Shown here piece after piece: positions 1 through 58,890 of a stretch of DNA of 58,890 nucleotides. The stretch spans positions 1 through 58,890 of the forward strand of contig DASVQK010000052.1 in NCBI GenBank assembly GCA_036389105.1, in the 5' to 3' direction. This stretch comes from Thermoleophilaceae bacterium (GTDB taxonomy: Bacteria > Actinomycetota > Thermoleophilia > Solirubrobacterales > Thermoleophilaceae). The notes below the pieces were generated by a model. It saw nothing but the letters and a program-made list of their open reading frames with translations, searched no databases and was not told where the DNA came from. The position numbers and the translations under genes were made by a program. How positions within the stretch are numbered: position 1 is the first letter of the stretch; each line of letters starts with the position of its first letter.

Positions 1-781
1 GCTTCGGGCGCACGCTGTAGGCCGAGGCGATGGTGCGATCGCGCGCGTTCTGGTTGTAGTCGACGAAGATGCGCTCGCCGCGCTCCTCCTTCCACCACTT
101 CGTGGTCACCTCGCCGGGCAGCCGCCGCTCGAGCTCGCGGCCGAACGCGATCGCGGCATGGCGGACCTCCGTGAACGTCCAGCGCGGCTCGATCCGGACG
201 TATATGTGGACGCCCCGGCCTCCCGAGGTCTTCGGAAAGCCGGCGTAGCCGAGCTCGTCCAGGAGCACGCGCGCCTCGCCGGCGACGCGCACGGCGTCCG
301 CGAAGTCGGTTCCCGGTTGGGGGTCGAGATCCAGGCGCAGCTCGTCCGGATGGTCCACGTCGTCGCTGCGGACCGGCCACGGATGGAACGTGATCGTGCC
401 CATCTGGGCCGCCCAGCCGACGACGGCCACCTCGGTGGGGCAGATCTCGTCGGCGTGGCGGCCCGACGGGAACTGGATGCGCGCGGTCTGCACGTACTCC
501 GGGGCCCCGCGCGGGATGCGCTTCTGGAAGAAGGCGTCGCCGCCCCCCTTCTCGCGCGTCGAGAGGACGAAGCCGGGGTGCACGCCCTTCGGCCAGCGCT
601 CGAGCGTCGTCGGACGGCGCTCGAGCGCGCGCATGATGCCGTCGGCGACTGCGAGGTAGTACTCGACGACGTCGAGTTTCGTGACCGCGCCCGAGCGGTC
701 GGTCACCGGGAAGATCACGCGATCCGGGCTCGACACCCGCAGGTCGCGGCCACCGGCCTCCACGATCGTCGCTTCGGACAC
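1..781 (-). CDS. ligD: DNA ligase D polymerase/primase (LigD-Pol, NHEJ) domain protein; C-terminus runs off the window start
   Basis: Absent from the ORF track because it is open to the window edge. Reverse-strand translation from GTG 781-779 reads MSEATIVEAGGRDLRVSSPDRVIFP..LERWPKGV..FFQKRIP..ITFHPW..PDELRLDLDP..FPKTSGGRGVHIYVRI..RIFVDYNQNARDRTIASAYSVRP. These are typical LigD-Pol/AEP motifs. Confidence 0.85.
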   Translation of the reverse strand, partial: MSEATIVEAGGRDLRVSSPDRVIFPVTDRSGAVTKLDVVEYYLAVADGIMRALERRPTTLERWPKGVHPGFVLSTREKGGGDAFFQKRIPRGAPEYVQTARIQFPSGRHADEICPTEVAVVGWAAQMGTITFHPWPVRSDDVDHPDELRLDLDPQPGTDFADAVRVAGEARVLLDELGYAGFPKTSGGRGVHIYVRIEPRWTFTEVRHAAIAFGRELERRLPGEVTTKWWKEERGERIFVDYNQNARDRTIASAYSVRPK

Positions 782-804
782 GGGAGGGGAGCGTACGCGA
801 CCGG

Positions 805-844
805 ATGCCGGAGGCCGGGATCGAACCGGCCATACCGCGATTCA
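805..844 (-). other. Orphan tRNA 3'-half-like fragment (T-arm, acceptor 3' strand, discriminator A) with no 5' half
   Basis: The reverse complement reads CTGAATCGCGGTATG-GCCGG-TTCGATC-CCGGC-CTCCGGC-A. The T-arm is perfect, but there is no complementary GCCGGAG acceptor strand or D-arm upstream. It has the same orientation as tRNA-Phe at 42891-42963 and is 30/37 identical to its 3' half by manual count. Confidence 0.6.
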
Positions 845-958
845 GAGGCACGCTGGCGGCCGCTTCGGGGCGCGAATCCCAGCACACGAGGTTGAGATAT
901 CCCTGGATTGCTGGGAATATCTCGATTCGCTCGACTCAGGCCGAGGGGAAAGGCTGGG

Positions 959-1303
959 ATGGCAAGGATCAGGTGTCTGTTCGCGGCAAGCGCGCTCGTG
1001 GCGGTGACCGCGGTCACCCTGTCTTCGCCGACGCAGGCGCACAACCGGTGCGTGTACCACGGGGCCGACGTCGCCTGCGTGTTCGACGACCACTCCAGCA
1101 TCGCGGTGTGCGACAGGGAGCGCGACGGCCACTACGTGCGCGCGCAGTACCACCTCTATTTCAACCCCGCGCGCCAGTACGGCCCATGGGACCGCAGCGG
1201 TGCGGACTATCCCTGCTCCCGGCGCCGGCACTCTCCGGGAGCGATCACCTGGTTCCGGCTGTGCGAGGTTCACGCCGGCTGTTCCCGCTGGAAGAAGGCG
1301 TAG
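959..1303 (+). CDS. Small secreted Cys-containing protein of unknown function; paralog of 38739-39074
   Basis: ATG 959 follows GAGGGGAAAGG. Signal peptide MARIRCLFAASALVAVTAVTLSSPTQAH. It shares the motifs CDxExDGHxVRA and FRLCExxxGCxxW with the 38739 protein. Confidence 0.8.
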   Translation: MARIRCLFAASALVAVTAVTLSSPTQAHNRCVYHGADVACVFDDHSSIAVCDRERDGHYVRAQYHLYFNPARQYGPWDRSGADYPCSRRRHSPGAITWFRLCEVHAGCSRWKKA

Positions 1304-1471
1304 CGCGCGGCGTCGCAGATCTGGAACCCGAGCTACGCGTTCGCGTATCCCGCGATCGGCGCGAACCCCAGGGGCGACGCCGGCATGTCCCTCGAGTACG
1401 GCGGCGGGGGCAACTACGAGAACCACGTCGTCGGCTTCTGGGGCGACTTCGTCGTCTTCGGCCGGCCGTAA
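1304..1471 (+). pseudogene. Coding-like C-terminal gene remnant with no start codon
   Basis: The high-GC3 frame reads QIWNPSYAFAYPAIGANPRGDAGMSLEYGGGGNYENHVVGFWGDFVVFGRP and ends at TAA 1469-1471. There is no start codon, and it begins directly after the TAG of the preceding gene in the same frame. Confidence 0.35.
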
Positions 1472-1760
1472 AGGCGCGAAGCGCGCGTCACGCCAAGACG
1501 CGCGACCGGTGTCTACCTCGCCTGCCCTACGTGCTGGTCACCGCCCCGTTCTTCGCGCAGCCCGCCGTGTGCCGACGGTCGTCAACGTCGGGCCGGTACC
1601 GGTGGGCGAGATCCGGTCGCGCACGGTGACGGTGACGTTCCAGCCCCCGGGCAGCGGGATCCGGGAGCCCACGCTCACGATCACCAGCTCGGCTTCCGGG
1701 AGCCCCCACTCGAGCGGGCTCCTTCGGCAAAGGGCCGGGCGGGTTCTGAGCGCGGCGCGT

Positions 1761-4253
1761 GTGCCCGCCGCCCGGATCCCGGCCCTCGCGGCCCTGGCGC
1801 TCGTCGCCTTCGCCTGCGCGCCGCCGGCCCGCGCGGCGACGGACCTGGCGGCGAGCGCTCCGGGCGGCGCGCGGGTGACGATCGAGCGCAACCCGCTGCG
1901 CGTCTCGTTCGTCGACGCCTCCGGCCGGACGGTCCTGCGCCAGGCCGCCCCGGCCGGCGGGTCCGCGATCGTCGCGCCCGCCCCGGAGGTCCAGTTCGGC
2001 ACGCAGGGCCCGCCGCCGCCCGCGCTGTACGCGCCGTTCGCCTTCCTGGTCGGCTCGCACAGCGTCGGCCAGACGCCCGGCGGTCAGTGGCAGGGCACCC
2101 TCCAGCGGGTGACCGAGGGCGGCACCGTCTACGCGGCGACGAAGGTCCTCGCGGCCACGAAGGCCGGCCCGACCGTGCGCCTGACGCTGGCCACCAGCGA
2201 CCCCTCGGGGCGGAGGCTGTCCGTGACGATCGCGCCGCGAGGCCCCGCGCTCGGCGTCTCTGTGCGCCCGGTGCCGGCGACCGGCGTGGCCGCGATGGCC
2301 GACGCGTTCGCGTCCTCTCCGGAGGAGGCCTTCCACGGCTTCGGCGGCCGCCACGACGCTGTCGACGCGCGCGGCACGGAGTTCTTCACCTACCTCCAGC
2401 AGGAGAACGTCGGCTCGGGCAGCGCCAGCGGCGTGACGGCGCCGGCCACACCGGGCCGCGACCGCTACATGTTTCCCAACGGCCCGTACGCCACCTACTA
2501 CGCGCAGAGCCAGTTCATCTCGTCGGGCGGCTACGGGTTCTGGCTCGATCGCGACGAGATCGCGCGCTGGCGGATGGGCTCGGACCGCCCCGACGCGTGG
2601 CACGTCGAGGTCGCGGGCCCGGCGCTCGACTACGTGGTGGCGCCCGCCGGCGCGGCGCGCGCGATCGGCACCCTGACGCGGCTCACAGGCCGGCAGCCCG
2701 TGCCGCCGGAGTGGGCGCTCGGGACGATCCTCGACCGCGAGGTCCGCTACCCGACCGACGACGCCGACCAGCATCAGGCCGAGATCGCGTCGGACCTCGC
2801 GGGCATCGACCGCTACGGCGTCAGGCTCGACGGCTACCGGATCGAGGGCGCGGCCCAGCTACCGGCCGACGTGCTGGCCCGCGACTTCGCCGAGCTGAGG
2901 CGGCGCGGCATACACCCGATGGTCTACTTCCGCGGGTTCGTCGGCAAGGACACGATCGGCACCGACGACCCGGAGGCCTACGACGAGGCGCTCGCGAAGG
3001 GCTACGTGGCCACCCACGCCGACGGCTCGCCGTACACGTTCACGTCGAACTTCAACGCCGACGGAGCGGTGATCGACTTCACCCACCCCGGCGCCGCCGC
3101 GTGGTGGCAGGCGCGTGTCCGCAGGGCGCTGGACCTCGGCGCCGACGGCTTCATGCAGGACTTCGGCGAGCAGGTGTTCGACGACATGCGCTTCCACGAC
3201 GGGTCGACCGGAGCTCAGATGCACAACCGCTTCCCGATCCTCTTCCACCGCGCGACCGCGCGGGCAGTGGACGCCTACCGGCGCGAGCACCCCTCGCGAA
3301 GGATCTTCTACTACACGCGCGCGGGCTACTCAGGCTCGGCCGCGTTCGAGCCGGGCAACTTCCCGGGCGACGAGACGACCGACTGGACGCGGTCCTCGGG
3401 CCTCGCCTCGCAGACGACCGACATGCTCAACCGCGCCGTGGGCGGCGCCTACGGCTTCACCACCGACATCGGCGGCTACTTCGACGTCGGTCCGTACCAG
3501 GCGACCACCAAGGAGCTGTTCGCCAGGTGGGCCGAGTGGGCCGCCCTGTCGCCGTTCTTCCGGGTGCACGGCTCGGTCGCGGCGGGAACGCACACGCCGT
3601 GGAGCTACGACGCCGAGACGCTCGGCATCTACAAGGCGATGGCGGCCCTACACCTGCGCGCGCGCCCGCGGCTGCTCGCGCTCTGGCGCGAGGCCGAGCG
3701 GACCGGGGTCCCGCCCACGCGGCCGCTGTGGTTCGAGTTCCCCGGCGATGCGCGGGCCGCGCGGGAGGAGCAGGAGTGGATGCTCGGCCCCGACGTTCTC
3801 GTCGCGCCGGTCGTGGACGAGGGAGCGAGCGCGGTCGACGTGTACTTCCCGAGCGGCTGCTGGGAGGCCGGCGACACCGCAGAGCGCTACTCCGGCCCCG
3901 CCGGCATTCGGGTGCAGGCGCCGCTCGCGAGGCTGCCGTACTTCTTCAGGTGCGGTACCCAGCCGTTCGGCGCGGCCGGGTGCCCGCGGGAGCCGAAGCG
4001 GTCGTTCTGGATCCACCAGCCGCGCCACGGGCGGATCGTGCGCGTCGCCGCGTTCGTCAACGGCCGGCGCGTCAAGGTCGTGCGCGGCCACCGCGTCACG
4101 CGACTCGTGCTCGCCCGCCTGCCGAAGGGGCGCGTCACGGTCCGGATCGTCGCCACCAGCGCGCGCGGTCAGCGAACGATCAGCGTGCGCAGGTATCGGG
4201 ATTGCCGCAAGGGGCGGCCCCGCACGCGCGTGCACCGGCGCGGGCGCCGCTGA
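1761..4253 (+). CDS. Secreted glycoside hydrolase family 31 (alpha-glucosidase/alpha-xylosidase-like) with extra C-terminal domain
   Basis: GH31-type stretches are present: GYGFWLDRDE, PPEWALG, GADGFMQDFGE, FPGDETTDW, TDIGGYF. The signal-like N-terminus VPAARIPALAALALVAFACAPPARA starts at in-frame GTG 1761. The track ORF start at 1200 is rejected. Confidence 0.85.
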   Translation: MPAARIPALAALALVAFACAPPARAATDLAASAPGGARVTIERNPLRVSFVDASGRTVLRQAAPAGGSAIVAPAPEVQFGTQGPPPPALYAPFAFLVGSHSVGQTPGGQWQGTLQRVTEGGTVYAATKVLAATKAGPTVRLTLATSDPSGRRLSVTIAPRGPALGVSVRPVPATGVAAMADAFASSPEEAFHGFGGRHDAVDARGTEFFTYLQQENVGSGSASGVTAPATPGRDRYMFPNGPYATYYAQSQFISSGGYGFWLDRDEIARWRMGSDRPDAWHVEVAGPALDYVVAPAGAARAIGTLTRLTGRQPVPPEWALGTILDREVRYPTDDADQHQAEIASDLAGIDRYGVRLDGYRIEGAAQLPADVLARDFAELRRRGIHPMVYFRGFVGKDTIGTDDPEAYDEALAKGYVATHADGSPYTFTSNFNADGAVIDFTHPGAAAWWQARVRRALDLGADGFMQDFGEQVFDDMRFHDGSTGAQMHNRFPILFHRATARAVDAYRREHPSRRIFYYTRAGYSGSAAFEPGNFPGDETTDWTRSSGLASQTTDMLNRAVGGAYGFTTDIGGYFDVGPYQATTKELFARWAEWAALSPFFRVHGSVAAGTHTPWSYDAETLGIYKAMAALHLRARPRLLALWREAERTGVPPTRPLWFEFPGDARAAREEQEWMLGPDVLVAPVVDEGASAVDVYFPSGCWEAGDTAERYSGPAGIRVQAPLARLPYFFRCGTQPFGAAGCPREPKRSFWIHQPRHGRIVRVAAFVNGRRVKVVRGHRVTRLVLARLPKGRVTVRIVATSARGQRTISVRRYRDCRKGRPRTRVHRRGRR

Positions 4254-4295
4254 CCGAGCGCGTATACCTCAACCCCTGGGTAACCGCGCTCGCGG

Positions 4296-4685
4296 TCAGG
4301 GGCAGTAGCCGTTATTCACCGTGACCTTGAACGCCCTGATGCGGTTGTTCCAGTTCTGGAACGAGGTGATCTGGTGCCAGGGGTCGAGCCTCGCCTCGGG
4401 GATGTACCCGCTGCCGTCCCCGGTTGTGGAGAAGCAGACCTTCTTGAGGTCGAAGAGGTTCTGGGCGGACTCGATGTTGTCGCGGAAGTCGCCGTCGAGG
4501 GTGATCCAACCCTGCCCGCCCTGCGACGCCGGAACCGTCTTCTTCAGCCCGGTGAAGTTCGTGCCGGTCCAGAAGCAGGCGTAGTAAGTGGGGCAATAGC
4601 TGTCGGCCGACGCGGCTGAACTGCCCATCAGCCCGAGAGCTCCCAGCGCCGCCGTGGCCGCCACGATCGAAACGATTCGCTTCAC
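4296..4685 (-). CDS. Small secreted peptidase-inhibitor-I36 / beta-gamma-crystallin-like protein
   Basis: GTG 4685 is preceded by AAGGAG. Signal peptide VKRIVSIVAATAALGALGLMGSSAASA. The mature part runs from SYCPTYYACFWTGTNFTG to NNGYCP, the pattern of actinomycete I36-type proteins. The gene looks more A/T-rich by eye. Confidence 0.7.
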   Translation of the reverse strand: MKRIVSIVAATAALGALGLMGSSAASADSYCPTYYACFWTGTNFTGLKKTVPASQGGQGWITLDGDFRDNIESAQNLFDLKKVCFSTTGDGSGYIPEARLDPWHQITSFQNWNNRIRAFKVTVNNGYCP

Positions 4686-4895
4686 CCGTTGCTCCTTCTG
4701 CTTGGTTCGCCTGACCGGGCAACCCTCCTCGATTGCGGCCGCGCGGTCAAGCGCAAGCAGCTCGGTGACGGTCATCGCACCCGCGCCGCTGCCCGTTCCC
4801 GTCGACGCCCGCGCTAGCGCGCCGCGGCCTTGGCCCCTTCGCGCCCGAGGTCGCGACGGGTCTTCCTGGACAGCTTCGTGATCGTCCTCGCCACC

Positions 4896-5240
4896 TCAGC
4901 GCTTCTTGTTGTCGACCGCGGCCTGGAGCTGCCTCTTGTTCATCCTCGAGCGACCCTCGATGCCGAGGGCCTTGGCCTCGTTGTAGAGCTGGTCGCGCGT
5001 GCGCCCGCGGGGGCCGGGACTGCCCGAGCGCTTGCCGCCGCGGCGGCCGGACGAGATGTCCCGCGTCGACGTGCGCGAACGGGTGCGCGACTCGCCGCTG
5101 CGCGCGCGCTCCTTGTTGACGGTGCGCGCCGCGATCTCCTCGGCGCGGTCCTCGGAGCGGCCCTGGTCGAGCTGGCTCTCCTTGATGTGCTCGTACTGAC
5201 GGGCGCGCTTGGTGCCCTTCCTGACTCCGCGTGGAGGCAT
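4896..5240 (-). CDS. Small basic protein with C-terminal Rho_N/SAP-like motif
   Basis: ATG 5240 follows GAAGGAG. The sequence runs MPPRGVRKGTKRARQYEHIKES...QLYNEAKALGIEGRSRMNKRQLQAAV. Confidence 0.75.
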   Translation of the reverse strand: MPPRGVRKGTKRARQYEHIKESQLDQGRSEDRAEEIAARTVNKERARSGESRTRSRTSTRDISSGRRGGKRSGSPGPRGRTRDQLYNEAKALGIEGRSRMNKRQLQAAVDNKKR

Positions 5241-5321
5241 CGCCCACTCCTTCGCGTCGGATGACTGCGTGTACTCAGCGGCTACCCGGTCGCCGGTCGA
5301 TCACACCTGGCCCCCCACTGC

Positions 5322-6593
5322 TCAACGTGCGGTGAGGGCGATGCGAACGCGCTTCGCGCCCTTGCCCTTGCGAAGCTCCGTCCACACGAGCGCCGCCCGG
5401 TTCGCGCCCAGACGGCGCAGCTCGAAGCCGTCGAGCTCTCCCTCCCTATCGGCGACCGCGATCGTCTGCGCCGGCCCGATCCTGCCCTTGGCGTCGATCA
5501 CGGCCGCCCGCAGCCTGTCCGGTTTGACGAAGTCCCGATCCTCGGTGGCCCAGGCGAGCAGCGTGCGGCCGTCGGCGAGCGGCAACAAGGTGCGGAAGTC
5601 CACGGGCTCAGGCGCGGTCCAGCTCGCCACCTCGCGGAACCGGCGGCCACGCCCGCTCGCGCGCGCGAGGTGGAGGACGCGGTTCCGGTCCATCCACCGC
5701 ACGGCGACCCGGCCGCCGGGAATCGCTTCGATCGCCACCGACGACGGGTCCGCGTGGGCAGTCAGCTCGACGGGCGGGCCGAAGGGGCGTCCGCGGCGAC
5801 CGAAGCGAACCAGGAGGCTCGTGTCGCTCGACTCGTCCCTGATCCCGTACACGAGAAGCGCGTCGCCGCCGGCTGAGCTGACCACGTCGCTGTAGGACAC
5901 GGTCCGGCCCGGGGCAGCGGTGAAGACGCTCTGCGCACTGCCCCATCGGCGGCCGCTCGAGTGGGCGACCGCGAGGCTGCCGTCCTCGGTCCTCCGGAGG
6001 TCGTACAGCGACCCGTCGGCGGTCAATCGCGGGAGGCCGGTGGAGTAGCGGCGGAGCGCCCTCGGGGCGCGAACGAAGCGCCCGGCGGAGCGCGCGATCG
6101 CGAACCCGTCGCCGAACCCGCCGATCGCGTCGCCGCGCGCGTTGGTGCGGATGATGCCGCTCGCCTTGGGACCCAGCCGCTGCGCGGCCACCCGCCGGCC
6201 GCCGGGCGCGAGCCGGACCCCATACGCGCCCGTCGGACGCACCTCCGTCGTGAGCATCCGCCAACGCGGCCCGACGGTGAGATAGGGGTATGGCGGACCG
6301 CCGTCGTAGGTGCGAGCGGGCGTGCGGCCCTTCACGCGCGTCGTGGTGAGAGCGTGCGTGCGCCCGTTGCCCTCGACACGAGCGATGTACAGGCGTTGCA
6401 TGCGGGTGAGGCCGACCTGCTTCTCACCCGCCACGAAGAACGCCACGCCACCGCGCGGCCCCTCCGTCGAGAACATGAAGTCGTACACGTACCCGGGAGG
6501 GGTCGTGCCGAGCGTGCGCGACTTGCCGAACGGCGCGGCGCCGGCCGGCGCGGCGAGAGCGAGTACGAGGGCCGCGATGCCCAGGGCGCGCAT
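5322..6593 (-). CDS. Secreted repeat protein, function unknown
   Basis: ATG 6593 gives the signal peptide MRALGIAALVLALAAPAGAA. Strand-like motifs ending in W recur (RVAVRW, LLAWA, ALVWT). The N-terminal extension in the track (to 6806) is rejected. Confidence 0.75.
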   Translation of the reverse strand: MRALGIAALVLALAAPAGAAPFGKSRTLGTTPPGYVYDFMFSTEGPRGGVAFFVAGEKQVGLTRMQRLYIARVEGNGRTHALTTTRVKGRTPARTYDGGPPYPYLTVGPRWRMLTTEVRPTGAYGVRLAPGGRRVAAQRLGPKASGIIRTNARGDAIGGFGDGFAIARSAGRFVRAPRALRRYSTGLPRLTADGSLYDLRRTEDGSLAVAHSSGRRWGSAQSVFTAAPGRTVSYSDVVSSAGGDALLVYGIRDESSDTSLLVRFGRRGRPFGPPVELTAHADPSSVAIEAIPGGRVAVRWMDRNRVLHLARASGRGRRFREVASWTAPEPVDFRTLLPLADGRTLLAWATEDRDFVKPDRLRAAVIDAKGRIGPAQTIAVADREGELDGFELRRLGANRAALVWTELRKGKGAKRVRIALTAR

Positions 6594-7010
6594 CGCACAC
6601 AAGCTACGCGAGCGGCTGAGGGTTGACCGGTTCCGGGCCCTGCGGGCTTGCGGAAGTGGCCGTCCCGTTATAGGAAGGAAGCAGTTTGGACTCGAGGGGA
6701 GGCAAGGGGCGTCCCCGCCGCATTCCGTGGCGGGGGCAGGGGGAGGATCGCCGTCGGCGCCCTTCTCGCGGGCGTCCGGTCGTCGCGCTGGCCCTTGGAC
6801 CGGCACTCCCCGGCTGCCGGCCGGCGCCGAAGTCGAGGAGTACTTCGGCGACTACGCGATGCGCGTCGCCGGGCCGCGGTCCCGTCAGGTCGTGATCTCT
6901 CCGCTACCCCTGCGCGTCCGCAACCGCGAGGGCCGCCAGGCCCCGGTCACGAACTGGGGCGGGTGGCGGCGGTCTCCCGCCGGCGCCCGCCCCAGCGCGC
7001 TACCACCCGA

Positions 7011-7991
7011 CTAGCTGTCGAACTGGAAGGTCACGACCGGCGGGATCGGGCCCGCGAGGATCGTGAACCGCGTGTTGTTCACGCAGACCGACGCCGGGAG
7101 CTGGCCGGCCGGCGAGGTCCGGATCGCCAGCGCCGGGCTCGACAACACGACCACGTCATTCGTGCACGGCGAGATGTCTCCCGACTGCTGGATGTCCACG
7201 ATCTGGTTCACGGCGGCCTTGACCGAGAGCCGGACCCCGCCGGACGCCCCCGGGCCGGAGAGGCGCGCGCAGACGTGGGCTTCGTCGTTGGCCGGCGTAG
7301 CCGTGTACAGGAACAGGTCGCGCCCGCTCAGGTGGGCATTGATCAGCTCGCTGGCCGGGCCGAACGCGCCCTCCGCGCAGGCACTCGACGCCTTGCCGGG
7401 CGGCGGCGGCGTGGTGTCCGTCGGCGCCGGCGGCGCGGTATCGCTGTTGACGATCACGTCCGGATCGTTGAGGGCGCCCGTCAGCTCCACGGCCACCCGC
7501 TGCTTCACCGCCCCGGCCTCGACGCAGAGTGCCGTGGTCCCGAGGTTGGAGCCGGCGTCGATGTAGAACGGCGTCTCCAGAACCTCGCCCTGCTCGATCG
7601 GGTGCGTCGTGATCAAGTTGCCCAGCATCGTCGCGCAGCTGCGCGACGCGGTGTCGTTCGTGACCCGTGCGCCAGGGGCCTCGGTCGTTGCTTTCACGTC
7701 CACGCGCCCCGCCTGCTCGGGTTGGCCCGTAACCTTCACGCGGTAGCAGAGCCATTGCGTCTGCGGATCGGTCGGGTCCGTCTGCGTCGCCAGCCTGAAG
7801 AAGATGCTGCGGTTCGCGAAGAACCCGTCGTTCAGCGTCGTGGGCTGGGTGCAGGTGCCCGACACGCCGGCGATGTTGTCCGTGCTCACGCACCCCGCGA
7901 CCCCGAGCGTGGCGATGGCCGCCATGGCCACCACCCCCAGCCGAATCCGCGCTCCCTTGCTCGACCGGTCTCGTCCGCCTCGTCGCAACAT
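7011..7991 (-). CDS. Lipoprotein, function unknown
   Basis: ATG 7991 follows GAGGGGG. The N-terminus MLRRGGRDRSSKGARIRLGVVAMAAIATLGVAGC carries an LGVAGC lipobox. Confidence 0.75.
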   Translation of the reverse strand: MLRRGGRDRSSKGARIRLGVVAMAAIATLGVAGCVSTDNIAGVSGTCTQPTTLNDGFFANRSIFFRLATQTDPTDPQTQWLCYRVKVTGQPEQAGRVDVKATTEAPGARVTNDTASRSCATMLGNLITTHPIEQGEVLETPFYIDAGSNLGTTALCVEAGAVKQRVAVELTGALNDPDVIVNSDTAPPAPTDTTPPPPGKASSACAEGAFGPASELINAHLSGRDLFLYTATPANDEAHVCARLSGPGASGGVRLSVKAAVNQIVDIQQSGDISPCTNDVVVLSSPALAIRTSPAGQLPASVCVNNTRFTILAGPIPPVVTFQFDS

Positions 7992-8217
7992 CGTGCCCCC
8001 TCTGTACGGGATTTGTGGCCCGGCTGGCCAGCCGGGGTCGAGGTATAGCCACGGGGAGTGAACCCAAACCCTTGACTGATGGAGATCCGCCGTTTGGAGG
8101 AGACAAATGGCGAGGCGGGTAACTGGTGTCGAGTCCCGGGGCAACGACGATCGATGAAGAGGCGCTGAAGACGCTGATTCGCGCCGCCGTGGCGCTGAAC
8201 ACGTCCTGAGTCGAGAT

Positions 8218-10548
8218 CTACAGGGGCAGGGCCAGCCGCTGAGGGCGGCTGCGGTCGGAGGGCAGGACCAGCGCCGACCGGGTCGTCACCGGCACTATCA
8301 ACGCCTCCATGGCCTCCGCTTCGAGCGGGCGCGCGAAGTGGTAGCCCTGGCCGTGCTCGCAGCCGAGGGCGCGCAGCGCGTCGGCCTGTGCGGCCTCCTC
8401 GATCCCCTCGGCGACCAGCATCATGTCGAGGCTCCGGCCGAGGTCCACGATCGTCCGCACGATCGCCGCGCCCGTCTCGGACCCGCACAGCTGGTCGACG
8501 AACGGCTTCGCGATCTTCAACATGTTCACCGGCAGGCGCTGTACGTAGAGGAGCGACGAGTAGCCGGTTCCGAAGTCGTCGATGGCCACGTTCACGCCCA
8601 GCTCGCGTAGGCGCGCGAGCGTGGCGATGTTCTCCTCGGTGTCGCGCATGAAGACGCTCTCGGTGATCTCGATCGTGAGGTCGCTCGGCCGCAGGCCGTG
8701 GCGCACGACGGCGCGAGCGATGTCGTCCACGACCTCGCCCCGCCGCAGCTCGACGCCCGACAGGTTGACGGTCACGGCGGGCGCGGCGGAGCCGTAGCTG
8801 CGACGCCAGGCGGCCGCCTGGCGGCAGGCCTCGTCGAGGACCCAGCGACCGATCGGCACGATCAAGCCGGTCTCCTCCGCGAGCGGCACGAACGTCCCCG
8901 GCAAGACCAGCCCGCCCTCCCGCTTCCGCCAGCGCACGAGGGACTCGACGTGATGCGGCACACCGTCCGCGAGCGACACGATCGGCTGGTACTGGAGGTG
9001 GAACTCCTTCCGATCGACCGCCTGGCGCAGCGACGCCTCGAGTTCGAGCCTGCCGAGCACGGCCGCGTGCATGCTCGGCTGGTAGAACATCCAGCTTGCG
9101 TCGTCGGTCTTCTTGGCCCGATACATCGCCAGGTCGGCGTTGCAAAGCAGGTCCTCCGCCGAGCGACCGTCCCGCGCGATGCCGATGCTCGCGCCGACGC
9201 GCACCTCGTGCGCGCGGATGAAGAGCGGCTCGCTGACGGCCTCGACGATCCGCGCCGCCGCCTCGATCGCGTGGCCGTCGTCGGGCGCATCGCTCAGGAT
9301 GACGGCGAACTCGTCGCCGCCGAGCCGCGCCGCCGTTTCGCCCTGCGCGAGGCATGCGCGCAGCCGCTCCCCGACGGCGACCAGCAGCTGGTCGCCGTAG
9401 GCGTGGCCGAAGCTGTCGTTGACGAGCTTGAAGCGGTCGAGGTCTACGAACAGCACGACCGGATTCGGCCCGGGCGCCGCCAGCAGCTGCTCGACGCGCT
9501 CGATGAAGAGCGCCCGGTTCGGCAGGCCCGTGAGCATGTCGTGCATTGCCTCCTGCATCCGCTGCTGCGTCTTCGCGTCGGTTAGGGCGAGGCTCGCATG
9601 GTCGGCGAAGGCGAGCAGGACGGCGCGGTCGTCGTCGCTGTACCGGTGGCCGTGTATCCGCGACCCGACGAGAAGGCTGCCGATGACCTCGCCATTCTCG
9701 TGCACGGGCGCGGCCATGACCGCGTCGATGCCGTCGGTCGCGTAGGCGTCGATGACTTCCTCGGCGTCCCCGTAGTCCTCGATCACCGCGAGCTCGCCGG
9801 TCGTGATCGCGCGACCGGCGGCGCCGAGGCTCAGCGGCGCGCGACGCGTCGAGCGGAGCGTCTCGTCGTCGAGGCCGTGCGACGCGGCGATCACCGACTG
9901 GTCCGGATCGCCGGGATCGATCAGCCGCAGCACCACCACCTCCGCCGCCAGCAGCTCCGCGGTACCGGAGGTGATCTCGTTCAGCACCTCGCCGAGCTCC
10001 GCGCGGGCCGAGATCGCTCGATGGACGCGCGAGGCCGCTTCTAGCAGCCGCTGGCGCCACCCGAGCGACTCGGCCAGGCGCTGCTTTTCGGCCGCGTCGC
10101 GCTCGCTCTGCTCGCGGAGCGAGCGCTCGAGGGCGATACCGCGGAGCAGCCGCAGCGTGAGCGCGAGCACACGGGCCATTGCCCGCAGCAGGCTGGCCTC
10201 CTCGGGCGGGAAGTCCTCGTCGCCGACCCTCACCAGCACGATCCGCGCGCCCTTCTCGCCCGCGACGTCCACGGCCAGGCAGGCGCAGTCGCCGAGCTGC
10301 GGCAGAGTCAAACGGCTGGGACGCGCGCCGGCGGCTTCGCGCAGCACCGCATCGAGGCCGTCGCCGTCGAGCAGCCCAACCGCCGCGACGACCTCCTCTC
10401 CGCGAACGATCGCGCCGAGCTCCGCGTCGAGCGCCTCCGCTGCGCGCTCGACCGCTACGAGCGAAGCGGCCGCCTCGTCGCTGCACGACGAGACGGCGGC
10501 CAGGAACTCCGCGAGCTGCTGCGTCGGGAGGTAGCCACCGAGGCTCAT
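8218..10548 (-). CDS. GAF-GAF-GGDEF-EAL c-di-GMP signalling protein
   Basis: Start is ATG 10548 (MSLGGYLPTQQ). GGDEF-side motifs: RLGGDEF and DLDRFKLVND. EAL-side motifs: ESLVRW (variant of EAL), DDFGTGYSS, EGIE, QGYHF. The track ORF extends to 11418 only by reading through the FIST gene out of frame. Confidence 0.9.
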   Translation of the reverse strand: MSLGGYLPTQQLAEFLAAVSSCSDEAAASLVAVERAAEALDAELGAIVRGEEVVAAVGLLDGDGLDAVLREAAGARPSRLTLPQLGDCACLAVDVAGEKGARIVLVRVGDEDFPPEEASLLRAMARVLALTLRLLRGIALERSLREQSERDAAEKQRLAESLGWRQRLLEAASRVHRAISARAELGEVLNEITSGTAELLAAEVVVLRLIDPGDPDQSVIAASHGLDDETLRSTRRAPLSLGAAGRAITTGELAVIEDYGDAEEVIDAYATDGIDAVMAAPVHENGEVIGSLLVGSRIHGHRYSDDDRAVLLAFADHASLALTDAKTQQRMQEAMHDMLTGLPNRALFIERVEQLLAAPGPNPVVLFVDLDRFKLVNDSFGHAYGDQLLVAVGERLRACLAQGETAARLGGDEFAVILSDAPDDGHAIEAAARIVEAVSEPLFIRAHEVRVGASIGIARDGRSAEDLLCNADLAMYRAKKTDDASWMFYQPSMHAAVLGRLELEASLRQAVDRKEFHLQYQPIVSLADGVPHHVESLVRWRKREGGLVLPGTFVPLAEETGLIVPIGRWVLDEACRQAAAWRRSYGSAAPAVTVNLSGVELRRGEVVDDIARAVVRHGLRPSDLTIEITESVFMRDTEENIATLARLRELGVNVAIDDFGTGYSSLLYVQRLPVNMLKIAKPFVDQLCGSETGAAIVRTIVDLGRSLDMMLVAEGIEEAAQADALRALGCEHGQGYHFARPLEAEAMEALIVPVTTRSALVLPSDRSRPQRLALPL

Positions 10549-10559
10549 GGCACGTGCGC

Positions 10560-11738
10560 TCAGGCGAACGTCAGCACGACGAGCGTCTGGTTGTGGAAGC
10601 CCTTCACGCCGCGCGTGCGGGCGATCTCGCCGTACGTGTAGAACCCGGCGACCGGTGCGCCGGCGGCATGGTGCGTCACGCGCTCGACCTCCCGCTTGAT
10701 CCCGTCGCCGAGGATCCCTCGGCGTGCGATGCAGTCGAAGGCGAACACGCCGACGGGGTCCCGGCCGAGTGCCGCGACCGCGTCGCCGCAAGCGGCGTCG
10801 GTGGCGTCGAGTACCGACTGGCCGTCGCCCTCGGACAGCCATACCAGGCCACCCTGCGGTACGTCGGCGACGAAGACGATCGAGCGCTCCTCGAAGTCCG
10901 CGGCGCTTATGAAGCGCATCTCCTGCTCGTCGCGGCGGCTGCCGAGCGCGAGCGGGTGGGTCAACGCGAAGCTCGTGAAAGCGGCCGCGTCCTCCCACGC
11001 CTCGCGCGGCGCGTCGAGATGCCTCAGGTAGACGTCGAGCGCCGGCTCGTCGTCGAGCGTGCGAACGCGGGCGTTGGAGCTGGACGTGACGACGAACGGG
11101 TCGCCGAGCGTGCGCCAGCCGTGCCGGACGCCGATCCCCATCGGCGCCTCGGAGGCGATCGCCGCGGCCACGACCGCGTTCTCGAGCACCTCGTCGCCGT
11201 GGAGCTGGAACGTGCGAGACATCTTCAGGTCGTCGCCCGCGCAGCCGCCCACGAGCGGCACCGTCGGACCCACGACGCTGTACGCGCCGCGGATGATCTC
11301 CTGCTGATCGCCGGCCAGGCCATCCGTCAGCATGAGCAGGGTGCGGTGCTCGCGAGGAGCCACGGCGTTCATGCACGCGGCCGCCTCGGCGCCCGCCGTA
11401 CGCAGCTGGTCGGAGCAACCGGTCGACGCCGCGGTCGCGATCGAGAAGCCCGAACCGCCGAGGGCGCTCACAACCACGCCCCCGTCGCCGGGCCCGCTGG
11501 TCGCGATCTCGCCCGCGGTCGAGCAGCCGATCAGCGGCACGTCGGGCGCCGTCCCGCGGATCGACGCCAGCAGTTCATGGAGGTCGTAGCGCTCCGACGC
11601 GAAGACGACCAGCAGCTTCGGATCGGCACCCGCCAGCGCGGCGGCGGCGGCCTGCCGACCGGCCACCCGCGCGTTGTCGTCGGTGGAATGGCCGACGCCG
11701 CACCAGCGTGAGGCGTGGCCGTTTCGATCAGCAGACAT
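10560..11738 (-). CDS. FIST-N/FIST-C sensory domain protein
   Basis: ATG 11738 follows GGAG. FIST-like stretches: LLVVFAS, PLIGCSTAGEI, GFYTYGEI..HNQT. The stop lies 11 nt upstream of the GGDEF-EAL start. Confidence 0.8.
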   Translation of the reverse strand: MSADRNGHASRWCGVGHSTDDNARVAGRQAAAAALAGADPKLLVVFASERYDLHELLASIRGTAPDVPLIGCSTAGEIATSGPGDGGVVVSALGGSGFSIATAASTGCSDQLRTAGAEAAACMNAVAPREHRTLLMLTDGLAGDQQEIIRGAYSVVGPTVPLVGGCAGDDLKMSRTFQLHGDEVLENAVVAAAIASEAPMGIGVRHGWRTLGDPFVVTSSSNARVRTLDDEPALDVYLRHLDAPREAWEDAAAFTSFALTHPLALGSRRDEQEMRFISAADFEERSIVFVADVPQGGLVWLSEGDGQSVLDATDAACGDAVAALGRDPVGVFAFDCIARRGILGDGIKREVERVTHHAAGAPVAGFYTYGEIARTRGVKGFHNQTLVVLTFA

Positions 11739-11854
11739 GAGGCACTCCAGAAGTCGAGGGTGGGGCGCGCGTTCGCGCCGGTTGCGCTACCGAGTTGATC
11801 GGTGGTTCAAGCCACGCGGAAGATGCCCGTATGAGGTATCCGAGGCGGGACGGG

Positions 11855-13243
11855 CTACGCCCTCGCCGCGCCGGCGGCGGCGAGCAGCTCGTCGCGCGAC
11901 GCGAGCTTCACGCGCGGGCGCTCCTCTTGACGCCCGCGCTGGAGCTCATGGGCATCGATCGCGCGCCAACCCTCGACCGTCACCAGGTCCGGCTTTCGCT
12001 CGCCGAGAAGTGCGACGATCCGGTGGGGATCGGGCTTGGGAGGCGGCGGGAGCGCCCCCGAGGCGAGGTCGTCCGCGAGGCACGCGACTGTCTCCTCCGC
12101 GTCGCGCTTGTTCGTGCCGAGGATCCCGGTGGCACCTCGCTTTATCCAGCCGACGGCGTAGACGCCGGGCAGCGGCCGGCGGTCGGGTCCCAGCACCCTG
12201 CCGCGCTCGTTCGGGACGATGAAGCTGTGCTCGTCGAAGGGAACGCCGGGCAGCGGTACGGCGCGGTAGCCGACCGAGCGCAGGACCAGGCCGCAGTCGA
12301 TCGTCTCGATCTCCTCCCCATGGGGCCGGGGCCTCAGGTTGCCCGCCTCGTCTCGCACGAGCTGGTTGCCGCGCACCTCGACGGCCTCCACCCTGCCGGT
12401 GCCGCGGATCCCCACCGGCGACCGCAGGAAGCGCAGGACGATCCGCCGCCGCGCGTCCGGCAGCGGTGGTCTTCCCGCGAACTCACGCAACACCTCCAGG
12501 TTCTTGCGCGCGGTGAAGGTGCCTTGCTCGGCCAGCCACTGCTCCGACAGCGGATCGAGCTCGACCTCCTCGGCATCGATCCGCATCTCGACGCCGTCGA
12601 GGTGGCCGAGCTCGCGCAGCTCCGCGCTCGTGAACGCGGCCTGGGCGGGCCCGCGGCGGCCGAGCACCACGACCTCCTCTATCTGGCTCTCCCGCAGCGC
12701 CTCGAGGGCATGGTCGGCCACATCGGTGCGCTCGAGCTCGGCAGGGCTCAGCGTGAGCATGCGCGTGACGTCCGCCGCCACGTTCCCGTTGCCGATCACG
12801 ACCGCCCGCCTGCCGGAGAGATCGAACTCGAGGCCGCGGTAGTCGGGATGGCCGTTGTACCAGGCCACGAACTCGGTGGCCGGCCAGCTTCCGGGCAGGT
12901 CCTCGCCGGGGATGCCGAGCGACTTGTCGGTCTGCGCGCCGGTTGCGTAGATCACGGCCGTGTAGTGCTCCATCAGCTCCGCGTGGGAGATGTCCGGTCC
13001 CACCTCGACGTTGCCGAAGAAGCGGCAGCCCCGGCCGAGCGTCTCACGGTCGAACGTGTCGTCCAAGCGCTTGATCTCCTGGTGGTCGGGGGCAACGCCG
13101 CCGCGCAGCAGGCCCCACGGCGTCGGGAGCCGCTCGATCAGGTCGACGTCCATGGCGCCGTGGTTCTGACGCAGGCGCTCCGCGGCGAAGGCGCCAGCCG
13201 GCCCCGCGCCGACGATCGCGATACGCGGCCGAGCGTCAGACAT
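11855..13243 (-). CDS. fprA: Ferredoxin-NADP+ reductase, adrenodoxin-reductase (FprA) type
   Basis: Starts MSDARPRIAIVGAGPAGAFAAERL (GxGxxG). Also has VAPDHQ, a second Rossmann motif VVIGNGNVAADV, and GWIKRGATGILGTNKRDA. Its start overlaps the ferredoxin stop (TGATG). Confidence 0.9.
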   Translation of the reverse strand: MSDARPRIAIVGAGPAGAFAAERLRQNHGAMDVDLIERLPTPWGLLRGGVAPDHQEIKRLDDTFDRETLGRGCRFFGNVEVGPDISHAELMEHYTAVIYATGAQTDKSLGIPGEDLPGSWPATEFVAWYNGHPDYRGLEFDLSGRRAVVIGNGNVAADVTRMLTLSPAELERTDVADHALEALRESQIEEVVVLGRRGPAQAAFTSAELRELGHLDGVEMRIDAEEVELDPLSEQWLAEQGTFTARKNLEVLREFAGRPPLPDARRRIVLRFLRSPVGIRGTGRVEAVEVRGNQLVRDEAGNLRPRPHGEEIETIDCGLVLRSVGYRAVPLPGVPFDEHSFIVPNERGRVLGPDRRPLPGVYAVGWIKRGATGILGTNKRDAEETVACLADDLASGALPPPPKPDPHRIVALLGERKPDLVTVEGWRAIDAHELQRGRQEERPRVKLASRDELLAAAGAARA

Positions 13244-13524
13244 CACGCCGCCTTCCGCTCGGCGGTGCTCCTCTCGCGGAAGAACTCCGCGTTCAGCTCG
13301 AACGCGTACGCGAACTTCGCGGGCACATCGAGCTCCGTGAAGATCGCGTCCACCGGGCACACGTGTACGCAGGCGTCGCAGTCGATGCACACCTCCGGGT
13401 CGATGTAGAGCTGCTCCGCCGTCTCGAAATCTGGGTCCCCGGGCTTCGGGTGGATGCAGTCGACTGGACAGACCTCGATGCAGGAGTCGTCCTTGATGCA
13501 GCTGCCGGCGATCACGTACGTCAT
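13243..13524 (-). CDS. fdxA: 4Fe-4S/3Fe-4S ferredoxin
   Basis: Sequence MTYVIAGSCIKDDSCIEVCPVDCIHP ... CIDCDACVHVCPVDAI carries two Cys clusters. ATG 13524 is preferred over the TTG 13530 used by the track. Confidence 0.9.
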   Translation of the reverse strand: MTYVIAGSCIKDDSCIEVCPVDCIHPKPGDPDFETAEQLYIDPEVCIDCDACVHVCPVDAIFTELDVPAKFAYAFELNAEFFRERSTAERKAA

Positions 13525-13651
13525 GGGCAAAAGGTACGACCTACCGCAAAGAGGTAGCCGAGCGGGTAGCGCGGGGTCGATATGTGGAATCAGCAGCCGC
13601 GCCCCAAGTCGGGGCTATGGCTGACCCCGACTTTCCCCCGCAGGAGGGCAC

Positions 13652-14125
13652 ATGTTCCGCAAGTTCAACCCCAAGAAGGTGGCCGTCGTCCTAGCCATCT
13701 CCCTGGTCGCAGCCGTTGCAGCGTACGCCTATTGGACCAACGGCGGTTCCGGAACCGGCACGTCCGGCACCGGCACCAACGTGGCAATCACCGCCACCCA
13801 GACCACCACCCCGTCAGGCCTCTACCCGGGCGGCCCGACCGCGGCTCTCGCCGGCCAGTTCAACAACACGAACGCCGGTCCGGTGCATGTCAATCAGGTC
13901 TCCGCGACCATCTCATCGGTCACCGGACCCAATATCGACGGCACGCACCCGTGTGCCGCGTCCAACTACCAGCTCAACGGGTTCCCCGTCACCGTCAACG
14001 CCGACGTTCCGAGCGGGACGGCCCAGGGCAGCTGGAGCGGCGCCTCGATCCAGCTACTCGATTCAGGGACAAACCAGGACGGCTGCAAGAACGCAACCGT
14101 CACGCTGACCTACTCGAGCAACTAA
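13652..14125 (+). CDS. Small secreted TasA/camelysin-like protein with SipW-type-looking signal peptide
   Basis: ATG 13652 follows CAGGAGGG. The N-terminus MFRKFNPKKVAVVLAISLVAAVAAYAYWTNGGSGTG has a basic n-region, a hydrophobic core and an AYAYWT motif. The rest is beta-rich and ends with a Cys pair. Confidence 0.7.
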   Translation: MFRKFNPKKVAVVLAISLVAAVAAYAYWTNGGSGTGTSGTGTNVAITATQTTTPSGLYPGGPTAALAGQFNNTNAGPVHVNQVSATISSVTGPNIDGTHPCAASNYQLNGFPVTVNADVPSGTAQGSWSGASIQLLDSGTNQDGCKNATVTLTYSSN

Positions 14126-14143
14126 CCGGAAGACGGTGCTCTG

Positions 14144-17100
14144 ATGACGGCTCCGCACCTGCGGAGGAGGAGCGCCGTCGCGCTCGCGCTCACGACCGCC
14201 GCTTGCATGGCGGCGGCGTGGGCGTTCTGGAGCGCCCCGGGCGCCGGCAACGGCTCGGCCGTCTCGGGGTCGCTCGCGGCGGCGACGATCAACGCCACCG
14301 CCGCTTCGCCCACCACGATCACCGTTTCGTGGACCCAGCAGGCGTCGCTGGAGCCCACCTCGCCGGCCAACAGCGCGATCGTCTACTCGGTCGAGCGAAA
14401 GCTCGGCGCCGGCTCGTGGGCAGCGCTGACCGTCGGCGGGTGCTCTGGGGCCAAGCCGCACGGCGTGACGAGCTGCATCGACGCTCCGTCGCAGAGCGGT
14501 GCGTACAGCTACCGCGTCGTCGCGAGCTACCACACGTGGACGGTCACGTCGGCCCAGGCCGGTCCGGTCACGGTGGATTTGACGCCCCCCACCATCAGCG
14601 CCCAGCTGACGCCGGCACCGAACGCAGCCGGATGGAACAACACGTCGCCCGTCGCGGTTGCCCTCAGTGCCGATGACGGCGGCGGATCCGGCGTGGAGAG
14701 CATCAGGTACACGACCGACGGCAGCGACCCGAAGACCTCCGGGTCGGCGCAGGTCTACACCGCGCCGCTCTCGATCGCGGCGACCGCCACGGTCCGCTAC
14801 TTCGCCACCGACTTCGCCGGCAACGCCTCCGCGGTCAGCGCCCAGCTCGTGAAGATCGACACGGTGGCGCCCAGCGGCGGGACGGTCGACGCGACCGGCC
14901 TGGGCGGAACCGACGGCCGTTACGCGACCTCGACGACGCTGAGCATCGCCTTCAGCCCGGGGACCGACTCCGGCTCGGGCCTGGCGACGGGCGCCACGCT
15001 GTTGCGTGCGACCGCCTCGCTTGGCGACGGAAGCTGCGGGACCTACGGCACCTACGCGCAGGTGGGTGTCAGCGACCCGGTCTCCCCCGCGAGCAACACC
15101 GTGCCCATCGACCACGCGTGCTACCGCTATCGGTACACGGTCCTCGACCAGGCCGGAAACCAGGCGACCTACACGAGCCCCGACGTCAAGGTCGACACGG
15201 CAGCGCCCCACCCCGACTTCCTCCAGCCGATCACGAGCCCGGAAACGGTGAGGCCCGGACCTGCGCATCTCGCCACCGGCGACATCGACAACGACGGCGA
15301 TCCGGACATCGTCACGACGGCCGTCTTCGACGTGGCGACGTCGGTGCTGGTCAACAACGGCGTCGGCAGCTTCAGGGAGACGACGGTCGGATCCAACGGC
15401 GCGACGCTAGACGTGGGGCTCGGCAAGTTCGACAACGACACCTACCTCGACCTCGTCCTCCTCTACCAGCAGACGCCGCCCGCTACCGGTCTCCTGATCA
15501 TCTTCAAGGGTGGCGGTGACGGCAGCTTCACCTACCTGGGCGCGGCAAACACGATCGTGAACACGGGCGTCCGCCCCACCGCGCTCGCGGTCGGTGACTT
15601 CAACGGCGACACGATCGACGACGTGGCGGTCGTCAACTCGCAGAACGACATCGCCACCGAGATCGGCACGGTGATGACCTACCTGGGCAACCCGGCCGGG
15701 ACCGACTCGTTCGCTGCCGCAACCCCGGCTCAGACCCTGAGCGCACAGGTCGGCGTGGTCGACATCGCGTACGCCGACTTCAACGGCGGGGCCAAGGATC
15801 TCGTCGTCACGAACGCCGAGAGCAGCAGCATCAGCTTCCTCGCCGGAAACGGCGCTGGGTTCAACGCGCCCTCGCACATACCGGCCGGGGCTCCTGTCAC
15901 CTTCATGGACACGGCGCAGCTGAACCCGGGCACCAACCGCGACGTCGTCGCGTCGGTCCGCGACTCGAGCCCGAGCGCGGTGCGGACACTGCTCGGCGAC
16001 GGGGCGGGCGGGTTCCCGGCCCAGGCGACGAAGGTCGCGGGAACCACCGCCACGGGCGTCAACCCGCAGGGCGTCGTCGCAAACGACCTCGACGGCGATG
16101 GCGATGCCGACATCGCGATCGCGAACGGCTCGCCGTCCACCGTCTCGGTGCTCGCAAACGACGGCACCGGCGCGTTCACGGACGCGCCCGCCAGCCCGGA
16201 AACCGGCGTGGGTGCAGGGGGGACGCTGCCCTACGGAATCGTGAGCGCCGACTTCGACGGCAGCGGCTACAACGACCTCGCGGTGAGCCCCGTCTTCACG
16301 AGCCCTGGCCAGATGCGGATCCTGCTCAACCAGAGCGGCAACCGTGCCAACCTCTCGGTCGCCAAGACCGACGCGCCGGACCCGGTGCCCGGCGGGCAAA
16401 ACCTCACCTACACGCTGACCGTGACGAACGCCGGCCCCAGCACGCCATCGAGCGTGAAGACGACCGATCGGCTGCCCGCGGGAGTGACATTCAACGCCGC
16501 TGCCTCCAGTCCGAGCTGCAGTGCGGCGGGGACCACGACGGTCACCGTCACCTGCTCCTACGGTGCGGTCGCAGCGGGGTCACCCGAATCGCTCCAGATC
16601 GTCGTCACCACCAGCGCGGCGACGCCCCCCTCCCTCACGAACACGGCGACGGTCGCCGGCAATCTTGCCGACCCCACGCCGGCCGACAACACCAGCACGA
16701 CGACCACCACGGTCACCGACGCCACGGCGCCGACGATCAGCCGGGCGGTGGTGGCGAAGACGGACGGCTCCAGCCCGGGCACGATCCGTCAGGGCGGCGA
16801 CTACTACGCCTACGCAGAGGTGACCGACAACAGGGGCGTGTCGACGGTCACCGCAAACACCAGCTCCTTCGACACCGGCGTGACCTCGGCGAGCCTGTCG
16901 TCCACCGGTGGGCCGTGGACCGTCGGTGGCGTGAGCTACAGCTATCGCAGCGCCACCCTCACCGCCAACACCGGGCTGACCACCGGCGCCGGCTACTCAT
17001 ACGCCATCAGCGCCGCCGACGCGGCCGGCAACAGCGCGGGCCCAACTTCGTATTCGGCGACGATCGAGACCTACGACAACGTGATCACCGGCACGGCGGG

Positions 17101-18334
17101 GCTCGTCTCCTACTGGAGGTTCAACGACGGCGTGACCGCGGGGGACGAGTTCACCGAAACCACTGGTGCCGTGCTCTCCACCCGCGCGGGCGCGGTCGGC
17201 GCGTCCTGGACCTCCGTTGCAAGCCAGGCCCGCACCGCCGTGATCACCGCCGCCGGTCGCCTGCGCAAGGAAACCGGCAACGGCGCGGCCCAGTACTACG
17301 CGTCCGGGGTGCCGCCGAGCGCGGACTATCTCGTCGAGGGCGAGGTCCGCGGAGCCTCCGGGCTTGCGACCGATGCGCTCGGCGTGGTCGGGCGCCAGGA
17401 CGTGAGTGGAACCGGTCAGACCTACTACGCGGCCCGCTACATGGTGGACACCGGACGCTGGGAGCTCGCCAAGTTCGTGAGCGGGACAAGCACGCTGATC
17501 GGTACGGGCACCGGCACGGGCTACTACACGCAGAACATCTCGGTCGGAGTCAGCTACCGGGTGGGCCTGCGGATGAACGGCACGTCGATCTCGCTGCTCG
17601 TGGACGGCGTCACCCGCATCACCGCGACCGACAGCTCGATCAGCGCCGCGGGCCGCGGGGGCGTACGCCTGGGGACAAGCACGAGCACCGCCCAGGTGAC
17701 CGACAGCGCGGGCATGCATCTCGACAACTTCCGGATCACCGGCCTCGGAACGACGGCAGCTGACAGTCGCGGCGCCAACAACGGCGTCTTCACAAACGGT
17801 CCCGTGCTCAACGAGCCCGGCCCCCTGGCCGGCTCCGGCGACCGCGCGGCGCGGCTCGACGGGGTGAACGACTACGTGACCGTCCCGGACGCGACCTCGC
17901 TCGATCTGGGCGACGGGCCGCTGTCGCTCGAGGCCTGGGTCAAGCGCACCACCGCGAGCAGTGCGGGGATCAGCATCTTCCAGAAGGGGGCGTCCGCCAT
18001 GCAGTTCGGCCTCTACCTCGACAACACGTTCCTGGCCAAGGACAACATCGCGACGGTCGTCTCCTCGACCACGACGGTGACCGGTACTGGCTGGCATCAC
18101 ATCGTGGCGACGAAGAGCGGCGCGTCGGCGAAGCTTTACATCGACGGCGTCGATCGGACGGGCACGGTGACCAACCAGACGCTCGTCGACACGACTGCCG
18201 CGCTGATCCTCGGCGCGAAGAACGGGACCAGCGAGTTCCTGGCGGCCACGATCGACGAGTTCGCCGTCTACAACTCCGTGCTGGGCCTCCCGACGGTCCT
18301 CGACCACTACAGGGCCGGCACGGGCACAGGGTAG
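14144..18334 (+). CDS. Giant secreted multidomain protein: FN3, chitobiase-C-like, FG-GAP/VCBS repeats, DUF11 repeat, two LamG/ConA-like lectin domains
   Basis: The N-terminus ends in AAAWAFWSAPG, similar to the upstream gene. IRYTTDGSDP..VRYFATDFAGN resembles CHB_HEX_C. Five D-x-D-G-D FG-GAP motifs are present (GDIDNDGDPDIV, GDFNGDTIDDV, NDLDGDGDADIA and others). NLSVAKTDAPDPV..LTYTLTVTNAGPS resembles DUF11. VSYWRFND and LDGVNDYVTVPD..WHHIVATKSG..LYIDG resemble LamG. Confidence 0.85.
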   Translation: MTAPHLRRRSAVALALTTAACMAAAWAFWSAPGAGNGSAVSGSLAAATINATAASPTTITVSWTQQASLEPTSPANSAIVYSVERKLGAGSWAALTVGGCSGAKPHGVTSCIDAPSQSGAYSYRVVASYHTWTVTSAQAGPVTVDLTPPTISAQLTPAPNAAGWNNTSPVAVALSADDGGGSGVESIRYTTDGSDPKTSGSAQVYTAPLSIAATATVRYFATDFAGNASAVSAQLVKIDTVAPSGGTVDATGLGGTDGRYATSTTLSIAFSPGTDSGSGLATGATLLRATASLGDGSCGTYGTYAQVGVSDPVSPASNTVPIDHACYRYRYTVLDQAGNQATYTSPDVKVDTAAPHPDFLQPITSPETVRPGPAHLATGDIDNDGDPDIVTTAVFDVATSVLVNNGVGSFRETTVGSNGATLDVGLGKFDNDTYLDLVLLYQQTPPATGLLIIFKGGGDGSFTYLGAANTIVNTGVRPTALAVGDFNGDTIDDVAVVNSQNDIATEIGTVMTYLGNPAGTDSFAAATPAQTLSAQVGVVDIAYADFNGGAKDLVVTNAESSSISFLAGNGAGFNAPSHIPAGAPVTFMDTAQLNPGTNRDVVASVRDSSPSAVRTLLGDGAGGFPAQATKVAGTTATGVNPQGVVANDLDGDGDADIAIANGSPSTVSVLANDGTGAFTDAPASPETGVGAGGTLPYGIVSADFDGSGYNDLAVSPVFTSPGQMRILLNQSGNRANLSVAKTDAPDPVPGGQNLTYTLTVTNAGPSTPSSVKTTDRLPAGVTFNAAASSPSCSAAGTTTVTVTCSYGAVAAGSPESLQIVVTTSAATPPSLTNTATVAGNLADPTPADNTSTTTTTVTDATAPTISRAVVAKTDGSSPGTIRQGGDYYAYAEVTDNRGVSTVTANTSSFDTGVTSASLSSTGGPWTVGGVSYSYRSATLTANTGLTTGAGYSYAISAADAAGNSAGPTSYSATIETYDNVITGTAGLVSYWRFNDGVTAGDEFTETTGAVLSTRAGAVGASWTSVASQARTAVITAAGRLRKETGNGAAQYYASGVPPSADYLVEGEVRGASGLATDALGVVGRQDVSGTGQTYYAARYMVDTGRWELAKFVSGTSTLIGTGTGTGYYTQNISVGVSYRVGLRMNGTSISLLVDGVTRITATDSSISAAGRGGVRLGTSTSTAQVTDSAGMHLDNFRITGLGTTAADSRGANNGVFTNGPVLNEPGPLAGSGDRAARLDGVNDYVTVPDATSLDLGDGPLSLEAWVKRTTASSAGISIFQKGASAMQFGLYLDNTFLAKDNIATVVSSTTTVTGTGWHHIVATKSGASAKLYIDGVDRTGTVTNQTLVDTTAALILGAKNGTSEFLAATIDEFAVYNSVLGLPTVLDHYRAGTGTG

Positions 18335-18347
18335 ACGCACTCGCCGT

Positions 18348-18365
18348 CGTCCTTCGCGAAGGACG
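18348..18365. terminator. Palindrome between convergent genes; putative bidirectional terminator
   Basis: CGTCCTTCG/CGAAGGACG forms a 9-bp perfect stem with no loop spacer. It lies in the 34-nt gap between stop 18334 (+) and stop 18369 (-). There is no T-tract. Confidence 0.4.
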
Positions 18366-18368
18366 TCT

Positions 18369-19412
18369 TCATGTCGTGGCTCCCTTCTCGAGCTCATTCA
18401 AGATCACCGGGGAGACGTTCTCGTCGGCCGTCTGGCCCATGAAGACGTCGAGGTGGCCGTAGCCGGGGACGATGTGCAGCGAGTGGCGACCGGGGCTGTG
18501 GCCCTCGAACCATTCGTAGGTCCGGCGCTGGCTCTCGGGCGTGAAGCACTGGTTCATCTCGCCGGACAGGAAGGAGAACCGGGCGTCGGTCTGCGGTGGG
18601 CCGGCCACGAAGCTCTCCGGCAGCTCCGGCAATCCGTCCACCGCGACGAGGTGGCCGGCGCGGACGCACTTGAGGATCTGCTTGAAGAAGGTGAGCGGCA
18701 CGTGGGCGAACTCATCCCTGAGCCACTCGTGCGTTGAGTCGTTCAGGTTCTCGTGCCGCCACAGCGTCGGGAACCCGACGCCGTAGGTGAAGCTCGCCAT
18801 GCGGCAGACGTTGTTGTCGCACTCGTGATGGGTCGCCATCACGAACCCCTTGAGCACCTTCGGCACCACGCCGGGCGCGCCGTCGTCGCCCCACTGCGGG
18901 TTGAGGTAGCCGATCACGCGCGCCGCCGGCGGAATCGCGTAGCGCAGCTTCAGCTTCGCGAAGCGTGGCACGACCGGGTGGAGCGTGACCGCGTTGGCGA
19001 CGACCGTCTTCACCTCGGGCACGAGGCCGGCGACGGCCGACATCATGAAGCTGGTCGACCCCTGGCAGTGGATCACCGCCTGGACCCCGTCGGCGCCGGT
19101 CTGCTCCACGACCCTGCGCACCGCGTACGGGTGGTCGTGCACGGCCGCCTGGTCGAGCGTCCAGTGGTTCGGCTCGACGTCGATGCTCGCGCGCCAGTTC
19201 TCGAGCCAGACGTCGTAGCCCTCCTCGACCAGCGCGTCGACGAGCGTCCTCTTGGTGGGGGCACGGAAGATGTTGGCCCGCACGCCGGCGCCGTGGATGA
19301 GCAGCACGGGCCCCTTCGCCGGGGCGTGCGGGCCGGTCACGTGGATGAGGTTGAGCTCCATGCCGTCCCCCGCGGTGAACGGCACGACCTCCTCGGTGTG
19401 CCCCGGGCTCAC
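18369..19412 (-). CDS. Alpha/beta-fold hydrolase
   Basis: GTG 19412 overlaps the upstream TGA by 4 nt (GTGA). LLIHGAGVRANIF is an HG oxyanion motif. HCQGSTSF is a candidate nucleophile elbow. VPGYGHLDVF is a catalytic-His-type motif. Confidence 0.75.
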   Translation of the reverse strand: MSPGHTEEVVPFTAGDGMELNLIHVTGPHAPAKGPVLLIHGAGVRANIFRAPTKRTLVDALVEEGYDVWLENWRASIDVEPNHWTLDQAAVHDHPYAVRRVVEQTGADGVQAVIHCQGSTSFMMSAVAGLVPEVKTVVANAVTLHPVVPRFAKLKLRYAIPPAARVIGYLNPQWGDDGAPGVVPKVLKGFVMATHHECDNNVCRMASFTYGVGFPTLWRHENLNDSTHEWLRDEFAHVPLTFFKQILKCVRAGHLVAVDGLPELPESFVAGPPQTDARFSFLSGEMNQCFTPESQRRTYEWFEGHSPGRHSLHIVPGYGHLDVFMGQTADENVSPVILNELEKGATT

Positions 19413-21814
19413 GTGCCTCCGCCACGGTGGGGTGGTCCGTAGACCTCCCACAGCTCCCCGGCGAACAGCTTGCCGAAGCGCGCGACCTCGCCTGGGTGGT
19501 GCGGCGGGTCCGTCTCAAACGTGGTCAGCTGCCGCGCGAAGTCGAACGGGAGGATGTGCAGGATGCCCGAGGCGACGACCTCGCCCGAGTCCTCCTGGCC
19601 AGGCTCAACCGAGCCCTCGAGCACGCGGGTGAACAGCGTCGAGGTGTCGTGCCAGACGCTGTCGATCCCGGGGTCGTCCTCGATCACCTTGAAGCCGGCG
19701 AGCGTGAGCGGGTGGTCGGTCCCGTCCTTGAAGTACAGGTGGTACCACATGCGCTTGCGGCGCTTGTCGTCGTCCTGGTCCACGAACAGGTTGAAGATCC
19801 CGCGCTCGACCGGGAGCCTCCCGCCGAGCTCATCGCACTCGACCCAGCCCTCGACGGTGCCGGTGTGCGCCGGGTCGGCGATGAACCTGTCGAGGTCGCC
19901 CGTCGCGATCCTCAGGTGGAACATCAAGCGGGTCCTGTCCTTCTTCCCCTGGCGGAAGCCGCGGTCGAAGTCCTGCTCCCCGAACGTCGCGAAGCCCTTC
20001 ATCTCCTCGGTGAACGCGACCGACACGCCCTGGCCGTCGGCCTCCGGCGCGGGCGCCGCCGGCGGCGGGGACGCGGGCGCCCTCGCGCCGCGCTTCGGCA
20101 GCGGCTCAGTGCGTCCCTCGAGGATCGCCTCCGCGCCGCGGTCGGCCACGGCGGCGATCGTGAGGCTCGGGTTGGGCCCCACCGGCCCCGGCATGACCGA
20201 GCCGTCCGCCACGTGGAGGCCCGGATAGCCGAACAGCTCGCCGTTGGAGTTCACGACGCCCTCCCGGGCGTCGCGGCCCATCGGGCAGCCGCCCAGCGCG
20301 TGGACCGTGATCACCCGGTTGAAGTACCAGAGCGGGTTGTCTAGAAATGTCGAGCCGAGCTGGTCGGCGATCTTCTGGGACACCTCGCGCACCCGCTCGA
20401 AGTACTCGGCCGAACGGCCGTGCTTGCGCCAGTCGACCTGCAGCTCGTCGCCGTCCTCGAGCCGCATCGTCCCGTCGGGAATGTCGCGCCCCATGCCGAG
20501 CAGCGGCAGCACGCCCGAGGAGAGCCCGCAATCGCCGAACAGCTCCGCGATCTCGCCGCTCATGCCAGTCTCGACCTCGCGCCTCAGCAGGCGGCGCACG
20601 GCGCGGGCGATCAGGCCGGGCGCGACACGCCGGAGGGCGCCGGGCTCGTCGAGCGCCTGGAGCAGCCAGTTGCCGCACTCGGGGAAGCCCGCGTCCTCGA
20701 CGTAGAAGCCGCGGCCGGTGGCGCCGCCGTCATCGAGGGCGTCGGGTATACGCACCGCGCTGGTGATCACCGGCCCATGGGCGGGGTCGATCACGCGGGG
20801 CTTGCGCTTGCCGTCCGCGGCCTTCTCGGTGCAGCGCACCGCGAACGTGAGCAGGTCGCCGTTGCCGGAGAAGTGGGTGCCGAGCGCCCGGCTGAGCTTC
20901 GGGAAGGCCGCCCGGTTGCGGAGCATCAGGTAGGTGGAGCCGAGCGTGCCGGCCGACAGGATCAGCCGGTCGGCGGTCACGGTCCGTCGCGGCAGGGACT
21001 TCGTGTCGGTCTTGCGGCCCTCGCTCTCGGCATCGTGCTCGGCGTAGTGCACCGAGTAGCCGCCGCCGTCGCTCTGCTCGAACGAGCGCACCTCGCAGCG
21101 CGTGCGGATGTCGGCGCCGGCGTGCCAGGCGGCCGTCAGGTAGGTGTAGTCGAGGCTGTTCTTCGACCCGTAGTTGCAGCCCACGTCGCACTCCCCGACC
21201 AGCCGGCAAGTCTCGCGCGTCCGTCCGTGGATGTTCGGGCGCGACTCGCGGATCGGCTCGCCGGGTATCGGGTCGGCGCGCGGCTCCGGCCGCCAGGCGA
21301 CGGCCAGCTTCGGCAGGAACCAGTCGAGGCCGAGGTCCTCCGCCGCGGCCTTGTAGGCGATCGTCTTCGAGGTCGCGTCGTAGGGCGCGTGCTCGAACGG
21401 GTACGGCTCGGCGCCGAGCATCTTCTCGGCGTTTTCGTAGTGGCGCTCGAGCTCGTCGTAGGTGACCGGCCAGTACTCGTATCCGGGCCCGGGCTCCTCG
21501 CGGACGAACCACTTCGGGTCCTTGCGGATCATCACGTTGGCGTAGATCAGCGAGCCGCCCCCGAGGCCGCTCGAGACGAGCGCGTCCAGGCCCTCGAACG
21601 ACCACACGTCGAACATGCCCTGGAGGCCCTCGCTTGGGTCCCAGAAGTTGTTCTTGAGCCCGAGCGGGCTGCGGGGGAAGGACCCGGGCGGGTAGGCCTT
21701 GCCCCGCTCGAGCACCAGCACGCTCTGACCGGCCTCCGCCAGGCGGTAGGCGGTGACCGAACCCCCGAAGCCGGAGCCGACCACGATCGCGTTGAAGTGC
21801 TCTGGTGCGCTCAA
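19409..21814 (-). CDS. GMC-family FAD oxidoreductase (cholesterol-oxidase-like) with about 230-aa C-terminal extension
   Basis: FNAIVVGSGFGGSVTAYRLAEAGQSVLVLERG is an FAD Rossmann motif, and HALGGCPMG..ADGSVMPGPVGPNPSLTIAA is the GMC C-terminal signature. The start is uncertain. I chose TTG 21814 because it lies 22 nt below the LuxR stop; the track start at 21919 overlaps that gene. Confidence 0.8.
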   Translation of the reverse strand: MSAPEHFNAIVVGSGFGGSVTAYRLAEAGQSVLVLERGKAYPPGSFPRSPLGLKNNFWDPSEGLQGMFDVWSFEGLDALVSSGLGGGSLIYANVMIRKDPKWFVREEPGPGYEYWPVTYDELERHYENAEKMLGAEPYPFEHAPYDATSKTIAYKAAAEDLGLDWFLPKLAVAWRPEPRADPIPGEPIRESRPNIHGRTRETCRLVGECDVGCNYGSKNSLDYTYLTAAWHAGADIRTRCEVRSFEQSDGGGYSVHYAEHDAESEGRKTDTKSLPRRTVTADRLILSAGTLGSTYLMLRNRAAFPKLSRALGTHFSGNGDLLTFAVRCTEKAADGKRKPRVIDPAHGPVITSAVRIPDALDDGGATGRGFYVEDAGFPECGNWLLQALDEPGALRRVAPGLIARAVRRLLRREVETGMSGEIAELFGDCGLSSGVLPLLGMGRDIPDGTMRLEDGDELQVDWRKHGRSAEYFERVREVSQKIADQLGSTFLDNPLWYFNRVITVHALGGCPMGRDAREGVVNSNGELFGYPGLHVADGSVMPGPVGPNPSLTIAAVADRGAEAILEGRTEPLPKRGARAPASPPPAAPAPEADGQGVSVAFTEEMKGFATFGEQDFDRGFRQGKKDRTRLMFHLRIATGDLDRFIADPAHTGTVEGWVECDELGGRLPVERGIFNLFVDQDDDKRRKRMWYHLYFKDGTDHPLTLAGFKVIEDDPGIDSVWHDTSTLFTRVLEGSVEPGQEDSGEVVASGILHILPFDFARQLTTFETDPPHHPGEVARFGKLFAGELWEVYGPPHRGGGT

Positions 21815-21836
21815 CTCAGCCCCACGGCGGCGATTC

Positions 21837-24800
21837 CTAGCGTTCGGCGGAGGTGGGCGAGCGGCGGCCCGCCGCCTCCGCGGTGAGCTGAGCGCGGTTG
21901 CGCAATCCGAGCTTCGCATAGATGTGGGAGAGGTGGGTCTTCACGGTCCCGCTGGAGACGAACATCGCCTGCCCGATCTCGGGGTTCGTCAACCCGGTCG
22001 CGACATGACGGGCCACTTCGAGCTCGGTCGGGGTGAGACTCTCCCAGCCGCCTGGCGGGCGCTTGCGCGATCCCCGTGCACGACGGATCCATGCCACCGC
22101 CTCCTCGATGGTGAGCCGTGTCCCTTCGGTCCATGCGGCGTCGAACGCCTCGTCGCCCATCTCGAGGCGCAAATCTCGGGCGATCGCCTCGAACCGCGGC
22201 CGGTCAGGCGCCCAGCGGACGAGCCCGAGGTCGGATCGCGCTCGCTCGGCCGCGCCGAGCAGCCGCGTCGCCTCCTCGTGAGAGGCCAGCCCGGCGGCGA
22301 CCACCGCGAGCGCGTCGAGAGTCTGCGGCAGCCATAGCCGCAGCTGCCTTTCCGCGCGCTGCGCGAGCGCTTCGTGGAGGAGCGCCTCGGCGTGGCTCCA
22401 ATCGCCATGATCAGCCGCGAGCCTGCCCAGTATCTCCTTGCACCAGCTGATGCCGTGCGGCGTGCCAACCCGCTCATTCACCTCGAGCGCTTTGCGCGCC
22501 CAGTCTTCGGCGCCTGCCGCGTCGCCGCCCACACGTAGGACGTCCGCGAGCTGCGCCGTGGCCCATCCGAGTTGGAGGCCGCCGTCCGCGATCGTCGCCG
22601 CGACCGCCTCGAGCCGCGCCCGCGCGCCGTCGAGATCTCCGAGCGCGGCCTCAGCGGTCGCGAGCATGAGCTCCGTCGAGGCGAGGACGAGGCCTGCGCC
22701 AGCCGCTATCGCCCGCTCGCGGCTCGCCTCGAGGCGCGTGAGCGCCTCCGCTGTCCGGCCCTGAGCGAGCTCCACAACCGCTATGTACGTGTCAGTGAAG
22801 CTCTCGGTGCTGGGGTCGCCGATCTCGCGGGTGACCTCGATCGCCCGCCCGGTGAACTCGAAGAACCGCTCGCTGTCCCCCGTCGCCTGGGGCCGAAGCG
22901 CCATGCCGAGCCAGTGCCACCACAGGCGCTCCGGGTAGCCCATACGCTCGACGATCGGGAAGACCTCCTCGAGCAGGGCCTCGCCCTCGTCGTAGTCGGC
23001 GCAGACCAGGTGCCCCCAGGCCATGGTTTGCGTCGTAGTGACGAGCAAGAGATCCTCCCCGCTCGCCCGCAGCAGCTCACGCGCGCGCTTCTGGAGCGGA
23101 CGCACCGCGGCCGGATCCGACGAAATGGTCGCGTTCTTCCCGATGGCCTCGATCGCCCGCCCGATCTCAGCAGGATCGCCAACCTCCTCGGCGACCTCGA
23201 GGGCTTCGTGGGCAACCGCCTTCGCCGCCTCGTATCGTCCGTCGTACGTGAGCAGCAGCGCACGCCCGGAGAGGACCTGCGCGCGCAGCGGGCTCGGCTC
23301 GCCGCCGGCCTTGTCGAGTGCCCGCTCACAGGACGTGACGCGCGCGGCGAAGTGCCCGCGCTGCATCCACCACCAGATGAGCGCAGCGCAGAGTCTCAGC
23401 GCCCGCTCGCTGTCGGTCTCGGTCGCCCATCGAATCGCCGCGGTGAGGTTCGCGCCGTCCTCGTCGAGTGCATCCAGCTGTTGCTGCGCGCTTGGACCCA
23501 GGAGGGCAGGGGCGACCCGCTCCGCGAGCGTGAGGAAGAAGTCGCGGTGGCGGTCGCGCATCGCGTCGAGCTCTTGCGTCTCGCTCAGACGCTCGAGCTC
23601 GTACTCACGCACCATCTCGAGCAGCCGGTAGCGCAGCGCCCTGCCGCGCTCCGCGACGACGACGAGCGACTTGTCGACGAGCGAGGCGAGCACGTCGATG
23701 ATGGCGGCCCGCTCTCGGTCGTCCAGTGCGCACACGCCCTCCGCGGCCTCGAGCGTGAAGCCGCCCACGAAGACACCCAGCCGGCGAAGCAGCACGCGCT
23801 CCTCCTCCGAGAGGAGCGCGTGGCTCCATTCCACGGAGGCGCGCAGCGTACGGTGGCGGGGCAACGCGGTCCTTGTTCCGCCGGTGAGCAGCCGGAAGCG
23901 GTCGGATAGGCCGACGGCGATCTGCTCGACCGACAGCCAGTGGACGCGGGCGGCTGCCAGCTCGATCGCGAGGGGGATCCCGTCCAGCTCAGAGCAGACC
24001 TTGGCGAGCATCGGTGCATGCGCCTCCGCCGCGGTGAAGTCCGGCAGCACCGCAGTCGCGCGCTCGACGAACAACCGCACCGCGTCCGAGTCGGCAAGCG
24101 AATGCAACCGCTCGTCGGTGTCGTCCTCGGGAAGCGACAGCGACGGGACGCGCCACATCGTCTCGGCGGGAAGGTCGAGCGGAGCACGGCTCGTGGCCAA
24201 GATGGTCACATCCGGACAGCCTCTCATCATGGCCTCCGCCGCCTCTGCCGCATCCTCGAGGAGGTGCTCGCAGTTGTCCAGCAGGACCAGCGCCCGTCGC
24301 TCCTTCAGCTGTGCCACCGCCGCCTCGAGTCCGCTCTGGCCGGGAAGCGGCCGTACGCCGACCGCCTCTGAGACCGCCTGGCCCACCATCTCGGTGCCGG
24401 AGACCGGGGCGAGCTCCACCCGCCAGACCCCCCCGGGGAACCAATCGAGCGCGTCGGCCGCCGCTTGCAGCGCAAGGCGGGTCTTGCCGCAGCCACCGGC
24501 CCCGGTCAGCGTGAGTAACCGGGCTTTTCGGAGGACCCCGCCGACCTCGGCCAGCTCGCGCTCGCGACCGACGAAGCTGGTGAGCTCGTACGGAAGGTTG
24601 TTGGGCAACGTGTCGAGCGAGCGCAGCGCGGCACGCGCTTCCGGCTGGTCCCCGTCGGCCAAGCCGTAGACATGCTCAGGCCGGCCCAGGTCGGGCAGCC
24701 TGTGGAAGCCGAGGTCCACCAGCTCCACGCCGTCCGGGACCTGGGCGACGACCAGCTCGCGGGTGGCGCGCGACATCAGGGTCTGGCCGCCGCGAGCGGT

Positions 24801-25202
24801 GGCAGCGAGGCGCGAGCAGCGGCTGAGCACTAGGGCGGCGTGGTTCCGCTCGAGACCGGGCTTCAGCTCGGCCGTGTGCAACGCGATCCGCACGTGCAGG
24901 CCGAGCTCATCCGGCCACTCCCGCCCACGCACGGCGCGCTGCACGTCCAGTGCCGCGCGCAGAGCGTCGGCGGGAGAGCGAAAGGTGGCGACGGCTCCAC
25001 TACCCGCGCCCGCTGTCGCGAGCTCTACGCCGCCCCGCGCCGCCGCCTCCGAGACGATCTCGCGGTGGACGCCTAGGGCCTGTGCCATTGCGTCGGGCGC
25101 GGCGTCCCGAAGACGCACGGCATCCTCGAAGTCGCTGAACAGGAACGTCAGAGTTCCCGCGCGAAGCGCAGGATCTGCACTATCTACCGTGAACCCTGAC
25201 AC
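21837..25202 (-). CDS. Large LuxR-family regulator: degenerate class III cyclase-like domain, NB-ARC/AAA ATPase, TPR-like repeats, C-terminal LuxR HTH
   Basis: GTLTFLFSDFEDAV is cyclase-like. FVGRERELAEV..LTLTGAGGCGKTRLA is a Walker A. The C-terminus LTPTELEVARHVATGLTNPEIGQAMFVSSGTVKTHLSHIYAKLG is a LuxR HTH. The start is provisionally the in-frame GTG 25202. Confidence 0.85.
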   Translation of the reverse strand: MSGFTVDSADPALRAGTLTFLFSDFEDAVRLRDAAPDAMAQALGVHREIVSEAAARGGVELATAGAGSGAVATFRSPADALRAALDVQRAVRGREWPDELGLHVRIALHTAELKPGLERNHAALVLSRCSRLAATARGGQTLMSRATRELVVAQVPDGVELVDLGFHRLPDLGRPEHVYGLADGDQPEARAALRSLDTLPNNLPYELTSFVGRERELAEVGGVLRKARLLTLTGAGGCGKTRLALQAAADALDWFPGGVWRVELAPVSGTEMVGQAVSEAVGVRPLPGQSGLEAAVAQLKERRALVLLDNCEHLLEDAAEAAEAMMRGCPDVTILATSRAPLDLPAETMWRVPSLSLPEDDTDERLHSLADSDAVRLFVERATAVLPDFTAAEAHAPMLAKVCSELDGIPLAIELAAARVHWLSVEQIAVGLSDRFRLLTGGTRTALPRHRTLRASVEWSHALLSEEERVLLRRLGVFVGGFTLEAAEGVCALDDRERAAIIDVLASLVDKSLVVVAERGRALRYRLLEMVREYELERLSETQELDAMRDRHRDFFLTLAERVAPALLGPSAQQQLDALDEDGANLTAAIRWATETDSERALRLCAALIWWWMQRGHFAARVTSCERALDKAGGEPSPLRAQVLSGRALLLTYDGRYEAAKAVAHEALEVAEEVGDPAEIGRAIEAIGKNATISSDPAAVRPLQKRARELLRASGEDLLLVTTTQTMAWGHLVCADYDEGEALLEEVFPIVERMGYPERLWWHWLGMALRPQATGDSERFFEFTGRAIEVTREIGDPSTESFTDTYIAVVELAQGRTAEALTRLEASRERAIAAGAGLVLASTELMLATAEAALGDLDGARARLEAVAATIADGGLQLGWATAQLADVLRVGGDAAGAEDWARKALEVNERVGTPHGISWCKEILGRLAADHGDWSHAEALLHEALAQRAERQLRLWLPQTLDALAVVAAGLASHEEATRLLGAAERARSDLGLVRWAPDRPRFEAIARDLRLEMGDEAFDAAWTEGTRLTIEEAVAWIRRARGSRKRPPGGWESLTPTELEVARHVATGLTNPEIGQAMFVSSGTVKTHLSHIYAKLGLRNRAQLTAEAAGRRSPTSAER

Positions 25203-25283
25203 CGCGATTCCCGTCGACCCGCCTCCCAACCGAACCGCCGGGCGGACAGATCCTCTCACGAATCCCGGATTTCGCGGTAACGC

Positions 25284-25322
25284 GCGGGATACCCGACCTG
25301 AACGGGTCGTGGTCCCGGGACC
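25284..25322. repeat. Possible diverged fourth copy of the GACCTGAA...GGTCCC palindromic repeat
   Basis: Sequence GCGGGATACCCGACCTGAACGGGTCGTGGTCCCGGGACC. The GACCTGAA and GGTCCC blocks have spacing similar to the copies at 36309 and 38123. It contains the 12-nt palindrome GGTCCCGGGACC. Confidence 0.3.
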
Positions 25323-25819
25323 TCCGCAGCTCGGTCTCCGCTGCAGCGGCGAACGTCGTGGACTGATCCCCGTGCATGGGCCCCCCAACCGTACGCCGCA
25401 GCCGTCATCAGAACATCCGCCGATTGGGGGAGATGTCGGGCTCCTGAGGGGGCCGACGCGCGGAGGGTTGGTCGTTGACTCTTCGATTTCACCCTTTTGG
25501 CCGATGTTTCGGCGCCGGGCTGTACCTACCGTCACGCAGGCTGGCAATCGATGGTCCAGATGGCAGTGGCGGACGCAGCCTTGACAATGTGGACGACAGC
25601 CTTTCGATCGACTCAACGCGGTCCACACCCGGGCGCGGAATCCGCTAGACCTGCACTGTGACCGGACGCCGACCTCCGATTCCGCCGGCCGACGGTAGGT
25701 GGTCGCGCAGCTCGAAGGACCTCGCCGGCTGGTGCGATCACCCCACGCGCGAGGGGAGCTATCGCGAGCTTCTCAGAAAGCGGATTCGCGTTCGCTGGAG
25801 GCGCTTCTCCTGGTTGACG

Positions 25820-28075
25820 ATGCGTGCGCTCGTCGAGTCGCTCAATGATCGCATCGCCCACAACGTCCACGACTTGATCTCCCCTCTTCGCAACCGCTGG
25901 GTTGCTCGCCAGCGCGCCTCCGCCGGGGTGTCACGGGACTTCGTGATCACGCGACACTCACACGAAAGCGAGTTCAGCTTCCTCCTGGTTGGCGATACAG
26001 GCGAGCAGGATGCCTCACAGTACGCCGTCGTCGCGCCGCTCCTGAAGCAGGGCGAGAGCACCGCGTTCATGGTCATCTGCAGCGACGTGATCTACCCCGC
26101 GGGCGACGTCAACGAATACGTCAACGGGTTTTACCTCCCATACGAGGGCTACGGGAAACCGATCTACGCTGTGCCGGGCAATCACGACTGGTACGACGGG
26201 CTGAACGGATTCATGTACCACTTTTGTGGGGCCGAGCCGCTGCCTGAGGAGGTCTTCCGATGGAGCGACTTCAAGCTTCGCGAGATCATCGCCCGCGCGA
26301 TATGGCGCAGGCCAAGCCTGCCGAAGCGCGACTGCCTCGAGGGGTGGCGCAGCTCGCGGCCGCCGTGGTCGAACGACCCTCCTGAGGCTCCGCAGACCGG
26401 GCCCTACTTCGTGATCGAGACGAAGTCGCTGACGATCGTCGGCATCGACACCGGCATCACGGGCAACCTCGACCATGAGCAAGGTGAGTGGTTGTTGAGG
26501 GTGTCGAAGCGCCCTGGTGCGAAGATCTTGCTCACAGGCAAGCCGCTGCTAGTCGACGGGGATCACCGGCCGTGCGCTATCGCGTGGAGCGAGGATCGGC
26601 CACCGGCTGGCCGCCCGACGGTCGACGATATCGTGCGCGATCCGGAGCACGAGTACGTCGCCGCAATCGGCGGCAATATCCACAACTATCAGCGCTACTC
26701 GGTCCCGTTCCCACCCTCACGAAGGTTCCCGAACGGGCGGGACTTCGAGTACATCGTCTCCGGCGGGGGCGGGGCGTACCTGAGTGCTACGCACCGGATT
26801 CCCTACGTGGACGTCACGCTCCCCGGATCGGCTTCCGGCACCACAGGCGCGCACTGCCCACGGGTGACGGAGAGCGACTTCTATTGCTACCCGCTCCGCG
26901 GCGACTCGCTTGCCCATTTCAGCAAGCGGTTCGTGCCGAAGATCCGCGGGGTGCTGAGCTGGGCGGTTCCGACGACAGCGGTCGTACTCGCTGGACTCGT
27001 CGGGCGCGTGATCCTGCCCGATGACACCTGGCGCTGGGGGATGCTCGGACTGGCAGTGCTGAGCGGTACGTGCATGCTGGGCTACATGTATTTCGTCAAG
27101 CGAAGACGGCACGGAAAGCTGTTGCAGCGCGGGCTTTGGGTGGGCCTGCTGCTTACCGGTCTCATGAGCGTCGCGCTCTGGGCCGTCGACAACGACGACA
27201 TCTGGCAGTGGACGCTGATCGCGCTATCGGTTCTCCTGCTGCTCATCGGTGCGGCGTGGACCGTCATCAAGGATGCGTCGATGGTCGGGTGGCTCGCCAT
27301 GATGAGCATCGGGGCAGCGGGGCTCACGGCGTTTGCGGTACTGAACGATGTCTCGGACCTGCGCCGCGCGGCCATCGCGGCGGCCGGATTCGTCGTGTTC
27401 GGCCTGCTCCTGCGCCTCGGTTTCTTCATCCGGTTTCAGGCACGCAGCAAGAGCGTGGCTGCGGTCGCGGCAGGCCTCTGGGGTGTCCCTGTGCTGGTGA
27501 TCGGCGCGATGGCGCAACTGTGGGACGGGGAGGTCTGGAGACATGGCATCGCGGCGCTGTGGCAGGGTGATGCTTGGAGGATCGCCATCGCCGAGCTTGC
27601 GCTCCTCGTTCTGGTGGTGGCCGCCTTTCTCAGCGTTTATCTACTCGTGTTGGTCAGGGTGTGGCCCGTCCTTGTGCCACCGCGGGGCCGGAAGTCCGAG
27701 CTCGACGCCGACGAGGCGGCGAAGATCATGCACGAGCGCATGGTGAGCCAAGCGCGGGAACGCGGCTGCGCTCCGCCCTCCCCGGTCAGGCCGTCGGCGG
27801 CGGACGCGCAGATCGACAACTGGACGGAGGCCGTCGCCCGAGTCCTGCTGCCGCGCCCCGGAGGGCGGTGGCTGGTTGGCAAGCTACGCCACTCCCAGTC
27901 GCTGGTCTCGGACATCTCCTCGAGCGACGAACCACCGATGTTCAAGAACTTCCTACGCTTGGACGTCACGCCGGACGATCTCACTGTCAAGACCTACGGC
28001 GTGACCGGCTGGAGCGACCACGAGCAGAATCCGCCACGCGAGGACTGCGTGCGGATCAAGCTCCGGGAGCAGTAA
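25820..28075 (+). CDS. Metallophosphoesterase (purple-acid-phosphatase-like motifs) interrupted by an 8-helix membrane module
   Basis: Phosphoesterase motifs: LLVGDTGEQD, SDVIYPAGD, VPGNHDWY, GGNIHNYQRY. About 8 hydrophobic helices follow. A C-terminal beta-strand segment FLRLDVTPDDLTVKTYGVTG closes the protein. The start could instead be GTG 25658 in the same frame. Confidence 0.8.
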   Translation: MRALVESLNDRIAHNVHDLISPLRNRWVARQRASAGVSRDFVITRHSHESEFSFLLVGDTGEQDASQYAVVAPLLKQGESTAFMVICSDVIYPAGDVNEYVNGFYLPYEGYGKPIYAVPGNHDWYDGLNGFMYHFCGAEPLPEEVFRWSDFKLREIIARAIWRRPSLPKRDCLEGWRSSRPPWSNDPPEAPQTGPYFVIETKSLTIVGIDTGITGNLDHEQGEWLLRVSKRPGAKILLTGKPLLVDGDHRPCAIAWSEDRPPAGRPTVDDIVRDPEHEYVAAIGGNIHNYQRYSVPFPPSRRFPNGRDFEYIVSGGGGAYLSATHRIPYVDVTLPGSASGTTGAHCPRVTESDFYCYPLRGDSLAHFSKRFVPKIRGVLSWAVPTTAVVLAGLVGRVILPDDTWRWGMLGLAVLSGTCMLGYMYFVKRRRHGKLLQRGLWVGLLLTGLMSVALWAVDNDDIWQWTLIALSVLLLLIGAAWTVIKDASMVGWLAMMSIGAAGLTAFAVLNDVSDLRRAAIAAAGFVVFGLLLRLGFFIRFQARSKSVAAVAAGLWGVPVLVIGAMAQLWDGEVWRHGIAALWQGDAWRIAIAELALLVLVVAAFLSVYLLVLVRVWPVLVPPRGRKSELDADEAAKIMHERMVSQARERGCAPPSPVRPSAADAQIDNWTEAVARVLLPRPGGRWLVGKLRHSQSLVSDISSSDEPPMFKNFLRLDVTPDDLTVKTYGVTGWSDHEQNPPREDCVRIKLREQ

Positions 28076-28302
28076 GCCCGACCTAACGGGACTTCGAGCA
28101 ATCTCCTCCAGTGACCGATGTTTCTCCCCCGTTCGGCAGATGTTTTCGCCGTGGGCGGGATGTACCGTGGCGAAAGCGGGGGGCGATTGAGCGACTCGGT
28201 GCACGAGGAGGGATCCGTACGGGAACTCCAGAGCGAAGCGCGCGACCCCTGACTGCGGTTATGGACGAGGGTCGCCGTGCCCCCGCGCGACCTCGCGTAA
28301 CC

Positions 28303-29043
28303 ATGACGAGCGTGGCATGGTCCGCGCCGAACGACCTCGATTTGACCGAGTGGCTCAGGCAGGGACACCGCATAGGGATGATGGGACGCAGCGCCGGGTG
28401 GTGGATCGGCGACTGGCTCCGGTTCGGGAACGCGAGGTACGGCGAGAAGTACACGCGAGCGAGGCAGATCACCGGCTACGACGTCCAGACGCTGATGAAC
28501 ATGGTCTGGGTCGCGTCGCAAATCGATGTCTCTCGACGTCGAGAGGATCTCTCGTGGAGCCACCACATGGAGGTGGTGGCGGAGGACCTCCCGACGCAGG
28601 AGCGGCTGCTCAACAAGGCGGCGGCTGAACGCTTGTCCGTGCGCGCCCTCCGCAAGCTCATACGACTCGAGCGCAATGCCGACCCCGACGGGGACGGGGT
28701 GAGTCAGCCGCCGCCCGGTGGGCGCGTCGTGTGCCCGCGGTTCGCGGACGCGCGGCGGGAGGGCGCGCAGCTCACCGTGGACGAGGCCGTCACCTGGACT
28801 CGACGCGGACGCGGATCGCGCAAGCGTCCTTCCGATGGCTGGGAGAGCCTGACTCCCGCTGAGCTCGAGGTGGCTCGCCAAGCGGCGGGCGGCTTGACAA
28901 ACCTGCAGATCGCAACGGCCACGTTCACCTCGCCCTCCACCGTGAAGACCCACATGTCGCACATATACGCCAAGCTCGGCGTGCACAACCGCGCCCAGCT
29001 CACGGCTGAGGCGATCCGCCACCTCCCGCCCGGTCAACCGTAA
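28303..29043 (+). CDS. Chimeric regulator: LmbU-like N-terminal domain fused to a LuxR-type HTH
   Basis: GWWIGDWLRFGNARYGEKY..YDVQTLMNMVWVA..SRRREDLSWSHHMEVV..LSVRALRKLI matches my recollection of the LmbU-family pattern. The C-terminus SLTPAELEVARQAAGGLTNLQIA..STVKTHMSHIYAKLG is a LuxR HTH. Start is ATG 28303 or ATG 28261. Confidence 0.7.
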   Translation: MTSVAWSAPNDLDLTEWLRQGHRIGMMGRSAGWWIGDWLRFGNARYGEKYTRARQITGYDVQTLMNMVWVASQIDVSRRREDLSWSHHMEVVAEDLPTQERLLNKAAAERLSVRALRKLIRLERNADPDGDGVSQPPPGGRVVCPRFADARREGAQLTVDEAVTWTRRGRGSRKRPSDGWESLTPAELEVARQAAGGLTNLQIATATFTSPSTVKTHMSHIYAKLGVHNRAQLTAEAIRHLPPGQP

Positions 29044-29098
29044 CCGCGCAGCTGCTGTCGATACACCCCGCCGGCGGACGACGAAGGCTGACTGCCTC

Positions 29099-30934
29099 CT
29101 AGCCCTTCACGTTCACCGAGCAGTCAGCGGTCAGAGCAAGCCCGTCGTGGCCGATCGTGACGAGGTGAAGCCCTGGGCGGGTCCCCTTCGGAATCGGCAC
29201 TCTGACACTGCCCGCGCCGCTGGCGTCCGTCTTCCCACGCGCCACCTCCTCGGGTCCCAGTAGGGCGTGTACCCCGGCGTTCGGTCGCAGCCCGTCGAAG
29301 GCCACGTCCACCGCCTGACCTGCGGCCGCGTCGCCGGCGGGGAAGCAGTGCGGGAATGGCGGCGACTCGAGCTCGAAGGTGGCGCCGCGGTCGCTCCTGC
29401 GGATCGCGTCGACGGCCTTCCCTCTGGCGATCAACGGCGTCTGGACCCTGAACGGGACCCTCGGCCTGACCGCCGTCGGCAAGCCGCGGTTCCTGACCGT
29501 GAAGGCGATCGTGTTGTAGACCTCGGCCACGAAGTCCCGCGGCGGCTTTACTCCCTCCACCGGGATGAAGTGAGGATGCATCCGGAGGGTTTGGATCTCG
29601 ACGTCGAAGCGCTTGGATGAGATCGCCTTCAGCACGCCGCGGGTGGCTATCCACGCGCTCCCGATCACCCGGCAGGTCCTCGATCGGAGGCGGCGGACTC
29701 CTCCGATCACCGTCGCTCGGCCCACGAAGTCCGCGCCTCGGAAGGCGGAGGGAAGCCCACGCTCGAGGAGCGCGTCCTTCCGTGCACCGGTCGTGGTGTT
29801 GTTGTCGAGATCGGCGAGGAACCCGTACCGCGTAACGCTGCGCCGGCTGCACGGCAGGAGCCCACCCAACTGCTGGGCGATGTGCAGCTCGTTCCGCCTT
29901 CGATCGAGAGCGACCGTGACCGACGCGATGTCGCGGTAGGGCCGGAGCCTCTTGTTCCGGTTGCCGTCGACGAGGCGCATCGAGAGCACCCGTCCGGGAA
30001 CGAAGTCGCCCGGTGGGTCGGTCTCCAGGCCCGGGACGTTCGCGGCGTTCGACCGTAGGGCCGTTACCTCCGTGGCGTTCAAGCCGATGTTGTCGATCCG
30101 CCCGTCACCGTTGCTGTCGAATGACGACGACCTCATCAGCGCCGCGTCGTTGGCGCGGTGCTCGAGGCTCAGCGCGTGACCGATCTCGTGCCCCGAGACC
30201 TGGTCGAACGGGTCCGTGACGGCGAACCGCCGGTTCCCCATGGGATCCGCGGGCGAGGGTGGCCACGTGCGGTCGACCACCGTGGGATAGAGATAGTGGT
30301 TGTCGACGACCATGATTCGCCCGTCGTACGGCGTTGCGCAGTTGCCCGTCGAGTTCTCCGCGCATCCACCCCAGCCGCCGATCGCCACGTAGTCGAATTG
30401 CGTGTTGCCGTCGGGGGCGGCCGGGTTCGCATTGTCGTGGAAGAGGTTCACGTTCACGGCCGTGACGCCAACGCCGGCGCGGCCGAGCGCCGTGTACGCC
30501 TCGTCACAGTCGGTGATGAGGTCTCGGAACTCGGTTGAGTCTACGTTCACGTTCCAACCGTTCACGTCGCCCGCCTGGCCGTTGGTCGTGTCGGTGTCGT
30601 CGAGGTGCGGGAAGTTGAACGCCCCCATCGCGTTGTTGATCGCCGATCGCAGCGAGATCGTCGCCTGCGGGAGGAAGATGTTGTCGGTGGGCCGCTCGTG
30701 CCGCCTCCAGATCACGGCATCGGTGTTGGTGTCGGTTACGCCGCTTCCCTCGCTCGTGATGTTTGGTGCCGCCTGGGCCGGGCTTCCGTTTACGACGCAC
30801 CAGGCCATCGGCACGTGGAGGACGTCCGTTCCACCCGGCACGACGGCCGAGGCTTGATGCGTCAGCGCTACCCCAATGGCGATCGTTGCCAGGGCGGCCA
30901 CGATCACCCTCGCGCGCGTAACCACTGGTTTCAT
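29099..30934 (-). CDS. Secreted metzincin-type zinc metalloprotease with about 340-aa C-terminal region
   Basis: ATG 30934 follows GGGAGGGG. Signal peptide MKPVVTRARVIVAALATIAIGVALTHQASA. Zinc motif HEIGHALSLEH (HExxHxxxxxH) is followed by AALMRS, a possible Met-turn. Confidence 0.8.
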   Translation of the reverse strand: MKPVVTRARVIVAALATIAIGVALTHQASAVVPGGTDVLHVPMAWCVVNGSPAQAAPNITSEGSGVTDTNTDAVIWRRHERPTDNIFLPQATISLRSAINNAMGAFNFPHLDDTDTTNGQAGDVNGWNVNVDSTEFRDLITDCDEAYTALGRAGVGVTAVNVNLFHDNANPAAPDGNTQFDYVAIGGWGGCAENSTGNCATPYDGRIMVVDNHYLYPTVVDRTWPPSPADPMGNRRFAVTDPFDQVSGHEIGHALSLEHRANDAALMRSSSFDSNGDGRIDNIGLNATEVTALRSNAANVPGLETDPPGDFVPGRVLSMRLVDGNRNKRLRPYRDIASVTVALDRRRNELHIAQQLGGLLPCSRRSVTRYGFLADLDNNTTTGARKDALLERGLPSAFRGADFVGRATVIGGVRRLRSRTCRVIGSAWIATRGVLKAISSKRFDVEIQTLRMHPHFIPVEGVKPPRDFVAEVYNTIAFTVRNRGLPTAVRPRVPFRVQTPLIARGKAVDAIRRSDRGATFELESPPFPHCFPAGDAAAGQAVDVAFDGLRPNAGVHALLGPEEVARGKTDASGAGSVRVPIPKGTRPGLHLVTIGHDGLALTADCSVNVKG

Positions 30935-31488
30935 CGCCCCTCCCACTCTCGGGCGCCGATGGTGGGGTCGAGAGGAGTTCCCGACCCACCTGTTGCACTT
31001 TATGCCGCGACGGGAAGATGGCGCGCAAACAGGCGGAAGTCAACCCCCCAAAGCGGGGGCCCACTGCACCGCAGCTGAACTATCGACGCAGCACGATCCG
31101 CTTGTCGAGACCCATGGCCCGCAGTCGCGGCCTCCAAGCCGCAGGCTGCGACCGTTCGCGGAAACGCCCACCGCAAATATCCCCCATGTGGTCGATTGTT
31201 CGGTTGGCCCAAACTGAATACGGTCGTCCTCCAGCCTTGCGCCGGCGAGTCCGGGGCAGGCCTCTTACCGGAGGGACCCTTGACTCAGGATTCACAGGAG
31301 CCGGCGCCCCGCGCGATCCCTCCGCTGGTGGCGCGCACAGATCGAAGCCGCCATCCCATGAGCGCTACCGCGAGCTAAAGCGCAGCTCGTCTTGACTGAT
31401 CCGACCCAGGCAACCGTGCTGCACGAGGCACGACGTCGGCTGCCCCCACCATCCCAACCTGGTCGCTCGACAAGGAGGAGCCAGTGAC

Positions 31489-31845
31489 ATGTCGCTTCTG
31501 ATCGTCAATGCCGCGTCGGAGGACACAATCGCGGGCCCCGGCAACCGCAGCCCCAACTACGTCGTCGTTTCGGTCACCGACTCCGTTGGCACACCCGTGA
31601 CCGGGCTCGTGCAGAGGGACTTCCAGGTCCAGCCCATACTCAGGGCGCCGGGCGGAACGCTGGTTAACATCGAGAAGTTCGCGGAGTCGGGGGCCGGGCT
31701 TCCGGGCTACTACATCCTCTATCTGGTACCGGTCATGACCGATGTTCAGACCGGTACGTGGAAGGCTGGGACCTACGTGTTCGGCGTCTCCGTCACGCGC
31801 GGCACGGACAGGGGCCAGAACCTCGCGTCCGTCCTGATGGACTGA
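31489..31845 (+). CDS. Small leaderless beta-rich protein, function unknown
   Basis: ATG 31489 follows the strong SD AAGGAGGAG. The 118-aa protein has no signal peptide. Its hydrophobic/polar alternation looks Ig-like (YVVVSVTD, YILYLVPV, YVFGVSVT). Confidence 0.7.
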   Translation: MSLLIVNAASEDTIAGPGNRSPNYVVVSVTDSVGTPVTGLVQRDFQVQPILRAPGGTLVNIEKFAESGAGLPGYYILYLVPVMTDVQTGTWKAGTYVFGVSVTRGTDRGQNLASVLMD

Positions 31846-31863
31846 TTTGCAGCGGCTCCAGAG

Positions 31864-31904
31864 AATGGCGAGTGCCGGAATCGAGCGCTGACTGAAAAAT
31901 CGTG
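31864..31904 (-). other. Rearranged tRNA-Phe-derived scar
   Basis: 31864-31884 AATGGCGAGTGCCGGAATCGA matches the antisense 3' end of tRNA-Phe at 20/21 positions. 31890-31904 GACTGAAAAATCGTG resembles the Phe anticodon arm but in the opposite orientation, with one extra A. Confidence 0.6.
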
Positions 31905-31915
31905 CGGCTGAGCGG

Positions 31916-33766
31916 CTAGGGCAGCCGGTACGTCCGCCGGCGGCCGTTCTTCAGCCACGAGAGAACCGAGCCGTTCAGCCGCAGCGACGCGGGGTCGATG
32001 CCGCGGCCGCGGTCGACCACCTTCTTCGCGCGTGTGTATGCGTCGGCGACCCAGACGCGGTCCCGCGAGCCGGGATGCACGCAGGTCGGCTCCCGCTCGT
32101 TCGAGAACGATCCGTCCTCCGGGCAGGTGATGAAGCCGAGCGCGCCATCGCGCCGCAGGCGAAGGCTTCCAACCTTCACCGTGTCCGACGTCGACTCCTG
32201 GACGATCAGCCCGCCGTTGCGGGCCGAGGACTGGTCGCGGAGATCGGTGACATCGACGATCGTCGCGCACGTCTCGATGTCGCAGCTTTCGAAGGCGGAC
32301 CCGACCAACGGGCCCGCGATCGACACGGCCGGTCCGTCGTACACGCCGTCGCCGACGCCGAGCTCGATCGGGACCCCGCGCGCGTAGAGGCAGCCGTAGG
32401 CGTAGCCGCGGTTCCATCCGCGCACCACCTCATACACGCGCACCCGCTTGGTCTTGACGAGCCTGCGCGTCTTCTTCGGCGAGCACGCGCTCGGCGGTGC
32501 CTCCCTGATCCAGGCCCTCCGCCGTGCAAGCGTGATCGCCGGGCCCGCGCCCTCCGCGCCGAACGAGCGCAGCCGCTCGAGCGCGCGCTCGCCGTTCGAC
32601 TCCTCCCAGCCCGTCGTAGCGCGGCCGGTCCCGTCGAGGATCAGCCCGGTGGAGCGGACGACGTCGACGAAGGGCGCAGCTTCGAACAGATCGAACGGGC
32701 CGCCGACACGACCGTCCGCGCTCCGGTAGGCGCCCCGGATCGCACGGCCCTCGCTCCAGACGAAGGCAGCGTCGCCGTTCGGGCCGAGCGCGGCGGTCGC
32801 GTCGCCCGGGGAGCCGCTGGCGCCCCCGTTCTGGATCGTGGTGCGCTCGAACTCGCCGCCGAACCGTCGGATCGCGGCGCGCAGCCGGTACGGCTTGCCC
32901 GACACCCAGGTGATCATCGCGGCCCCGTCGTCCTTCAGGCTCACCGTGCGGACATAGGCAGTGCCCTCGCCAGGCTGCGTCGCCGCCAACGGCGCTCCGA
33001 AGGCACTGCCCGGTGGGCGCTCGCTGACCAGGAGGCCGGTGGGGGAGGTCCAGGTGACCAGCGCGCCACCCGGGCCGTTGACGGCGAGGTCGAAGCTCTG
33101 CGTGTCCTCCTCCGGCGCCGAGAGCGTCTGGGCGGGGCCGAACGTCTCGTCGGGGGCCCGTGTGGCCGCCATGACCTTCGACTTGCCGTCGAAGGCGCGC
33201 CAGACGACGGTCGCGGTCCCGTCGTCGGCGAGCCCGACGTCGTAGCCGCCGTAAATGACCCGGTTGCCCGCCGGCTCGAACGCGAACGACGGGGTGAACT
33301 CGCCGCCCGCAGGGCGGAACGCCATCCGGATCCCGCCGCGCAGGCCGGCCAGCTCGGGTCCCCAGATCGCGACGGCGTCGCCGCGTACGTTGACGGCGAC
33401 GCGCGGGCGCCCGACCCGCACCTTGTGCGAGAGGGTGACGCGCGGCCCGAAGTCGCCGCCGGCGGGGCGGAAGGAGGCCAGGAGCGCGTCGGATCCCGAG
33501 TGCCCGACGGCGACGGCGTCGCCTCCACTCCCCATGGCCGCCTGGCTGAACGTGGCGCCGAGCGCGGGCAGCAGAGCCGGCGGGCCGAACTGGCCGGAAC
33601 CGGTGCGCGCTGAGACCTCAGTCGGGCGCGGGTAGTGCTCGCGAGCCTTGAAGAACAGGAGCGCGTCGCCGCGGTCGTTTCCCACCAGCGCCATGGCCGA
33701 CGCCGCACTCGGGCAGGCCAGCACGGCGAGCGCGATCAAGACTGCGATTGAGCTGGCGCGGCGCAT
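31916..33766 (-). CDS. Secreted repeat protein (beta-propeller-like repeats ending in W), function unknown
   Basis: Signal peptide MRRASSIAVLIALAVLACPSAASA. Recurring motifs: AVAIWG, ATVVWRAF, ALVTWTS, AMITWVS, AAFVWSE. It resembles the 5322-6593 protein in style. Confidence 0.8.
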   Translation of the reverse strand: MRRASSIAVLIALAVLACPSAASAMALVGNDRGDALLFFKAREHYPRPTEVSARTGSGQFGPPALLPALGATFSQAAMGSGGDAVAVGHSGSDALLASFRPAGGDFGPRVTLSHKVRVGRPRVAVNVRGDAVAIWGPELAGLRGGIRMAFRPAGGEFTPSFAFEPAGNRVIYGGYDVGLADDGTATVVWRAFDGKSKVMAATRAPDETFGPAQTLSAPEEDTQSFDLAVNGPGGALVTWTSPTGLLVSERPPGSAFGAPLAATQPGEGTAYVRTVSLKDDGAAMITWVSGKPYRLRAAIRRFGGEFERTTIQNGGASGSPGDATAALGPNGDAAFVWSEGRAIRGAYRSADGRVGGPFDLFEAAPFVDVVRSTGLILDGTGRATTGWEESNGERALERLRSFGAEGAGPAITLARRRAWIREAPPSACSPKKTRRLVKTKRVRVYEVVRGWNRGYAYGCLYARGVPIELGVGDGVYDGPAVSIAGPLVGSAFESCDIETCATIVDVTDLRDQSSARNGGLIVQESTSDTVKVGSLRLRRDGALGFITCPEDGSFSNEREPTCVHPGSRDRVWVADAYTRAKKVVDRGRGIDPASLRLNGSVLSWLKNGRRRTYRLP

Positions 33767-33853
33767 CCCTCGCTGTCCCGCTAACCCCGAACCTGACCGT
33801 CCGTTGCGGATAAGCGGGGCTCGCCCACCGTCCGATAGGCGCCCGCCCGCCTC

Positions 33854-34825
33854 CTAGGGCAGGTACGGCCAGCCGCTCGCGCTCCAACCCATGTAGTTTA
33901 TCCCCAGGAAGGACGTGTAGTTAAAGCGCCGGTCGTAGTAGTGGTAGACGAGCAGGTCGGAGTCGTCCGCCGGGTCGTACACGGGGTTCGGGCCGCCCGG
34001 TCCCGCGTAGTCGCCGTGCGGCGCGAGGACGGTCTTCCCGCCGCCCGAGAGCATGCCGGTCCCCGCGTCGTCCACGTACGGGCCCGTCGGCGAGGTGGAG
34101 CGCCCGACCCGGATGCGCTGGGTCGGCGGGCTGGCTCCGAGGAGCGGCGGGCAGCAACTCCCGTACGCCGCGAAGAGGTAGTAGTAGCCGTCGTGGTAGT
34201 AGAGGGCGGGCGCGGTGATCGCGCCGTCGGTGGCGGTGGCCACCTTCACGGGCGACACGCCGCTCTTCACCTTCCCGGTGGACGGGTCGAGCTCGACCAC
34301 GTGCACGCCGCGCGAGACGTTGCCGAAGGTGAGCCACCAGCGGCCGCTCGGGTCCACGAGCAGGTCCGGGTCGATCGCGTTGTACGCCGACCCGGAGTTC
34401 GAGTCGATCACCATCCCCCGGTCGACCCAGCTTCGCGGCTCGGCCGTCGCGCTCGTCGCCAGGCCGATGGCCATGGTCGACCCGGTGGTCGTGGCGGCGG
34501 TGTAGTACATCCAGTAGCGGCCGTCGCGGAACGTGACCTCCGGCGCCCACATGTCGCCGTTGCCGTAGGGGCGGGTCCACTCGGGGACCGGCTGAAGCGG
34601 GCCCTCGAGGCTGATCCACGCCGTGCGGTCGGTCGAGATGCGCGCCTGGTTGTGGGTCGAGAAGAGCATGTACCGCGGTGTGACCCCGCGAGCGACGAGC
34701 GACGGGTCGTGAACCGGGGCGTCGCCCACGGCGAGGCGCGGGTTCGGGTACTGCGCGGCCGCCGGCGCCGCGGCGGCGAGCGCGGCCAAGACGGCGAGCG
34801 CCGACATCGCCCCGCGCCGGCTCAT
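33854..34825 (-). CDS. Secreted glycoside hydrolase family 43 (arabinanase-like)
   Basis: Signal peptide followed by VHDPSLV, MWAPEV..DGRYWMYY, NAIDPDLLVD..GRWWLTFG, APALYYHDGYYYLF. This is the GH43 five-bladed propeller pattern. Confidence 0.85.
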   Translation of the reverse strand: MSRRGAMSALAVLAALAAAAPAAAQYPNPRLAVGDAPVHDPSLVARGVTPRYMLFSTHNQARISTDRTAWISLEGPLQPVPEWTRPYGNGDMWAPEVTFRDGRYWMYYTAATTTGSTMAIGLATSATAEPRSWVDRGMVIDSNSGSAYNAIDPDLLVDPSGRWWLTFGNVSRGVHVVELDPSTGKVKSGVSPVKVATATDGAITAPALYYHDGYYYLFAAYGSCCPPLLGASPPTQRIRVGRSTSPTGPYVDDAGTGMLSGGGKTVLAPHGDYAGPGGPNPVYDPADDSDLLVYHYYDRRFNYTSFLGINYMGWSASGWPYLP

Positions 34826-35799
34826 TCGACCACTGGCCAGCCGCCGTCCCAGCGCAGGTTGTTGATGCCCAGGAACGAGGTGTAGTTCAGCCGCGAGTCG
34901 TACCAGTGGTAGACGAGCAGGTCGCGGTCCGTGTTCGGGTCGTGCACGACGGTCTGGCCGCCCGGCCCGACCACGTGGGCGTGCTGACTCAGGACCGGCG
35001 AGCTGCCGCCGCCGGTCATCGCCGTGCCGTTCCTGTCCACGTACGGCCCGGTCATCGAAGTCGAGCGGCCCACGCGGATCTCATAGGTCGGCCTCGAAGG
35101 GTTGATCAGCGCTGGGCAGCACGAGCCGTAGGACGCGAACAGGTAGTAGAAGCCGTCGCGCTTGAAGACGTACGCGCCCTCGATCGCGCTGCCCGAGGCG
35201 GGCTTGGCGAGGTGGATCGGGCTCGCGCCGCTCTTCACCTTTCCCGTCGACGGATCGAGCTCGATCGTGTAGATCCCGTTCCAGTACGAGCCGAAGGTGA
35301 GCCACCAGCGCCCGTCGTCGTCGACAAGCAGCGCAGGGTCGATCGCGTTGTACGGGTCGCCCTCGCGGCTCGCCAGCACGAGGCCCTTGTCCGTCCACGA
35401 CTGCGGCTCGGCGGTGAGGCTCGTGGCCAGGCCGATCGCCGAGTGCTGGCTTCCGACGCTCGACGGCGCGTAGTACATCCAGTAGCGCCCGTCGTGGTAG
35501 GAGACGTCGGGGGCCCAGTAGTTGCCGTTGCCGTACTGGCGCGTCCACTCCGGCACCGGGTCGAGCGGCCCTGGCCCGCGTACCCAGACGGTGCGGTCGG
35601 CCGAATAGCGCACCTGGTTGTGAGTGGAGAACAGCGCGTAGCGCGGCGTCCCGTTGCGGACCACGAGTGAGGGGTCGTGAGTCTGGGCGTCGCCGACGGC
35701 GGCCTGCGGCATCGGGAATTGGGCGCCGGCGGGGGCGGCGGCCGCGAGCGCGACGAGCGCCGCGAGCGCGAACGACAGCCTCAGGCCCCCCAGCCGCAT
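34822..35799 (-). CDS. Secreted glycoside hydrolase family 43; tandem paralog
   Basis: Same motif set as the neighbouring gene (THDPSLV, YWAPDVSYHDGRYWMYY, NAIDPALLVDDDGRWWLTFGS, GAYVFKRDGFYYLF). Its stop overlaps the downstream start (ATGA). Confidence 0.85.
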   Translation of the reverse strand: MRLGGLRLSFALAALVALAAAAPAGAQFPMPQAAVGDAQTHDPSLVVRNGTPRYALFSTHNQVRYSADRTVWVRGPGPLDPVPEWTRQYGNGNYWAPDVSYHDGRYWMYYAPSSVGSQHSAIGLATSLTAEPQSWTDKGLVLASREGDPYNAIDPALLVDDDGRWWLTFGSYWNGIYTIELDPSTGKVKSGASPIHLAKPASGSAIEGAYVFKRDGFYYLFASYGSCCPALINPSRPTYEIRVGRSTSMTGPYVDRNGTAMTGGGSSPVLSQHAHVVGPGGQTVVHDPNTDRDLLVYHWYDSRLNYTSFLGINNLRWDGGWPVVE

Positions 35800-35925
35800 G
35801 ACGGCGGGTATACCATGGCTCGCTCGCTGGAGCGATCACACGGCAAGAGGCTTCTCCGTGAGGAGCTCGGGCACGAACGGGAGCGCCAGCGCTACTTCAC
35901 GGAGGTCGTGACCAACCGCACCACT

Positions 35926-36075
35926 TAGTGGGTGCCGTGGAGGGGCGCGGCGGTGCCAACCGCGCGATGCCCCCCCACAAACCGGCCGTCCCACTGGATC
36001 GCGACGCCGCCGGTCCCGTCCGACTTGCCGAAGTCGGTCACCAGCTTGGTCGGAGTCGTCGTGAGCGGTTTGGGA
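35926..36075 (-). pseudogene. C-terminal gene remnant abutting palindromic repeat copy A
   Basis: The reverse frame reads ..TPTKLVTDFGKSDGTGGVAIQWDGRFVGGHRAVGTAAPLHGTH and then stops. The upstream part is replaced by the repeat at 36067 and the tRNA scar at 36160. Confidence 0.3.
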
Positions 36076-36108
36076 CCAGAAACTTCAGTTTGGTCCCAAA
36101 CGGGCGCC
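36067..36108. repeat. Palindromic repeat copy A
   Basis: An 11-bp stem: GTTTGGGACCA (36068-36078) pairs with TGGTCCCAAAC (36091-36101). The tail ACGGGCGCC is shared with copies B and C. Confidence 0.75.
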
Positions 36109-36159
36109 TACACCCAGCGCCGATCGCCCGCAAAACACCACCATATGCAGGAGTTCTGT

Positions 36160-36204
36160 AAATGGCGAGGGCCGGAATCGAACCGGCGACAGCACGATTT
36201 TCAG
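36160..36204 (-). repeat. attR-like duplicate of the tRNA-Phe 3' half (45 bp)
   Basis: AAATGGCGAGGGCCGGAATCGAACCGGCGACAGCACGATTTTCAG is identical to 42888-42932 at 44/45 positions (G vs C at one site). Homology ends inside the anticodon loop. Confidence 0.9.
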
Positions 36205-36212
36205 GGACACGC

Positions 36213-36239
36213 GGTTTCGCGACGACACGTCGCGAAACC
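36213..36239. repeat. Perfect 12-bp hairpin immediately inside the island boundary
   Basis: GGTTTCGCGACG-ACA-CGTCGCGAAACC, located 9 nt after the att-like repeat. Confidence 0.6.
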
Positions 36240-36275
36240 CCAAATGCGCGCCGTCACTCTTAGGTCGGCGCGGGC

Positions 36276-36357
36276 TGGATAGCCGCGGATTTACCGGGGA
36301 TCTCCGCGGGTTTGGGACCTGAAGCTGCATGCCAGGTCCCGATGCCCCACGGGCGCC
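36276..36357. repeat. Palindromic repeat copy B (extended form)
   Basis: TGGATAGCCGCGGAT..GGTTTGGGACCTGAAGC..CAGGTCCC..ACGGGCGCC. It has an 8-bp stem GGGACCTG/CAGGTCCC. It aligns with copy C over about 80 nt, including the upstream TGGATA-CC-GCGGAT block. Confidence 0.75.
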
Positions 36358-36721
36358 CGAAGCAGCGACGGCGAAGGGAGAAACCGCGCCATCGAGACCT
36401 CCGAGGCATGTCCTCTCGACGGGACCCCGCGGGTGTCAGCTCGACGCGCGACCCGCACTTCTGGCTCAAGAGCCCAGCAAAGCGTGCGTGGTCGAGTCGC
36501 CGAAGCTCGGGGCGGCTCGTGACGCCACCCCAGGGCGCGTCGGAGGTCGCGGCTCGCGGAACGTCAATACGGGGACGAGCGAAAGGCCTCGGCGCCACCG
36601 CCGGCCGCGACTTGGCATCCGGTACGGCGGGCTCCCACGACGACCCGGTGCATCGCATGGCGACGGCGCTCCCCTTACGCCCGATCACCCACGGGCTGCC
36701 ATGGGCGAGCCGCCGACCGGT

Positions 36722-37903
36722 TCACCCGGCGGGCCCGTCGAACGCGAAGAAGTTGTTCCCGGACCAGCCGAGTTGCCAGTACCAGCTGATCCACGTGTTC
36801 GGCTCCGTGCGCGTGTCGAAGTACGTGTCCTGGCGGCAGTCGATCGCGACCGGGTTCGAGCTCGGACACGTCCCCTCGTGGTAGTACTGCCCCGGGTACA
36901 TGCCACCGTCGTCGTAGCACATGACGTCGATGCCGTCGGCGCAGTGGCTGTTCTTCGTTCCCTGCGGGGCGGTGACGTTGACCGCGCCGAGCGTGTGGAA
37001 CAGCTCATGCATCGGCACGTACGTGTGCCAGGTGCCCGGCTCTGCGTCGGTGCGCCCGCGCCACACCACGGAGTACATGGACGTCGTGTTGTTCCAGTTG
37101 TTCGCGCTCCGGTTCCACGCCCCCATCGCGTCCTGGCAGTAGCACTCGCCGATGCCGGCGGCTTGGCCCGAGCCGAACTGGGGGTACACGCCGTGGTCGT
37201 AGAAGATGAGGTACTTGCGCGGACCGCTGCCGTAGCACTGAGGCTGGCCCGTGCAGAAGCCGGCGTCTATCGCCGCCTGCCTGACCGCGGCGAAGGTGTT
37301 CGCCCCATAGTTGACGAACGCGGGCAGGCGGACGCTGACCTCGTCGTTGTAGCAGGGCGTCCTGATCTGCGCCGCCGGCCCGCCGCTGTTGAGCGCCGCC
37401 GCCCTGAGTGCGGCGTTCATTCGCCATAGCGCGTTGTTGATCGTGGGATAGAACTCGTCGCGCCGGTACGGGCTCGACGCGTGCCGGCCGTACAGGACCA
37501 CGATGCTGTTCACGTCTGGACCGTAGGAAATGCAGTACGGGGTATCGCCGAGGCCCCCAGGCAGCTGGTAGTTGGCGCCCGGCATGGCGACCGGGTCGGG
37601 CCCGTGCGTCATCGACAGCTCGCCGTCGCGCGCGCGCAGCAGGTACGACCCGCTCGGCAGCCGCCGGGCGGTGCCGAGGCCGTCCACCCGCCCGAACCCG
37701 CGCGTGCTCGGCGCCGCGCCGAGCGGCCGCGCCGGCGACCGGTTACGCGCGCCGACCGCCTTGAGCGCGGCCTCCAGCTCTCCGGTCGACTGTGGGGCCG
37801 CGGGCGGCGGTGTGGCCTGGCCCGGCCCGGCTGCGGCGCTGGCGAGAACGGCGAAGGCGGCAGCGACCCCCGCTGTGACTGAGGCGATGCGACTGGTGCG
37901 CAT
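36722..37903 (-). CDS. Secreted Cys-rich HExxH protein (putative zinc metalloprotease, family unassigned)
   Basis: ATG 37903 follows GGGAAGGA. Signal peptide MRTSRIASVTAGVAAAFAVLASAAAG. HELFHTLG motif, with many Cys residues. Confidence 0.75.
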   Translation of the reverse strand: MRTSRIASVTAGVAAAFAVLASAAAGPGQATPPPAAPQSTGELEAALKAVGARNRSPARPLGAAPSTRGFGRVDGLGTARRLPSGSYLLRARDGELSMTHGPDPVAMPGANYQLPGGLGDTPYCISYGPDVNSIVVLYGRHASSPYRRDEFYPTINNALWRMNAALRAAALNSGGPAAQIRTPCYNDEVSVRLPAFVNYGANTFAAVRQAAIDAGFCTGQPQCYGSGPRKYLIFYDHGVYPQFGSGQAAGIGECYCQDAMGAWNRSANNWNNTTSMYSVVWRGRTDAEPGTWHTYVPMHELFHTLGAVNVTAPQGTKNSHCADGIDVMCYDDGGMYPGQYYHEGTCPSSNPVAIDCRQDTYFDTRTEPNTWISWYWQLGWSGNNFFAFDGPAG

Positions 37904-38090
37904 GGTCCTTCCCTTCTGGACTTGCGCTACGGCAACCGCAGCGTCAGCCAGCTAATCCCCTCGCCTCATCGGCCTTGAGGACACGAGAAGGGTTGAGCCC
38001 TACAGCGAGTCCGTCCGAGTACGAACGTAGATCCGCCGCGACTGGCTGTCAAGCCCCGGAATCGGAGACCGGTCTCGGCGTCGACGTGCG

Positions 38091-38170
38091 TGGATACCTG
38101 CGGATACCCGCAGTTGCCCTTGGGTTTGGGACCTGAAGCGGCCCCTCTGGTCCCAATGACCTACGGGTGC
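38091..38170. repeat. Palindromic repeat copy C (extended form)
   Basis: TGGATACCTGCGGAT..GGTTTGGGACCTGAAGC..GGTCCCAA..ACGGGTGC. It has an 8-bp stem TTGGGACC/GGTCCCAA. It is in direct orientation with copy B, and its tail supplies the stop codon of the transposase fragment. Confidence 0.75.
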
Positions 38171-38376
38171 ACGGACAGCGGCAGCGCCCGGTTCAGCGCC
38201 GCGAGCAGCATGCGATCAGCCGGGCTGGGCTGCGGCCGCCCGAGCTGACGGCGCGCGATCGTGAGCTCGTGCCGGAGCACCAAGATCTCGAGCTCCTTGT
38301 GGTCGCTCGAGCGCATCCGCAGCGCGAGCAGCTGAAACGTCCCGCATAGCCCCCGGTAAAGCAACGCCCAGAGCAC
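38161..38376 (-). pseudogene. N-terminal fragment of an integrase-core (IS481/IS3-like) transposase
   Basis: VLWALLYRGLCGTFQLLALRMRSSDHKELEILVLRHELTIARRQLGRPQPSPADRMLLAALNRALP matches the common N-terminal pattern of actinobacterial rve-type transposases. It is cut off after about 68 aa. Confidence 0.6.
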
Positions 38377-38501
38377 ACAGCACCTCCCAGGTAGCCCAGC
38401 ATGAAGCGCGGCAAGCTACCGACGCCGCCGTCACGTCGCGCGCTCAGGCCGAGCGCGGAATCGACTTTTCGAACCCTACGGGGGGTACATGTCAGCGGGT
38501 G

Positions 38502-38624
38502 CTGCGCTTGGACGTCACGCCGGACTACCTGACGATCAACGCCTAGCGCGTGACCGGCTGGCGTTACGACGAGAAGAATCCGCCGCGCGAGGGCTGCGTG
38601 CGGATCAAGCTCCGGGAACAGTAA
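38502..38624 (+). pseudogene. Remnant copy of the 3' end of the membrane phosphoesterase gene
   Basis: It is 105/123 nt identical to 27953-28075 by manual codon-by-codon count. It reads LRLDVTPDYLTINA*RVTGWRYDEKNPPREGCVRIKLREQ*, with an in-frame TAG at 38544-38546. Confidence 0.85.
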
Positions 38625-38738
38625 GTAGCCCTTGGCGGACTCAAAAATAGTCCGTCCGGGAGATGTTCTGCGAGATCGCATGGCCTAGCGTCGCTGATGC
38701 CCACCACGCCGATCGGCGTATGTCAATAAGGAGGAAGC

Positions 38739-39074
38739 ATGATTAGGAAGTTCGCGCTCGCGGCGCTGCTGACGGCTGCGCTCATAGCCATTGTCGCGGT
38801 TCCCGCGCTGGCTCACGAGGTGAAGATCTGGCACGGGGATGACACTTCCCGTGTTTGGGACACCCACACCCAAATCAACGCGTGCGATCACGAAGCAGAC
38901 GGCCACGGTGTCAGAGCGCATTGGAGGGACTCCGCCGGCAACATCAGCGTGGGTGATTGGGACCCGGATGGCTCGGGCGGGCCAGCGTGCGGCACGGATA
39001 ACCTTCCCAGCAGCGCGGTTCAGTTCCGCCTGTGTGAGAATGAGGTCGGCTGCACGGAGTGGTCGAACAAGTAG
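38739..39074 (+). CDS. Small secreted Cys-containing protein; paralog of 959-1303
   Basis: ATG follows AAGGAGGAAG. Signal peptide MIRKFALAALLTAALIAIVAVPALAH. Motifs ACDHEADGHGVRAHW and FRLCENEVGCTEW. Confidence 0.8.
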   Translation: MIRKFALAALLTAALIAIVAVPALAHEVKIWHGDDTSRVWDTHTQINACDHEADGHGVRAHWRDSAGNISVGDWDPDGSGGPACGTDNLPSSAVQFRLCENEVGCTEWSNK

Positions 39075-39391
39075 TGATGAAGAGTTGAGCGGCGGGGGCG
39101 GCGCGCTCAAAGGTGCCGCCCGCGGCCCTATGGCCAGTCGTGTCGCTTCTGCGTAATAACGGGCTGATGGCACTCGCCGCCGCGTGCTCTTCCGCTTTAC
39201 GATCGCCTACGCGTCGACCTCACGCGCTTGGCAGCCACGACGCTCGACTATGCCAAACAAGACGCAGTCCTGTCGGACACAGTACATGGCTAGATGTGCT
39301 TGACGTAATCGCGTCTTATCGAGCGCTGCGCCTCTAAGCGGCCAGGGACGTGGTCGCCACGTCACTGGAGCGTGCCCCCAGACGAGCCGCT

Positions 39392-39796
39392 CTACGAAAC
39401 GCCGGCCTTGCGCTGGTGCTTCGCGGCGAGCTGCGGGTTTGAGCCTTCCTGATGCGGATCGTAGTACTGGTACTCGAACGCGACGGCGTCTCCGGCGTTC
39501 AAGATGGTGGTGTCAATTCCCGTCTCGCTCGACGTGCCATTGACAAAGAACTCCCAGTAGACGCCCGGCTGGTCGCCGATCTGCTCGATCTCCTCGAGGA
39601 AGTACCCCCATGACTCGCCGTAGTAGGCGACAGAGAAACCATAATTCTGGTCCGTACGAAGGTTGTAGGCACCCTCGAGCGCCTGCTGCGCGTTCATGCC
39701 GTTCGTCCAGGGCACGCCCTGGACGTCGACGATCGTGTTTCCGAGAATCGTCGCGCTCACGGACACCGTGTTGCCGTTACTCACTGCCTCCCCCAT
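39392..39796 (-). CDS. DUF4430-like protein
   Basis: WGYFLEEIEQIG..GVYWEFFVNGTSSETGIDTTILNAGDAVAFEY matches the DUF4430 pattern (W-x-Y/F-x-VNG..G....L..GD.I.F.Y). No signal peptide. More A/T-rich by eye. Confidence 0.6.
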   Translation of the reverse strand: MGEAVSNGNTVSVSATILGNTIVDVQGVPWTNGMNAQQALEGAYNLRTDQNYGFSVAYYGESWGYFLEEIEQIGDQPGVYWEFFVNGTSSETGIDTTILNAGDAVAFEYQYYDPHQEGSNPQLAAKHQRKAGVS

Positions 39797-40245
39797 TCCT
39801 CGCTCCAGACACTCTAGCCACTTTTAGCGCGCCGAACCGGTTGCTGTCCCTCGGTCGGTTGGGTGGGCTGATCGAGCAGGTCCGCGTCGATCACCCCGCC
39901 CGTGGACGCCAGCATGGCAAGCGCGCTAGCAGCTGTTCTGCGCAATCGCGAGGAAGACCACGGAGAAAGGCGTGTGGCGGTGCGCTCAGCGCTTGCTTAT
40001 GAAGAACGAGAGGATCCTAAGCGAGCGGAATCCGCCGGCGCTGCTCAATCAGGACCGTTCGAAGCCAGAGCGCGTCGTGTAGAACCGAATGGCGGGCCGA
40101 ACGGCGGGAGTAGCTGAGGCGATCCCGTAGCCACTCGGCCTCTGAGGCTCATATCGAGCCCGCACCGCGGGTCCGGTCGCAGGGCTCACACCTAGCTAAG
40201 GCCGTGGCCGCGTTATGCCTCGTCCGCCATTCGGGTGGATCCACC

Positions 40246-40455
40246 TCAGCCGCCACGCTTGATGCGGAACTTCCCCGGCTCGGTGCGCTCGACGAAACGG
40301 CCCCGCTTCGCGTTCACCGCGAGCTGGGCGGCGAGGGTCTGCTCCGGCGTCTTGCCCTTGAGGCCCGGGGCGAGCTTGCGCTCGCGGATCTCCGCGTAGA
40401 TCTCGCCCGCCGTCATCGGGTTGCGCTTGCCGCGCAACACCTCCATCGCCGCCAT
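40246..40455 (-). CDS. Small winged-helix (HARE-HTH/Mrr_N-like) protein
   Basis: PMTAGEIYAEIRERKLAPGLKGKTPEQTLAAQLAVNAKRGRFVERTEPGKFRIK is a pattern common in phage and plasmid small wHTH proteins. The N-terminus is uncertain. Confidence 0.5.
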   Translation of the reverse strand: MAAMEVLRGKRNPMTAGEIYAEIRERKLAPGLKGKTPEQTLAAQLAVNAKRGRFVERTEPGKFRIKRGG

Positions 40456-40542
40456 ATCGTCGAGCCCTCGCGTGGCCCGCGCTGCGCGGCCTTCGGCTTG
40501 GCGCCGTCTTCGGCTTCGGCTTCTGTTACGTACTTGTGTTGC

Positions 40543-40845
40543 TCACTGCTCCTCCTTCGGGTCCTTTTGTTCTGGCGGCAGGTCGAGCTGGTCGATCAGC
40601 ACCGAGTGATCGACCCGCCATCCCTCCGGCGTGCGGTGCTTGTCCTGCTCGATCCGCCCCGTCACGCCGATGCGGTCGCCGCGCCGGAGCTGCTCGGCGC
40701 AATCGCGCGCCTCGAGCCCGAACGTGGTGACCGCGACGTAGACGACGCCCGGCTCTCGCCGGTCGCCGCTGGCGTGCCGCGGCACGGCGAGCCGCATCCG
40801 GCAGCGGACCGGCTCGGCGCCGTCCTCGTGTAGCTCGGGGGGCAC
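40543..40845 (-). CDS. ssb: Single-stranded DNA-binding protein-like OB fold, 5'-degenerate
   Basis: PPELHEDGAEPVRCRMRLAV..VYVAVTTFGLEARDCAEQLRRGDRIGVTGRIEQDKHRTPEGWRVDHSVLIDQLDL aligns with the SSB core. The canonical MNxVxLxGRL first strand is missing or unrecognisable, and only a GTG start is available. Confidence 0.55.
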   Translation of the reverse strand: MPPELHEDGAEPVRCRMRLAVPRHASGDRREPGVVYVAVTTFGLEARDCAEQLRRGDRIGVTGRIEQDKHRTPEGWRVDHSVLIDQLDLPPEQKDPKEEQ

Positions 40846-40957
40846 AGGACGCCGAAACGCGCGACTGCCTAGATGCCGCTCAAGCGCGCCGGCCTCGCTG
40901 TCGTAGGCGCGATGAGCACCCGCGTAAGATCACTTGAGTGGCCCGGGCAGGTGAAGC

Positions 40958-41287
40958 GTGAACCGTATCGCCGCTGCCGCTGCCAGCTTCGGCCTCATGG
41001 CACTCGCCGGGGTATGGGGAGGGCTTGCCTTCCTTGTTCTGGGCTATCGAATTGACGACTACTGCGAGGACGCGGACATCTGCACCGACGCCGCGCCAAT
41101 CCGAGCGTGCGCGCAGCTCCTGATCGCGATCGTCGGTGTCGTCTCGACGTTTCAGCTTGCAGGCGCGGGTGTCCGCTACGCGTCGACGGGTGAAACGCCG
41201 GGCGAGAAGGTCCGCCGCCGGGTCGTCCCGGCGGGGGCCTCTCTCGTCCTGTGGCTCCTCATCGTGGGGACGCTCAGATTTCCGTGA
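40958..41287 (+). CDS. Small membrane protein (3 predicted helices)
   Basis: GTG start. Hydrophobic segments: AAAASFGLMALAGVWGGLAFLVLGY, AQLLIAIVGVVSTFQLAG, ASLVLWLLIVGTL. Confidence 0.45.
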   Translation: MNRIAAAAASFGLMALAGVWGGLAFLVLGYRIDDYCEDADICTDAAPIRACAQLLIAIVGVVSTFQLAGAGVRYASTGETPGEKVRRRVVPAGASLVLWLLIVGTLRFP

Positions 41288-41604
41288 CCCGCGCCGGGCG
41301 TGTGCGGGTGCCGTCCGGCTGAACGACGCGGACGGCCCGCAGCACGTCGTACCCCTGGCGGCGAACCTCGGTTGGTCCGACCCCCGACGACACCAGGATC
41401 GCCCAAGGACTGCGTGTTGTCCCCCGCGGCGAAGCGGTAGTAGTAGATCCGCTTGATCCCGAGCCGGTCGTAGCGGGGGTCATCGAGGAGACTGGTGACG
41501 AATCGCACCCCCTCGCACTGCTCCCAGTCGTCCGCCTTGAGCACCTGCCTGAAGCGCGGGAGGTGCTTCCTCGGGATGGCCCTCTTCGTCACGGTGAACT
41601 CCAC
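41274..41604 (-). pseudogene. Frameshifted small ORF
   Basis: Frame 1 reads VEFTVTKRAIPRKHLPRF..LGIKRIYYYRFAAGDNTQS. The coding-looking sequence continues in another frame as AILVSSGVGPTEVRRQGYDVLRAVRVVQPDG..VTEI*. Confidence 0.4.
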
Positions 41605-41820
41605 TGACGCACCGGTCTCCGTGAGCCAGAGACTCCTCCGTTCGAACTCTTCGTGGAAGAAGCGGAGCTCGCGTACGCCGTCGCCTCTCCCGTTGCCCCC
41701 ACGCCCGCACAGGTCGGGCTCAACGGGTCCTCCTGACCCACAGCGGCCGAGCTGCTCCGTCGAGCTATTCGCGCTTCCCGGAAACCGCGCAGGCTCAGGT
41801 CTGCTTCCCGCGCGTCCCCC

Positions 41821-42162
41821 TCACCCGCGCGAGCGTCGCCCCAGGTACAGCAAGATCAGCCCGGCTGGCAGCAGGATCACGAGCGCGTAGGTAACGGGAA
41901 TCCAGTCTTCGTCCGGTTGCTCGAGGACGTCGAGGCCAACCAGCGCGTCATACACCAGCGACATGAGGACCCATGACAGCGGCAGCAGATAACGGCCCCG
42001 ACCAAGCGGCGCCGCCCCGGCAACGATCAGTCCGGCCGCGGTCACCATCCATAGAACCGGTATGAGCGCGTTGTCGATCAGTCGTCCTCCGACGAGGACC
42101 AGCGGATAGACCGCGACGACGTACGTCCCCGCCGCCAAGACGTGGGGTCTGAGCGAAGACAC
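41821..42162 (-). CDS. Small membrane protein (3-4 helices)
   Basis: GTG start. Hydrophobic segments: VLAAGTYVVAVYPLVLVGG, LIPVLWMVTAAGLIVAGAA, LLPLSWVLMSLVYDALVGL, VTYALVILLPAGLILLYL. Confidence 0.5.
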   Translation of the reverse strand: MSSLRPHVLAAGTYVVAVYPLVLVGGRLIDNALIPVLWMVTAAGLIVAGAAPLGRGRYLLPLSWVLMSLVYDALVGLDVLEQPDEDWIPVTYALVILLPAGLILLYLGRRSRG

Positions 42163-42175
42163 AGCCTGGTCGATG

Positions 42176-42632
42176 CTAGGGCCAGGTCCTGCGGACGCGG
42201 TGATATCGGTTCTCGATCGGATACGTGTTGACGGGAGTCGTGTGATCGGCGAAGAGGCAGGCCTTGTCGGCGTTGTTGTGAGAGTGGCAGTAAAACCATT
42301 GCTCCGGGTGGCTGCGCTTGGGACGAATGGTCCGCTGTCCGTCCTTTATCACCGTTCCCGAGTTGGTGCTGCCGTCGTCGGTGTCATACCAGCCGAAGTA
42401 CTTTCTCCGGAAACTTCAGCCCGCGCCCGTTAGCGCTCCCGATCGCGAAGACCGGATCGTCTCCGTCGCTCGTCAGGTCGTCGCGATATGGGTCCGGAAG
42501 GTTCGATTTCCAGTTGCGGGACCAGTCGTCTGACCAGTTCGCCGCGCCAGGCCGCGGGTAGGCCTGCGCCACTGCGGTCCTTGTCGTGCCGCGGCTCGTT
42601 GATGACGATCTGGTCAGGGCGACCGAGTTCAT
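42176..42632 (-). pseudogene. Frameshifted ORF next to tRNA-Phe
   Basis: The upstream frame reads ..AQAYPRPGAANWSDDWSRNWKSNLPDPYRDDLTSDGDDPVFAIGSANGRGLKFPE. After a 1-nt shift near 42400-42415, the downstream frame reads KYFGWYDTDDGSTNSGTVIKDGQRTIRPKRSHPEQWFYCHSHNNADKACLF..RTWP*. Confidence 0.45.
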
Positions 42633-42890
42633 CGCGAGCTGATGTCTCCGACGCTACGGTTCTCTGGCAGGGGAGGCCCGACCTCCTGTGCCGGGCCGGG
42701 GACGTTCCAGAGCCGCCCGGCCGCTTAGCGATTGCGCGCCGACCGTAGCCCTAACCGGCTTGACGATCCAGCCGAACCAGGCGATCGGGACGTGATTGGG
42801 ACGTGGCGCGCAGAGGTTGGCGCCTAAGTCCATCTTTTCGCCGCCCGAAATCGCGCCGAAAAGTTCGCCAAGTGAAGGCACTTCACAAAA

Positions 42891-42963
42891 TGGCGAGGGC
42901 CGGAATCGAACCGGCGACACCACGATTTTCAGTCGTGTGCTCTACCAACTGAGCTACCTCGCC
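42891..42963 (-). tRNA. tRNA-Phe (anticodon GAA)
   Basis: GGCGAGG-TA-GCTC-AGTTGGTA-GAGC-A-CACGA-CTGAAAA-TCGTG-GTGTC-GCCGG-TTCGATT-CCGGC-CCTCGCC-A folds as a full 73-nt cloverleaf. CCA is not encoded. Confidence 0.95.
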
Positions 42964-43123
42964 CGCGCGGGCGATGGTAGCGGCGGACGGGGCCGCATCG
43001 GAGCCAGCTGAGGCAACCGCCATCCGCAACCCGGAAGGCGCCCACGACGGAGCGATAAGGCGCCACAACTCGACGGCACCCGGCGACCCGTCCGCCCCGC
43101 CACGCTAAGTTGAGCACGCGGCA

Positions 43124-43504
43124 ATGAGCGAGCTCATCCACACGTGCTACCGGATCGGCGACGTCGATCGCTCCGTCGCGTTCTACGAGGCCCTCGGCTT
43201 CGAGGAGGTCGGCCGGCTCCCGATCCGCGACGAGGCCGTCAACGTCTTCATGGGCCTCCCCGGCGACGGCCCACGGCTCGAGCTGACCCACAACTTCGGC
43301 GTCGACTCGTACGACCTCGGCACCGGGTACAACCACATCGCCATCACGGCGGAGGACCTGGACGGAACCCTGGCGAAGCTGAAGGAGCAGGGCATCGAGC
43401 CCGAGAAGCCCCCCTACACCGTCAGCGACGGCGGCTCGCGCCTCTGCTTCGTCCGCGACCCGGACGGTTACCGGATCGAGCTCATCGAGAGGAATCCCGC
43501 CTGA
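43124..43504 (+). CDS. gloA: VOC-family lactoylglutathione lyase (glyoxalase I)-like protein
   Basis: MSELIHTCYRIGDVDRSVAFYEALGF..LELTHN..YNHIAI..FVRDPDGYRIELIE is the typical GloA pattern. Confidence 0.8.
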   Translation: MSELIHTCYRIGDVDRSVAFYEALGFEEVGRLPIRDEAVNVFMGLPGDGPRLELTHNFGVDSYDLGTGYNHIAITAEDLDGTLAKLKEQGIEPEKPPYTVSDGGSRLCFVRDPDGYRIELIERNPA

Positions 43505-45003
43505 TGCGCCGTGTCCTCCCCCTCGTCCTCGCCGTCTGCGCCCTGGCCGCCGTCGCCGCCCTCGCCTTCACGGGCTGCGGCAGCAGCAAGTCCGCCAAGA
43601 GCCCGCTCGACGACGCCCTCGGCTACCTGCCCAAGGACCCCTTCCTGGTCGTCGCCATCAAGACCAACGTGGACGACGAGCAGTACAAGCGGATCAACTC
43701 GATGATCGACAGGTTCCCCTTCTCGGGTCAGCTCAAGCAGGGCTTCAAGAACGGCCTCAACAGGGGTGACGGCCAGCGCTACGACTTCGACAAGGACATC
43801 AAGCCGGCGCTCGGCAACGACATCGTCTTCGCCATCCCCAACGAGGCCGTGGCCAACGCGGGCGACCGCAACTTCGTCCTCGTCTGGAAGATCAACGGCG
43901 GCGACGCCAAGAAGCTCCTCGGCCCGAGCGACCGCAAGATCGGCGAGTCCGACGGCGCGGACATCTACTCGGACTCCAACACCGATACCTTCGACGCGGT
44001 CGACGGCAGCGTCCTCGTCTCCGCTCCCACGCGGGCCACGCTCGAGGCCGCGCTCGACCAGCGCGACTCCGGCGACCGCCTCACCGTCAGCGACTTCGAG
44101 CGTAACCTCGACGGCCTGAACGCCGACGCCCTCGTCCGCGCCGAGGGCGACATCGAGAAGATCCTGGCCTCCGACGAGGACAGCGCCAAGGCGCGCAAGG
44201 TCCCGTGGGTCAACGCCCTCCGCACCTTCGCCGCCACCACCGCCGCCGACCCCGACGGCGTCTCGATCGACTTCAAGGTGAACACCGAGGGCTCGCTCGG
44301 CCCGGAGCAGCTGCCGCTCGCCGCGGGCACCACGGCGCCGCCGGTGGTCAAGCGGCCGGGCGAGTTCGCCATCGCGCTGCGCGACCCCGCCCAGCTCGTC
44401 AAGTTCGTGGAGGACGCCAGCCTGGCGACCGACGACGAGAGCAAGGCCGACAAGGGCAAGGTGGAGAAGGCGCTGGGCGTGGACATCGACCGCGACCTGA
44501 TCGGACAGCTCGGCGGCAACTCGGCCTCGTCGATCGCCTTCGACGGGGGCTACGCGGTCCGCGCCGACCTGAAGGACACCCCCGCCTTCAGGAAGACCCT
44601 GGCCACGGTCATGCGCAACCTGCCCGCTGCCCAGCGCGCGACCGGGGACGACGACCAGCCCACCACGGTGCGGCCGGCCCCCGACGGCTTCTACGCGCTC
44701 GACGACGGCACCGGCTCGACCCAGTACGTCGGCATCGTGGGCGACAGGGTCGTGCTGGCCGACGACGTCAATCGGGCGAAGGAGTTCGGCGCCCAACCCG
44801 CCTCGGCGCTCGCCGAAGCGCAGGGTGCGCTGGCGCTCTCGGCCGATCCCAAGTCGATCGTCGACTCGATCATCCGGAAGAAGGCGACCGGCGCCACCGC
44901 CATCCTCGGCACGACCGTGACGGGGCCGCTGAAGGACCTGACCGGCTGGGTGTACTCGGAGCAGAGCGGCCTGCGCGGCCACTTCAAGCTGACCGTTCGC
45001 TGA
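43504..45003 (+). CDS. Lipoprotein, DUF3352-like
   Basis: ATG 43504 overlaps the gloA stop (TGATG). The N-terminus MRRVLPLVLAVCALAAVAALAFTGC carries a lipobox. Confidence 0.75.
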   Translation: MRRVLPLVLAVCALAAVAALAFTGCGSSKSAKSPLDDALGYLPKDPFLVVAIKTNVDDEQYKRINSMIDRFPFSGQLKQGFKNGLNRGDGQRYDFDKDIKPALGNDIVFAIPNEAVANAGDRNFVLVWKINGGDAKKLLGPSDRKIGESDGADIYSDSNTDTFDAVDGSVLVSAPTRATLEAALDQRDSGDRLTVSDFERNLDGLNADALVRAEGDIEKILASDEDSAKARKVPWVNALRTFAATTAADPDGVSIDFKVNTEGSLGPEQLPLAAGTTAPPVVKRPGEFAIALRDPAQLVKFVEDASLATDDESKADKGKVEKALGVDIDRDLIGQLGGNSASSIAFDGGYAVRADLKDTPAFRKTLATVMRNLPAAQRATGDDDQPTTVRPAPDGFYALDDGTGSTQYVGIVGDRVVLADDVNRAKEFGAQPASALAEAQGALALSADPKSIVDSIIRKKATGATAILGTTVTGPLKDLTGWVYSEQSGLRGHFKLTVR

Positions 45004-45015
45004 CCGCGAGCCGGC

Positions 45016-45801
45016 CTAGCTGCCGGCCGTGTCCCAGCTCTGGAGCAGCGGCAGCGGGTCGATCGGATGCCCACCCGTCTGCCACGGGCCCACCCACTCC
45101 TCGAAGTGAAGGTGCGGTCCCTCCGCGGCGCCGGTGTGGCCGACGCTCGCGATGCGGTCGCCCGGCGACACGCTGTCGCCGGCGTGCACCTGCAGCGAGC
45201 CGGTCTGGATGTGCATGAGCGCGTACTCGTGCACCCCGTCGGCGTCGTGGATCACGACGTAGACGCCGGCGCCACTCGGCTGGTCGCCGATCAGCCTGAT
45301 CGTGCCCTTCACGGGCGAGACGAGCGGCGTCCCCTCGGCCGCCATCACGTCCTGCCCCTGGTGGATGTGGCCGGTCCGGCCCGCGCCGAAGCGCGCCCCC
45401 GCGTCGCCATATGTGTGCGGCCCGGCGATGGGGAAGAAGGATCCGCTCGACGGCGCGACCGGGGTGGGCGGGGTCGCCGCAGCGGCGCGACGGCGGCGGC
45501 GCTTGGCCTTGGCGCGCGCCTTTGCGCGGGCACGGGCGCGGGCCCTTGCCTTGGCGCGCCGCTTGGCGAGCTTCCGTGCGCGTGCCTGCGCGCGCTCGGC
45601 CTCCGCGCGGTCCCGGGCGGCGGCGGCGAGCGCGTCGGCCGGGCTGGCGCCTCCGGAGACCTCGCCGGCGGTGTCGCCCGAGAGCGATGCGGCTGACGGC
45701 GCCGTGGCGCCTCCGGACGTGACCGCGAAAGCGGGCACTGCCGAAGCGGCCAGCGCGGCGGCGGCAAGAACGGCGACGAGGAACGATCGGCGGAGGGCCA
45801 T
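45016..45801 (-). CDS. Secreted M23-family peptidase with Lys/Arg/Ala-rich linker
   Basis: Signal peptide MALRRSFLVAVLAAAALAASAVPAFA. M23 motifs HIHQGQDV and GHTGAAEGPHLHFE. The track ORF to 48561 is an out-of-frame fusion and is rejected. Confidence 0.85.
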   Translation of the reverse strand: MALRRSFLVAVLAAAALAASAVPAFAVTSGGATAPSAASLSGDTAGEVSGGASPADALAAAARDRAEAERAQARARKLAKRRAKARARARARAKARAKAKRRRRRAAAATPPTPVAPSSGSFFPIAGPHTYGDAGARFGAGRTGHIHQGQDVMAAEGTPLVSPVKGTIRLIGDQPSGAGVYVVIHDADGVHEYALMHIQTGSLQVHAGDSVSPGDRIASVGHTGAAEGPHLHFEEWVGPWQTGGHPIDPLPLLQSWDTAGS

Positions 45802-45884
45802 CCCCCAGGCGGTCGTCCCCCCGCGGCGGAACCTTGCCCCGGTGAATGGGATCTTGCAGCGCCGCGGCCGCGAGCCTGTCGCCC

Positions 45885-48155
45885 CTACGCCTCCTGAATC
45901 CGCCTCATCAACTCCACCGCGCCGTCCTTGTGCAGCGGCTCGTTGAGGTTGCCGCACTTCGGCGACTGCACGCACGACGGGCACCCCTTCCGACACGGGC
46001 ACTCCTGGATCAGCCGCAGCGCGTCGTCCACCAGGCGCTCGAACTGCTCGAAGCCCGCGCGCGTGATGCCCACGCCGCCCGGGTGGCCGTCGTAGATGAA
46101 CACGGTGGCGCGGCCGGTCTGGTGGTGGAACGCGGTCGACAGCCCGCCGATGTCCCAGCGGTCGCACATCGCGATCAGCGGCAGCACGGCGATCTGCGAG
46201 TGCTCGGCCGCGTGCAGCGAGCCCTGGAGCACCTCCAGCGGGAACTCGTCGCGCAGCAGCTTCTCTGGGAGCACGTACCACAGCGCCTGCGTCACGAACC
46301 GCTGCTCGGGCAGCTCCACGGGCAGCAGGTCGAGCACCTCGTGGTCGGACACGCGCTTCTTCTGGAAGGCGACAACCTCCTCGCTGACCGACACCATCCC
46401 GAAGTTGAGCTCGACGGTGCCCAGCATCCGCTGCCGGCGTACCTCCTCGATGTAGGTCTCTGTCTCCTTCTTGGGCTGCGTGTACCAGTCGCCGCCGAAC
46501 TCGCGCACCAGCGCCTGGCGGCCGCGCAGGTCCAGCTCCTGCACCTCGTAGCTCTGCCCCAGGTGCATGTAGACCGCGCCCGGGTGGACGGTCGAGAAGG
46601 CACGCTCGGCCTCCACCGTGCCGATCGCCTCGCCGCGCTTCTCCTCGATGACCGCGAACGCGTCGATCGACGCCGAGCGCAGGGAGATCCGCCCGGCGGG
46701 GAAGCCGTCGCCGCGCGGCAGGTAGCGGCCACCGCGCTCGCCCAGCTCGCCGATCCGCACCAGCCGCTCGGCGTACGCCTCCCAGCGCGGACCCAGGATG
46801 TCGCGGTCCTCGGCGGTCAGCGGCAGCTCGTAGGCGGCCGCCGCGATGTGCGGCAGGTGGATCGACTCGGACTCGTGGTCGAGGATGGCCGACTCGACCG
46901 GCCGGTCGAGGAACTCCTCGGGGTGGCGGCAGAAGAACTGGTCGAGCGCGTCCTCGCCGGCAACGTACAGCGCGAGCCCCGTCTGGCGTCGGCCGGCGCG
47001 CCCCCACATCTGGCGCAGGCTGGCGACCGTGCCGGGGAAGGTGACGCAGATCGCCGCCTCGAGGTCGCCCACGTCGATGCCCAGCTCGAGCGCGTTGGTG
47101 GCCACGACGGCCAGCAGGTCGCCCTCGGACAGCCGGCGCTCGATGTCGCGACGCTGCGACGGCGTGTAGCCCGCGCGGTAGGGCGCGATCCGCTCGGCCA
47201 GGTCGGCGCGACCGTTGTCCTCCAGCCGCAGGCGGGTGAACTTCTGCACCAGCTCCACGCCGCGGCGCGAGCGCATGAAGCAGATCGTGCGCACGCCGTC
47301 CTCCACCAGCCGCGCGAGAATCGCCGCCGCCTCGCCCAGCACCGACGCGCGCGCGCCGGTCTGCTCGTCCACCAGCGGCGGGTTCCACATCACCACCTTG
47401 CGCTCGGCGCGCGGGGCGCCGTCGCGGTCCACCAGCCGGCAGTCCGCGCCGGTGAGCCGCTCGGCCAGCTCCTCTGGATTGGCGATCGTCGCGCTGGCCA
47501 GCACGAACCGCGGCTCCGTGCCGTACGCGCGCGCCAGCCGCCGCAGCCGACGCAGCACGTTGCCCACGTGCGAGCCGAACACGCCGCGATACACGTGCGC
47601 CTCGTCCACCACCACCCACGCCAGGTTGGCCAGCACGTCGCCCCACTGGCGGTGGTGCGGCAGCACCCCCACGTTGAGCATGTCGGGGTTGGAGAGGATC
47701 AGGTTGGAGCGCCCGCGCACCGCCCGGCGCTCCTCGCGCGGCGTGTCGCCGTCGTAGATCGCGTGGCGCAGGAACGGCGCGCGCAGTCCCGACAGCTTGC
47801 GAGCCTGGTCCTGCGCCAGCGCCTTGGTGGGATACAGGTAGAGCGCGCGTGCGCGCGGGTCGCGCGCGAGCGTGTCCAGCACCGGCAGGTTGAACGCCAG
47901 CGACTTGCCGCTGGCGGTGCCGGTGGTGACGATCGTGTGCCCCTCGCGCGCGGCGGCCAGCGCCTCGGCCTGGTGCGAGTACAGCTCGCGCACGCCCGTG
48001 CGGTCGAGCGCCTCGAGCAGCGCGGGGTGCAGGTCCGCCGGAAGCGGCACGGTCTCCGCCTTCCGTGCGCCCAAGCGGCTCTCGGCCACCACCTGCTCGC
48101 CGCGGCCGGCCTCGATCAGCCCGTCCCAGGGCGCTTGCTCGCGAGTCACGGCCAC
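45885..48155 (-). CDS. DEAD/DEAH-box helicase with C-terminal DUF1998-type 4-Cys domain (MrfA/YprA-like)
   Basis: Walker A TGTASGKSLAF. DEAH-box VVVDEAHVY. The C-terminus ECPCRKGCPSCVQSPKCGNLNEPL is a Zn-ribbon typical of DUF1998. Confidence 0.85.
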   Translation of the reverse strand: MAVTREQAPWDGLIEAGRGEQVVAESRLGARKAETVPLPADLHPALLEALDRTGVRELYSHQAEALAAAREGHTIVTTGTASGKSLAFNLPVLDTLARDPRARALYLYPTKALAQDQARKLSGLRAPFLRHAIYDGDTPREERRAVRGRSNLILSNPDMLNVGVLPHHRQWGDVLANLAWVVVDEAHVYRGVFGSHVGNVLRRLRRLARAYGTEPRFVLASATIANPEELAERLTGADCRLVDRDGAPRAERKVVMWNPPLVDEQTGARASVLGEAAAILARLVEDGVRTICFMRSRRGVELVQKFTRLRLEDNGRADLAERIAPYRAGYTPSQRRDIERRLSEGDLLAVVATNALELGIDVGDLEAAICVTFPGTVASLRQMWGRAGRRQTGLALYVAGEDALDQFFCRHPEEFLDRPVESAILDHESESIHLPHIAAAAYELPLTAEDRDILGPRWEAYAERLVRIGELGERGGRYLPRGDGFPAGRISLRSASIDAFAVIEEKRGEAIGTVEAERAFSTVHPGAVYMHLGQSYEVQELDLRGRQALVREFGGDWYTQPKKETETYIEEVRRQRMLGTVELNFGMVSVSEEVVAFQKKRVSDHEVLDLLPVELPEQRFVTQALWYVLPEKLLRDEFPLEVLQGSLHAAEHSQIAVLPLIAMCDRWDIGGLSTAFHHQTGRATVFIYDGHPGGVGITRAGFEQFERLVDDALRLIQECPCRKGCPSCVQSPKCGNLNEPLHKDGAVELMRRIQEA

Positions 48156-48180
48156 GGCTTGGCATAGTAGGCGCCCGCCG

Positions 48181-49002
48181 ATGTCCCTCCGCTGCGTCTA
48201 CACGGACCTCGACGGGACGCTGCTCGGGCGCGGCGCCTCGCTGTTCCGCGACGCCGACGGCGGCTTCACCCTGCTGCCGGCCCGCGCGCTCGAGGCCTGC
48301 CACCGCGCCGGCGCCGAGGTGGTGCTCAAGTCCGGCCGTCGCAAGGCGCAGGTGATGGAGGACGCGCGCCTCTTGGGTCAGACCTCCTACATCTACGAGG
48401 TCGGCTGCGGACTGGTGATCGACGGCGAGGAGACCCTGCTGACCGGCCACTTCCAGCCGCGCGACGGCCGGAACGTGCACGACCTGATCGAGGCGTCGGG
48501 CGCCCCGCGCCTGCTGCTGGACACCTACGCCGGGAGGCTCGAGTACCACTCGCCGTGGCACCGGAACCGGGAGATCTCACACCTGATGCGCGGCCTGGTG
48601 GACGCCCACGAGGCCGACGCGCTCTTGGAGGAGCACGGTCACGGCGGCCTGCGGCTGGTGGACAACGGCGTGATCGCGCCGAAGGACAGCCTGCCGGACC
48701 TGCCGGGCCCGCCGCACGCCTACCACCTGATCCCGCGCGGATCGTCGAAGGCGACGGCGGTGGCCCGCCACATGCAGGCGCGCGGCTACGCGCCGAGCGA
48801 GGCGATCGCCGTGGGCGACTCGCGCGAGGACCTCGACGTGGCGCGGCACGTGGGCCGCTTCTTCCTGGTGGCCAACGCGGTGGAGCGCGACCCGTCGATC
48901 CGCGAGGCCATATCCGGCGCGGGCAACGTGGAGGTCACGGAGGCCCGGAACGGCGAGGGCTTCTACGAGGCGGTGGTCAGGTCGCTGGCCGAGGGCCGCT
49001 GA
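48181..49002 (+). CDS. HAD-superfamily (Cof-like) hydrolase
   Basis: MSLRCVYTDLDGTLL is the DxDGT motif. Later come SGR, K, and GDSREDLD. Confidence 0.75.
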   Translation: MSLRCVYTDLDGTLLGRGASLFRDADGGFTLLPARALEACHRAGAEVVLKSGRRKAQVMEDARLLGQTSYIYEVGCGLVIDGEETLLTGHFQPRDGRNVHDLIEASGAPRLLLDTYAGRLEYHSPWHRNREISHLMRGLVDAHEADALLEEHGHGGLRLVDNGVIAPKDSLPDLPGPPHAYHLIPRGSSKATAVARHMQARGYAPSEAIAVGDSREDLDVARHVGRFFLVANAVERDPSIREAISGAGNVEVTEARNGEGFYEAVVRSLAEGR

Positions 49003-49005
49003 GCC

Positions 49006-49860
49006 TCAGCGATACCCGCGCTTGCGCAGGAACCGCCGCAGCGCCTTGATGTACCGCTTGCCGTGGGCGCCGAAGTCGCCCGGTTGGGCCTTCAGCTCCC
49101 CGCGCCGGTACGCGTTGCGCACCACGCGCCAGCCGCGCTTGCCCTGCCCCAGCAGGTACTGGTCGGCCACGTAGGCCGCCAGCACGCCCCTCACGTCCAG
49201 CTTCTCGCGCCGCGCCGTGCGGTAGCGCGACGCCTGCGACTTGAGGTCGGCACGGATCGTGTTGGGGAAGTTGCGTGTGACGTCCACCAGCCGCCCGGCG
49301 CCGTAGTGCCAGACCTGCACGGGCAGGCCGGAGAACAGGTACGCGGTGAACGCGTAGGCGAAGGCGTCGTCCGCGGAGCGCAGCTCCGGCCGGCCGTCGT
49401 GGTCGATGTCCACCAGTTGGTACGACGGGTCGCCCCAGCCGTGGACCAGCCGGCCGTAGCTGTCGCCGGCCGCCCGGTATCCGTAGATCACCGAGTAGGT
49501 GCAGCAGTGCGCGCCGCCCGTGTACAGGTCGACGACCGCCTCCGGCTCGCCGTCCTTCTCCAGGTCCACGAGCGACATCGAGTTGACGCCGGCAGCCGCC
49601 CCCGCGGGGATGACCGGGCACTCCCTGCACGGCGCGGGCACCGGAGCGTCCAGGACGATACGGCCGGCACGCCTGATCTCCATGTGCACGTCCCTGTACT
49701 GGAAGTCGCTCTCGCGCTGGTAGCTGAACTTGGCCTGCACCTGGCCGCTGACCGCGGTCTCGGTCCTCGGAGTGGCCGCGAGGGTCGGAGCGGCCGCGGC
49801 GAGGAAGGCGGCGAGCACGAATGCAGGCGGAAGCGAACGAAGGCGCGTCACACCGTGCAT
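49006..49860 (-). CDS. Secreted hypothetical protein
   Basis: ATG 49860. Signal-like N-terminus MHGVTRLRSLPPAFVLAAFLAAAAPTLAA. D-x-D-G-type motifs (LEKDGEPE, DIDHDGRPE). Confidence 0.65.
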   Translation of the reverse strand: MHGVTRLRSLPPAFVLAAFLAAAAPTLAATPRTETAVSGQVQAKFSYQRESDFQYRDVHMEIRRAGRIVLDAPVPAPCRECPVIPAGAAAGVNSMSLVDLEKDGEPEAVVDLYTGGAHCCTYSVIYGYRAAGDSYGRLVHGWGDPSYQLVDIDHDGRPELRSADDAFAYAFTAYLFSGLPVQVWHYGAGRLVDVTRNFPNTIRADLKSQASRYRTARREKLDVRGVLAAYVADQYLLGQGKRGWRVVRNAYRRGELKAQPGDFGAHGKRYIKALRRFLRKRGYR

Positions 49861-49914
49861 TCCACCACCGCGGCCCGCCGGAAGCTCCACTCGACGCCCG
49901 CGTAGGCTGAACGC

Positions 49915-51099
49915 ATGAGCGCCACGGCCCCCACCCGCACGCCGCGCTTCACCGCCGTCCTGCGCGGGGACGAGGGGCGCGTCACGCCGCTCGAGCTGTT
50001 CTTCGACCTCGTCTTCGTGCTCGCGCTGACCCAGTGCACCGCCCTGATGGCCCACGAGGCGACCTGGGAGGGTCTGGCCAAGGGCATGCTCGTGCTGGGC
50101 GTGCTCTGGTGGTCGTGGGTGGGCTACGCGTGGCTGACCAGCGTGGTCGACCCCGAGGAGGGGAGCGTGCGACTGGCGATCTTCGCCGCGATGGCCGCGT
50201 TCCTCGTGACGGCGCTCTGCGTGCCGGAGGCGTTCGACCGCCTGGGCGGCCTGTTCGCCGGCTCCTACGCCGCGGTGCGCGTGGCCCAGGTCGCGCTCCT
50301 GCTCGTGGCCGGCCGCGACGACCCCGCCCTGCGCCACTCCGCGTCCGGGCTGGCGGCCAGCACCGCGGTGGGCGTGGGCATCCTGATCGCCGCCTCGTTC
50401 GCCGACGGCGCCCTGCAGGGGGGCCTGTGGGCGCTCGCCCTCGCGCTCGACATGGCCGGGCCGCTGGTGATCGACTCGAGCGGTTGGCGGCTCGTGCCCG
50501 GCCACTTCGCCGAGCGTCACGGGCTTATCGTGATCATCGCGTTGGGTGAGTCGATCGTCGCCATCGGGACGGGCGTGGCCGGCGTCGACGCCGGCGTGGT
50601 GGTGGCCGCGGTGCTGGGCATCGCGGTGGCGGGAGCGCTGTGGTGGATGTACTTCGACGTCGTCGCGCTCGTGGCCGCGCGGCGGCTGTCGAACGCCAAG
50701 GAGGGACAGGAGCGCAACGAGGTCGCGCGCGACTCCTACTCCTACCTCCACTTCCCGATGGTGGCGGGGATCGTGCTGATCGCGCTCGGCATGAAGAAGA
50801 CCCTGGGCCACGTGGACGACCCGCTGAAGCCGGTGCCGGCCGTCGCGCTCTTGGGCGGCACCGCCCTCTACCTGCTGGCGCACGTGGCCTTCCGCCTGCG
50901 CAACATCCGCACGCTCAACAGGCAGCGCCTGCTCCTCGCCGTCGTGCTCGTCGCCCTGATCCCCGCGGGGGTCGAGCTGCCGGCGCTGGCCACTCTCGGG
51001 ATCCTGGCCGCTCTGCTCACCCTCCTGATCGTCTACGAGACGATCCGCTTCGCCGAGCGCCGCGAGAAGATCCGCCGCGAGCTCGCGCACGAGGGGTAG
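49915..51099 (+). CDS. Low-temperature-requirement A (LtrA) family membrane protein
   Basis: VTPLELFFDLVFVLALTQ plus a polytopic profile is typical of the LtrA N-terminus. Confidence 0.8.
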   Translation: MSATAPTRTPRFTAVLRGDEGRVTPLELFFDLVFVLALTQCTALMAHEATWEGLAKGMLVLGVLWWSWVGYAWLTSVVDPEEGSVRLAIFAAMAAFLVTALCVPEAFDRLGGLFAGSYAAVRVAQVALLLVAGRDDPALRHSASGLAASTAVGVGILIAASFADGALQGGLWALALALDMAGPLVIDSSGWRLVPGHFAERHGLIVIIALGESIVAIGTGVAGVDAGVVVAAVLGIAVAGALWWMYFDVVALVAARRLSNAKEGQERNEVARDSYSYLHFPMVAGIVLIALGMKKTLGHVDDPLKPVPAVALLGGTALYLLAHVAFRLRNIRTLNRQRLLLAVVLVALIPAGVELPALATLGILAALLTLLIVYETIRFAERREKIRRELAHEG

Positions 51100-51176
51100 A
51101 ATCCGCTAGTAACGATCGCCACTTGCCCGTGTACCTCCGGGCAGAGCGAATCGATCGGACCCAAAAGGAGGGTTTG

Positions 51177-51875
51177 ATGAACTTCTCGGACTCGCACCAC
51201 TTCCGCAAGACAGTCGCGGGAGCGTGCATGCTGGTGGCGCCGCTGCTGTTCGTCATCGCGTTCGTCGTCTCACCCAGGCTGGAGACGAGCGCCGGCAAGC
51301 AGCTAGGCGTGGCGGCCGACAACCTCGACAGGTACTACATCGCCAACCTGATCGCGATGATCGGGCTGTTCCTCGTCGTCCCGGCCGTTCTGGGGCTGAT
51401 GCACATGCTGCGCGAGCGGCGTCCCGGCTACGGCGCGATCGGCGGCGGGCTGACGGCGCTCGGCGTACTCGCCTCGCTCGTCGGCATCGGCGTCGGCTTC
51501 GTCGTCTGGCAGATGGCCAAGGACGGCGTGCAGGCCGCGGACGTCAACGCGATCCACGGCGTGTCGCACGTCGCGGGCGCCGTGATCCCGGTCTACATCC
51601 TCGGGATGGTCGGCGCCGTGGGCGCCGTGATCCTGGGCGCGGGGCTGTACCTGTCCCGGGTCGTGGACTGGTGGATGGCGCTGTTCTTCGCGGCCGGCGT
51701 CGTGTGCATCAACGTCGCGTTCCCCGCGGGCGTCCTGGGCCTCGCCATCGTGGGCGCCGCCCTGATGCTCGTCGGGCTCGGCTCGGTGGGCCTCATGGTC
51801 CTCCGCGAGAGCGACGCCGACTGGGAGCACACCCCCGAGTACCGGGGCATGCGCCCGGCCGCCGGGATGAGCTGA
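51177..51875 (+). CDS. Polytopic membrane protein, function unknown
   Basis: ATG 51177 follows AAAGGAGGG. It has about 6 hydrophobic helices. Confidence 0.7.
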   Translation: MNFSDSHHFRKTVAGACMLVAPLLFVIAFVVSPRLETSAGKQLGVAADNLDRYYIANLIAMIGLFLVVPAVLGLMHMLRERRPGYGAIGGGLTALGVLASLVGIGVGFVVWQMAKDGVQAADVNAIHGVSHVAGAVIPVYILGMVGAVGAVILGAGLYLSRVVDWWMALFFAAGVVCINVAFPAGVLGLAIVGAALMLVGLGSVGLMVLRESDADWEHTPEYRGMRPAAGMS

Positions 51876-52008
51876 ATCTCCGAGCGGCCGGCTCGCCGGC
51901 CGCAGGCGGAGCGAGGCAGGCGAGCGCCCCCACCGTGGGGCGCTCGTCAGTTCTCGGGCCGGAAGCAGGCGCGCGGGCGAGCGGCCGGATCGTTCATGCT
52001 GCCCGTCC

Positions 52009-53454
52009 ATGGCCGACCTGATCCGAGAGCTGCGGCGCACCTGCGGCGCCGAGGGCGTGGTCACGCACCCGCACGCGCTGCGCACCTACGAGTCGGACGG
52101 GCTGCTCCAGTACCGGGCGGTCCCGCGGGCCGCGGTGCTGCCCGACACGGCCGAGCAGGTGCGCGAGGTGGTGGCCGCGTGCCACCGCGCCGGCGTGCCG
52201 TGGGTGGCGCGGGGCGCGGGCTCGGGCCTGTCCGGGGGCGCGCTGCCGGTGGAGGAGGGCGTGCTGATCGTCCTGACCCGGCTGCGGCGCATCCTCGAGG
52301 TGGACATGGCCAACCAGCGCGTGGTGGTGGAGCCCGGCGTGACCAACATCGCCGTGTCGCACGCGGTGGCCCCCACGCACTTCTTCCCACCCGACCCGTC
52401 GTCGCAGATCGTCTGCTCGATCGGCGGCAACGTGGCCGAGAACTCCGGCGGCGCCCACTGCTTCAAGTACGGCTTCACCACCAACTACGTGACCGGCCTG
52501 GAGGTGGTGCTGCCCGACGGTGACGTGGTGACGTTGGGAGGCAAGGAGGTGGACGGCCCGGGCTACGACCTGGTGGGCGCGTTCGTCGGCTCGGAGGGCA
52601 CCCTGGGGGTGGCCACGCGGATCGTGCTGCGGGTGGTGCCGCGGCCCCAGGCCGTGCGCACGCTGGTGGCGTTCTTCGAGCACACCGGCGACGCCGGCCA
52701 GGCCGTGTCGGACATCGTGGGCGCGGGCATGGTGCCGGGCGCCCTGGAGATGATGGACCGGCTGTCGATCGAGGCCGCCGAGGGGGCGGTGCACGCCGGC
52801 TACCCAAGCGACGCCGGCGCCGCGCTGCTGGTGGAGCTGGACGGGTCGCAGGCCGAGTGCGAGGCGGGGTTCGAGCAGGTGGTGGAGACCTGTAGGCGCA
52901 ACTCCGCCACCGGCGTGCGCATAGCCGCCGACGAGGCCGAGCGCGAGCTGATCTGGAAGGCGCGCAAGGCGGCGTTCGCGGCGATGGGCCGGATCTCGCC
53001 CAACTACTACGTGCAGGACGGCGTGATCCCGCGCACCAGGCTGCCGGAGGTGCTGCGGCGGATCGACGAGCTGTCCAGCGAGCACGGGCTGCGCGTGGCC
53101 AACGTGTTCCACGCCGGCGACGGCAACCTGCACCCGCTGGTCTGCTACGACGCCGCGGTGCCCGGCGAGCCCGAGCGGGCGGAGGAGCTGGCGGGGCTGA
53201 TCGTGTCCGCGTGCGTGGACGCCGGCGGCTCGATCACGGGCGAGCACGGCGTGGGCGTGGACAAGAAGCGCTACATGGGCCGCATGTTCGGCGAGGGCGA
53301 CCTGGAGGCGTTCCAGCGCCTGCGCTGCGCCTTCGACCCGGCCGGCCTGGCCAACCCCGGCAAGGTGATGCCCACGCCGCGGCTGTGCGGCGAGGTGCCG
53401 GGGCCCTACCGCCAGCACCCGCTGGAGGCCGCCGGCCTGGCGGACCGCTTCTGA
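52009..53454 (+). CDS. glcD: Glycolate oxidase FAD-linked subunit GlcD
   Basis: FAD-binding PCMH pattern (VVARGAGSGLSGGA, FPPDPSS..IGGNVAENSGG) and the C-terminus GEHGVG..K...M. Confidence 0.85.
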   Translation: MADLIRELRRTCGAEGVVTHPHALRTYESDGLLQYRAVPRAAVLPDTAEQVREVVAACHRAGVPWVARGAGSGLSGGALPVEEGVLIVLTRLRRILEVDMANQRVVVEPGVTNIAVSHAVAPTHFFPPDPSSQIVCSIGGNVAENSGGAHCFKYGFTTNYVTGLEVVLPDGDVVTLGGKEVDGPGYDLVGAFVGSEGTLGVATRIVLRVVPRPQAVRTLVAFFEHTGDAGQAVSDIVGAGMVPGALEMMDRLSIEAAEGAVHAGYPSDAGAALLVELDGSQAECEAGFEQVVETCRRNSATGVRIAADEAERELIWKARKAAFAAMGRISPNYYVQDGVIPRTRLPEVLRRIDELSSEHGLRVANVFHAGDGNLHPLVCYDAAVPGEPERAEELAGLIVSACVDAGGSITGEHGVGVDKKRYMGRMFGEGDLEAFQRLRCAFDPAGLANPGKVMPTPRLCGEVPGPYRQHPLEAAGLADRF

Positions 53455-54614
53455 TGGCCGCGCGGACCGAGGCGCCGAAGTCGTACGAGGCGTTCGCGGC
53501 GACGATCGCGGCCGCTGCCGCCGACGGCGCGCCCGTGCGCGTGACCGGCGCCGGCAGCAAGGCCGGCTGGGCGGTCTCCCCGGCGGAGCCGGCGGTGGAG
53601 CTGTCCACGTCGAAGCTCGACTCGATCGTGGAGCACAACGAGGGCGACCTGACCGCGATCGTCCAGGCGGGCGTCCCGCTGGCACGGCTCCAGGAGCAGC
53701 TCGCGGCGGCCGGGCAGATGCTGGCGCTGGACCCCCCGCTCGGGTCCGCCGGGGAGGCCACGATCGGCGGCGTCTTCGCCACCGCCGACTCGGGACCGCT
53801 CCGCCACCGCTACGGCGGCCCGCGCGACCTGGTGCTGGGCATGACGGTCGCGCTGTCGGACGGCACGCTGGCGCGCTCGGGCGGCAAGGTGATCAAGAAC
53901 GTGGCCGGCTACGACCTGGCCAAGCTCTTCACCGGCTCGCACGGCACCCTGGGCGCGATCCTGGAGGTGGCGGTGCGGCTGCACCCCCTGCCCGCCGCGG
54001 CGGTGACGGCCGCCGGCGAGTCGGACGACCCCGCCCCGCTGGCGCGCGCGGCGGGCGAGCTGGCGCACGCCGCGCTCGAGGCCCAGTGCCTGGACGTGTC
54101 CTGGTCGGCCGGCCGCGGACGGGTGCTCGCGCGCTTCACCGGCGCGCAGGCGGCGGCCCAGGCCGGCGACGCCCTGCGGCTGCTGGACGGCGCCGGACTG
54201 GCCACCGAGGCGGTGGAGGACGACGCGGAGCTGTGGGACGGGCAGCGGCGGCGCCAGCGCTCGGGCGGCGGGCTGGTGCTGCGCGTGTCCGGAGTCCAGA
54301 CGCAGCTCGAGGCCCAGCTGCGCGCGGCCGCCCGCGTCGGCTCCGCACTGGTGGGGCGGGCCGCCTTCGGGCTGTCGTGGATGGCGCTGGACGGCGTGTC
54401 CGACGACGACGCCGTGGCGGCGGTCGAGCGGCTCCGGCGCGAGCTGGCGCCGTCACCGTGCGTGGTGCTCGACGCCCCGGCCGGCGTGCGCGAGCGCGTG
54501 GACGTCTGGGGCGTGGACGGCGGCGGGCCCGCGGTGGAGCTCATGCGCCGCGTTAAGGCGCGCTTCGACCCGACAAACGCGTGCGGCCCCGGCGCCTTCG
54601 TGGGCGGCATCTAG
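53454..54614 (+). CDS. glcE: Glycolate oxidase FAD-binding subunit GlcE
   Basis: ATG overlaps the glcD stop (TGATG). [25 protein letters not shown] is the typical GlcE motif. Confidence 0.8.
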
Positions 54615-54617
54615 CCG

Positions 54618-55904
54618 ATGCCCGCCGCATTCGACGAGGTCCGGCCGCCGTCGGCCGACACGATCGCGGACTGCGTTCACTGCGGCTTCTGCCTGCCCAC
54701 CTGCCCGACCTACTCGCTGTGGGGCGAGGAGATGGACTCGCCGCGCGGGCGGATCGTGCTGATGCGCACCGGGCTCGAGGAGGGCAGCGAGCTGTCGGCC
54801 ACGCTCGTGACGCACATCGACCGCTGCCTGGGCTGCATGGCGTGCGTGACCGCCTGCCCGTCGGGCGTCCGCTACGACCAGCTGATCGAGGACACGCGCG
54901 CGCAGGTGGAGCGCAACTTCGCCCGCACGCCGTGGGAGCGGTGCGTGCGGCGCGCGGTGTTCGAGACCTTCCCCCACCCCGCGCGGCTGCGCCCGATGGC
55001 GCCCGCCATCGCGCTGGGGCACGCGCTGGGGCTGCCGTCGCTCGCGCGACGGCGGCGCGGCGGGCTGCGCGGCCGCCTGCCGCGGCTGCGCACCCTGCTC
55101 CAGCTGTCGCCCCGGCGCTCGGGCGACCGCCCGTCCGCGGCGAGCGCGCCGGCGCCGGGCACGAGCCGCGGCCGCGTGGGCCTGCTCCAGGGCTGCGTTC
55201 AGCGCGTGTTCTTCGGCGGCGTGAACGCCGCGACCGCGCGCGTGCTGGCGGCGGAGGGGTACGAGGTGGTCGCGCCCGCCGGGCCGCGCTGCTGCGGCGC
55301 GCTCCAGCTGCACGCGGGCGACGACGGACCGGCGCGCGAGCTGGCCAGGCGCACGATCGCCGAGTTCGAGGGCTGCGACTTCGTGGCGGTGAACGCGGCG
55401 GGCTGCGGGTCGGCGATGAAGGACTACGCGCACCTGCTGCGCGACGACCCCGACTGGGCCGGGCGGGCGGCTGCGTTCTCCGGCCGCGTGCGCGACGTGT
55501 CGGAGCTCCTGACCGCGGGCGAGCCGGTGGCCGAGCGGCACCCTGTCCGGATGAAGGTGGCCTACCACGACGCATGCCACCTGGCGCACGCGCAGGCCGT
55601 GCGCTCGCAGCCGCGCGACGTGCTGCGCGGCATCCCCGGGCTGGAGCTGGTCGAGCCGCCCGAGTGGGAGATCTGCTGCGGGTCGGCCGGGATCTGGAAC
55701 CTCGTGAATCCCGAGCCCGCGGCCGAGCTGGGCGAGCGCAAGGCGCGCAACCTGCTGAGCACCGGCGCCGAGGCGGTTGCCGCGGGCAACCCCGGCTGCG
55801 CGCTTCAGATCGCCGCGCACTCGGAGCGCGTGAGCGGGCGCGAGCTGCCGGTGCTGCATCCTGTGGAGCTGCTCGACATGTCGATACGGGGAGGACGCTC
55901 GTGA
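54618..55904 (+). CDS. glcF: Glycolate oxidase iron-sulfur subunit GlcF
   Basis: Two ferredoxin-type clusters ([12 protein letters not shown] and [12 protein letters not shown]), followed by CCG-domain repeats. Confidence 0.85.
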
Positions 55905-57490
55905 GCGTGGAGGTCCGCGCGCCGGTGGAGGGACGCTTCGCGGAGGTGCTGACCGACGACGCGCTGGCGTTCGTCGGCGAGCTCCACGACGCCTTCGACG
56001 GGCGCCGGCGCCAGCTGCTGCGCGCGCGCTCGCTGCACCACCGCCGCTGGAACGCCGGCGAGCTGCCGGGCTTCCTGGAGAAGACGCGCGAGGTGCGCGA
56101 GGGCGACTGGCAGGTCGCGCCGCCGCCGGAGCCGCTCCAGGACCGCCGCGTGGAGATCACCGGCCCGACGGACCGCAAGATGGTGATCAACGCGCTCAAC
56201 TCGGGCGCGCGCGGCTTCATGGCCGACTTCGAGGACGCGCTGTCGCCCACGTGGTCCAACGTGATCGGCGGACAGGTCAACCTGACCGACGCGATCGAGG
56301 GCTCGATCGAGTTCGAGGGCGACGATGGGCGCACCTACAGCCTCGAGGACCGGACGGCCACGCTGCTGGTGCGGCCGCGCGGCTGGCACCTGGGAGACCG
56401 TCACGTGATGGTGGGAGGCTCCCCGATCGGGGCCGCGTTCCTGGACTTCGGGCTGTACCTGTTCCGGAACGCGCGGCGGCTGCTGGACCGCGGCGCCGGG
56501 CCGTACTTCTACCTGCCGAAGATGGAGAGCCATCTGGAGGCGCGGCTGTGGAACGACGTGTTCCTTCACGCCCAGGAGAGGCTGGGCCTGGAGCCGGGCA
56601 CCATCCGCGCCACCGTGCTGATCGAGACCGTGCCGGCGGCGTTCGAGATGGAGGAGATCCTCTACGAGCTGCGCGACCACTCGGCCGGGCTCAACGCCGG
56701 TCGCTGGGACTACATCTTCAGCATGATCAAGTGCTTCCGCGACCGCCCGGAGTTCCTGCTGCCCGACCGCGCGGACGTGACGATGACCGTGCCGTTCATG
56801 CGCGCCTACACCGAGCTGCTCGTGAAGACCTGCCACCGCCGCGGCGCGCACGCGATGGGCGGGATGGCCGCCTTCGTGCCCAGCCGCAAGCGGCCCGAGA
56901 TCAACGAGAAGGCCACCGCCGGCGTGCGCGCGGACAAGGAACGGGAGGCGGGCGCTGGCTTCGACGGGACCTGGGTGGCGCACCCGGACCTCGTGGAGGT
57001 GGCGACGGCCGAGTTCGACGAGGTCCTGGGCGAGCGCGCGAACCAGGTCGAGCGCCGGCGCGACGACGTGAGCGTGGAGGCCGGCGACCTCCTGAACGTG
57101 AGCGCCTCGGGCGGCGAGATCACCGAGGCCGGCCTGCGCAACGACGTGAACGTCGGCATCCAGTACATCTCGTCGTGGCTGCGCGGCAACGGCGCCGCCG
57201 CGATCAACAACCTGATGGAGGACGCCGCGACGGCCGAGATATCGCGCTCGCAGGTCTGGCAGTGGGTGCGCCACGGCGCCGAGCTGGAGAACGGCCAGCT
57301 GGTGACCCCGGAGCTGGTTCGGCGCCTGGAGGACGAGGAGCTTGAGAAGATCCGCGAAGAGGTGGGCGACGAGTTCTTCCATTCGCAGGGGCGCCCGACG
57401 GAGTCGCGCGAGCTGTTCGAGGACGTGGCGCTGGCGGAGCGCTTCGTCGAGTTCCTGACGCTGCCGGCGTACGAGCGGCTGGAGGACTGA
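55901..57490 (+). CDS. aceB: Malate synthase A
   Basis: GTG overlaps the glcF stop (GTGA). Motifs: [58 protein letters not shown]. Confidence 0.9.
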
Positions 57491-57492
57491 CC

Positions 57493-58728
57493 GTGCCGGG
57501 CCACCATGCGGCGCTGGTGCTGTGCGGAGCGGTGCTCGCGGCGGGCGTGGCCGCATCGGGGGCGGGCGCGGGGCCGGAGGGCCACGCGAAGATCACCGGG
57601 ACGAGCCTGACGATCTACTCGAGCCTTCCGGAGCACGGCCCAGCCCGTTGGCAGACCAGGGCGATCGAGAACGGCATCCGCATGGCGCTGGCGGAGAGGG
57701 ACCGGAAGGTGGGCGGCTACACGGTCAGGTACAAGCCGCTCGACGACTCGCGCCACTCGATCGCCGACGTGGGCGCGGGCGCGCGCAACGCGCGCAGGGC
57801 CGCGTCGAACAAGAGGACGATCGGCTACATCGGCGAGTACAACTCGGGGATCTCGATGGTCACGATCCCGATCCTCAACAAGAAGGGGATCGCGCAGATC
57901 AGCCCGACGAACACCTACGTCGGCCTCACGACCGCGGCGCCGGGCCACGCCCCGGGCGAGCCCGACAAGTACTACCCCACCGGCAGGCGCACATACGCGC
58001 GGCTCATGCCGAACGACACCGTCCAGTCGCGAGCGCTGGCGCTGGCGACCCAGCAGGACGGCTGCGCGAGTGTCCACGTGCTCCGCTCCGGGACGCTGTA
58101 CAGCAACGGCCTGTCGCGGAGCATCGCGGATTCCGCCGCCCAGATCGGCCTGCCGATCGCGGCCACCACGAGGTACAACCCGCGCGCGAGGAGGTACGGG
58201 AAGGTCGCCTCGAAGGTGGCCGCCCCATGCGTGATCCAGACCGGAGAGATCGAGGCGAGCGGTGCGCGGGTGCTCAAGGCCGTCGCCGCCGCGCACGGGG
58301 AGGCCAGGCTCTACGGCGCCGACGGCGTCTGCCTGAACGTGTCGGCGAACGCGTCGTACGGCATCCCACCGTCGGTGGCGCCGCGCTACCGCTGCACGAT
58401 CGCGTCACTCGACCCGGAGGCCTACGGACCGGAGGGCAGGGAGTTCTTCGCGAACTACTCGGCCAGGTACCACCAGAGGAATCCGGACCCGTACGCCGTC
58501 TACGGCTACGAGGCCATGTCCCTCATGCTGGACTCGGTCCAGCGGGCGATCGACGCGGACGGCGACCTGACCCGCCGGAAGGTGGTGGACGCGCTGTTCG
58601 CCACGAGGGACCGCCGGGGCGCGGTCGGCACCTACAGCATCGACGCGAACGGCGACACCACGCTGACCGACTACGGGCTGTACAGGATCGACGGCAAGCG
58701 GCTCACGTTCGACCGGGTGATCAGGTAG
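57493..58728 (+). CDS. ABC-transporter periplasmic substrate-binding protein (branched-chain amino-acid/LivK-like fold)
   Basis: GTG lies 2 nt after the aceB stop. Signal-like N-terminus. IGYIGEYNSG..IPILNKKGIAQISPTNT is the Peripla_BP_6 pattern. Confidence 0.7.
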   Translation: MPGHHAALVLCGAVLAAGVAASGAGAGPEGHAKITGTSLTIYSSLPEHGPARWQTRAIENGIRMALAERDRKVGGYTVRYKPLDDSRHSIADVGAGARNARRAASNKRTIGYIGEYNSGISMVTIPILNKKGIAQISPTNTYVGLTTAAPGHAPGEPDKYYPTGRRTYARLMPNDTVQSRALALATQQDGCASVHVLRSGTLYSNGLSRSIADSAAQIGLPIAATTRYNPRARRYGKVASKVAAPCVIQTGEIEASGARVLKAVAAAHGEARLYGADGVCLNVSANASYGIPPSVAPRYRCTIASLDPEAYGPEGREFFANYSARYHQRNPDPYAVYGYEAMSLMLDSVQRAIDADGDLTRRKVVDALFATRDRRGAVGTYSIDANGDTTLTDYGLYRIDGKRLTFDRVIR

Positions 58729-58753
58729 GCGGAGGGCGCGAGGCGGGCCCCGC

Positions 58754-58890
58754 TCAGTGGCCGCAGCGCAGGCGGCCCACCGGGCCCAGGGTCCGCAGCT
58801 TGCGCAGCAGCGCCACGCGGCGCCTGACGGCGTAGCGCGAGATGCCGAGTGCGCGCCCGGCGGCGGCCGCGCTGCCCGTGCGCCGGAGCG
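58754..58890 (-). CDS. C-terminal end of a helix-turn-helix regulator; N-terminus beyond the window
   Basis: The reverse frame reads ..AAAGRALGISRYAVRRRVALLRKLRTLGPVGRLRCGH*. It is open to the window end. Confidence 0.4.
   Translation of the reverse strand, partial: LRRTGSAAAAGRALGISRYAVRRRVALLRKLRTLGPVGRLRCGH

Follow-up and report, generated by a model that had tools for sequence, protein, structure and literature searches.

Organization of the locus

The window (the whole stretch of DNA analyzed here, 58,890 nucleotides of contig DASVQK010000052.1) is framed by a LigD primase-polymerase gene (LigD-pol) on the left and a conserved block of genes on the right (Table 1). The 42 kb between them end at a tRNA-Phe(GAA) gene, the only tRNA called in the window by ARAGORN and Rfam, and are divided by three tRNA-like fragments into segments A (0.85–31.9 kb), B (31.9–36.2 kb), and C (36.2–42.9 kb).

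Table 1. Features of the window; positions are counted from its first nucleotide
Feature	Position	Strand	Remarks
LigD primase-polymerase gene	2–781	−	Pfam LigD_Prim-Pol, E = 1e-74; runs off the window end; conserved flank on the left
tRNA-Leu-type 3′ fragment (T-arm, acceptor strand, A73)	806–830	−	25 nt before the LigD-pol start; 25/25 to tRNA-Leu
Segment A1	848–25640		Pfam: GH31, I36-like, GAF-GGDEF-EAL, FIST, ferredoxin/reductase; large FG-GAP/DUF11/LamG secreted protein, hydrolase, GMC oxidoreductase, LuxR-AAA-TPR regulator
Segment A2, low-GC block	25641–31863		Metallophosphoesterase membrane protein, small LuxR-type regulator, matrixin-like secreted protein, 118-aa ORF
Older truncated tRNA-Phe 3′-end remnant (att scar)	31864–31884	−	20/21 to the last 21 nt
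Segment B	31885–36159		Pfam: a secreted protein of 616 aa, two GH43 paralogues in tandem; flanked left and right by Phe-derived repeats
Direct repeat (45 bp) of the 3′ half of tRNA-Phe; att site at the distal end of segment C	36160–36204	−	44/45 to 42888–42932
Decayed cargo of segment C	36205–40245		393-aa secreted protein, 111-aa ORF, DUF4430
Transposase N-terminal remnant	38161–38376	−	"Integrase core domain" transposase N-termini on Streptomyces plasmids, E = 2e-7
Copy (124 nt) of the A2 phosphoesterase gene 3′ end	38502–38625		85% identical
HARE-HTH gene	40246–40455	−	Pfam; backbone module of the element family
Small SSB gene, 3′ part	40543–40840	−	Pfam; backbone module of the element family
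1754-bp insertion specific to the window	40841–42594		Interrupts the SSB gene; absent from L005, L154, L157, L159 (flanks contiguous)
First ~12 SSB codons	42595–42632	−	Within the 42595–42887 block
~255-nt conserved non-coding arm adjoining the tRNA	42595–42887 (block)	−	Block 75–82% identical in L004, L005, L154, L155, L157, L159
tRNA-Phe(GAA), intact, CCA not encoded	42891–42963	−	ARAGORN and Rfam, 75.9 bits
Right conserved flank	43124–58728		Pfam: glyoxalase, DUF3352, M23 peptidase, MrfA-like helicase, HAD, LtrA, GlcD/E/F-like proteins, binding protein

The segments had been predicted to differ in composition, and this is borne out by GC3 values of 0.958 for the core, 0.910 for 0.85–25.6 kb, 0.852 for 25.6–31.9 kb, 0.940 for segment B, and 0.850 for segment C. 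The values add a break within segment A, at 25.6 kb, where no scar was found. The A1 value differs from that of the core genes with p = 1e-4, that of segment B shows no significant difference from the core, and A2 has an overall GC content of 0.663. The best homologue of the 611-residue protein of A2 is 63% identical; a homologue at 62% identity in a Thermoleophilaceae MAG, the one context examined, lies in an unrelated, core-like neighborhood and was set aside. The GH43 copies of segment B are 73–77% identical to each other, and no mobile-element gene was found in this segment. Searches of PHROGs, PADLOC, and NCBIfam with the proteins of unknown function in A, B, and C returned nothing useful.

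A six-frame Pfam scan of segment C (36205–42890) detected DUF4430, HARE-HTH, and SSB only. The SSB belongs to a small family of 65 members with a usual length of 111 residues, and the insertion that splits its gene showed neither terminal repeats nor a target duplication. The arm between this gene and the tRNA carries 7-nt direct repeats (CACGTCC-N4-CACGTCC). Rfam searches (gathering thresholds and E ≤ 1) gave no match to the arm or the scars, with weak matches to MIR2907, Guanidine-II (27.5 bits), and a tmRNA fragment over a scar being at chance level. A structured RNA was considered for the arm and rejected, given that RNAalifold on seven copies found compensatory change in only 2 of 70 pairs and no covariation. 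As anticipated in the original prediction, no integrase survives in the window: Pfam on all long ORFs, the six-frame scan, and tblastn with the integrase of the element family described below were all without a match.

Repeats of the tRNA-Phe gene

Three same-sense copies of the tRNA-Phe att core, namely the gene itself and the two Phe-derived fragments at 36160–36204 and 31864–31884, bound adjacent segments between 31.9 and 42.9 kb. The intact gene, at the proximal end, is 100% identical to those of the relatives L004 and L005. The 45-bp repeat consists of AAA and a 42-nucleotide stretch, the 3′ half of the tRNA beginning with G34, and had no match in 100 shuffles. Its identity segment stops at the anticodon, where the identity segments of tRNA att sites usually end. 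The shorter remnant covers AA and the acceptor, T-stem, and part of the T-loop; none is expected by chance, and no shuffle matched at two or fewer mismatches. The adjoining positions 31848–31863 weakly resemble the 3′ flank of tRNA-Phe. Segment C is thus enclosed by two nearly intact cores (44/45), and the outer core of segment B is cut to 21 nt. Both scars and the intact gene had been proposed at these positions and with a common polarity, and the alignments together with the ARAGORN and Rfam calls agree on each point. The arm, SSB, and HARE-HTH genes that accompany the tRNA are absent behind either interior scar. A 42-mer from the Phe repeat had no match among viral contigs, and a 16-mer from the arm had 16, with extended similarity in none.

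The LigD-pol boundary

The third fragment (805–847), next to LigD-pol, is also tRNA-like, and had been taken for the outermost scar of the same tRNA-Phe. It agrees with tRNA-Phe at 32 of 42 positions and differs at three of the seven acceptor bases. Positions 806–830, in contrast, agree with tRNA-Leu(UAA/CAA), over its T-arm and acceptor end, at 25 of 25 positions, against 21 of 25 for the tRNA-Phe of the window; the tRNA-Leu-type 3′ end reads GCCGGTTCGATCCCGGCCTCCGGCA. Among GTDB representatives, the 22-mer GGTTCGATCCCGGCCTCCGGCA from this fragment occurs at 48 genome loci, 40 of which are intact tRNA-Leu genes (30 UAA, 10 CAA) and six more tRNA-Leu 3′ pieces. The original prediction had itself named origin from a different tRNA as a finding that would count against it, and the fragment is of tRNA-Leu type. 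The case is a worked example of the need to type a tRNA-like "scar" before assigning it to a tRNA, a single scan having switched the assignment from Phe to Leu.

No intact tRNA-Leu gene lies within the window, and among GTDB representatives no parent gene was found in the lineage of the window. The exact 22-mer occurs in no Actinomycetota tRNA of that set, its sole match in Solirubrobacterales being a chance, non-tRNA one, and a Leu-type 23-mer had no match among viral contigs.

Eighty metagenome orthologues of LigD-pol were collected, with amino-acid identities of 84–94%. In all 80, homology to the window ends at about position 778–800, and segment A1 is missing upstream of the gene. The side downstream of LigD-pol is common to 45 of 53 loci, the upstream sequence is unique in nearly all of 52 loci, and a tRNA is present upstream in only about five of the 80. 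In these roughly 80 relatives, genome plasticity has a sharp limit at the LigD-pol promoter. Segment A itself, 31 kb in length, is variable, compositionally mosaic accessory DNA edged by a tRNA-Leu fragment.

Comparison with relatives

Relatives were Thermoleophilaceae-type metagenome contigs, viewed over about 10 kb on each side. The right flank, from the glyoxalase to the GlcDEF genes, is syntenic in L003, L004, L005, and L154 at DNA identities of 70–85%, and the window content to the left of HARE-HTH is not present in these four. Both flanks (the right one, and LigD-pol with the sequence beyond it) are kept in relatives, and the 0.8–42.9 kb of the window occur in none. The interval from LigD-pol to tRNA-Phe is accordingly non-syntenic in every relative examined and is not a conserved block, as the original prediction required.

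That prediction also called for relatives with LigD-pol close to tRNA-Phe or with subsets of the segments. The first was found: in L044, tRNA-Phe lies upstream of LigD-pol, at a distance of 2.96 kb and in the orientation that was predicted. In L008, tRNA-Phe is 77 nt from LigD-pol and is accompanied by a 43-nt Phe scar; an origin of this arrangement from that of L044 by simple inversion was discarded, as no single inversion yields it. L051 and L063 have right-flank homologues 1.7 and 9.6 kb from LigD-pol, which at 55% and 69% identity are possible paralogues and were not used as evidence. No strain with an empty site or a subset of segments was found among the relatives. Look-ups of exact proteins returned only contigs of the same arrangement, with identical junction sequence, and the DUF3352 protein as a query against genome contigs found no relatives.

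The tRNA-proximal part of segment C recurs in relatives. Its order is constant: the Phe 3′ half, a conserved arm of about 280 nt, a 111-residue SSB, and HARE-HTH. The window fits this order, although its SSB is interrupted, as do L005, L154, L155, L157, and L159. Identity to L157 is 82% over 42932–42612 and 80% over 40839–40341, and the HARE-HTH/SSB block (40246–40840) is 88% identical to L005 and 80% identical to L157. Modules comprising tRNA-Phe, arm, SSB, and HARE-HTH are present in L005, L154/L155, and the P0069 contig with different cargo in each; the cargo sets behind the modules are DruA, PDDEXK, and helicase; HNH, AAA_13, methylase, and NaeI; and Vsr, methylase, and DrmE. Two more modules lie 80 kb apart and in the same orientation on the MAG contig DASVWC010000105.1, each opening with a 3′ fragment of tRNA-Phe from which the 5′ half is missing. 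Dnd genes follow one of them, and a tyrosine recombinase (PF00589) the other. The integrase-bearing copy is L157; its recombinase has 318 residues, and the gene, some 1 kb away from the core, follows those for SSB and HARE-HTH. On DASVWC010000105.1, elements of the same family thus form a true tandem array, integrase included, and segment C is a decayed member of this family in the Thermoleophilaceae.

Interpretation of the locus

The gene and its two same-sense 3′-half copies are best read as the product of site-specific integration, more than once, at tRNA-Phe, which accounts for about 11 kb, B (31885–36159) and C (36205–42887). The attP of such an element would hold a tRNA copy from the anticodon (G34) to 3 nt beyond the 3′ end. 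A tyrosine recombinase would cross attP with the gene, the copy carried by the element completing the tRNA and the old 3′ half being pushed outward. At least two integrations into the tRNA-Phe 3′ half would have given rise to 31864–42890. Segment C has no recombinase left, its SSB gene is split by the 1.75-kb insertion, and its cargo includes a transposase stump and a gene fragment; segment B, lying between two Phe-derived copies, would be the remains of another integrated element.

Segment A ends at LigD-pol with a tRNA-Leu 3′ fragment, and would therefore have joined the Phe array by a separate event and not by integration at tRNA-Phe. The event may have involved an island or a truncation at a former tRNA-Leu beside LigD-pol, followed by deletion or rearrangement. 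Taken together, the 42 kb from LigD-pol to tRNA-Phe probably (we would say about 60%) represent a variable region peculiar to this lineage in which two or more histories meet, comprising Phe-site integrations (B and C) and a separately joined segment A. The order of events, the origin of segment A, and the present-day immobility of the locus are features that we infer.

The most substantial alternative, which we consider unlikely, is that the tRNA-Phe/arm/SSB/HARE-HTH and LigD-pol blocks are old, vertically inherited anchors, between which the interior turns over by homologous recombination with DNA of relatives, transposition, and deletion, the Phe repeats being ancient relics that contribute little content. 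The module indeed diverges from its relatives about as core genes do (77–88% vs. 70–85%) and could be old, and it stays constant while the cargo differs in every relative. The uniqueness of nearly all sequences upstream of LigD-pol and the scarcity of tRNAs there would also be expected of such a hot spot, as would the transposase stump, the duplicated gene fragment, and the 1.75-kb insertion in the window. However, the distal repeat, at 44/45, is too well preserved for an ancient neutral relic, and fits poorly with an old vertical module unless it is recent or constrained. Moreover, a single contig has more than one module led by a Phe fragment, including one with an integrase, and this is the signature of site-specific tandem integration. 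The core-like composition of segment B and its lack of a mobile-element gene, for their part, speak against its derivation from an integrated element.

Serial accretion at a single tRNA-Phe, as first proposed, can be retained for 31.9–42.9 kb on the evidence of the three Phe copies. It cannot be extended to the whole 42 kb, the leftmost boundary being of tRNA-Leu type, segment A composite, and the interior scars devoid of the family module. Since the outermost scar is tRNA-Leu-derived, the evidence does not make segment A a tRNA-Phe island, and the idea that one tRNA-Phe gave rise to all 42 kb fails. The full form of that proposal, in which islands A, B, and C integrated successively and the 805 fragment is the oldest and most decayed Phe scar, draws on the shared polarity of all fragments, the position of the 805 fragment where homology to the LigD-pol relatives begins (~800), and the linkage of tRNA-Phe and LigD-pol in L044 and L008. 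We nevertheless give it little chance. The match to tRNA-Leu includes all four positions at which Phe differs, and random decay into an exact Leu end is very unlikely; the tRNA-Phe genes of relatives retain the acceptor GGCGAGG/CCTCGCC, and segment A consists of two compositional blocks with no scar in between. Hardly credible is a chimeric contig that joins unrelated genomes at tRNA-like repeats: the window is of metagenome origin, LigD-pol is cut by contig ends in both assemblies, and a break in the ENA assembly separates the GH43 paralogues, but stretches of 140–160 nt across all three junctions are identical in contigs k141_903249 and k141_123432 of this second assembly (ERZ27253120), the repeats are only 21–45 nt and thus below read length, and the flanking genes of both sides share lineage affinities.

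Beyond the integrations at tRNA-Phe, a broader proposal can be put forward tentatively. Thermoleophilaceae may carry an undescribed family of tRNA-Phe integrative elements with an invariant attP-proximal module of arm (with class-specific 7-nt direct repeats, CACGTCC or GAGGTCC), SSB, and HARE-HTH. This module would outlive the loss of the integrase and mark a site at which successive defence islands pile up, in arrays of at least 80 kb. The window would then be a decayed array that a rearrangement has joined to a second, tRNA-Leu-associated island; this island would border a hypervariable zone beginning precisely at the NHEJ polymerase gene promoter. Island accretion at tRNA genes is textbook knowledge, and the locus is an ordinary kind of genome island that opens no long-standing question. 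Among the modest gains is an initial sketch of a family of integrative elements in the Thermoleophilaceae, a group little studied so far, with an att core, an arm, an SSB–HARE-HTH backbone, a candidate integrase, and defence cargo.

Comparison with known integrative systems

In Streptococcus thermophilus, ICESt1 and ICESt3 illustrate how integrative elements and cis-mobilizable elements lacking an integrase (CIMEs) accumulate in tandem at a single att site. As in that system, same-sense att copies in the window bound adjacent segments, some of which lack an integrase, and an integrase is found in a related array elsewhere. However, integration in the window targets the 3′ half of tRNA-Phe and not a protein gene at its 3′ end, a conjugation module was not seen, and the outermost fragment derives from another tRNA. 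Cis-mobilization of segment B is unlikely, since only 21 nt are left of one interior att copy.

Islands with tyrosine integrases of the P4/lambda type integrate into tRNA genes, the tRNA-Phe genes (pheV/pheU) being island hot spots in Enterobacteriaceae. The window shares with them a repeat that reproduces the tRNA from its anticodon loop onward, a regenerated tRNA, a composition that departs from the core, and a content that varies among relatives. Unlike these islands, it has no integrase adjoining the tRNA, and its host is Thermoleophilaceae-like. Integrative and conjugative elements of actinomycetes, of the pSAM2 and SLP1 type, also integrate into tRNA genes. An Actinomycetota host, an att identity of about 45–60 bp over the tRNA 3′ end, and a tyrosine recombinase in the family are common to both; in contrast to pSAM2 and SLP1, neither the window nor the 10-kb views of relatives showed Rep or FtsK-like Tra genes, the conserved module consists of an SSB and a HARE-HTH protein, and the cargo in relatives is made up of defence genes.

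Hot spots for defence islands occur within integrated elements such as P2/P4 satellites and the SXT ICE. While the cargo of the window differs from these in having no PADLOC defence match beyond LuxR-HTH cross-matches, its relatives resemble them in arrangement, with a fixed module followed at the same place by varying predicted defence systems (DruA, DrmE, Dnd, restriction-modification, and AAA_13).

Partial Copies of tRNA-Phe

The window carries a single tRNA gene, tRNA-Phe(GAA), with two partial copies of its 3′ end to the left (Table). Shuffled sequence holds no match as good as the longer copy, and the shorter is expected by chance zero times; on these identities the scars at 36160 and 31864 derive from tRNA-Phe, as the original prediction held. 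Beyond both copies, a weaker resemblance to the 16–18 nt just past the tRNA 3′ end reaches 31848 and 36146. Tyrosine-integrase islands at tRNA genes gain one core copy per integration, so the three copies would imply at least two integrations, with segments B and C both element-derived.

Directly after the 21-nt remnant, GCTGACTGAAAAATCGTGCGG at 31886–31905 resembles an oppositely oriented tRNA-Phe anticodon arm, with one extra A, and may be a rearranged part of the Phe scar or a chance likeness. A hairpin repeat (GGGTTTGGGACC ... GGTCCCAAAC) occurs in three copies (36069–36106, 36308–36359, and 38122–38173), two on either side of the 36160 att copy and one touching a transposase stump; it is absent from every relative's locus examined.

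The Element Family of Segment C

Approximately 300 nt adjoining the tRNA (42595–42887) form an arm conserved at 75–82% in six loci of relatives (L004, L005, L154, L155, L157, and L159). In the relatives, the arm leads directly into a gene for a 111-aa SSB, whose family has only 65 members among 5.8 billion proteins, and then into a HARE-HTH gene. Past this module the cargo differs in each relative and comprises mostly defence-type genes, according to precomputed Pfam matches (Table). MAG contig DASVWC010000105.1 has two modules (L157 and L159), identically oriented and separated by 80 kb, both opening with a piece of the Phe 3′ end but no tRNA 5′ half; judged from sequence, they constitute a tandem array. 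Behind one of them lies a gene for a tyrosine recombinase of 318 aa (PF00589; XerC/D-like matches under family cut-offs), likely the integrase of the family.

In the window, the SSB gene is interrupted after approximately 12 codons by a 1754-bp insertion, and distal segment C retains a transposase stump ("integrase core domain" type, 71 aa). Neither a six-frame Pfam scan of 36205–42890 nor tblastn with the family integrase found a recombinase in segment C, in agreement with the claim that no integrase survives. The arm–SSB–HARE module is absent after either interior scar (31864, 36160). The module diverges from relatives as core genes do, yet the distal repeat is identical at 44/45 positions; either segment C is a recent acquisition from a related genome, or the core is constrained.

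Within the arm, positions 42740–42765 (−) (alignment columns 125–150) hold a pair of 7-nt direct repeats with a 4-nt spacer, which falls into two classes: CACGTCC-N4-CACGTCC in the window and L159 (imperfect in L157), and GAGGTCC-TTTT-GAGGTCC in L004, L005, L154, and L155. These could be arm-type protein-binding sites. The 1.75-kb insertion contains a weak Guanidine-II (mini-ykkC) match at 41187–41234 (−) (27.5 bits against a gathering threshold of 32, E = 0.16), which is probably a chance one since no transporter gene lies downstream. Beside the transposase stump, the 124 nt at 38502–38625 duplicate the 3′ end of the phosphoesterase gene in A2 (27953–28076) with 85% identity, tying together the two low-GC blocks A2 and C.

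Gene Content and Composition

The segments had been predicted to differ in composition. This holds for A1, A2, and C, which lie below the core genes in GC3, but not for B, which does not differ significantly (Table). GC3 falls from 0.91 to 0.85 at a 730-nt noncoding gap between divergent genes (25089–25819), and no tRNA-like motif or boundary-marking repeat was found at this 25.6-kb break. The tandem GH43 paralogues (33854–35799) share 73–77% DNA identity, and the ENA assembly (k141_123432, k141_903249) is interrupted between the two. In both assemblies, contigs also end inside the LigD primase-polymerase gene (LigD-pol), perhaps because this gene is common to many co-occurring relatives.

Table. 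Features of the window and cargo of related elements
Feature	Position	Strand	Content or similarity	GC3 (p versus core)
Left flank	2–781	−	LigD primase-polymerase	
Segment A	0.85–31.9 kb		First part: GH31, I36-like protein, GAF-GGDEF-EAL, FIST, ferredoxin, reductase. Next: 1396-aa FG-GAP/DUF11/LamG protein, hydrolase, GMC oxidoreductase, LuxR-AAA-TPR regulator. Last: phosphoesterase membrane protein, small LuxR regulator, matrixin-like protein	
A1	0.85–25.6 kb			0.910 (1e-4)
A2	25.6–31.9 kb			0.852 (4e-4)
Remnant of tRNA-Phe extreme 3′ end	31864–31884		20/21 over 21 bp	
Segment B	31885–36159		616-aa protein, two GH43 paralogues	0.940 (not significant)
45-bp repeat of 42888–42932	36160–36204		One mismatch; three flank bases plus tRNA G34 to 3′ end	
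Segment C	36205–42887			0.850 (4e-4)
tRNA-Phe(GAA)	42891–42963	−	CCA not encoded	
Right flank			Glyoxalase, DUF3352, M23 peptidase, MrfA-like helicase, HAD, LtrA, GlcDEF-like genes	
Core genes				0.958
L005 cargo	L005:1–8100		HATPase, DruA, PDDEXK, 1863-aa helicase	
L154 cargo	L154:10960–20336		HNH, AAA_13, methylase, NaeI	
L159 cargo	L159:11100–20336		DndB/C/D/E-like genes	
P0069 contig cargo			Vsr, methylase, DrmE	

The Fragment at 805

The tRNA-like fragment at 805 is identical to tRNA-Phe at 32/42 positions and differs in three of seven acceptor bases; relatives' tRNA-Phe genes retain the Phe acceptor. In the tRNA sense it reads GCCGG-TTCGATC-CCGGC-CTCCGGC-A and, like the window's tRNA-Phe, encodes no CCA. 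A 22-mer of it, scanned against one genome per GTDB species, returned 48 loci: 40 intact tRNA-Leu genes (30 UAA, 10 CAA), six tRNA-Leu 3′ pieces, and three chance matches. The intact genes belong to Nitrospirota, Eisenbacteria, Clostridia, and Acidobacteriota; the exact 22-mer was not found in any Actinomycetota tRNA in this one-per-species set. Positions 806–830 match the tRNA-Leu end at 25/25, including all four positions that differ from the window's tRNA-Phe. By sequence, then, the fragment is a tRNA-Leu end, an outcome that the original prediction had itself named as refuting; this overturns the assignment of the outermost scar to tRNA-Phe and confines the proposed tRNA-Phe accretion array, once extended over the whole 42 kb, to 31.9–42.9 kb.

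Nitrospirota genomes (L113:5202 and 7962; L091/L095; L124/L131) carry the same tRNA-Leu 3′ end as an intact gene with a nearby 3′-half copy, 2.8 kb apart in L113, which suggests that islands in other phyla use this tRNA-Leu end as an att site.

Relatives at the Two Flanks

The window comes from a contig of a soil metagenome, and named homologues of its proteins belong to Thermoleophilaceae. Its right flank is common to L003, L004, L005, and L154 at 70–85% DNA identity. An identical or near-identical tRNA-Phe stands beside glyoxalase in the last three, each with different content to its left, and is missing in L003.

LigD-pol, used as a query against metagenomes, found 80 loci at 84–94% aa identity, and in all 80 the likeness to the window ends at the LigD-pol start. 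No close homologue of any protein from 0.8–42.9 kb lies within 10 kb of LigD-pol in these loci (the only matches are 36–60% identical and nonsyntenic). The 3 kb upstream of LigD-pol is unique in nearly all of ~52 relatives with enough sequence, and the downstream side is common to 45 of 53 loci. The motif CCGTAGAACT directly precedes the LigD-pol ATG in most relatives (window 781–805; L006–L085).

LigD-pol lies near tRNA-Phe in L044 and L008. Neither a subset of the segments nor an empty site was found among the relatives examined. In L044, tRNA-Phe sits upstream of LigD-pol at a distance of 2.96 kb and is oriented as the hypothesis predicts, with four ordinary genes and no integrase in the interval. 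In L008, tRNA-Phe (79–151, −) is divergent and 77 nt from LigD-pol, with an inverted 43-nt Phe 3′-half scar (2510–2552, +) 2.3 kb off. Other tRNAs occupy the LigD-pol start in further relatives: tRNA-Ser (L059), tRNA-Ala (L063), and tRNA-Thr (L082).

The L008 tRNA and scar enclose LigD-pol, an exonuclease III-like gene, and a small ORF, and the gene at the tRNA 5′ side in L044 sits past the scar. The layout resembles the product of an att-to-att rearrangement, but no single inversion accounts for the gene order.

Mechanism and Alternatives

The att core with its copies, the arm–SSB–HARE backbone, and an integrase behind a related module are directly observed. The order of events is inferred; the window's integrase would have been lost by deletion, and segment A would have been added independently, at a tRNA-Leu that once lay beside LigD-pol. 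The main alternative, which we consider unlikely, is a hot spot anchored by its flanks, in which content turns over by homologous recombination. A chimeric contig is unlikely, as two contigs from a second assembly reproduce all three junctions (805, 31864, and 36160) exactly. AICE identity is rejected as far as visible because no Rep or Tra genes are seen.

The accretion array at tRNA-Phe would work as other tRNA-targeted islands do. It would likewise resemble the accretion arrays of Streptococcus thermophilus, which reportedly contain integrase-less members.

What the first reader, a model, noticed from the sequence alone, without database searches (positions are those of the whole stretch)
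25203..31904. Candidate undescribed module: membrane-split phosphoesterase, chimeric regulator, secreted metzincin and small beta-rich protein
- This 6.7-kb block is visibly more A/T-rich than its surroundings.
- Its intergenic regions are unusually long (about 450-620 nt before the phosphoesterase, about 550 nt between the divergent protease and small ORF).
- On the left there is a possible copy of the palindromic repeat (25284-25322). On the right there is a tRNA-Phe-derived scar (31864-31904).
- None of the four genes has an obvious housekeeping role, and two have architectures I have not seen described.
- They could be independent cargo genes.
- Alternatively they could form a regulated envelope or extracellular module, with a regulator, a membrane enzyme and a secreted protease with a possible partner.
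Basis: inference. Interest (0 to 1): 0.65.

Follow-up and report, generated by a model that had tools for sequence, protein, structure and literature searches.

The report
Mosaic variable region beside tRNA-Phe islands
The four genes are real and were described correctly, but they were joined by deletions, a gene fusion and island insertions next to a tRNA-Phe integration site in a soil actinobacterium, so this is an ordinary flexible genome region and not a new functional module.

Summary
The gene descriptions hold.
- 25658/25820-28075 is a purple-acid-phosphatase-like metallophosphoesterase (PE) whose fold is interrupted by about eight membrane helices.
- 28303-29043 is a true chimera: an LmbU-like domain fused at residue 146/147 to the last 100 residues of a large LuxR regulator.
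- 29099-30934 is a secreted metzincin.
- 31489-31845 is a stand-alone Ig-like protein.

The block has the lowest G+C in the contig (0.662 against 0.704), and a tRNA-Phe scar is present.

The module reading fails.
- Relatives share abhydrolase, GMC oxidoreductase, big LuxR, small LuxR and PE, and synteny stops at the PE stop codon.
- The other three genes are absent from those relatives.
- Eight other protease loci, four other small-protein contexts, three PE contexts and one LmbU-like context share no neighbours. The single exception is one distant protease plus small-protein pairing.

Both "long intergenic regions" contain gene remnants: a truncated small luxR gene, and the last 18 codons of a GH19 gene that precedes the small gene in its closest relative. 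The "palindromic repeat copy" is a deletion junction. The polarity of the scar puts its island on the right, where a second scar and the tRNA-Phe gene lie.

Verdict: a recombination-built mosaic of independently derived genes. Interest is low to moderate.

The parts
21837..25088 (-). Large LuxR-family regulator (HTH_77/AAA, TPR, GerE; 1083 aa as called). It is part of the conserved backbone.
   Evidence: Pfam; gene call and Pfam in L001; 93% nt collinear with L004/L005.
25291..25377 (-). Remnant (first ~29 codons) of a small LuxR-family gene. The deletion junction at 25291/25293 removed the HTH-encoding part.
   Evidence: 20 of 29 residues identical to the N-terminus of the 129-aa gene of L007. 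The window lacks L007 316-669.
25658..28075 (+). Metallophosphoesterase (PE): a purple-acid-phosphatase-like domain interrupted by about 8 TM helices. It is 805 aa from GTG 25658, or 751 aa from the called ATG 25820.
   Evidence: Pfam Metallophos 28.2 bits. Split alignment to the 508-aa P0104. 8 hydrophobic segments. AF2 model pTM 0.79. Best PDB matches are purple acid phosphatases, E 2e-5. Orthologs at 89% and 79% in the same backbone.
28303..29043 (+). Chimeric regulator (246 aa). The LmbU-like domain (aa 1-146) is fused near nt 28741 to the C-terminal ~100 aa (linker plus GerE HTH) of a large LuxR-type regulator.
29099..30934 (-). Secreted metzincin-family metalloprotease (611 aa) with a signal peptide, the motif HEIGHALSLEH, a Met-turn, and a ~300-aa C-terminal region of unknown fold.
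30935..31342 (.). Non-coding stretch upstream of the protease gene. It has no homology to L011 or L026 and contains one CGCCGGCG at 31240.
   Evidence: Flat GC3; no Rfam hit.
31343..31395 (+). Remnant of the 3' end (last 18 codons, ...ERYRELKRSSS*) of a GH19-family gene that is intact upstream of the small gene in L011.
   Evidence: 87% nt over 77 nt with L011 861-937, and 10 of 11 residues identical.
31489..31845 (+). Stand-alone Ig-like protein (118 aa). It belongs to a 112-aa family that is 52-70% identical across several phyla.
   Evidence: 90% nt identity to L011.
31846..31884 (-). tRNA-Phe attachment-site scar: the 3' end of the tRNA plus ~18 nt of its downstream flank. It is truncated on the island (right-hand) side.
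36160..36204 (-). Second, better-preserved tRNA-Phe scar (45 nt, 98%), followed by the conserved element arm GGAYRCGC.
38502..38625 (+). Orphan 3' fragment of a phosphoesterase gene with an in-frame stop. It is a direct repeat of 27953-28076.
42891..42963 (-). Intact tRNA-Phe (GAA) gene, the integration target that anchors the island array.
   Evidence: ARAGORN; Rfam tRNA 75.9 bits.

Best explanation
The block is not one unit. It is a junction zone on the chromosomal side of a tRNA-Phe integration hot spot in a soil or biocrust Thermoleophilia-like actinobacterium. It is built from at least three segments with separate histories.

Segment A (18369-28075) is a conserved backbone: abhydrolase, GMC oxidoreductase, big LuxR regulator, small LuxR regulator (here reduced to 29 codons by a ~354-nt deletion) and the membrane-split phosphoesterase.

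Segment B (28076 to about 31342) is lineage-specific. It carries a regulator created by gene fusion and a secreted metzincin.

Segment C (31343-31845) is the tail of a GH19 gene plus a stand-alone Ig-like gene. It is shared with another genome, where it also lies on the flank side of tRNA-Phe scars.

To the right follow scar 2, a 4.3-kb island, scar 1, a 6.7-kb decayed island and the tRNA-Phe gene.

Shown: the synteny breaks, the remnants, the fusion point, the scars and their polarity, and the absence of conserved co-occurrence.

Inferred: repeated site-specific integration at tRNA-Phe, followed by illegitimate recombination and deletion, juxtaposed these genes. The four products probably act independently:
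- a cytoplasm-facing, membrane-anchored PAP-like phosphoesterase, ancestrally paired with a divergent small LuxR regulator;
- a DNA-binding fusion regulator;
- an extracellular zinc protease;
- an Ig-like binding protein.
For: Assembly is sound. Two independent assemblies are 100% identical to the window across the block, and depth is uniform at about 9x in run X1.

Segment A. L004/L005 are collinear with window 18369-25217 (93% nt) and 25298-28069 (88.5%). L007 is collinear to 28063. Homology stops at the phosphoesterase stop codon, and three relatives carry three different genes after it. The small luxR remnant and deletion are shown.

Fusion regulator. Stand-alone LmbU-like proteins align to residues 1-146/162, including '...VVCPR' of their CPxCG motif. 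The tails of large LuxR regulators align from residue 147. Among the best 150 of 1.84 billion representatives, none covers both halves.

Protease. Eight other loci (L008-L010, L026-L030) share no neighbour family with the window, except one small-protein homolog in L027.

Small gene. It is 90% nt identical in L011, where it is preceded by an intact GH19 gene whose last 18 codons survive in the window. Its other contexts are unrelated.

Scars. There are copies at 31846-31884 and 36160-36204. In scar 1 and in both L011 copies the element-derived arm (GGAYRCGC) lies on the right side. Scar 2 has lost that arm, and its orientation follows from its shared tRNA 3' end and left-hand flank. The islands therefore lie to the right of each scar.

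No integrase or other mobility gene lies in 25.2-31.9 kb.

Composition. The tetranucleotide signature is typical. The G+C dip of the phosphoesterase is shared by its ortholog.
Against: Sampling of neighbourhoods is small: 3 phosphoesterase, 8 protease, 4 small-protein and 1 LmbU-like context. Several of the contigs are short.

One distant genome (L027) does place a signal-peptide-bearing homolog of the small protein 440 nt upstream of a protease homolog. That is unlikely to be pure chance.

A second strain (run X4, about 95% nt) keeps the phosphoesterase-to-regulator junction and has protease fragments. Segment B is therefore stably linked to the phosphoesterase within this species-level group.

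The whole block has uniformly lower G+C and lower GC3 than its flanks.

No expression data exist, so co-regulation is untested.
Confidence: 0.75

Rival explanations
1. Two-gene pair. The secreted metzincin and the Ig-like protein are functional partners, for example a protease with a cognate inhibitor, immunity protein, folding helper or substrate-binding protein. This would be analogous to serralysin and its Inh inhibitor. The pair would be transcribed divergently from the shared 555-nt region, possibly under the neighbouring fusion regulator.
For: L027 has a 140-aa, signal-peptide-bearing homolog of the small protein (hmmsearch E 4e-13, BLASTP E 3e-8) lying 440 nt upstream of a 54%-identical protease homolog. 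It is the only recurrent neighbour family among the nine protease loci. Elsewhere the small protein sits 38 nt upstream of a papain-like peptidase (L014/L015) and 37 nt downstream of a GH19 hydrolase (L011). One LmbU-type box, CGCCGGCG, lies in the shared region at 31240.
Against: Seven of the eight other protease loci have no homolog of the small protein within 4 kb at hmmsearch E<=1, although some of those contigs are short. The closest small-gene relative (90% nt) is paired with GH19, and the window still holds the tail of that GH19 gene between the two genes, so their adjacency here is secondary. The orientation differs between the two cases: divergent here, co-directional in L027. The window protein and most family members lack a signal peptide, while the protease is secreted. 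The fold is generic Ig-like, and no known inhibitor appears among the top 50 PDB matches. CGCCGGCG occurs 37 times in the window.
Confidence: 0.12
2. All four genes form one regulated envelope or extracellular system: a regulator, a membrane enzyme and a secreted protease with its partner, acquired together as an island.
For: The genes are contiguous and share lower G+C and GC3. The phosphoesterase-regulator junction and protease fragments are also present in a second strain. A regulator lies between an enzyme gene and a protease gene.
Against: The phosphoesterase is syntenic with the left flank in relatives that lack the other three genes. There is no co-occurrence in any other context examined. 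Neither proposed boundary holds. Gene remnants at two of the junctions show secondary juxtaposition. No mobility genes are present.
Confidence: 0.04
3. Alternative origin. Either 28077-38501 (10.4 kb) is one insertion into the 3' end of the phosphoesterase gene, flanked by 124-nt imperfect direct repeats of that 3' end (27953-28076 and 38502-38625). Or segment B is the remnant of an oldest, third tRNA-Phe island whose outer scar was lost.
For: The direct repeat is 85% identical and in the same orientation. Both copies end in ...REQ* followed by TAAG, whereas the orthologs in L004 and L007 diverge from about 28063-28069. Synteny with relatives ends exactly there. Islands are arrayed in tandem at this tRNA.
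Against: No integrase or recombinase lies in the interval. The interval contains two tRNA-Phe scars of its own, so it cannot be a single simple element. The fragment is equally distant (85-88%) from the phosphoesterase genes of the window, L004 and L007. No third tRNA scar was found left of 31846.
Confidence: 0.15

Closest known systems
Tandem genomic islands (islets) accreted at a tRNA gene, with decayed attachment-site scars
   Same: There is an intact tRNA-Phe gene plus two direct partial copies of its 3' end (45 nt and 21-39 nt), with a conserved element arm beside the copies. The intervening segments carry accessory genes. Remnants and pseudogene fragments sit at the junctions. A related genome (L011) has the same type of scars.
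   Different: The block in question lies outside the array, on the flank side of the outermost scar. No integrase survives anywhere in 25-43 kb. Part of the block, the phosphoesterase, is conserved backbone.
LmbU-family cluster-situated regulators of actinomycetes (PMC6510168)
   Same: The N-terminal 146 residues match NF038070 (E 1e-33). They are 55-63% identical to stand-alone LmbU-like proteins, one of which sits next to fatty-acid/polyketide-type genes.
   Different: The score (116.6 bits) is below the curated cut-off (125). The C-terminal CPxCG-containing part is replaced by the linker and GerE HTH of a large LuxR regulator. No such fusion appears among the best 150 hits from 1.84 billion representative proteins. 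No biosynthetic cluster is adjacent.
Matrixin/serralysin-type metzincins (MEROPS M10), and the serralysin-Inh protease/inhibitor gene pair
   Same: The HExxHxx(G/S)xxH zinc motif with a conserved Met-turn aligns to MMP catalytic domains. The protein has a signal peptide. One family member carries RTX (HemolysinCabind) repeats like the serralysins and has a small secreted beta-protein gene upstream.
   Different: Only about 30 residues around the zinc site are recognisably M10, and the Pfam score is below threshold. The N-terminal 240 and C-terminal 300 residues are family-specific. The small protein has an Ig-like sandwich fold, and no known protease inhibitor appears among its top 50 PDB matches. 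It mostly lacks a signal peptide, and it is absent from most protease loci.
Purple acid phosphatase-like metallophosphoesterases, and membrane-anchored YkuE-type metallophosphoesterases (PMC5449189)
   Same: The catalytic domain carries the metallophosphoesterase motifs GDxG, GNHD and GxxH. Its best structural matches are the mammalian purple acid phosphatases. It is a polytopic membrane protein, like the long YkuE variants.
   Different: Here about 8 TM helices are inserted inside the domain, before its last beta-strands, and there is no signal or Tat motif at the N-terminus. In the YkuE variants, 4 TM helices precede an exported domain. The family is large, with more than 2,000 hits that occur with or without the insert. 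No source lists it other than as 'calcineurin-like phosphoesterase', 'metallophosphoesterase', 'MFS family permease', an O-acetylase or 'hypothetical protein'.

Membership tests
tRNA-targeting genomic island (applied to the block 25203-31904) | Flanked on both sides by direct repeats derived from the tRNA 3' end (att sites), with the element between them | tested here: not met
   There is only one scar, at the right end (31846-31884). No further copy lies to the left. In scar 1 and in both L011 copies the element arm lies to the right of the scar. Scar 2 is truncated on that side but has the same orientation. The proposed left repeat is a deletion junction.
tRNA-targeting genomic island (applied to the block 25203-31904) | Integrase or other mobility gene | tested here: not met
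   No integrase or recombinase domain was found in the four proteins, nor in any called gene of 11.5-41.8 kb.
tRNA-targeting genomic island (applied to the block 25203-31904) | Atypical composition relative to the host genome | tested here: inconclusive
   G+C is the lowest in the contig (0.662, about 1.9 sd below the mean), but the tetranucleotide signature is typical (r 0.91-0.92). The phosphoesterase ortholog shows the same dip in a relative.
tRNA-targeting genomic island (applied to the block 25203-31904) | Present or absent as a unit among close relatives | tested here: not met
   The phosphoesterase is retained in L004/L005/L007 with the same left flank, while the regulator, protease and small gene are absent. 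The small gene occurs alone with GH19 in L011.
Conserved functional gene module or operon | Homologs of the member genes recur as neighbours in other genomes | tested here: not met
   Across 3 phosphoesterase, 8 protease, 4 small-protein and 1 LmbU-like context, the only recurrence is the small-protein homolog next to a protease in L027.
Conserved functional gene module or operon | Co-transcription or co-regulation | not testable with these tools
   No RNA run holds the sequence. The genes lie on both strands, with 228-555-nt gaps.
Metzincin (M10-like) metalloprotease | HExxHxxGxxH zinc-binding motif plus a conserved Met-turn | tested here: met
   The window has HEIGHALSLEH (G replaced by S). 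H249, E250 and M267 are invariant, and H253 and H259 nearly invariant, in 32 sequences. The profile matches MMP zinc sites at E 1e-4.
Metzincin (M10-like) metalloprotease | Pfam Peptidase_M10 at the gathering threshold | tested here: not met
   17.4 bits against a cut-off of 24. Only profile positions 108-134 are matched.
LmbU-family transcription factor | Full-length match to NF038070 at the curated cut-off | tested here: not met
   116.6 bits against a cut-off of 125. Profile positions 5-128 of 171 are matched, and the C-terminal part is replaced.
LuxR/GerE-type HTH regulator | GerE helix-turn-helix domain | tested here: met
   PF00196 scores 58.3 bits against a cut-off of 23.5. The last ~91 residues are 69% identical to the C-terminus of the neighbouring big LuxR regulator.
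Calcineurin-like metallophosphoesterase, PAP-like | Metallophos domain and fold | tested here: met
   PF00149 scores 28.2 bits against a cut-off of 21.5. The AF2 model (pTM 0.79) best matches purple acid phosphatases, E 2e-5, TM 0.47-0.49 normalised on the target.
Serralysin-Inh type protease/inhibitor pair | A small exported inhibitor with a known inhibitor fold, encoded consistently beside the protease gene | tested here: not met
   The window protein has no signal peptide. Its fold is generic Ig-like, with no known protease inhibitor among the top 50 PDB matches. It is adjacent to a protease homolog in 1 of 8 other loci. Inhibition itself cannot be tested here.

The most novel reading that the evidence does not exclude
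The metzincin family and the Ig-like protein family form an undescribed protease/partner system (inhibitor, immunity protein or exported-enzyme helper). It would have been retained in two very distant genomes and, in this lineage, placed next to a newly fused LmbU-LuxR regulator. Independently of that, the phosphoesterase would represent a large uncharacterised class of PAP-like enzymes whose fold is split by an eight-helix membrane domain.
Probability: 0.12. Interest if true: 0.5.

Novelty: new member of a known kind. Interest (0 to 1): 0.25.

Why it matters
It shows how a compositionally distinct run of odd-looking genes can be read as a module when it is in fact a recombination scrapyard. 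Two "long intergenic regions" turn out to be gene remnants. A "repeat" turns out to be a deletion junction. A tRNA scar turns out to face the other way.

The by-products are modestly useful:
- a precisely mapped natural gene fusion that created a regulator with two DNA-binding modules;
- a cross-phylum family of uncharacterised secreted metzincins;
- a very conserved stand-alone Ig-like protein that tends to sit beside hydrolase genes;
- a populous family of membrane-split PAP-like phosphoesterases in Thermoleophilia.

All four are untested experimentally.

Tried and rejected
- Rfam scan of 24-44 kb: only the tRNA reached threshold.
- Promoter and terminator scan of the block: counts no higher than in shuffles.
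- PADLOC and PHROGs on the four proteins and their neighbours: only generic HTH, metallophosphoesterase and SSB hits, so there is no defence or phage signature.
- PDB sequence searches: nothing for the small protein or the phosphoesterase; only the zinc-site stretch for the protease.
- RNA folds of the regulator/protease gap and of the scar: z-scores near 0.
- LmbU box CGCCGGCG: 37 copies in the window, so the single copy in the protease/small-gene gap is uninformative.
- Genome-collection scan with the regulator: only one true LmbU-like relative, which is stand-alone.
- RNA-seq search: no runs.
- An early BLAST against loci failed because locus files are batched. It was repeated correctly.
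- The idea that the chimeric regulator is a frame artefact or pseudogene was rejected. Both halves have GC3 0.84-0.86 in one frame, and the upstream extension has GC3 0.55.
- The idea that the assembly is chimeric was rejected.

Full report
SOURCE AND RELIABILITY
The window is a metagenome contig (JGI 3300034377, Ga0334931_000089). Two independent assemblies (ENA ERZ27253120 and Logan SRR10953302) are 100% identical to it over 21489-34855 and 27922-32691. A soil run covers 24.0-42.9 kb at a uniform depth of about 9x. The arrangement is therefore real. Named homologs come from Solirubrobacterales and Thermoleophilaceae MAGs. G+C is 0.70. The DNA runs that hold the sequence are soil and biocrust metagenomes.

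THE FOUR GENES
(1) Phosphoesterase (PE).
- It was called from ATG 25820 (751 aa). GTG 25658 (805 aa) is the more likely start. Homologs carry 50-70 extra N-terminal residues, and the 160 nt upstream are conserved with L007 without stops or indels.
- Pfam Metallophos passes threshold.
- The 508-aa homolog P0104 aligns to residues 4-395 and again to 627-749, skipping about 230 hydrophobic residues. These form about eight predicted helices.
An even helix number and the absence of a signal peptide put both halves in the cytoplasm (inference).
- The AF2 model (pTM 0.79) gives the three C-terminal strands pLDDT above 90. The best PDB matches are mammalian purple acid phosphatases (E 2e-5).
- The family is large: at least 2,272 hits among the 8,000 candidates scored, occurring both with and without the insert.

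(2) Regulator (28303-29043, 246 aa).
- GC3 is 0.86 in the LmbU part and 0.84 in the GerE part. The 28111-28302 extension has GC3 0.55, so ATG 28303 is the start.
- Residues 1-146 are LmbU-like (NF038070, E 1e-33, just under the curated cut-off).
- Stand-alone homologs of 140-270 aa continue with a CPxCG motif. The window protein keeps only "VVCPR".
- From residue 147 ("FADAR...") it matches the last ~100 residues of large STAND-type LuxR regulators. Identity is 69% to the neighbouring big LuxR (73% nt over 262 nt) and 60% to L004's second big regulator.
- In a search of 1.84 billion representative proteins, each of the best 150 hits matched one half only. This is a lineage-specific gene fusion with a mappable junction near nt 28741.

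(3) Protease (29099-30934).
- It has a signal peptide and the motif HEIGHALSLEH...M.
- In 32 homologs, H249, E250 and M267 are invariant and H253 and H259 nearly so.
- The profile matches MMP zinc sites (E 1e-4).
- The family has at least 139 members at 39-63% identity and full length. They come from Thermoleophilaceae, Chloroflexota, Acidobacteriota and Proteobacteria MAGs, and all are annotated as hypothetical.

(4) Small protein (31489-31845).
- The family has at least 145 members, nearly all of 112 aa and 52-70% identical across Acidobacteriota, Nitrospiraceae, Chloroflexota, Bacteroidota, Chlorobiaceae and cyanobacteria.
- The model (pLDDT 80.8) is a seven-stranded Ig-like sandwich. It matches titin Ig, PKD and invasin domains only weakly. 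A few members give weak Invasin_D3 or Big_1 hits.

COMPOSITION
- The block has the lowest G+C of any 6.7-kb window (0.662 against a mean of 0.701, sd 0.021). Its base-normalised tetranucleotide signature is among the most typical in the contig.
- GC3 is 0.83-0.87 against 0.92-0.97 in the flanks.
- The PE ortholog in L004 shows the same dip (0.675 against 0.721). The small gene in L011 does too (0.641 against 0.686).
- The low G+C therefore travels with individual genes. It does not define one acquired unit.

BOUNDARIES AND JUNCTIONS
Left side.
- L004/L005 (PE 89% identical) are collinear with window 18369-25217 (93% nt) and 25298-28069 (88.5%). L007 (PE 79%) matches 24977-25291, 25293-25435 and 25653-28063.
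- Between the big LuxR gene and PE these relatives carry a small LuxR gene (129 aa, or 218 aa with an internal duplication in L004).
- The window lacks L007 positions 316-669. Only the first ~29 codons survive at 25291-25377, with 20 of 29 residues identical.
The genuine palindromic repeat GGGACC(N14-15)GGTCCC occurs only at 36072, 36314 and 38128.

After PE.
- Homology with all relatives stops within 6-12 nt of the PE stop codon.
- The next gene differs in each: an NB-ARC/TPR/LuxR regulator in L004/L005, an unrelated gene in L007, and the chimeric regulator here.
- A roughly 95%-identical strain in run X4 keeps the PE-to-regulator junction, with a 79-nt insert, and has protease fragments. Segment B is therefore shared at about species level only.

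Between the protease and the small gene.
- The window matches L011 over 31343-31418 (87%) and 31477-31845 (90%).
- In L011 this corresponds to the last 18 codons of an intact GH19 gene, a short spacer and the small gene. Nothing else matches.
- So the small gene was formerly preceded by GH19. The protease was brought next to it by a rearrangement whose breakpoint is near 31343.
- The remaining 30935-31342 has no coding signal.

Right side.
- tRNA-Phe is at 42891-42963 on the minus strand.
- Partial copies of its 3' end lie at 36160-36204 (45 nt, 98%) and 31864-31884 (20 of 21, E 2.5e-4).
- The alignment of these copies with two further copies in L011 (1868-1920 and 4347-4371) shows two things. 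About 20 nt of conserved tRNA-downstream flank lie on the left of the copies that keep the tRNA 3' end (the two window scars and L011 1868-1920). A conserved non-tRNA arm (GGAYRCGC) lies on the right of three of the copies.
- This is the structure expected for the distal attachment site of an element lying to the right, towards the tRNA gene.
- The order is therefore: flank, scar 2, a 4.3-kb island (a 616-aa secreted protein and two GH43 genes), scar 1, a 6.7-kb decayed island (a secreted HExxH protein, DUF4430, HARE-HTH, an SSB-like gene and small membrane proteins), then tRNA-Phe. No integrase is present in any called gene of this interval.
It is not the end of an island extending leftwards.
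- In both the window and L011, the GH19 gene (or its remnant) and the small gene lie on the flank side of the scars. They may be the ancestral downstream neighbours of tRNA-Phe in this clade (inference).

CO-OCCURRENCE TEST
- PE contexts: L004/L005 and L007 share the backbone. L006 (45% identity) is unrelated.
- Protease contexts: L008, L009, L010, L026, L027, L028, L029 and L030.
- Small-protein contexts: L011 (GH19), L012/L013 (Uma2 and LpxC) and L014/L015 (a papain-like peptidase 38 nt downstream).
- LmbU-like context: L016, stand-alone and next to fatty-acid/polyketide-type genes.
- An all-against-all comparison of ORFs within 4 kb of the nine protease genes found one meaningful shared family. 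This is the small protein's homolog in L027: 140 aa, with a signal peptide, 440 nt upstream on the same strand (hmmsearch E 4e-13).
- That single recurrence keeps a two-gene "protease plus partner" hypothesis alive at low probability. By a rough estimate, one hit in eight loci would be expected by chance about 2-3% of the time if a genome has one such gene (inference).
- Several facts argue against even that pair being an inherited unit here: the GH19 remnant between the two genes, the different orientation in L027, the missing signal peptide, and the seven other loci without a homolog.
- Nothing links PE or the regulator to the others beyond adjacency.

CONCLUSION
The block is a junction zone made of a conserved backbone (including PE), a species-level segment (fusion regulator plus metzincin) and a tRNA-Phe-flank segment (GH19 remnant plus Ig-like gene). 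Four recombination footprints are visible: the small-luxR deletion, the regulator fusion, the GH19 truncation and an orphan PE 3' fragment at 38502-38625.

The most likely functional reading is four independent products. The only ancestral regulatory pairing supported by synteny is small LuxR with PE, and that pairing has been destroyed in this genome.

The finding is an ordinary flexible region containing several uncharacterised but individually unremarkable families. Its most unusual element is the unique LmbU-LuxR fusion.

Noticed in passing
window 38502-38625 (compare 27953-28076): An orphan 124-nt copy (85%) of the 3' end of the phosphoesterase gene, with an in-frame stop. It lies inside the tRNA-proximal island. 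It shares the terminal ...REQ* plus TAAG with the window's gene, but is equally distant (85-88%) from the orthologs in L004 and L007. The two copies are direct repeats 10.5 kb apart.
   Followed up: partly
window 36160-36204 and 31885-42890: A second, well-preserved tRNA-Phe scar. It defines two tandem decayed islands without an integrase. The first (31885-36159) carries a 616-aa secreted protein and two paralogous GH43 genes. The second (36205-42890) carries a 393-aa secreted HELFH zinc-protease-like protein, DUF4430, HARE-HTH, an SSB-like gene and small membrane proteins. It has G+C 0.666 and the most atypical tetranucleotide signature in the window.
   Followed up: partly
window 36067-36097, 36309-36340, 38123-38154: A short palindromic repeat family, GGGTTTGGGACC(N14-15)GGTCCC. 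It is found only around scar 1 and inside the tRNA-proximal island: 3 matches against 0.45 expected.
   Followed up: partly
L011 1868-1920 and 4347-4371: A related genome has the same kind of tRNA-Phe 3'-end scars with the same element arm (GGAYRCGC). They lie next to genes with tail-fibre-like (Collar/Gp10_C), Big_7 and NIDO domains. One family of tRNA-Phe-targeting elements appears to be active across this clade.
   Followed up: partly
L014/L015 6001-7282; L011 168-1307; L027 2774-5918: The highly conserved 112-aa Ig-like protein family (52-70% identity across at least six phyla, all unannotated) lies directly beside a hydrolase gene in four of five contexts: a metzincin twice, a papain-like C1 peptidase, and GH19. 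A few members carry signal peptides.
   Followed up: partly
L004 9174-9830: In L004 the small LuxR gene carries an internal tandem duplication (218 aa instead of 129 aa in L005 and L007). The same small gene is therefore independently rearranged in another strain.
   Followed up: no
window 803-847: A 45-nt stretch inside the LigD primase-polymerase ORF resembles the T-arm part of the tRNA-Phe scar (18 nt at 94%, E 0.016). ARAGORN finds no tRNA there, so it is probably chance.
   Followed up: no
window 4296-4895 (-): A protein with a Peptidase inhibitor I36 (SMPI-like metalloprotease inhibitor) domain is encoded 25 kb from the metzincin. No link to it was examined.
   Followed up: no
window 28079-28085 (run X4 contig): A roughly 95%-identical strain in a 2024 metagenome has 79 nt in place of 5 nt immediately after the phosphoesterase stop codon. 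This is further indel activity at the synteny breakpoint.
   Followed up: no
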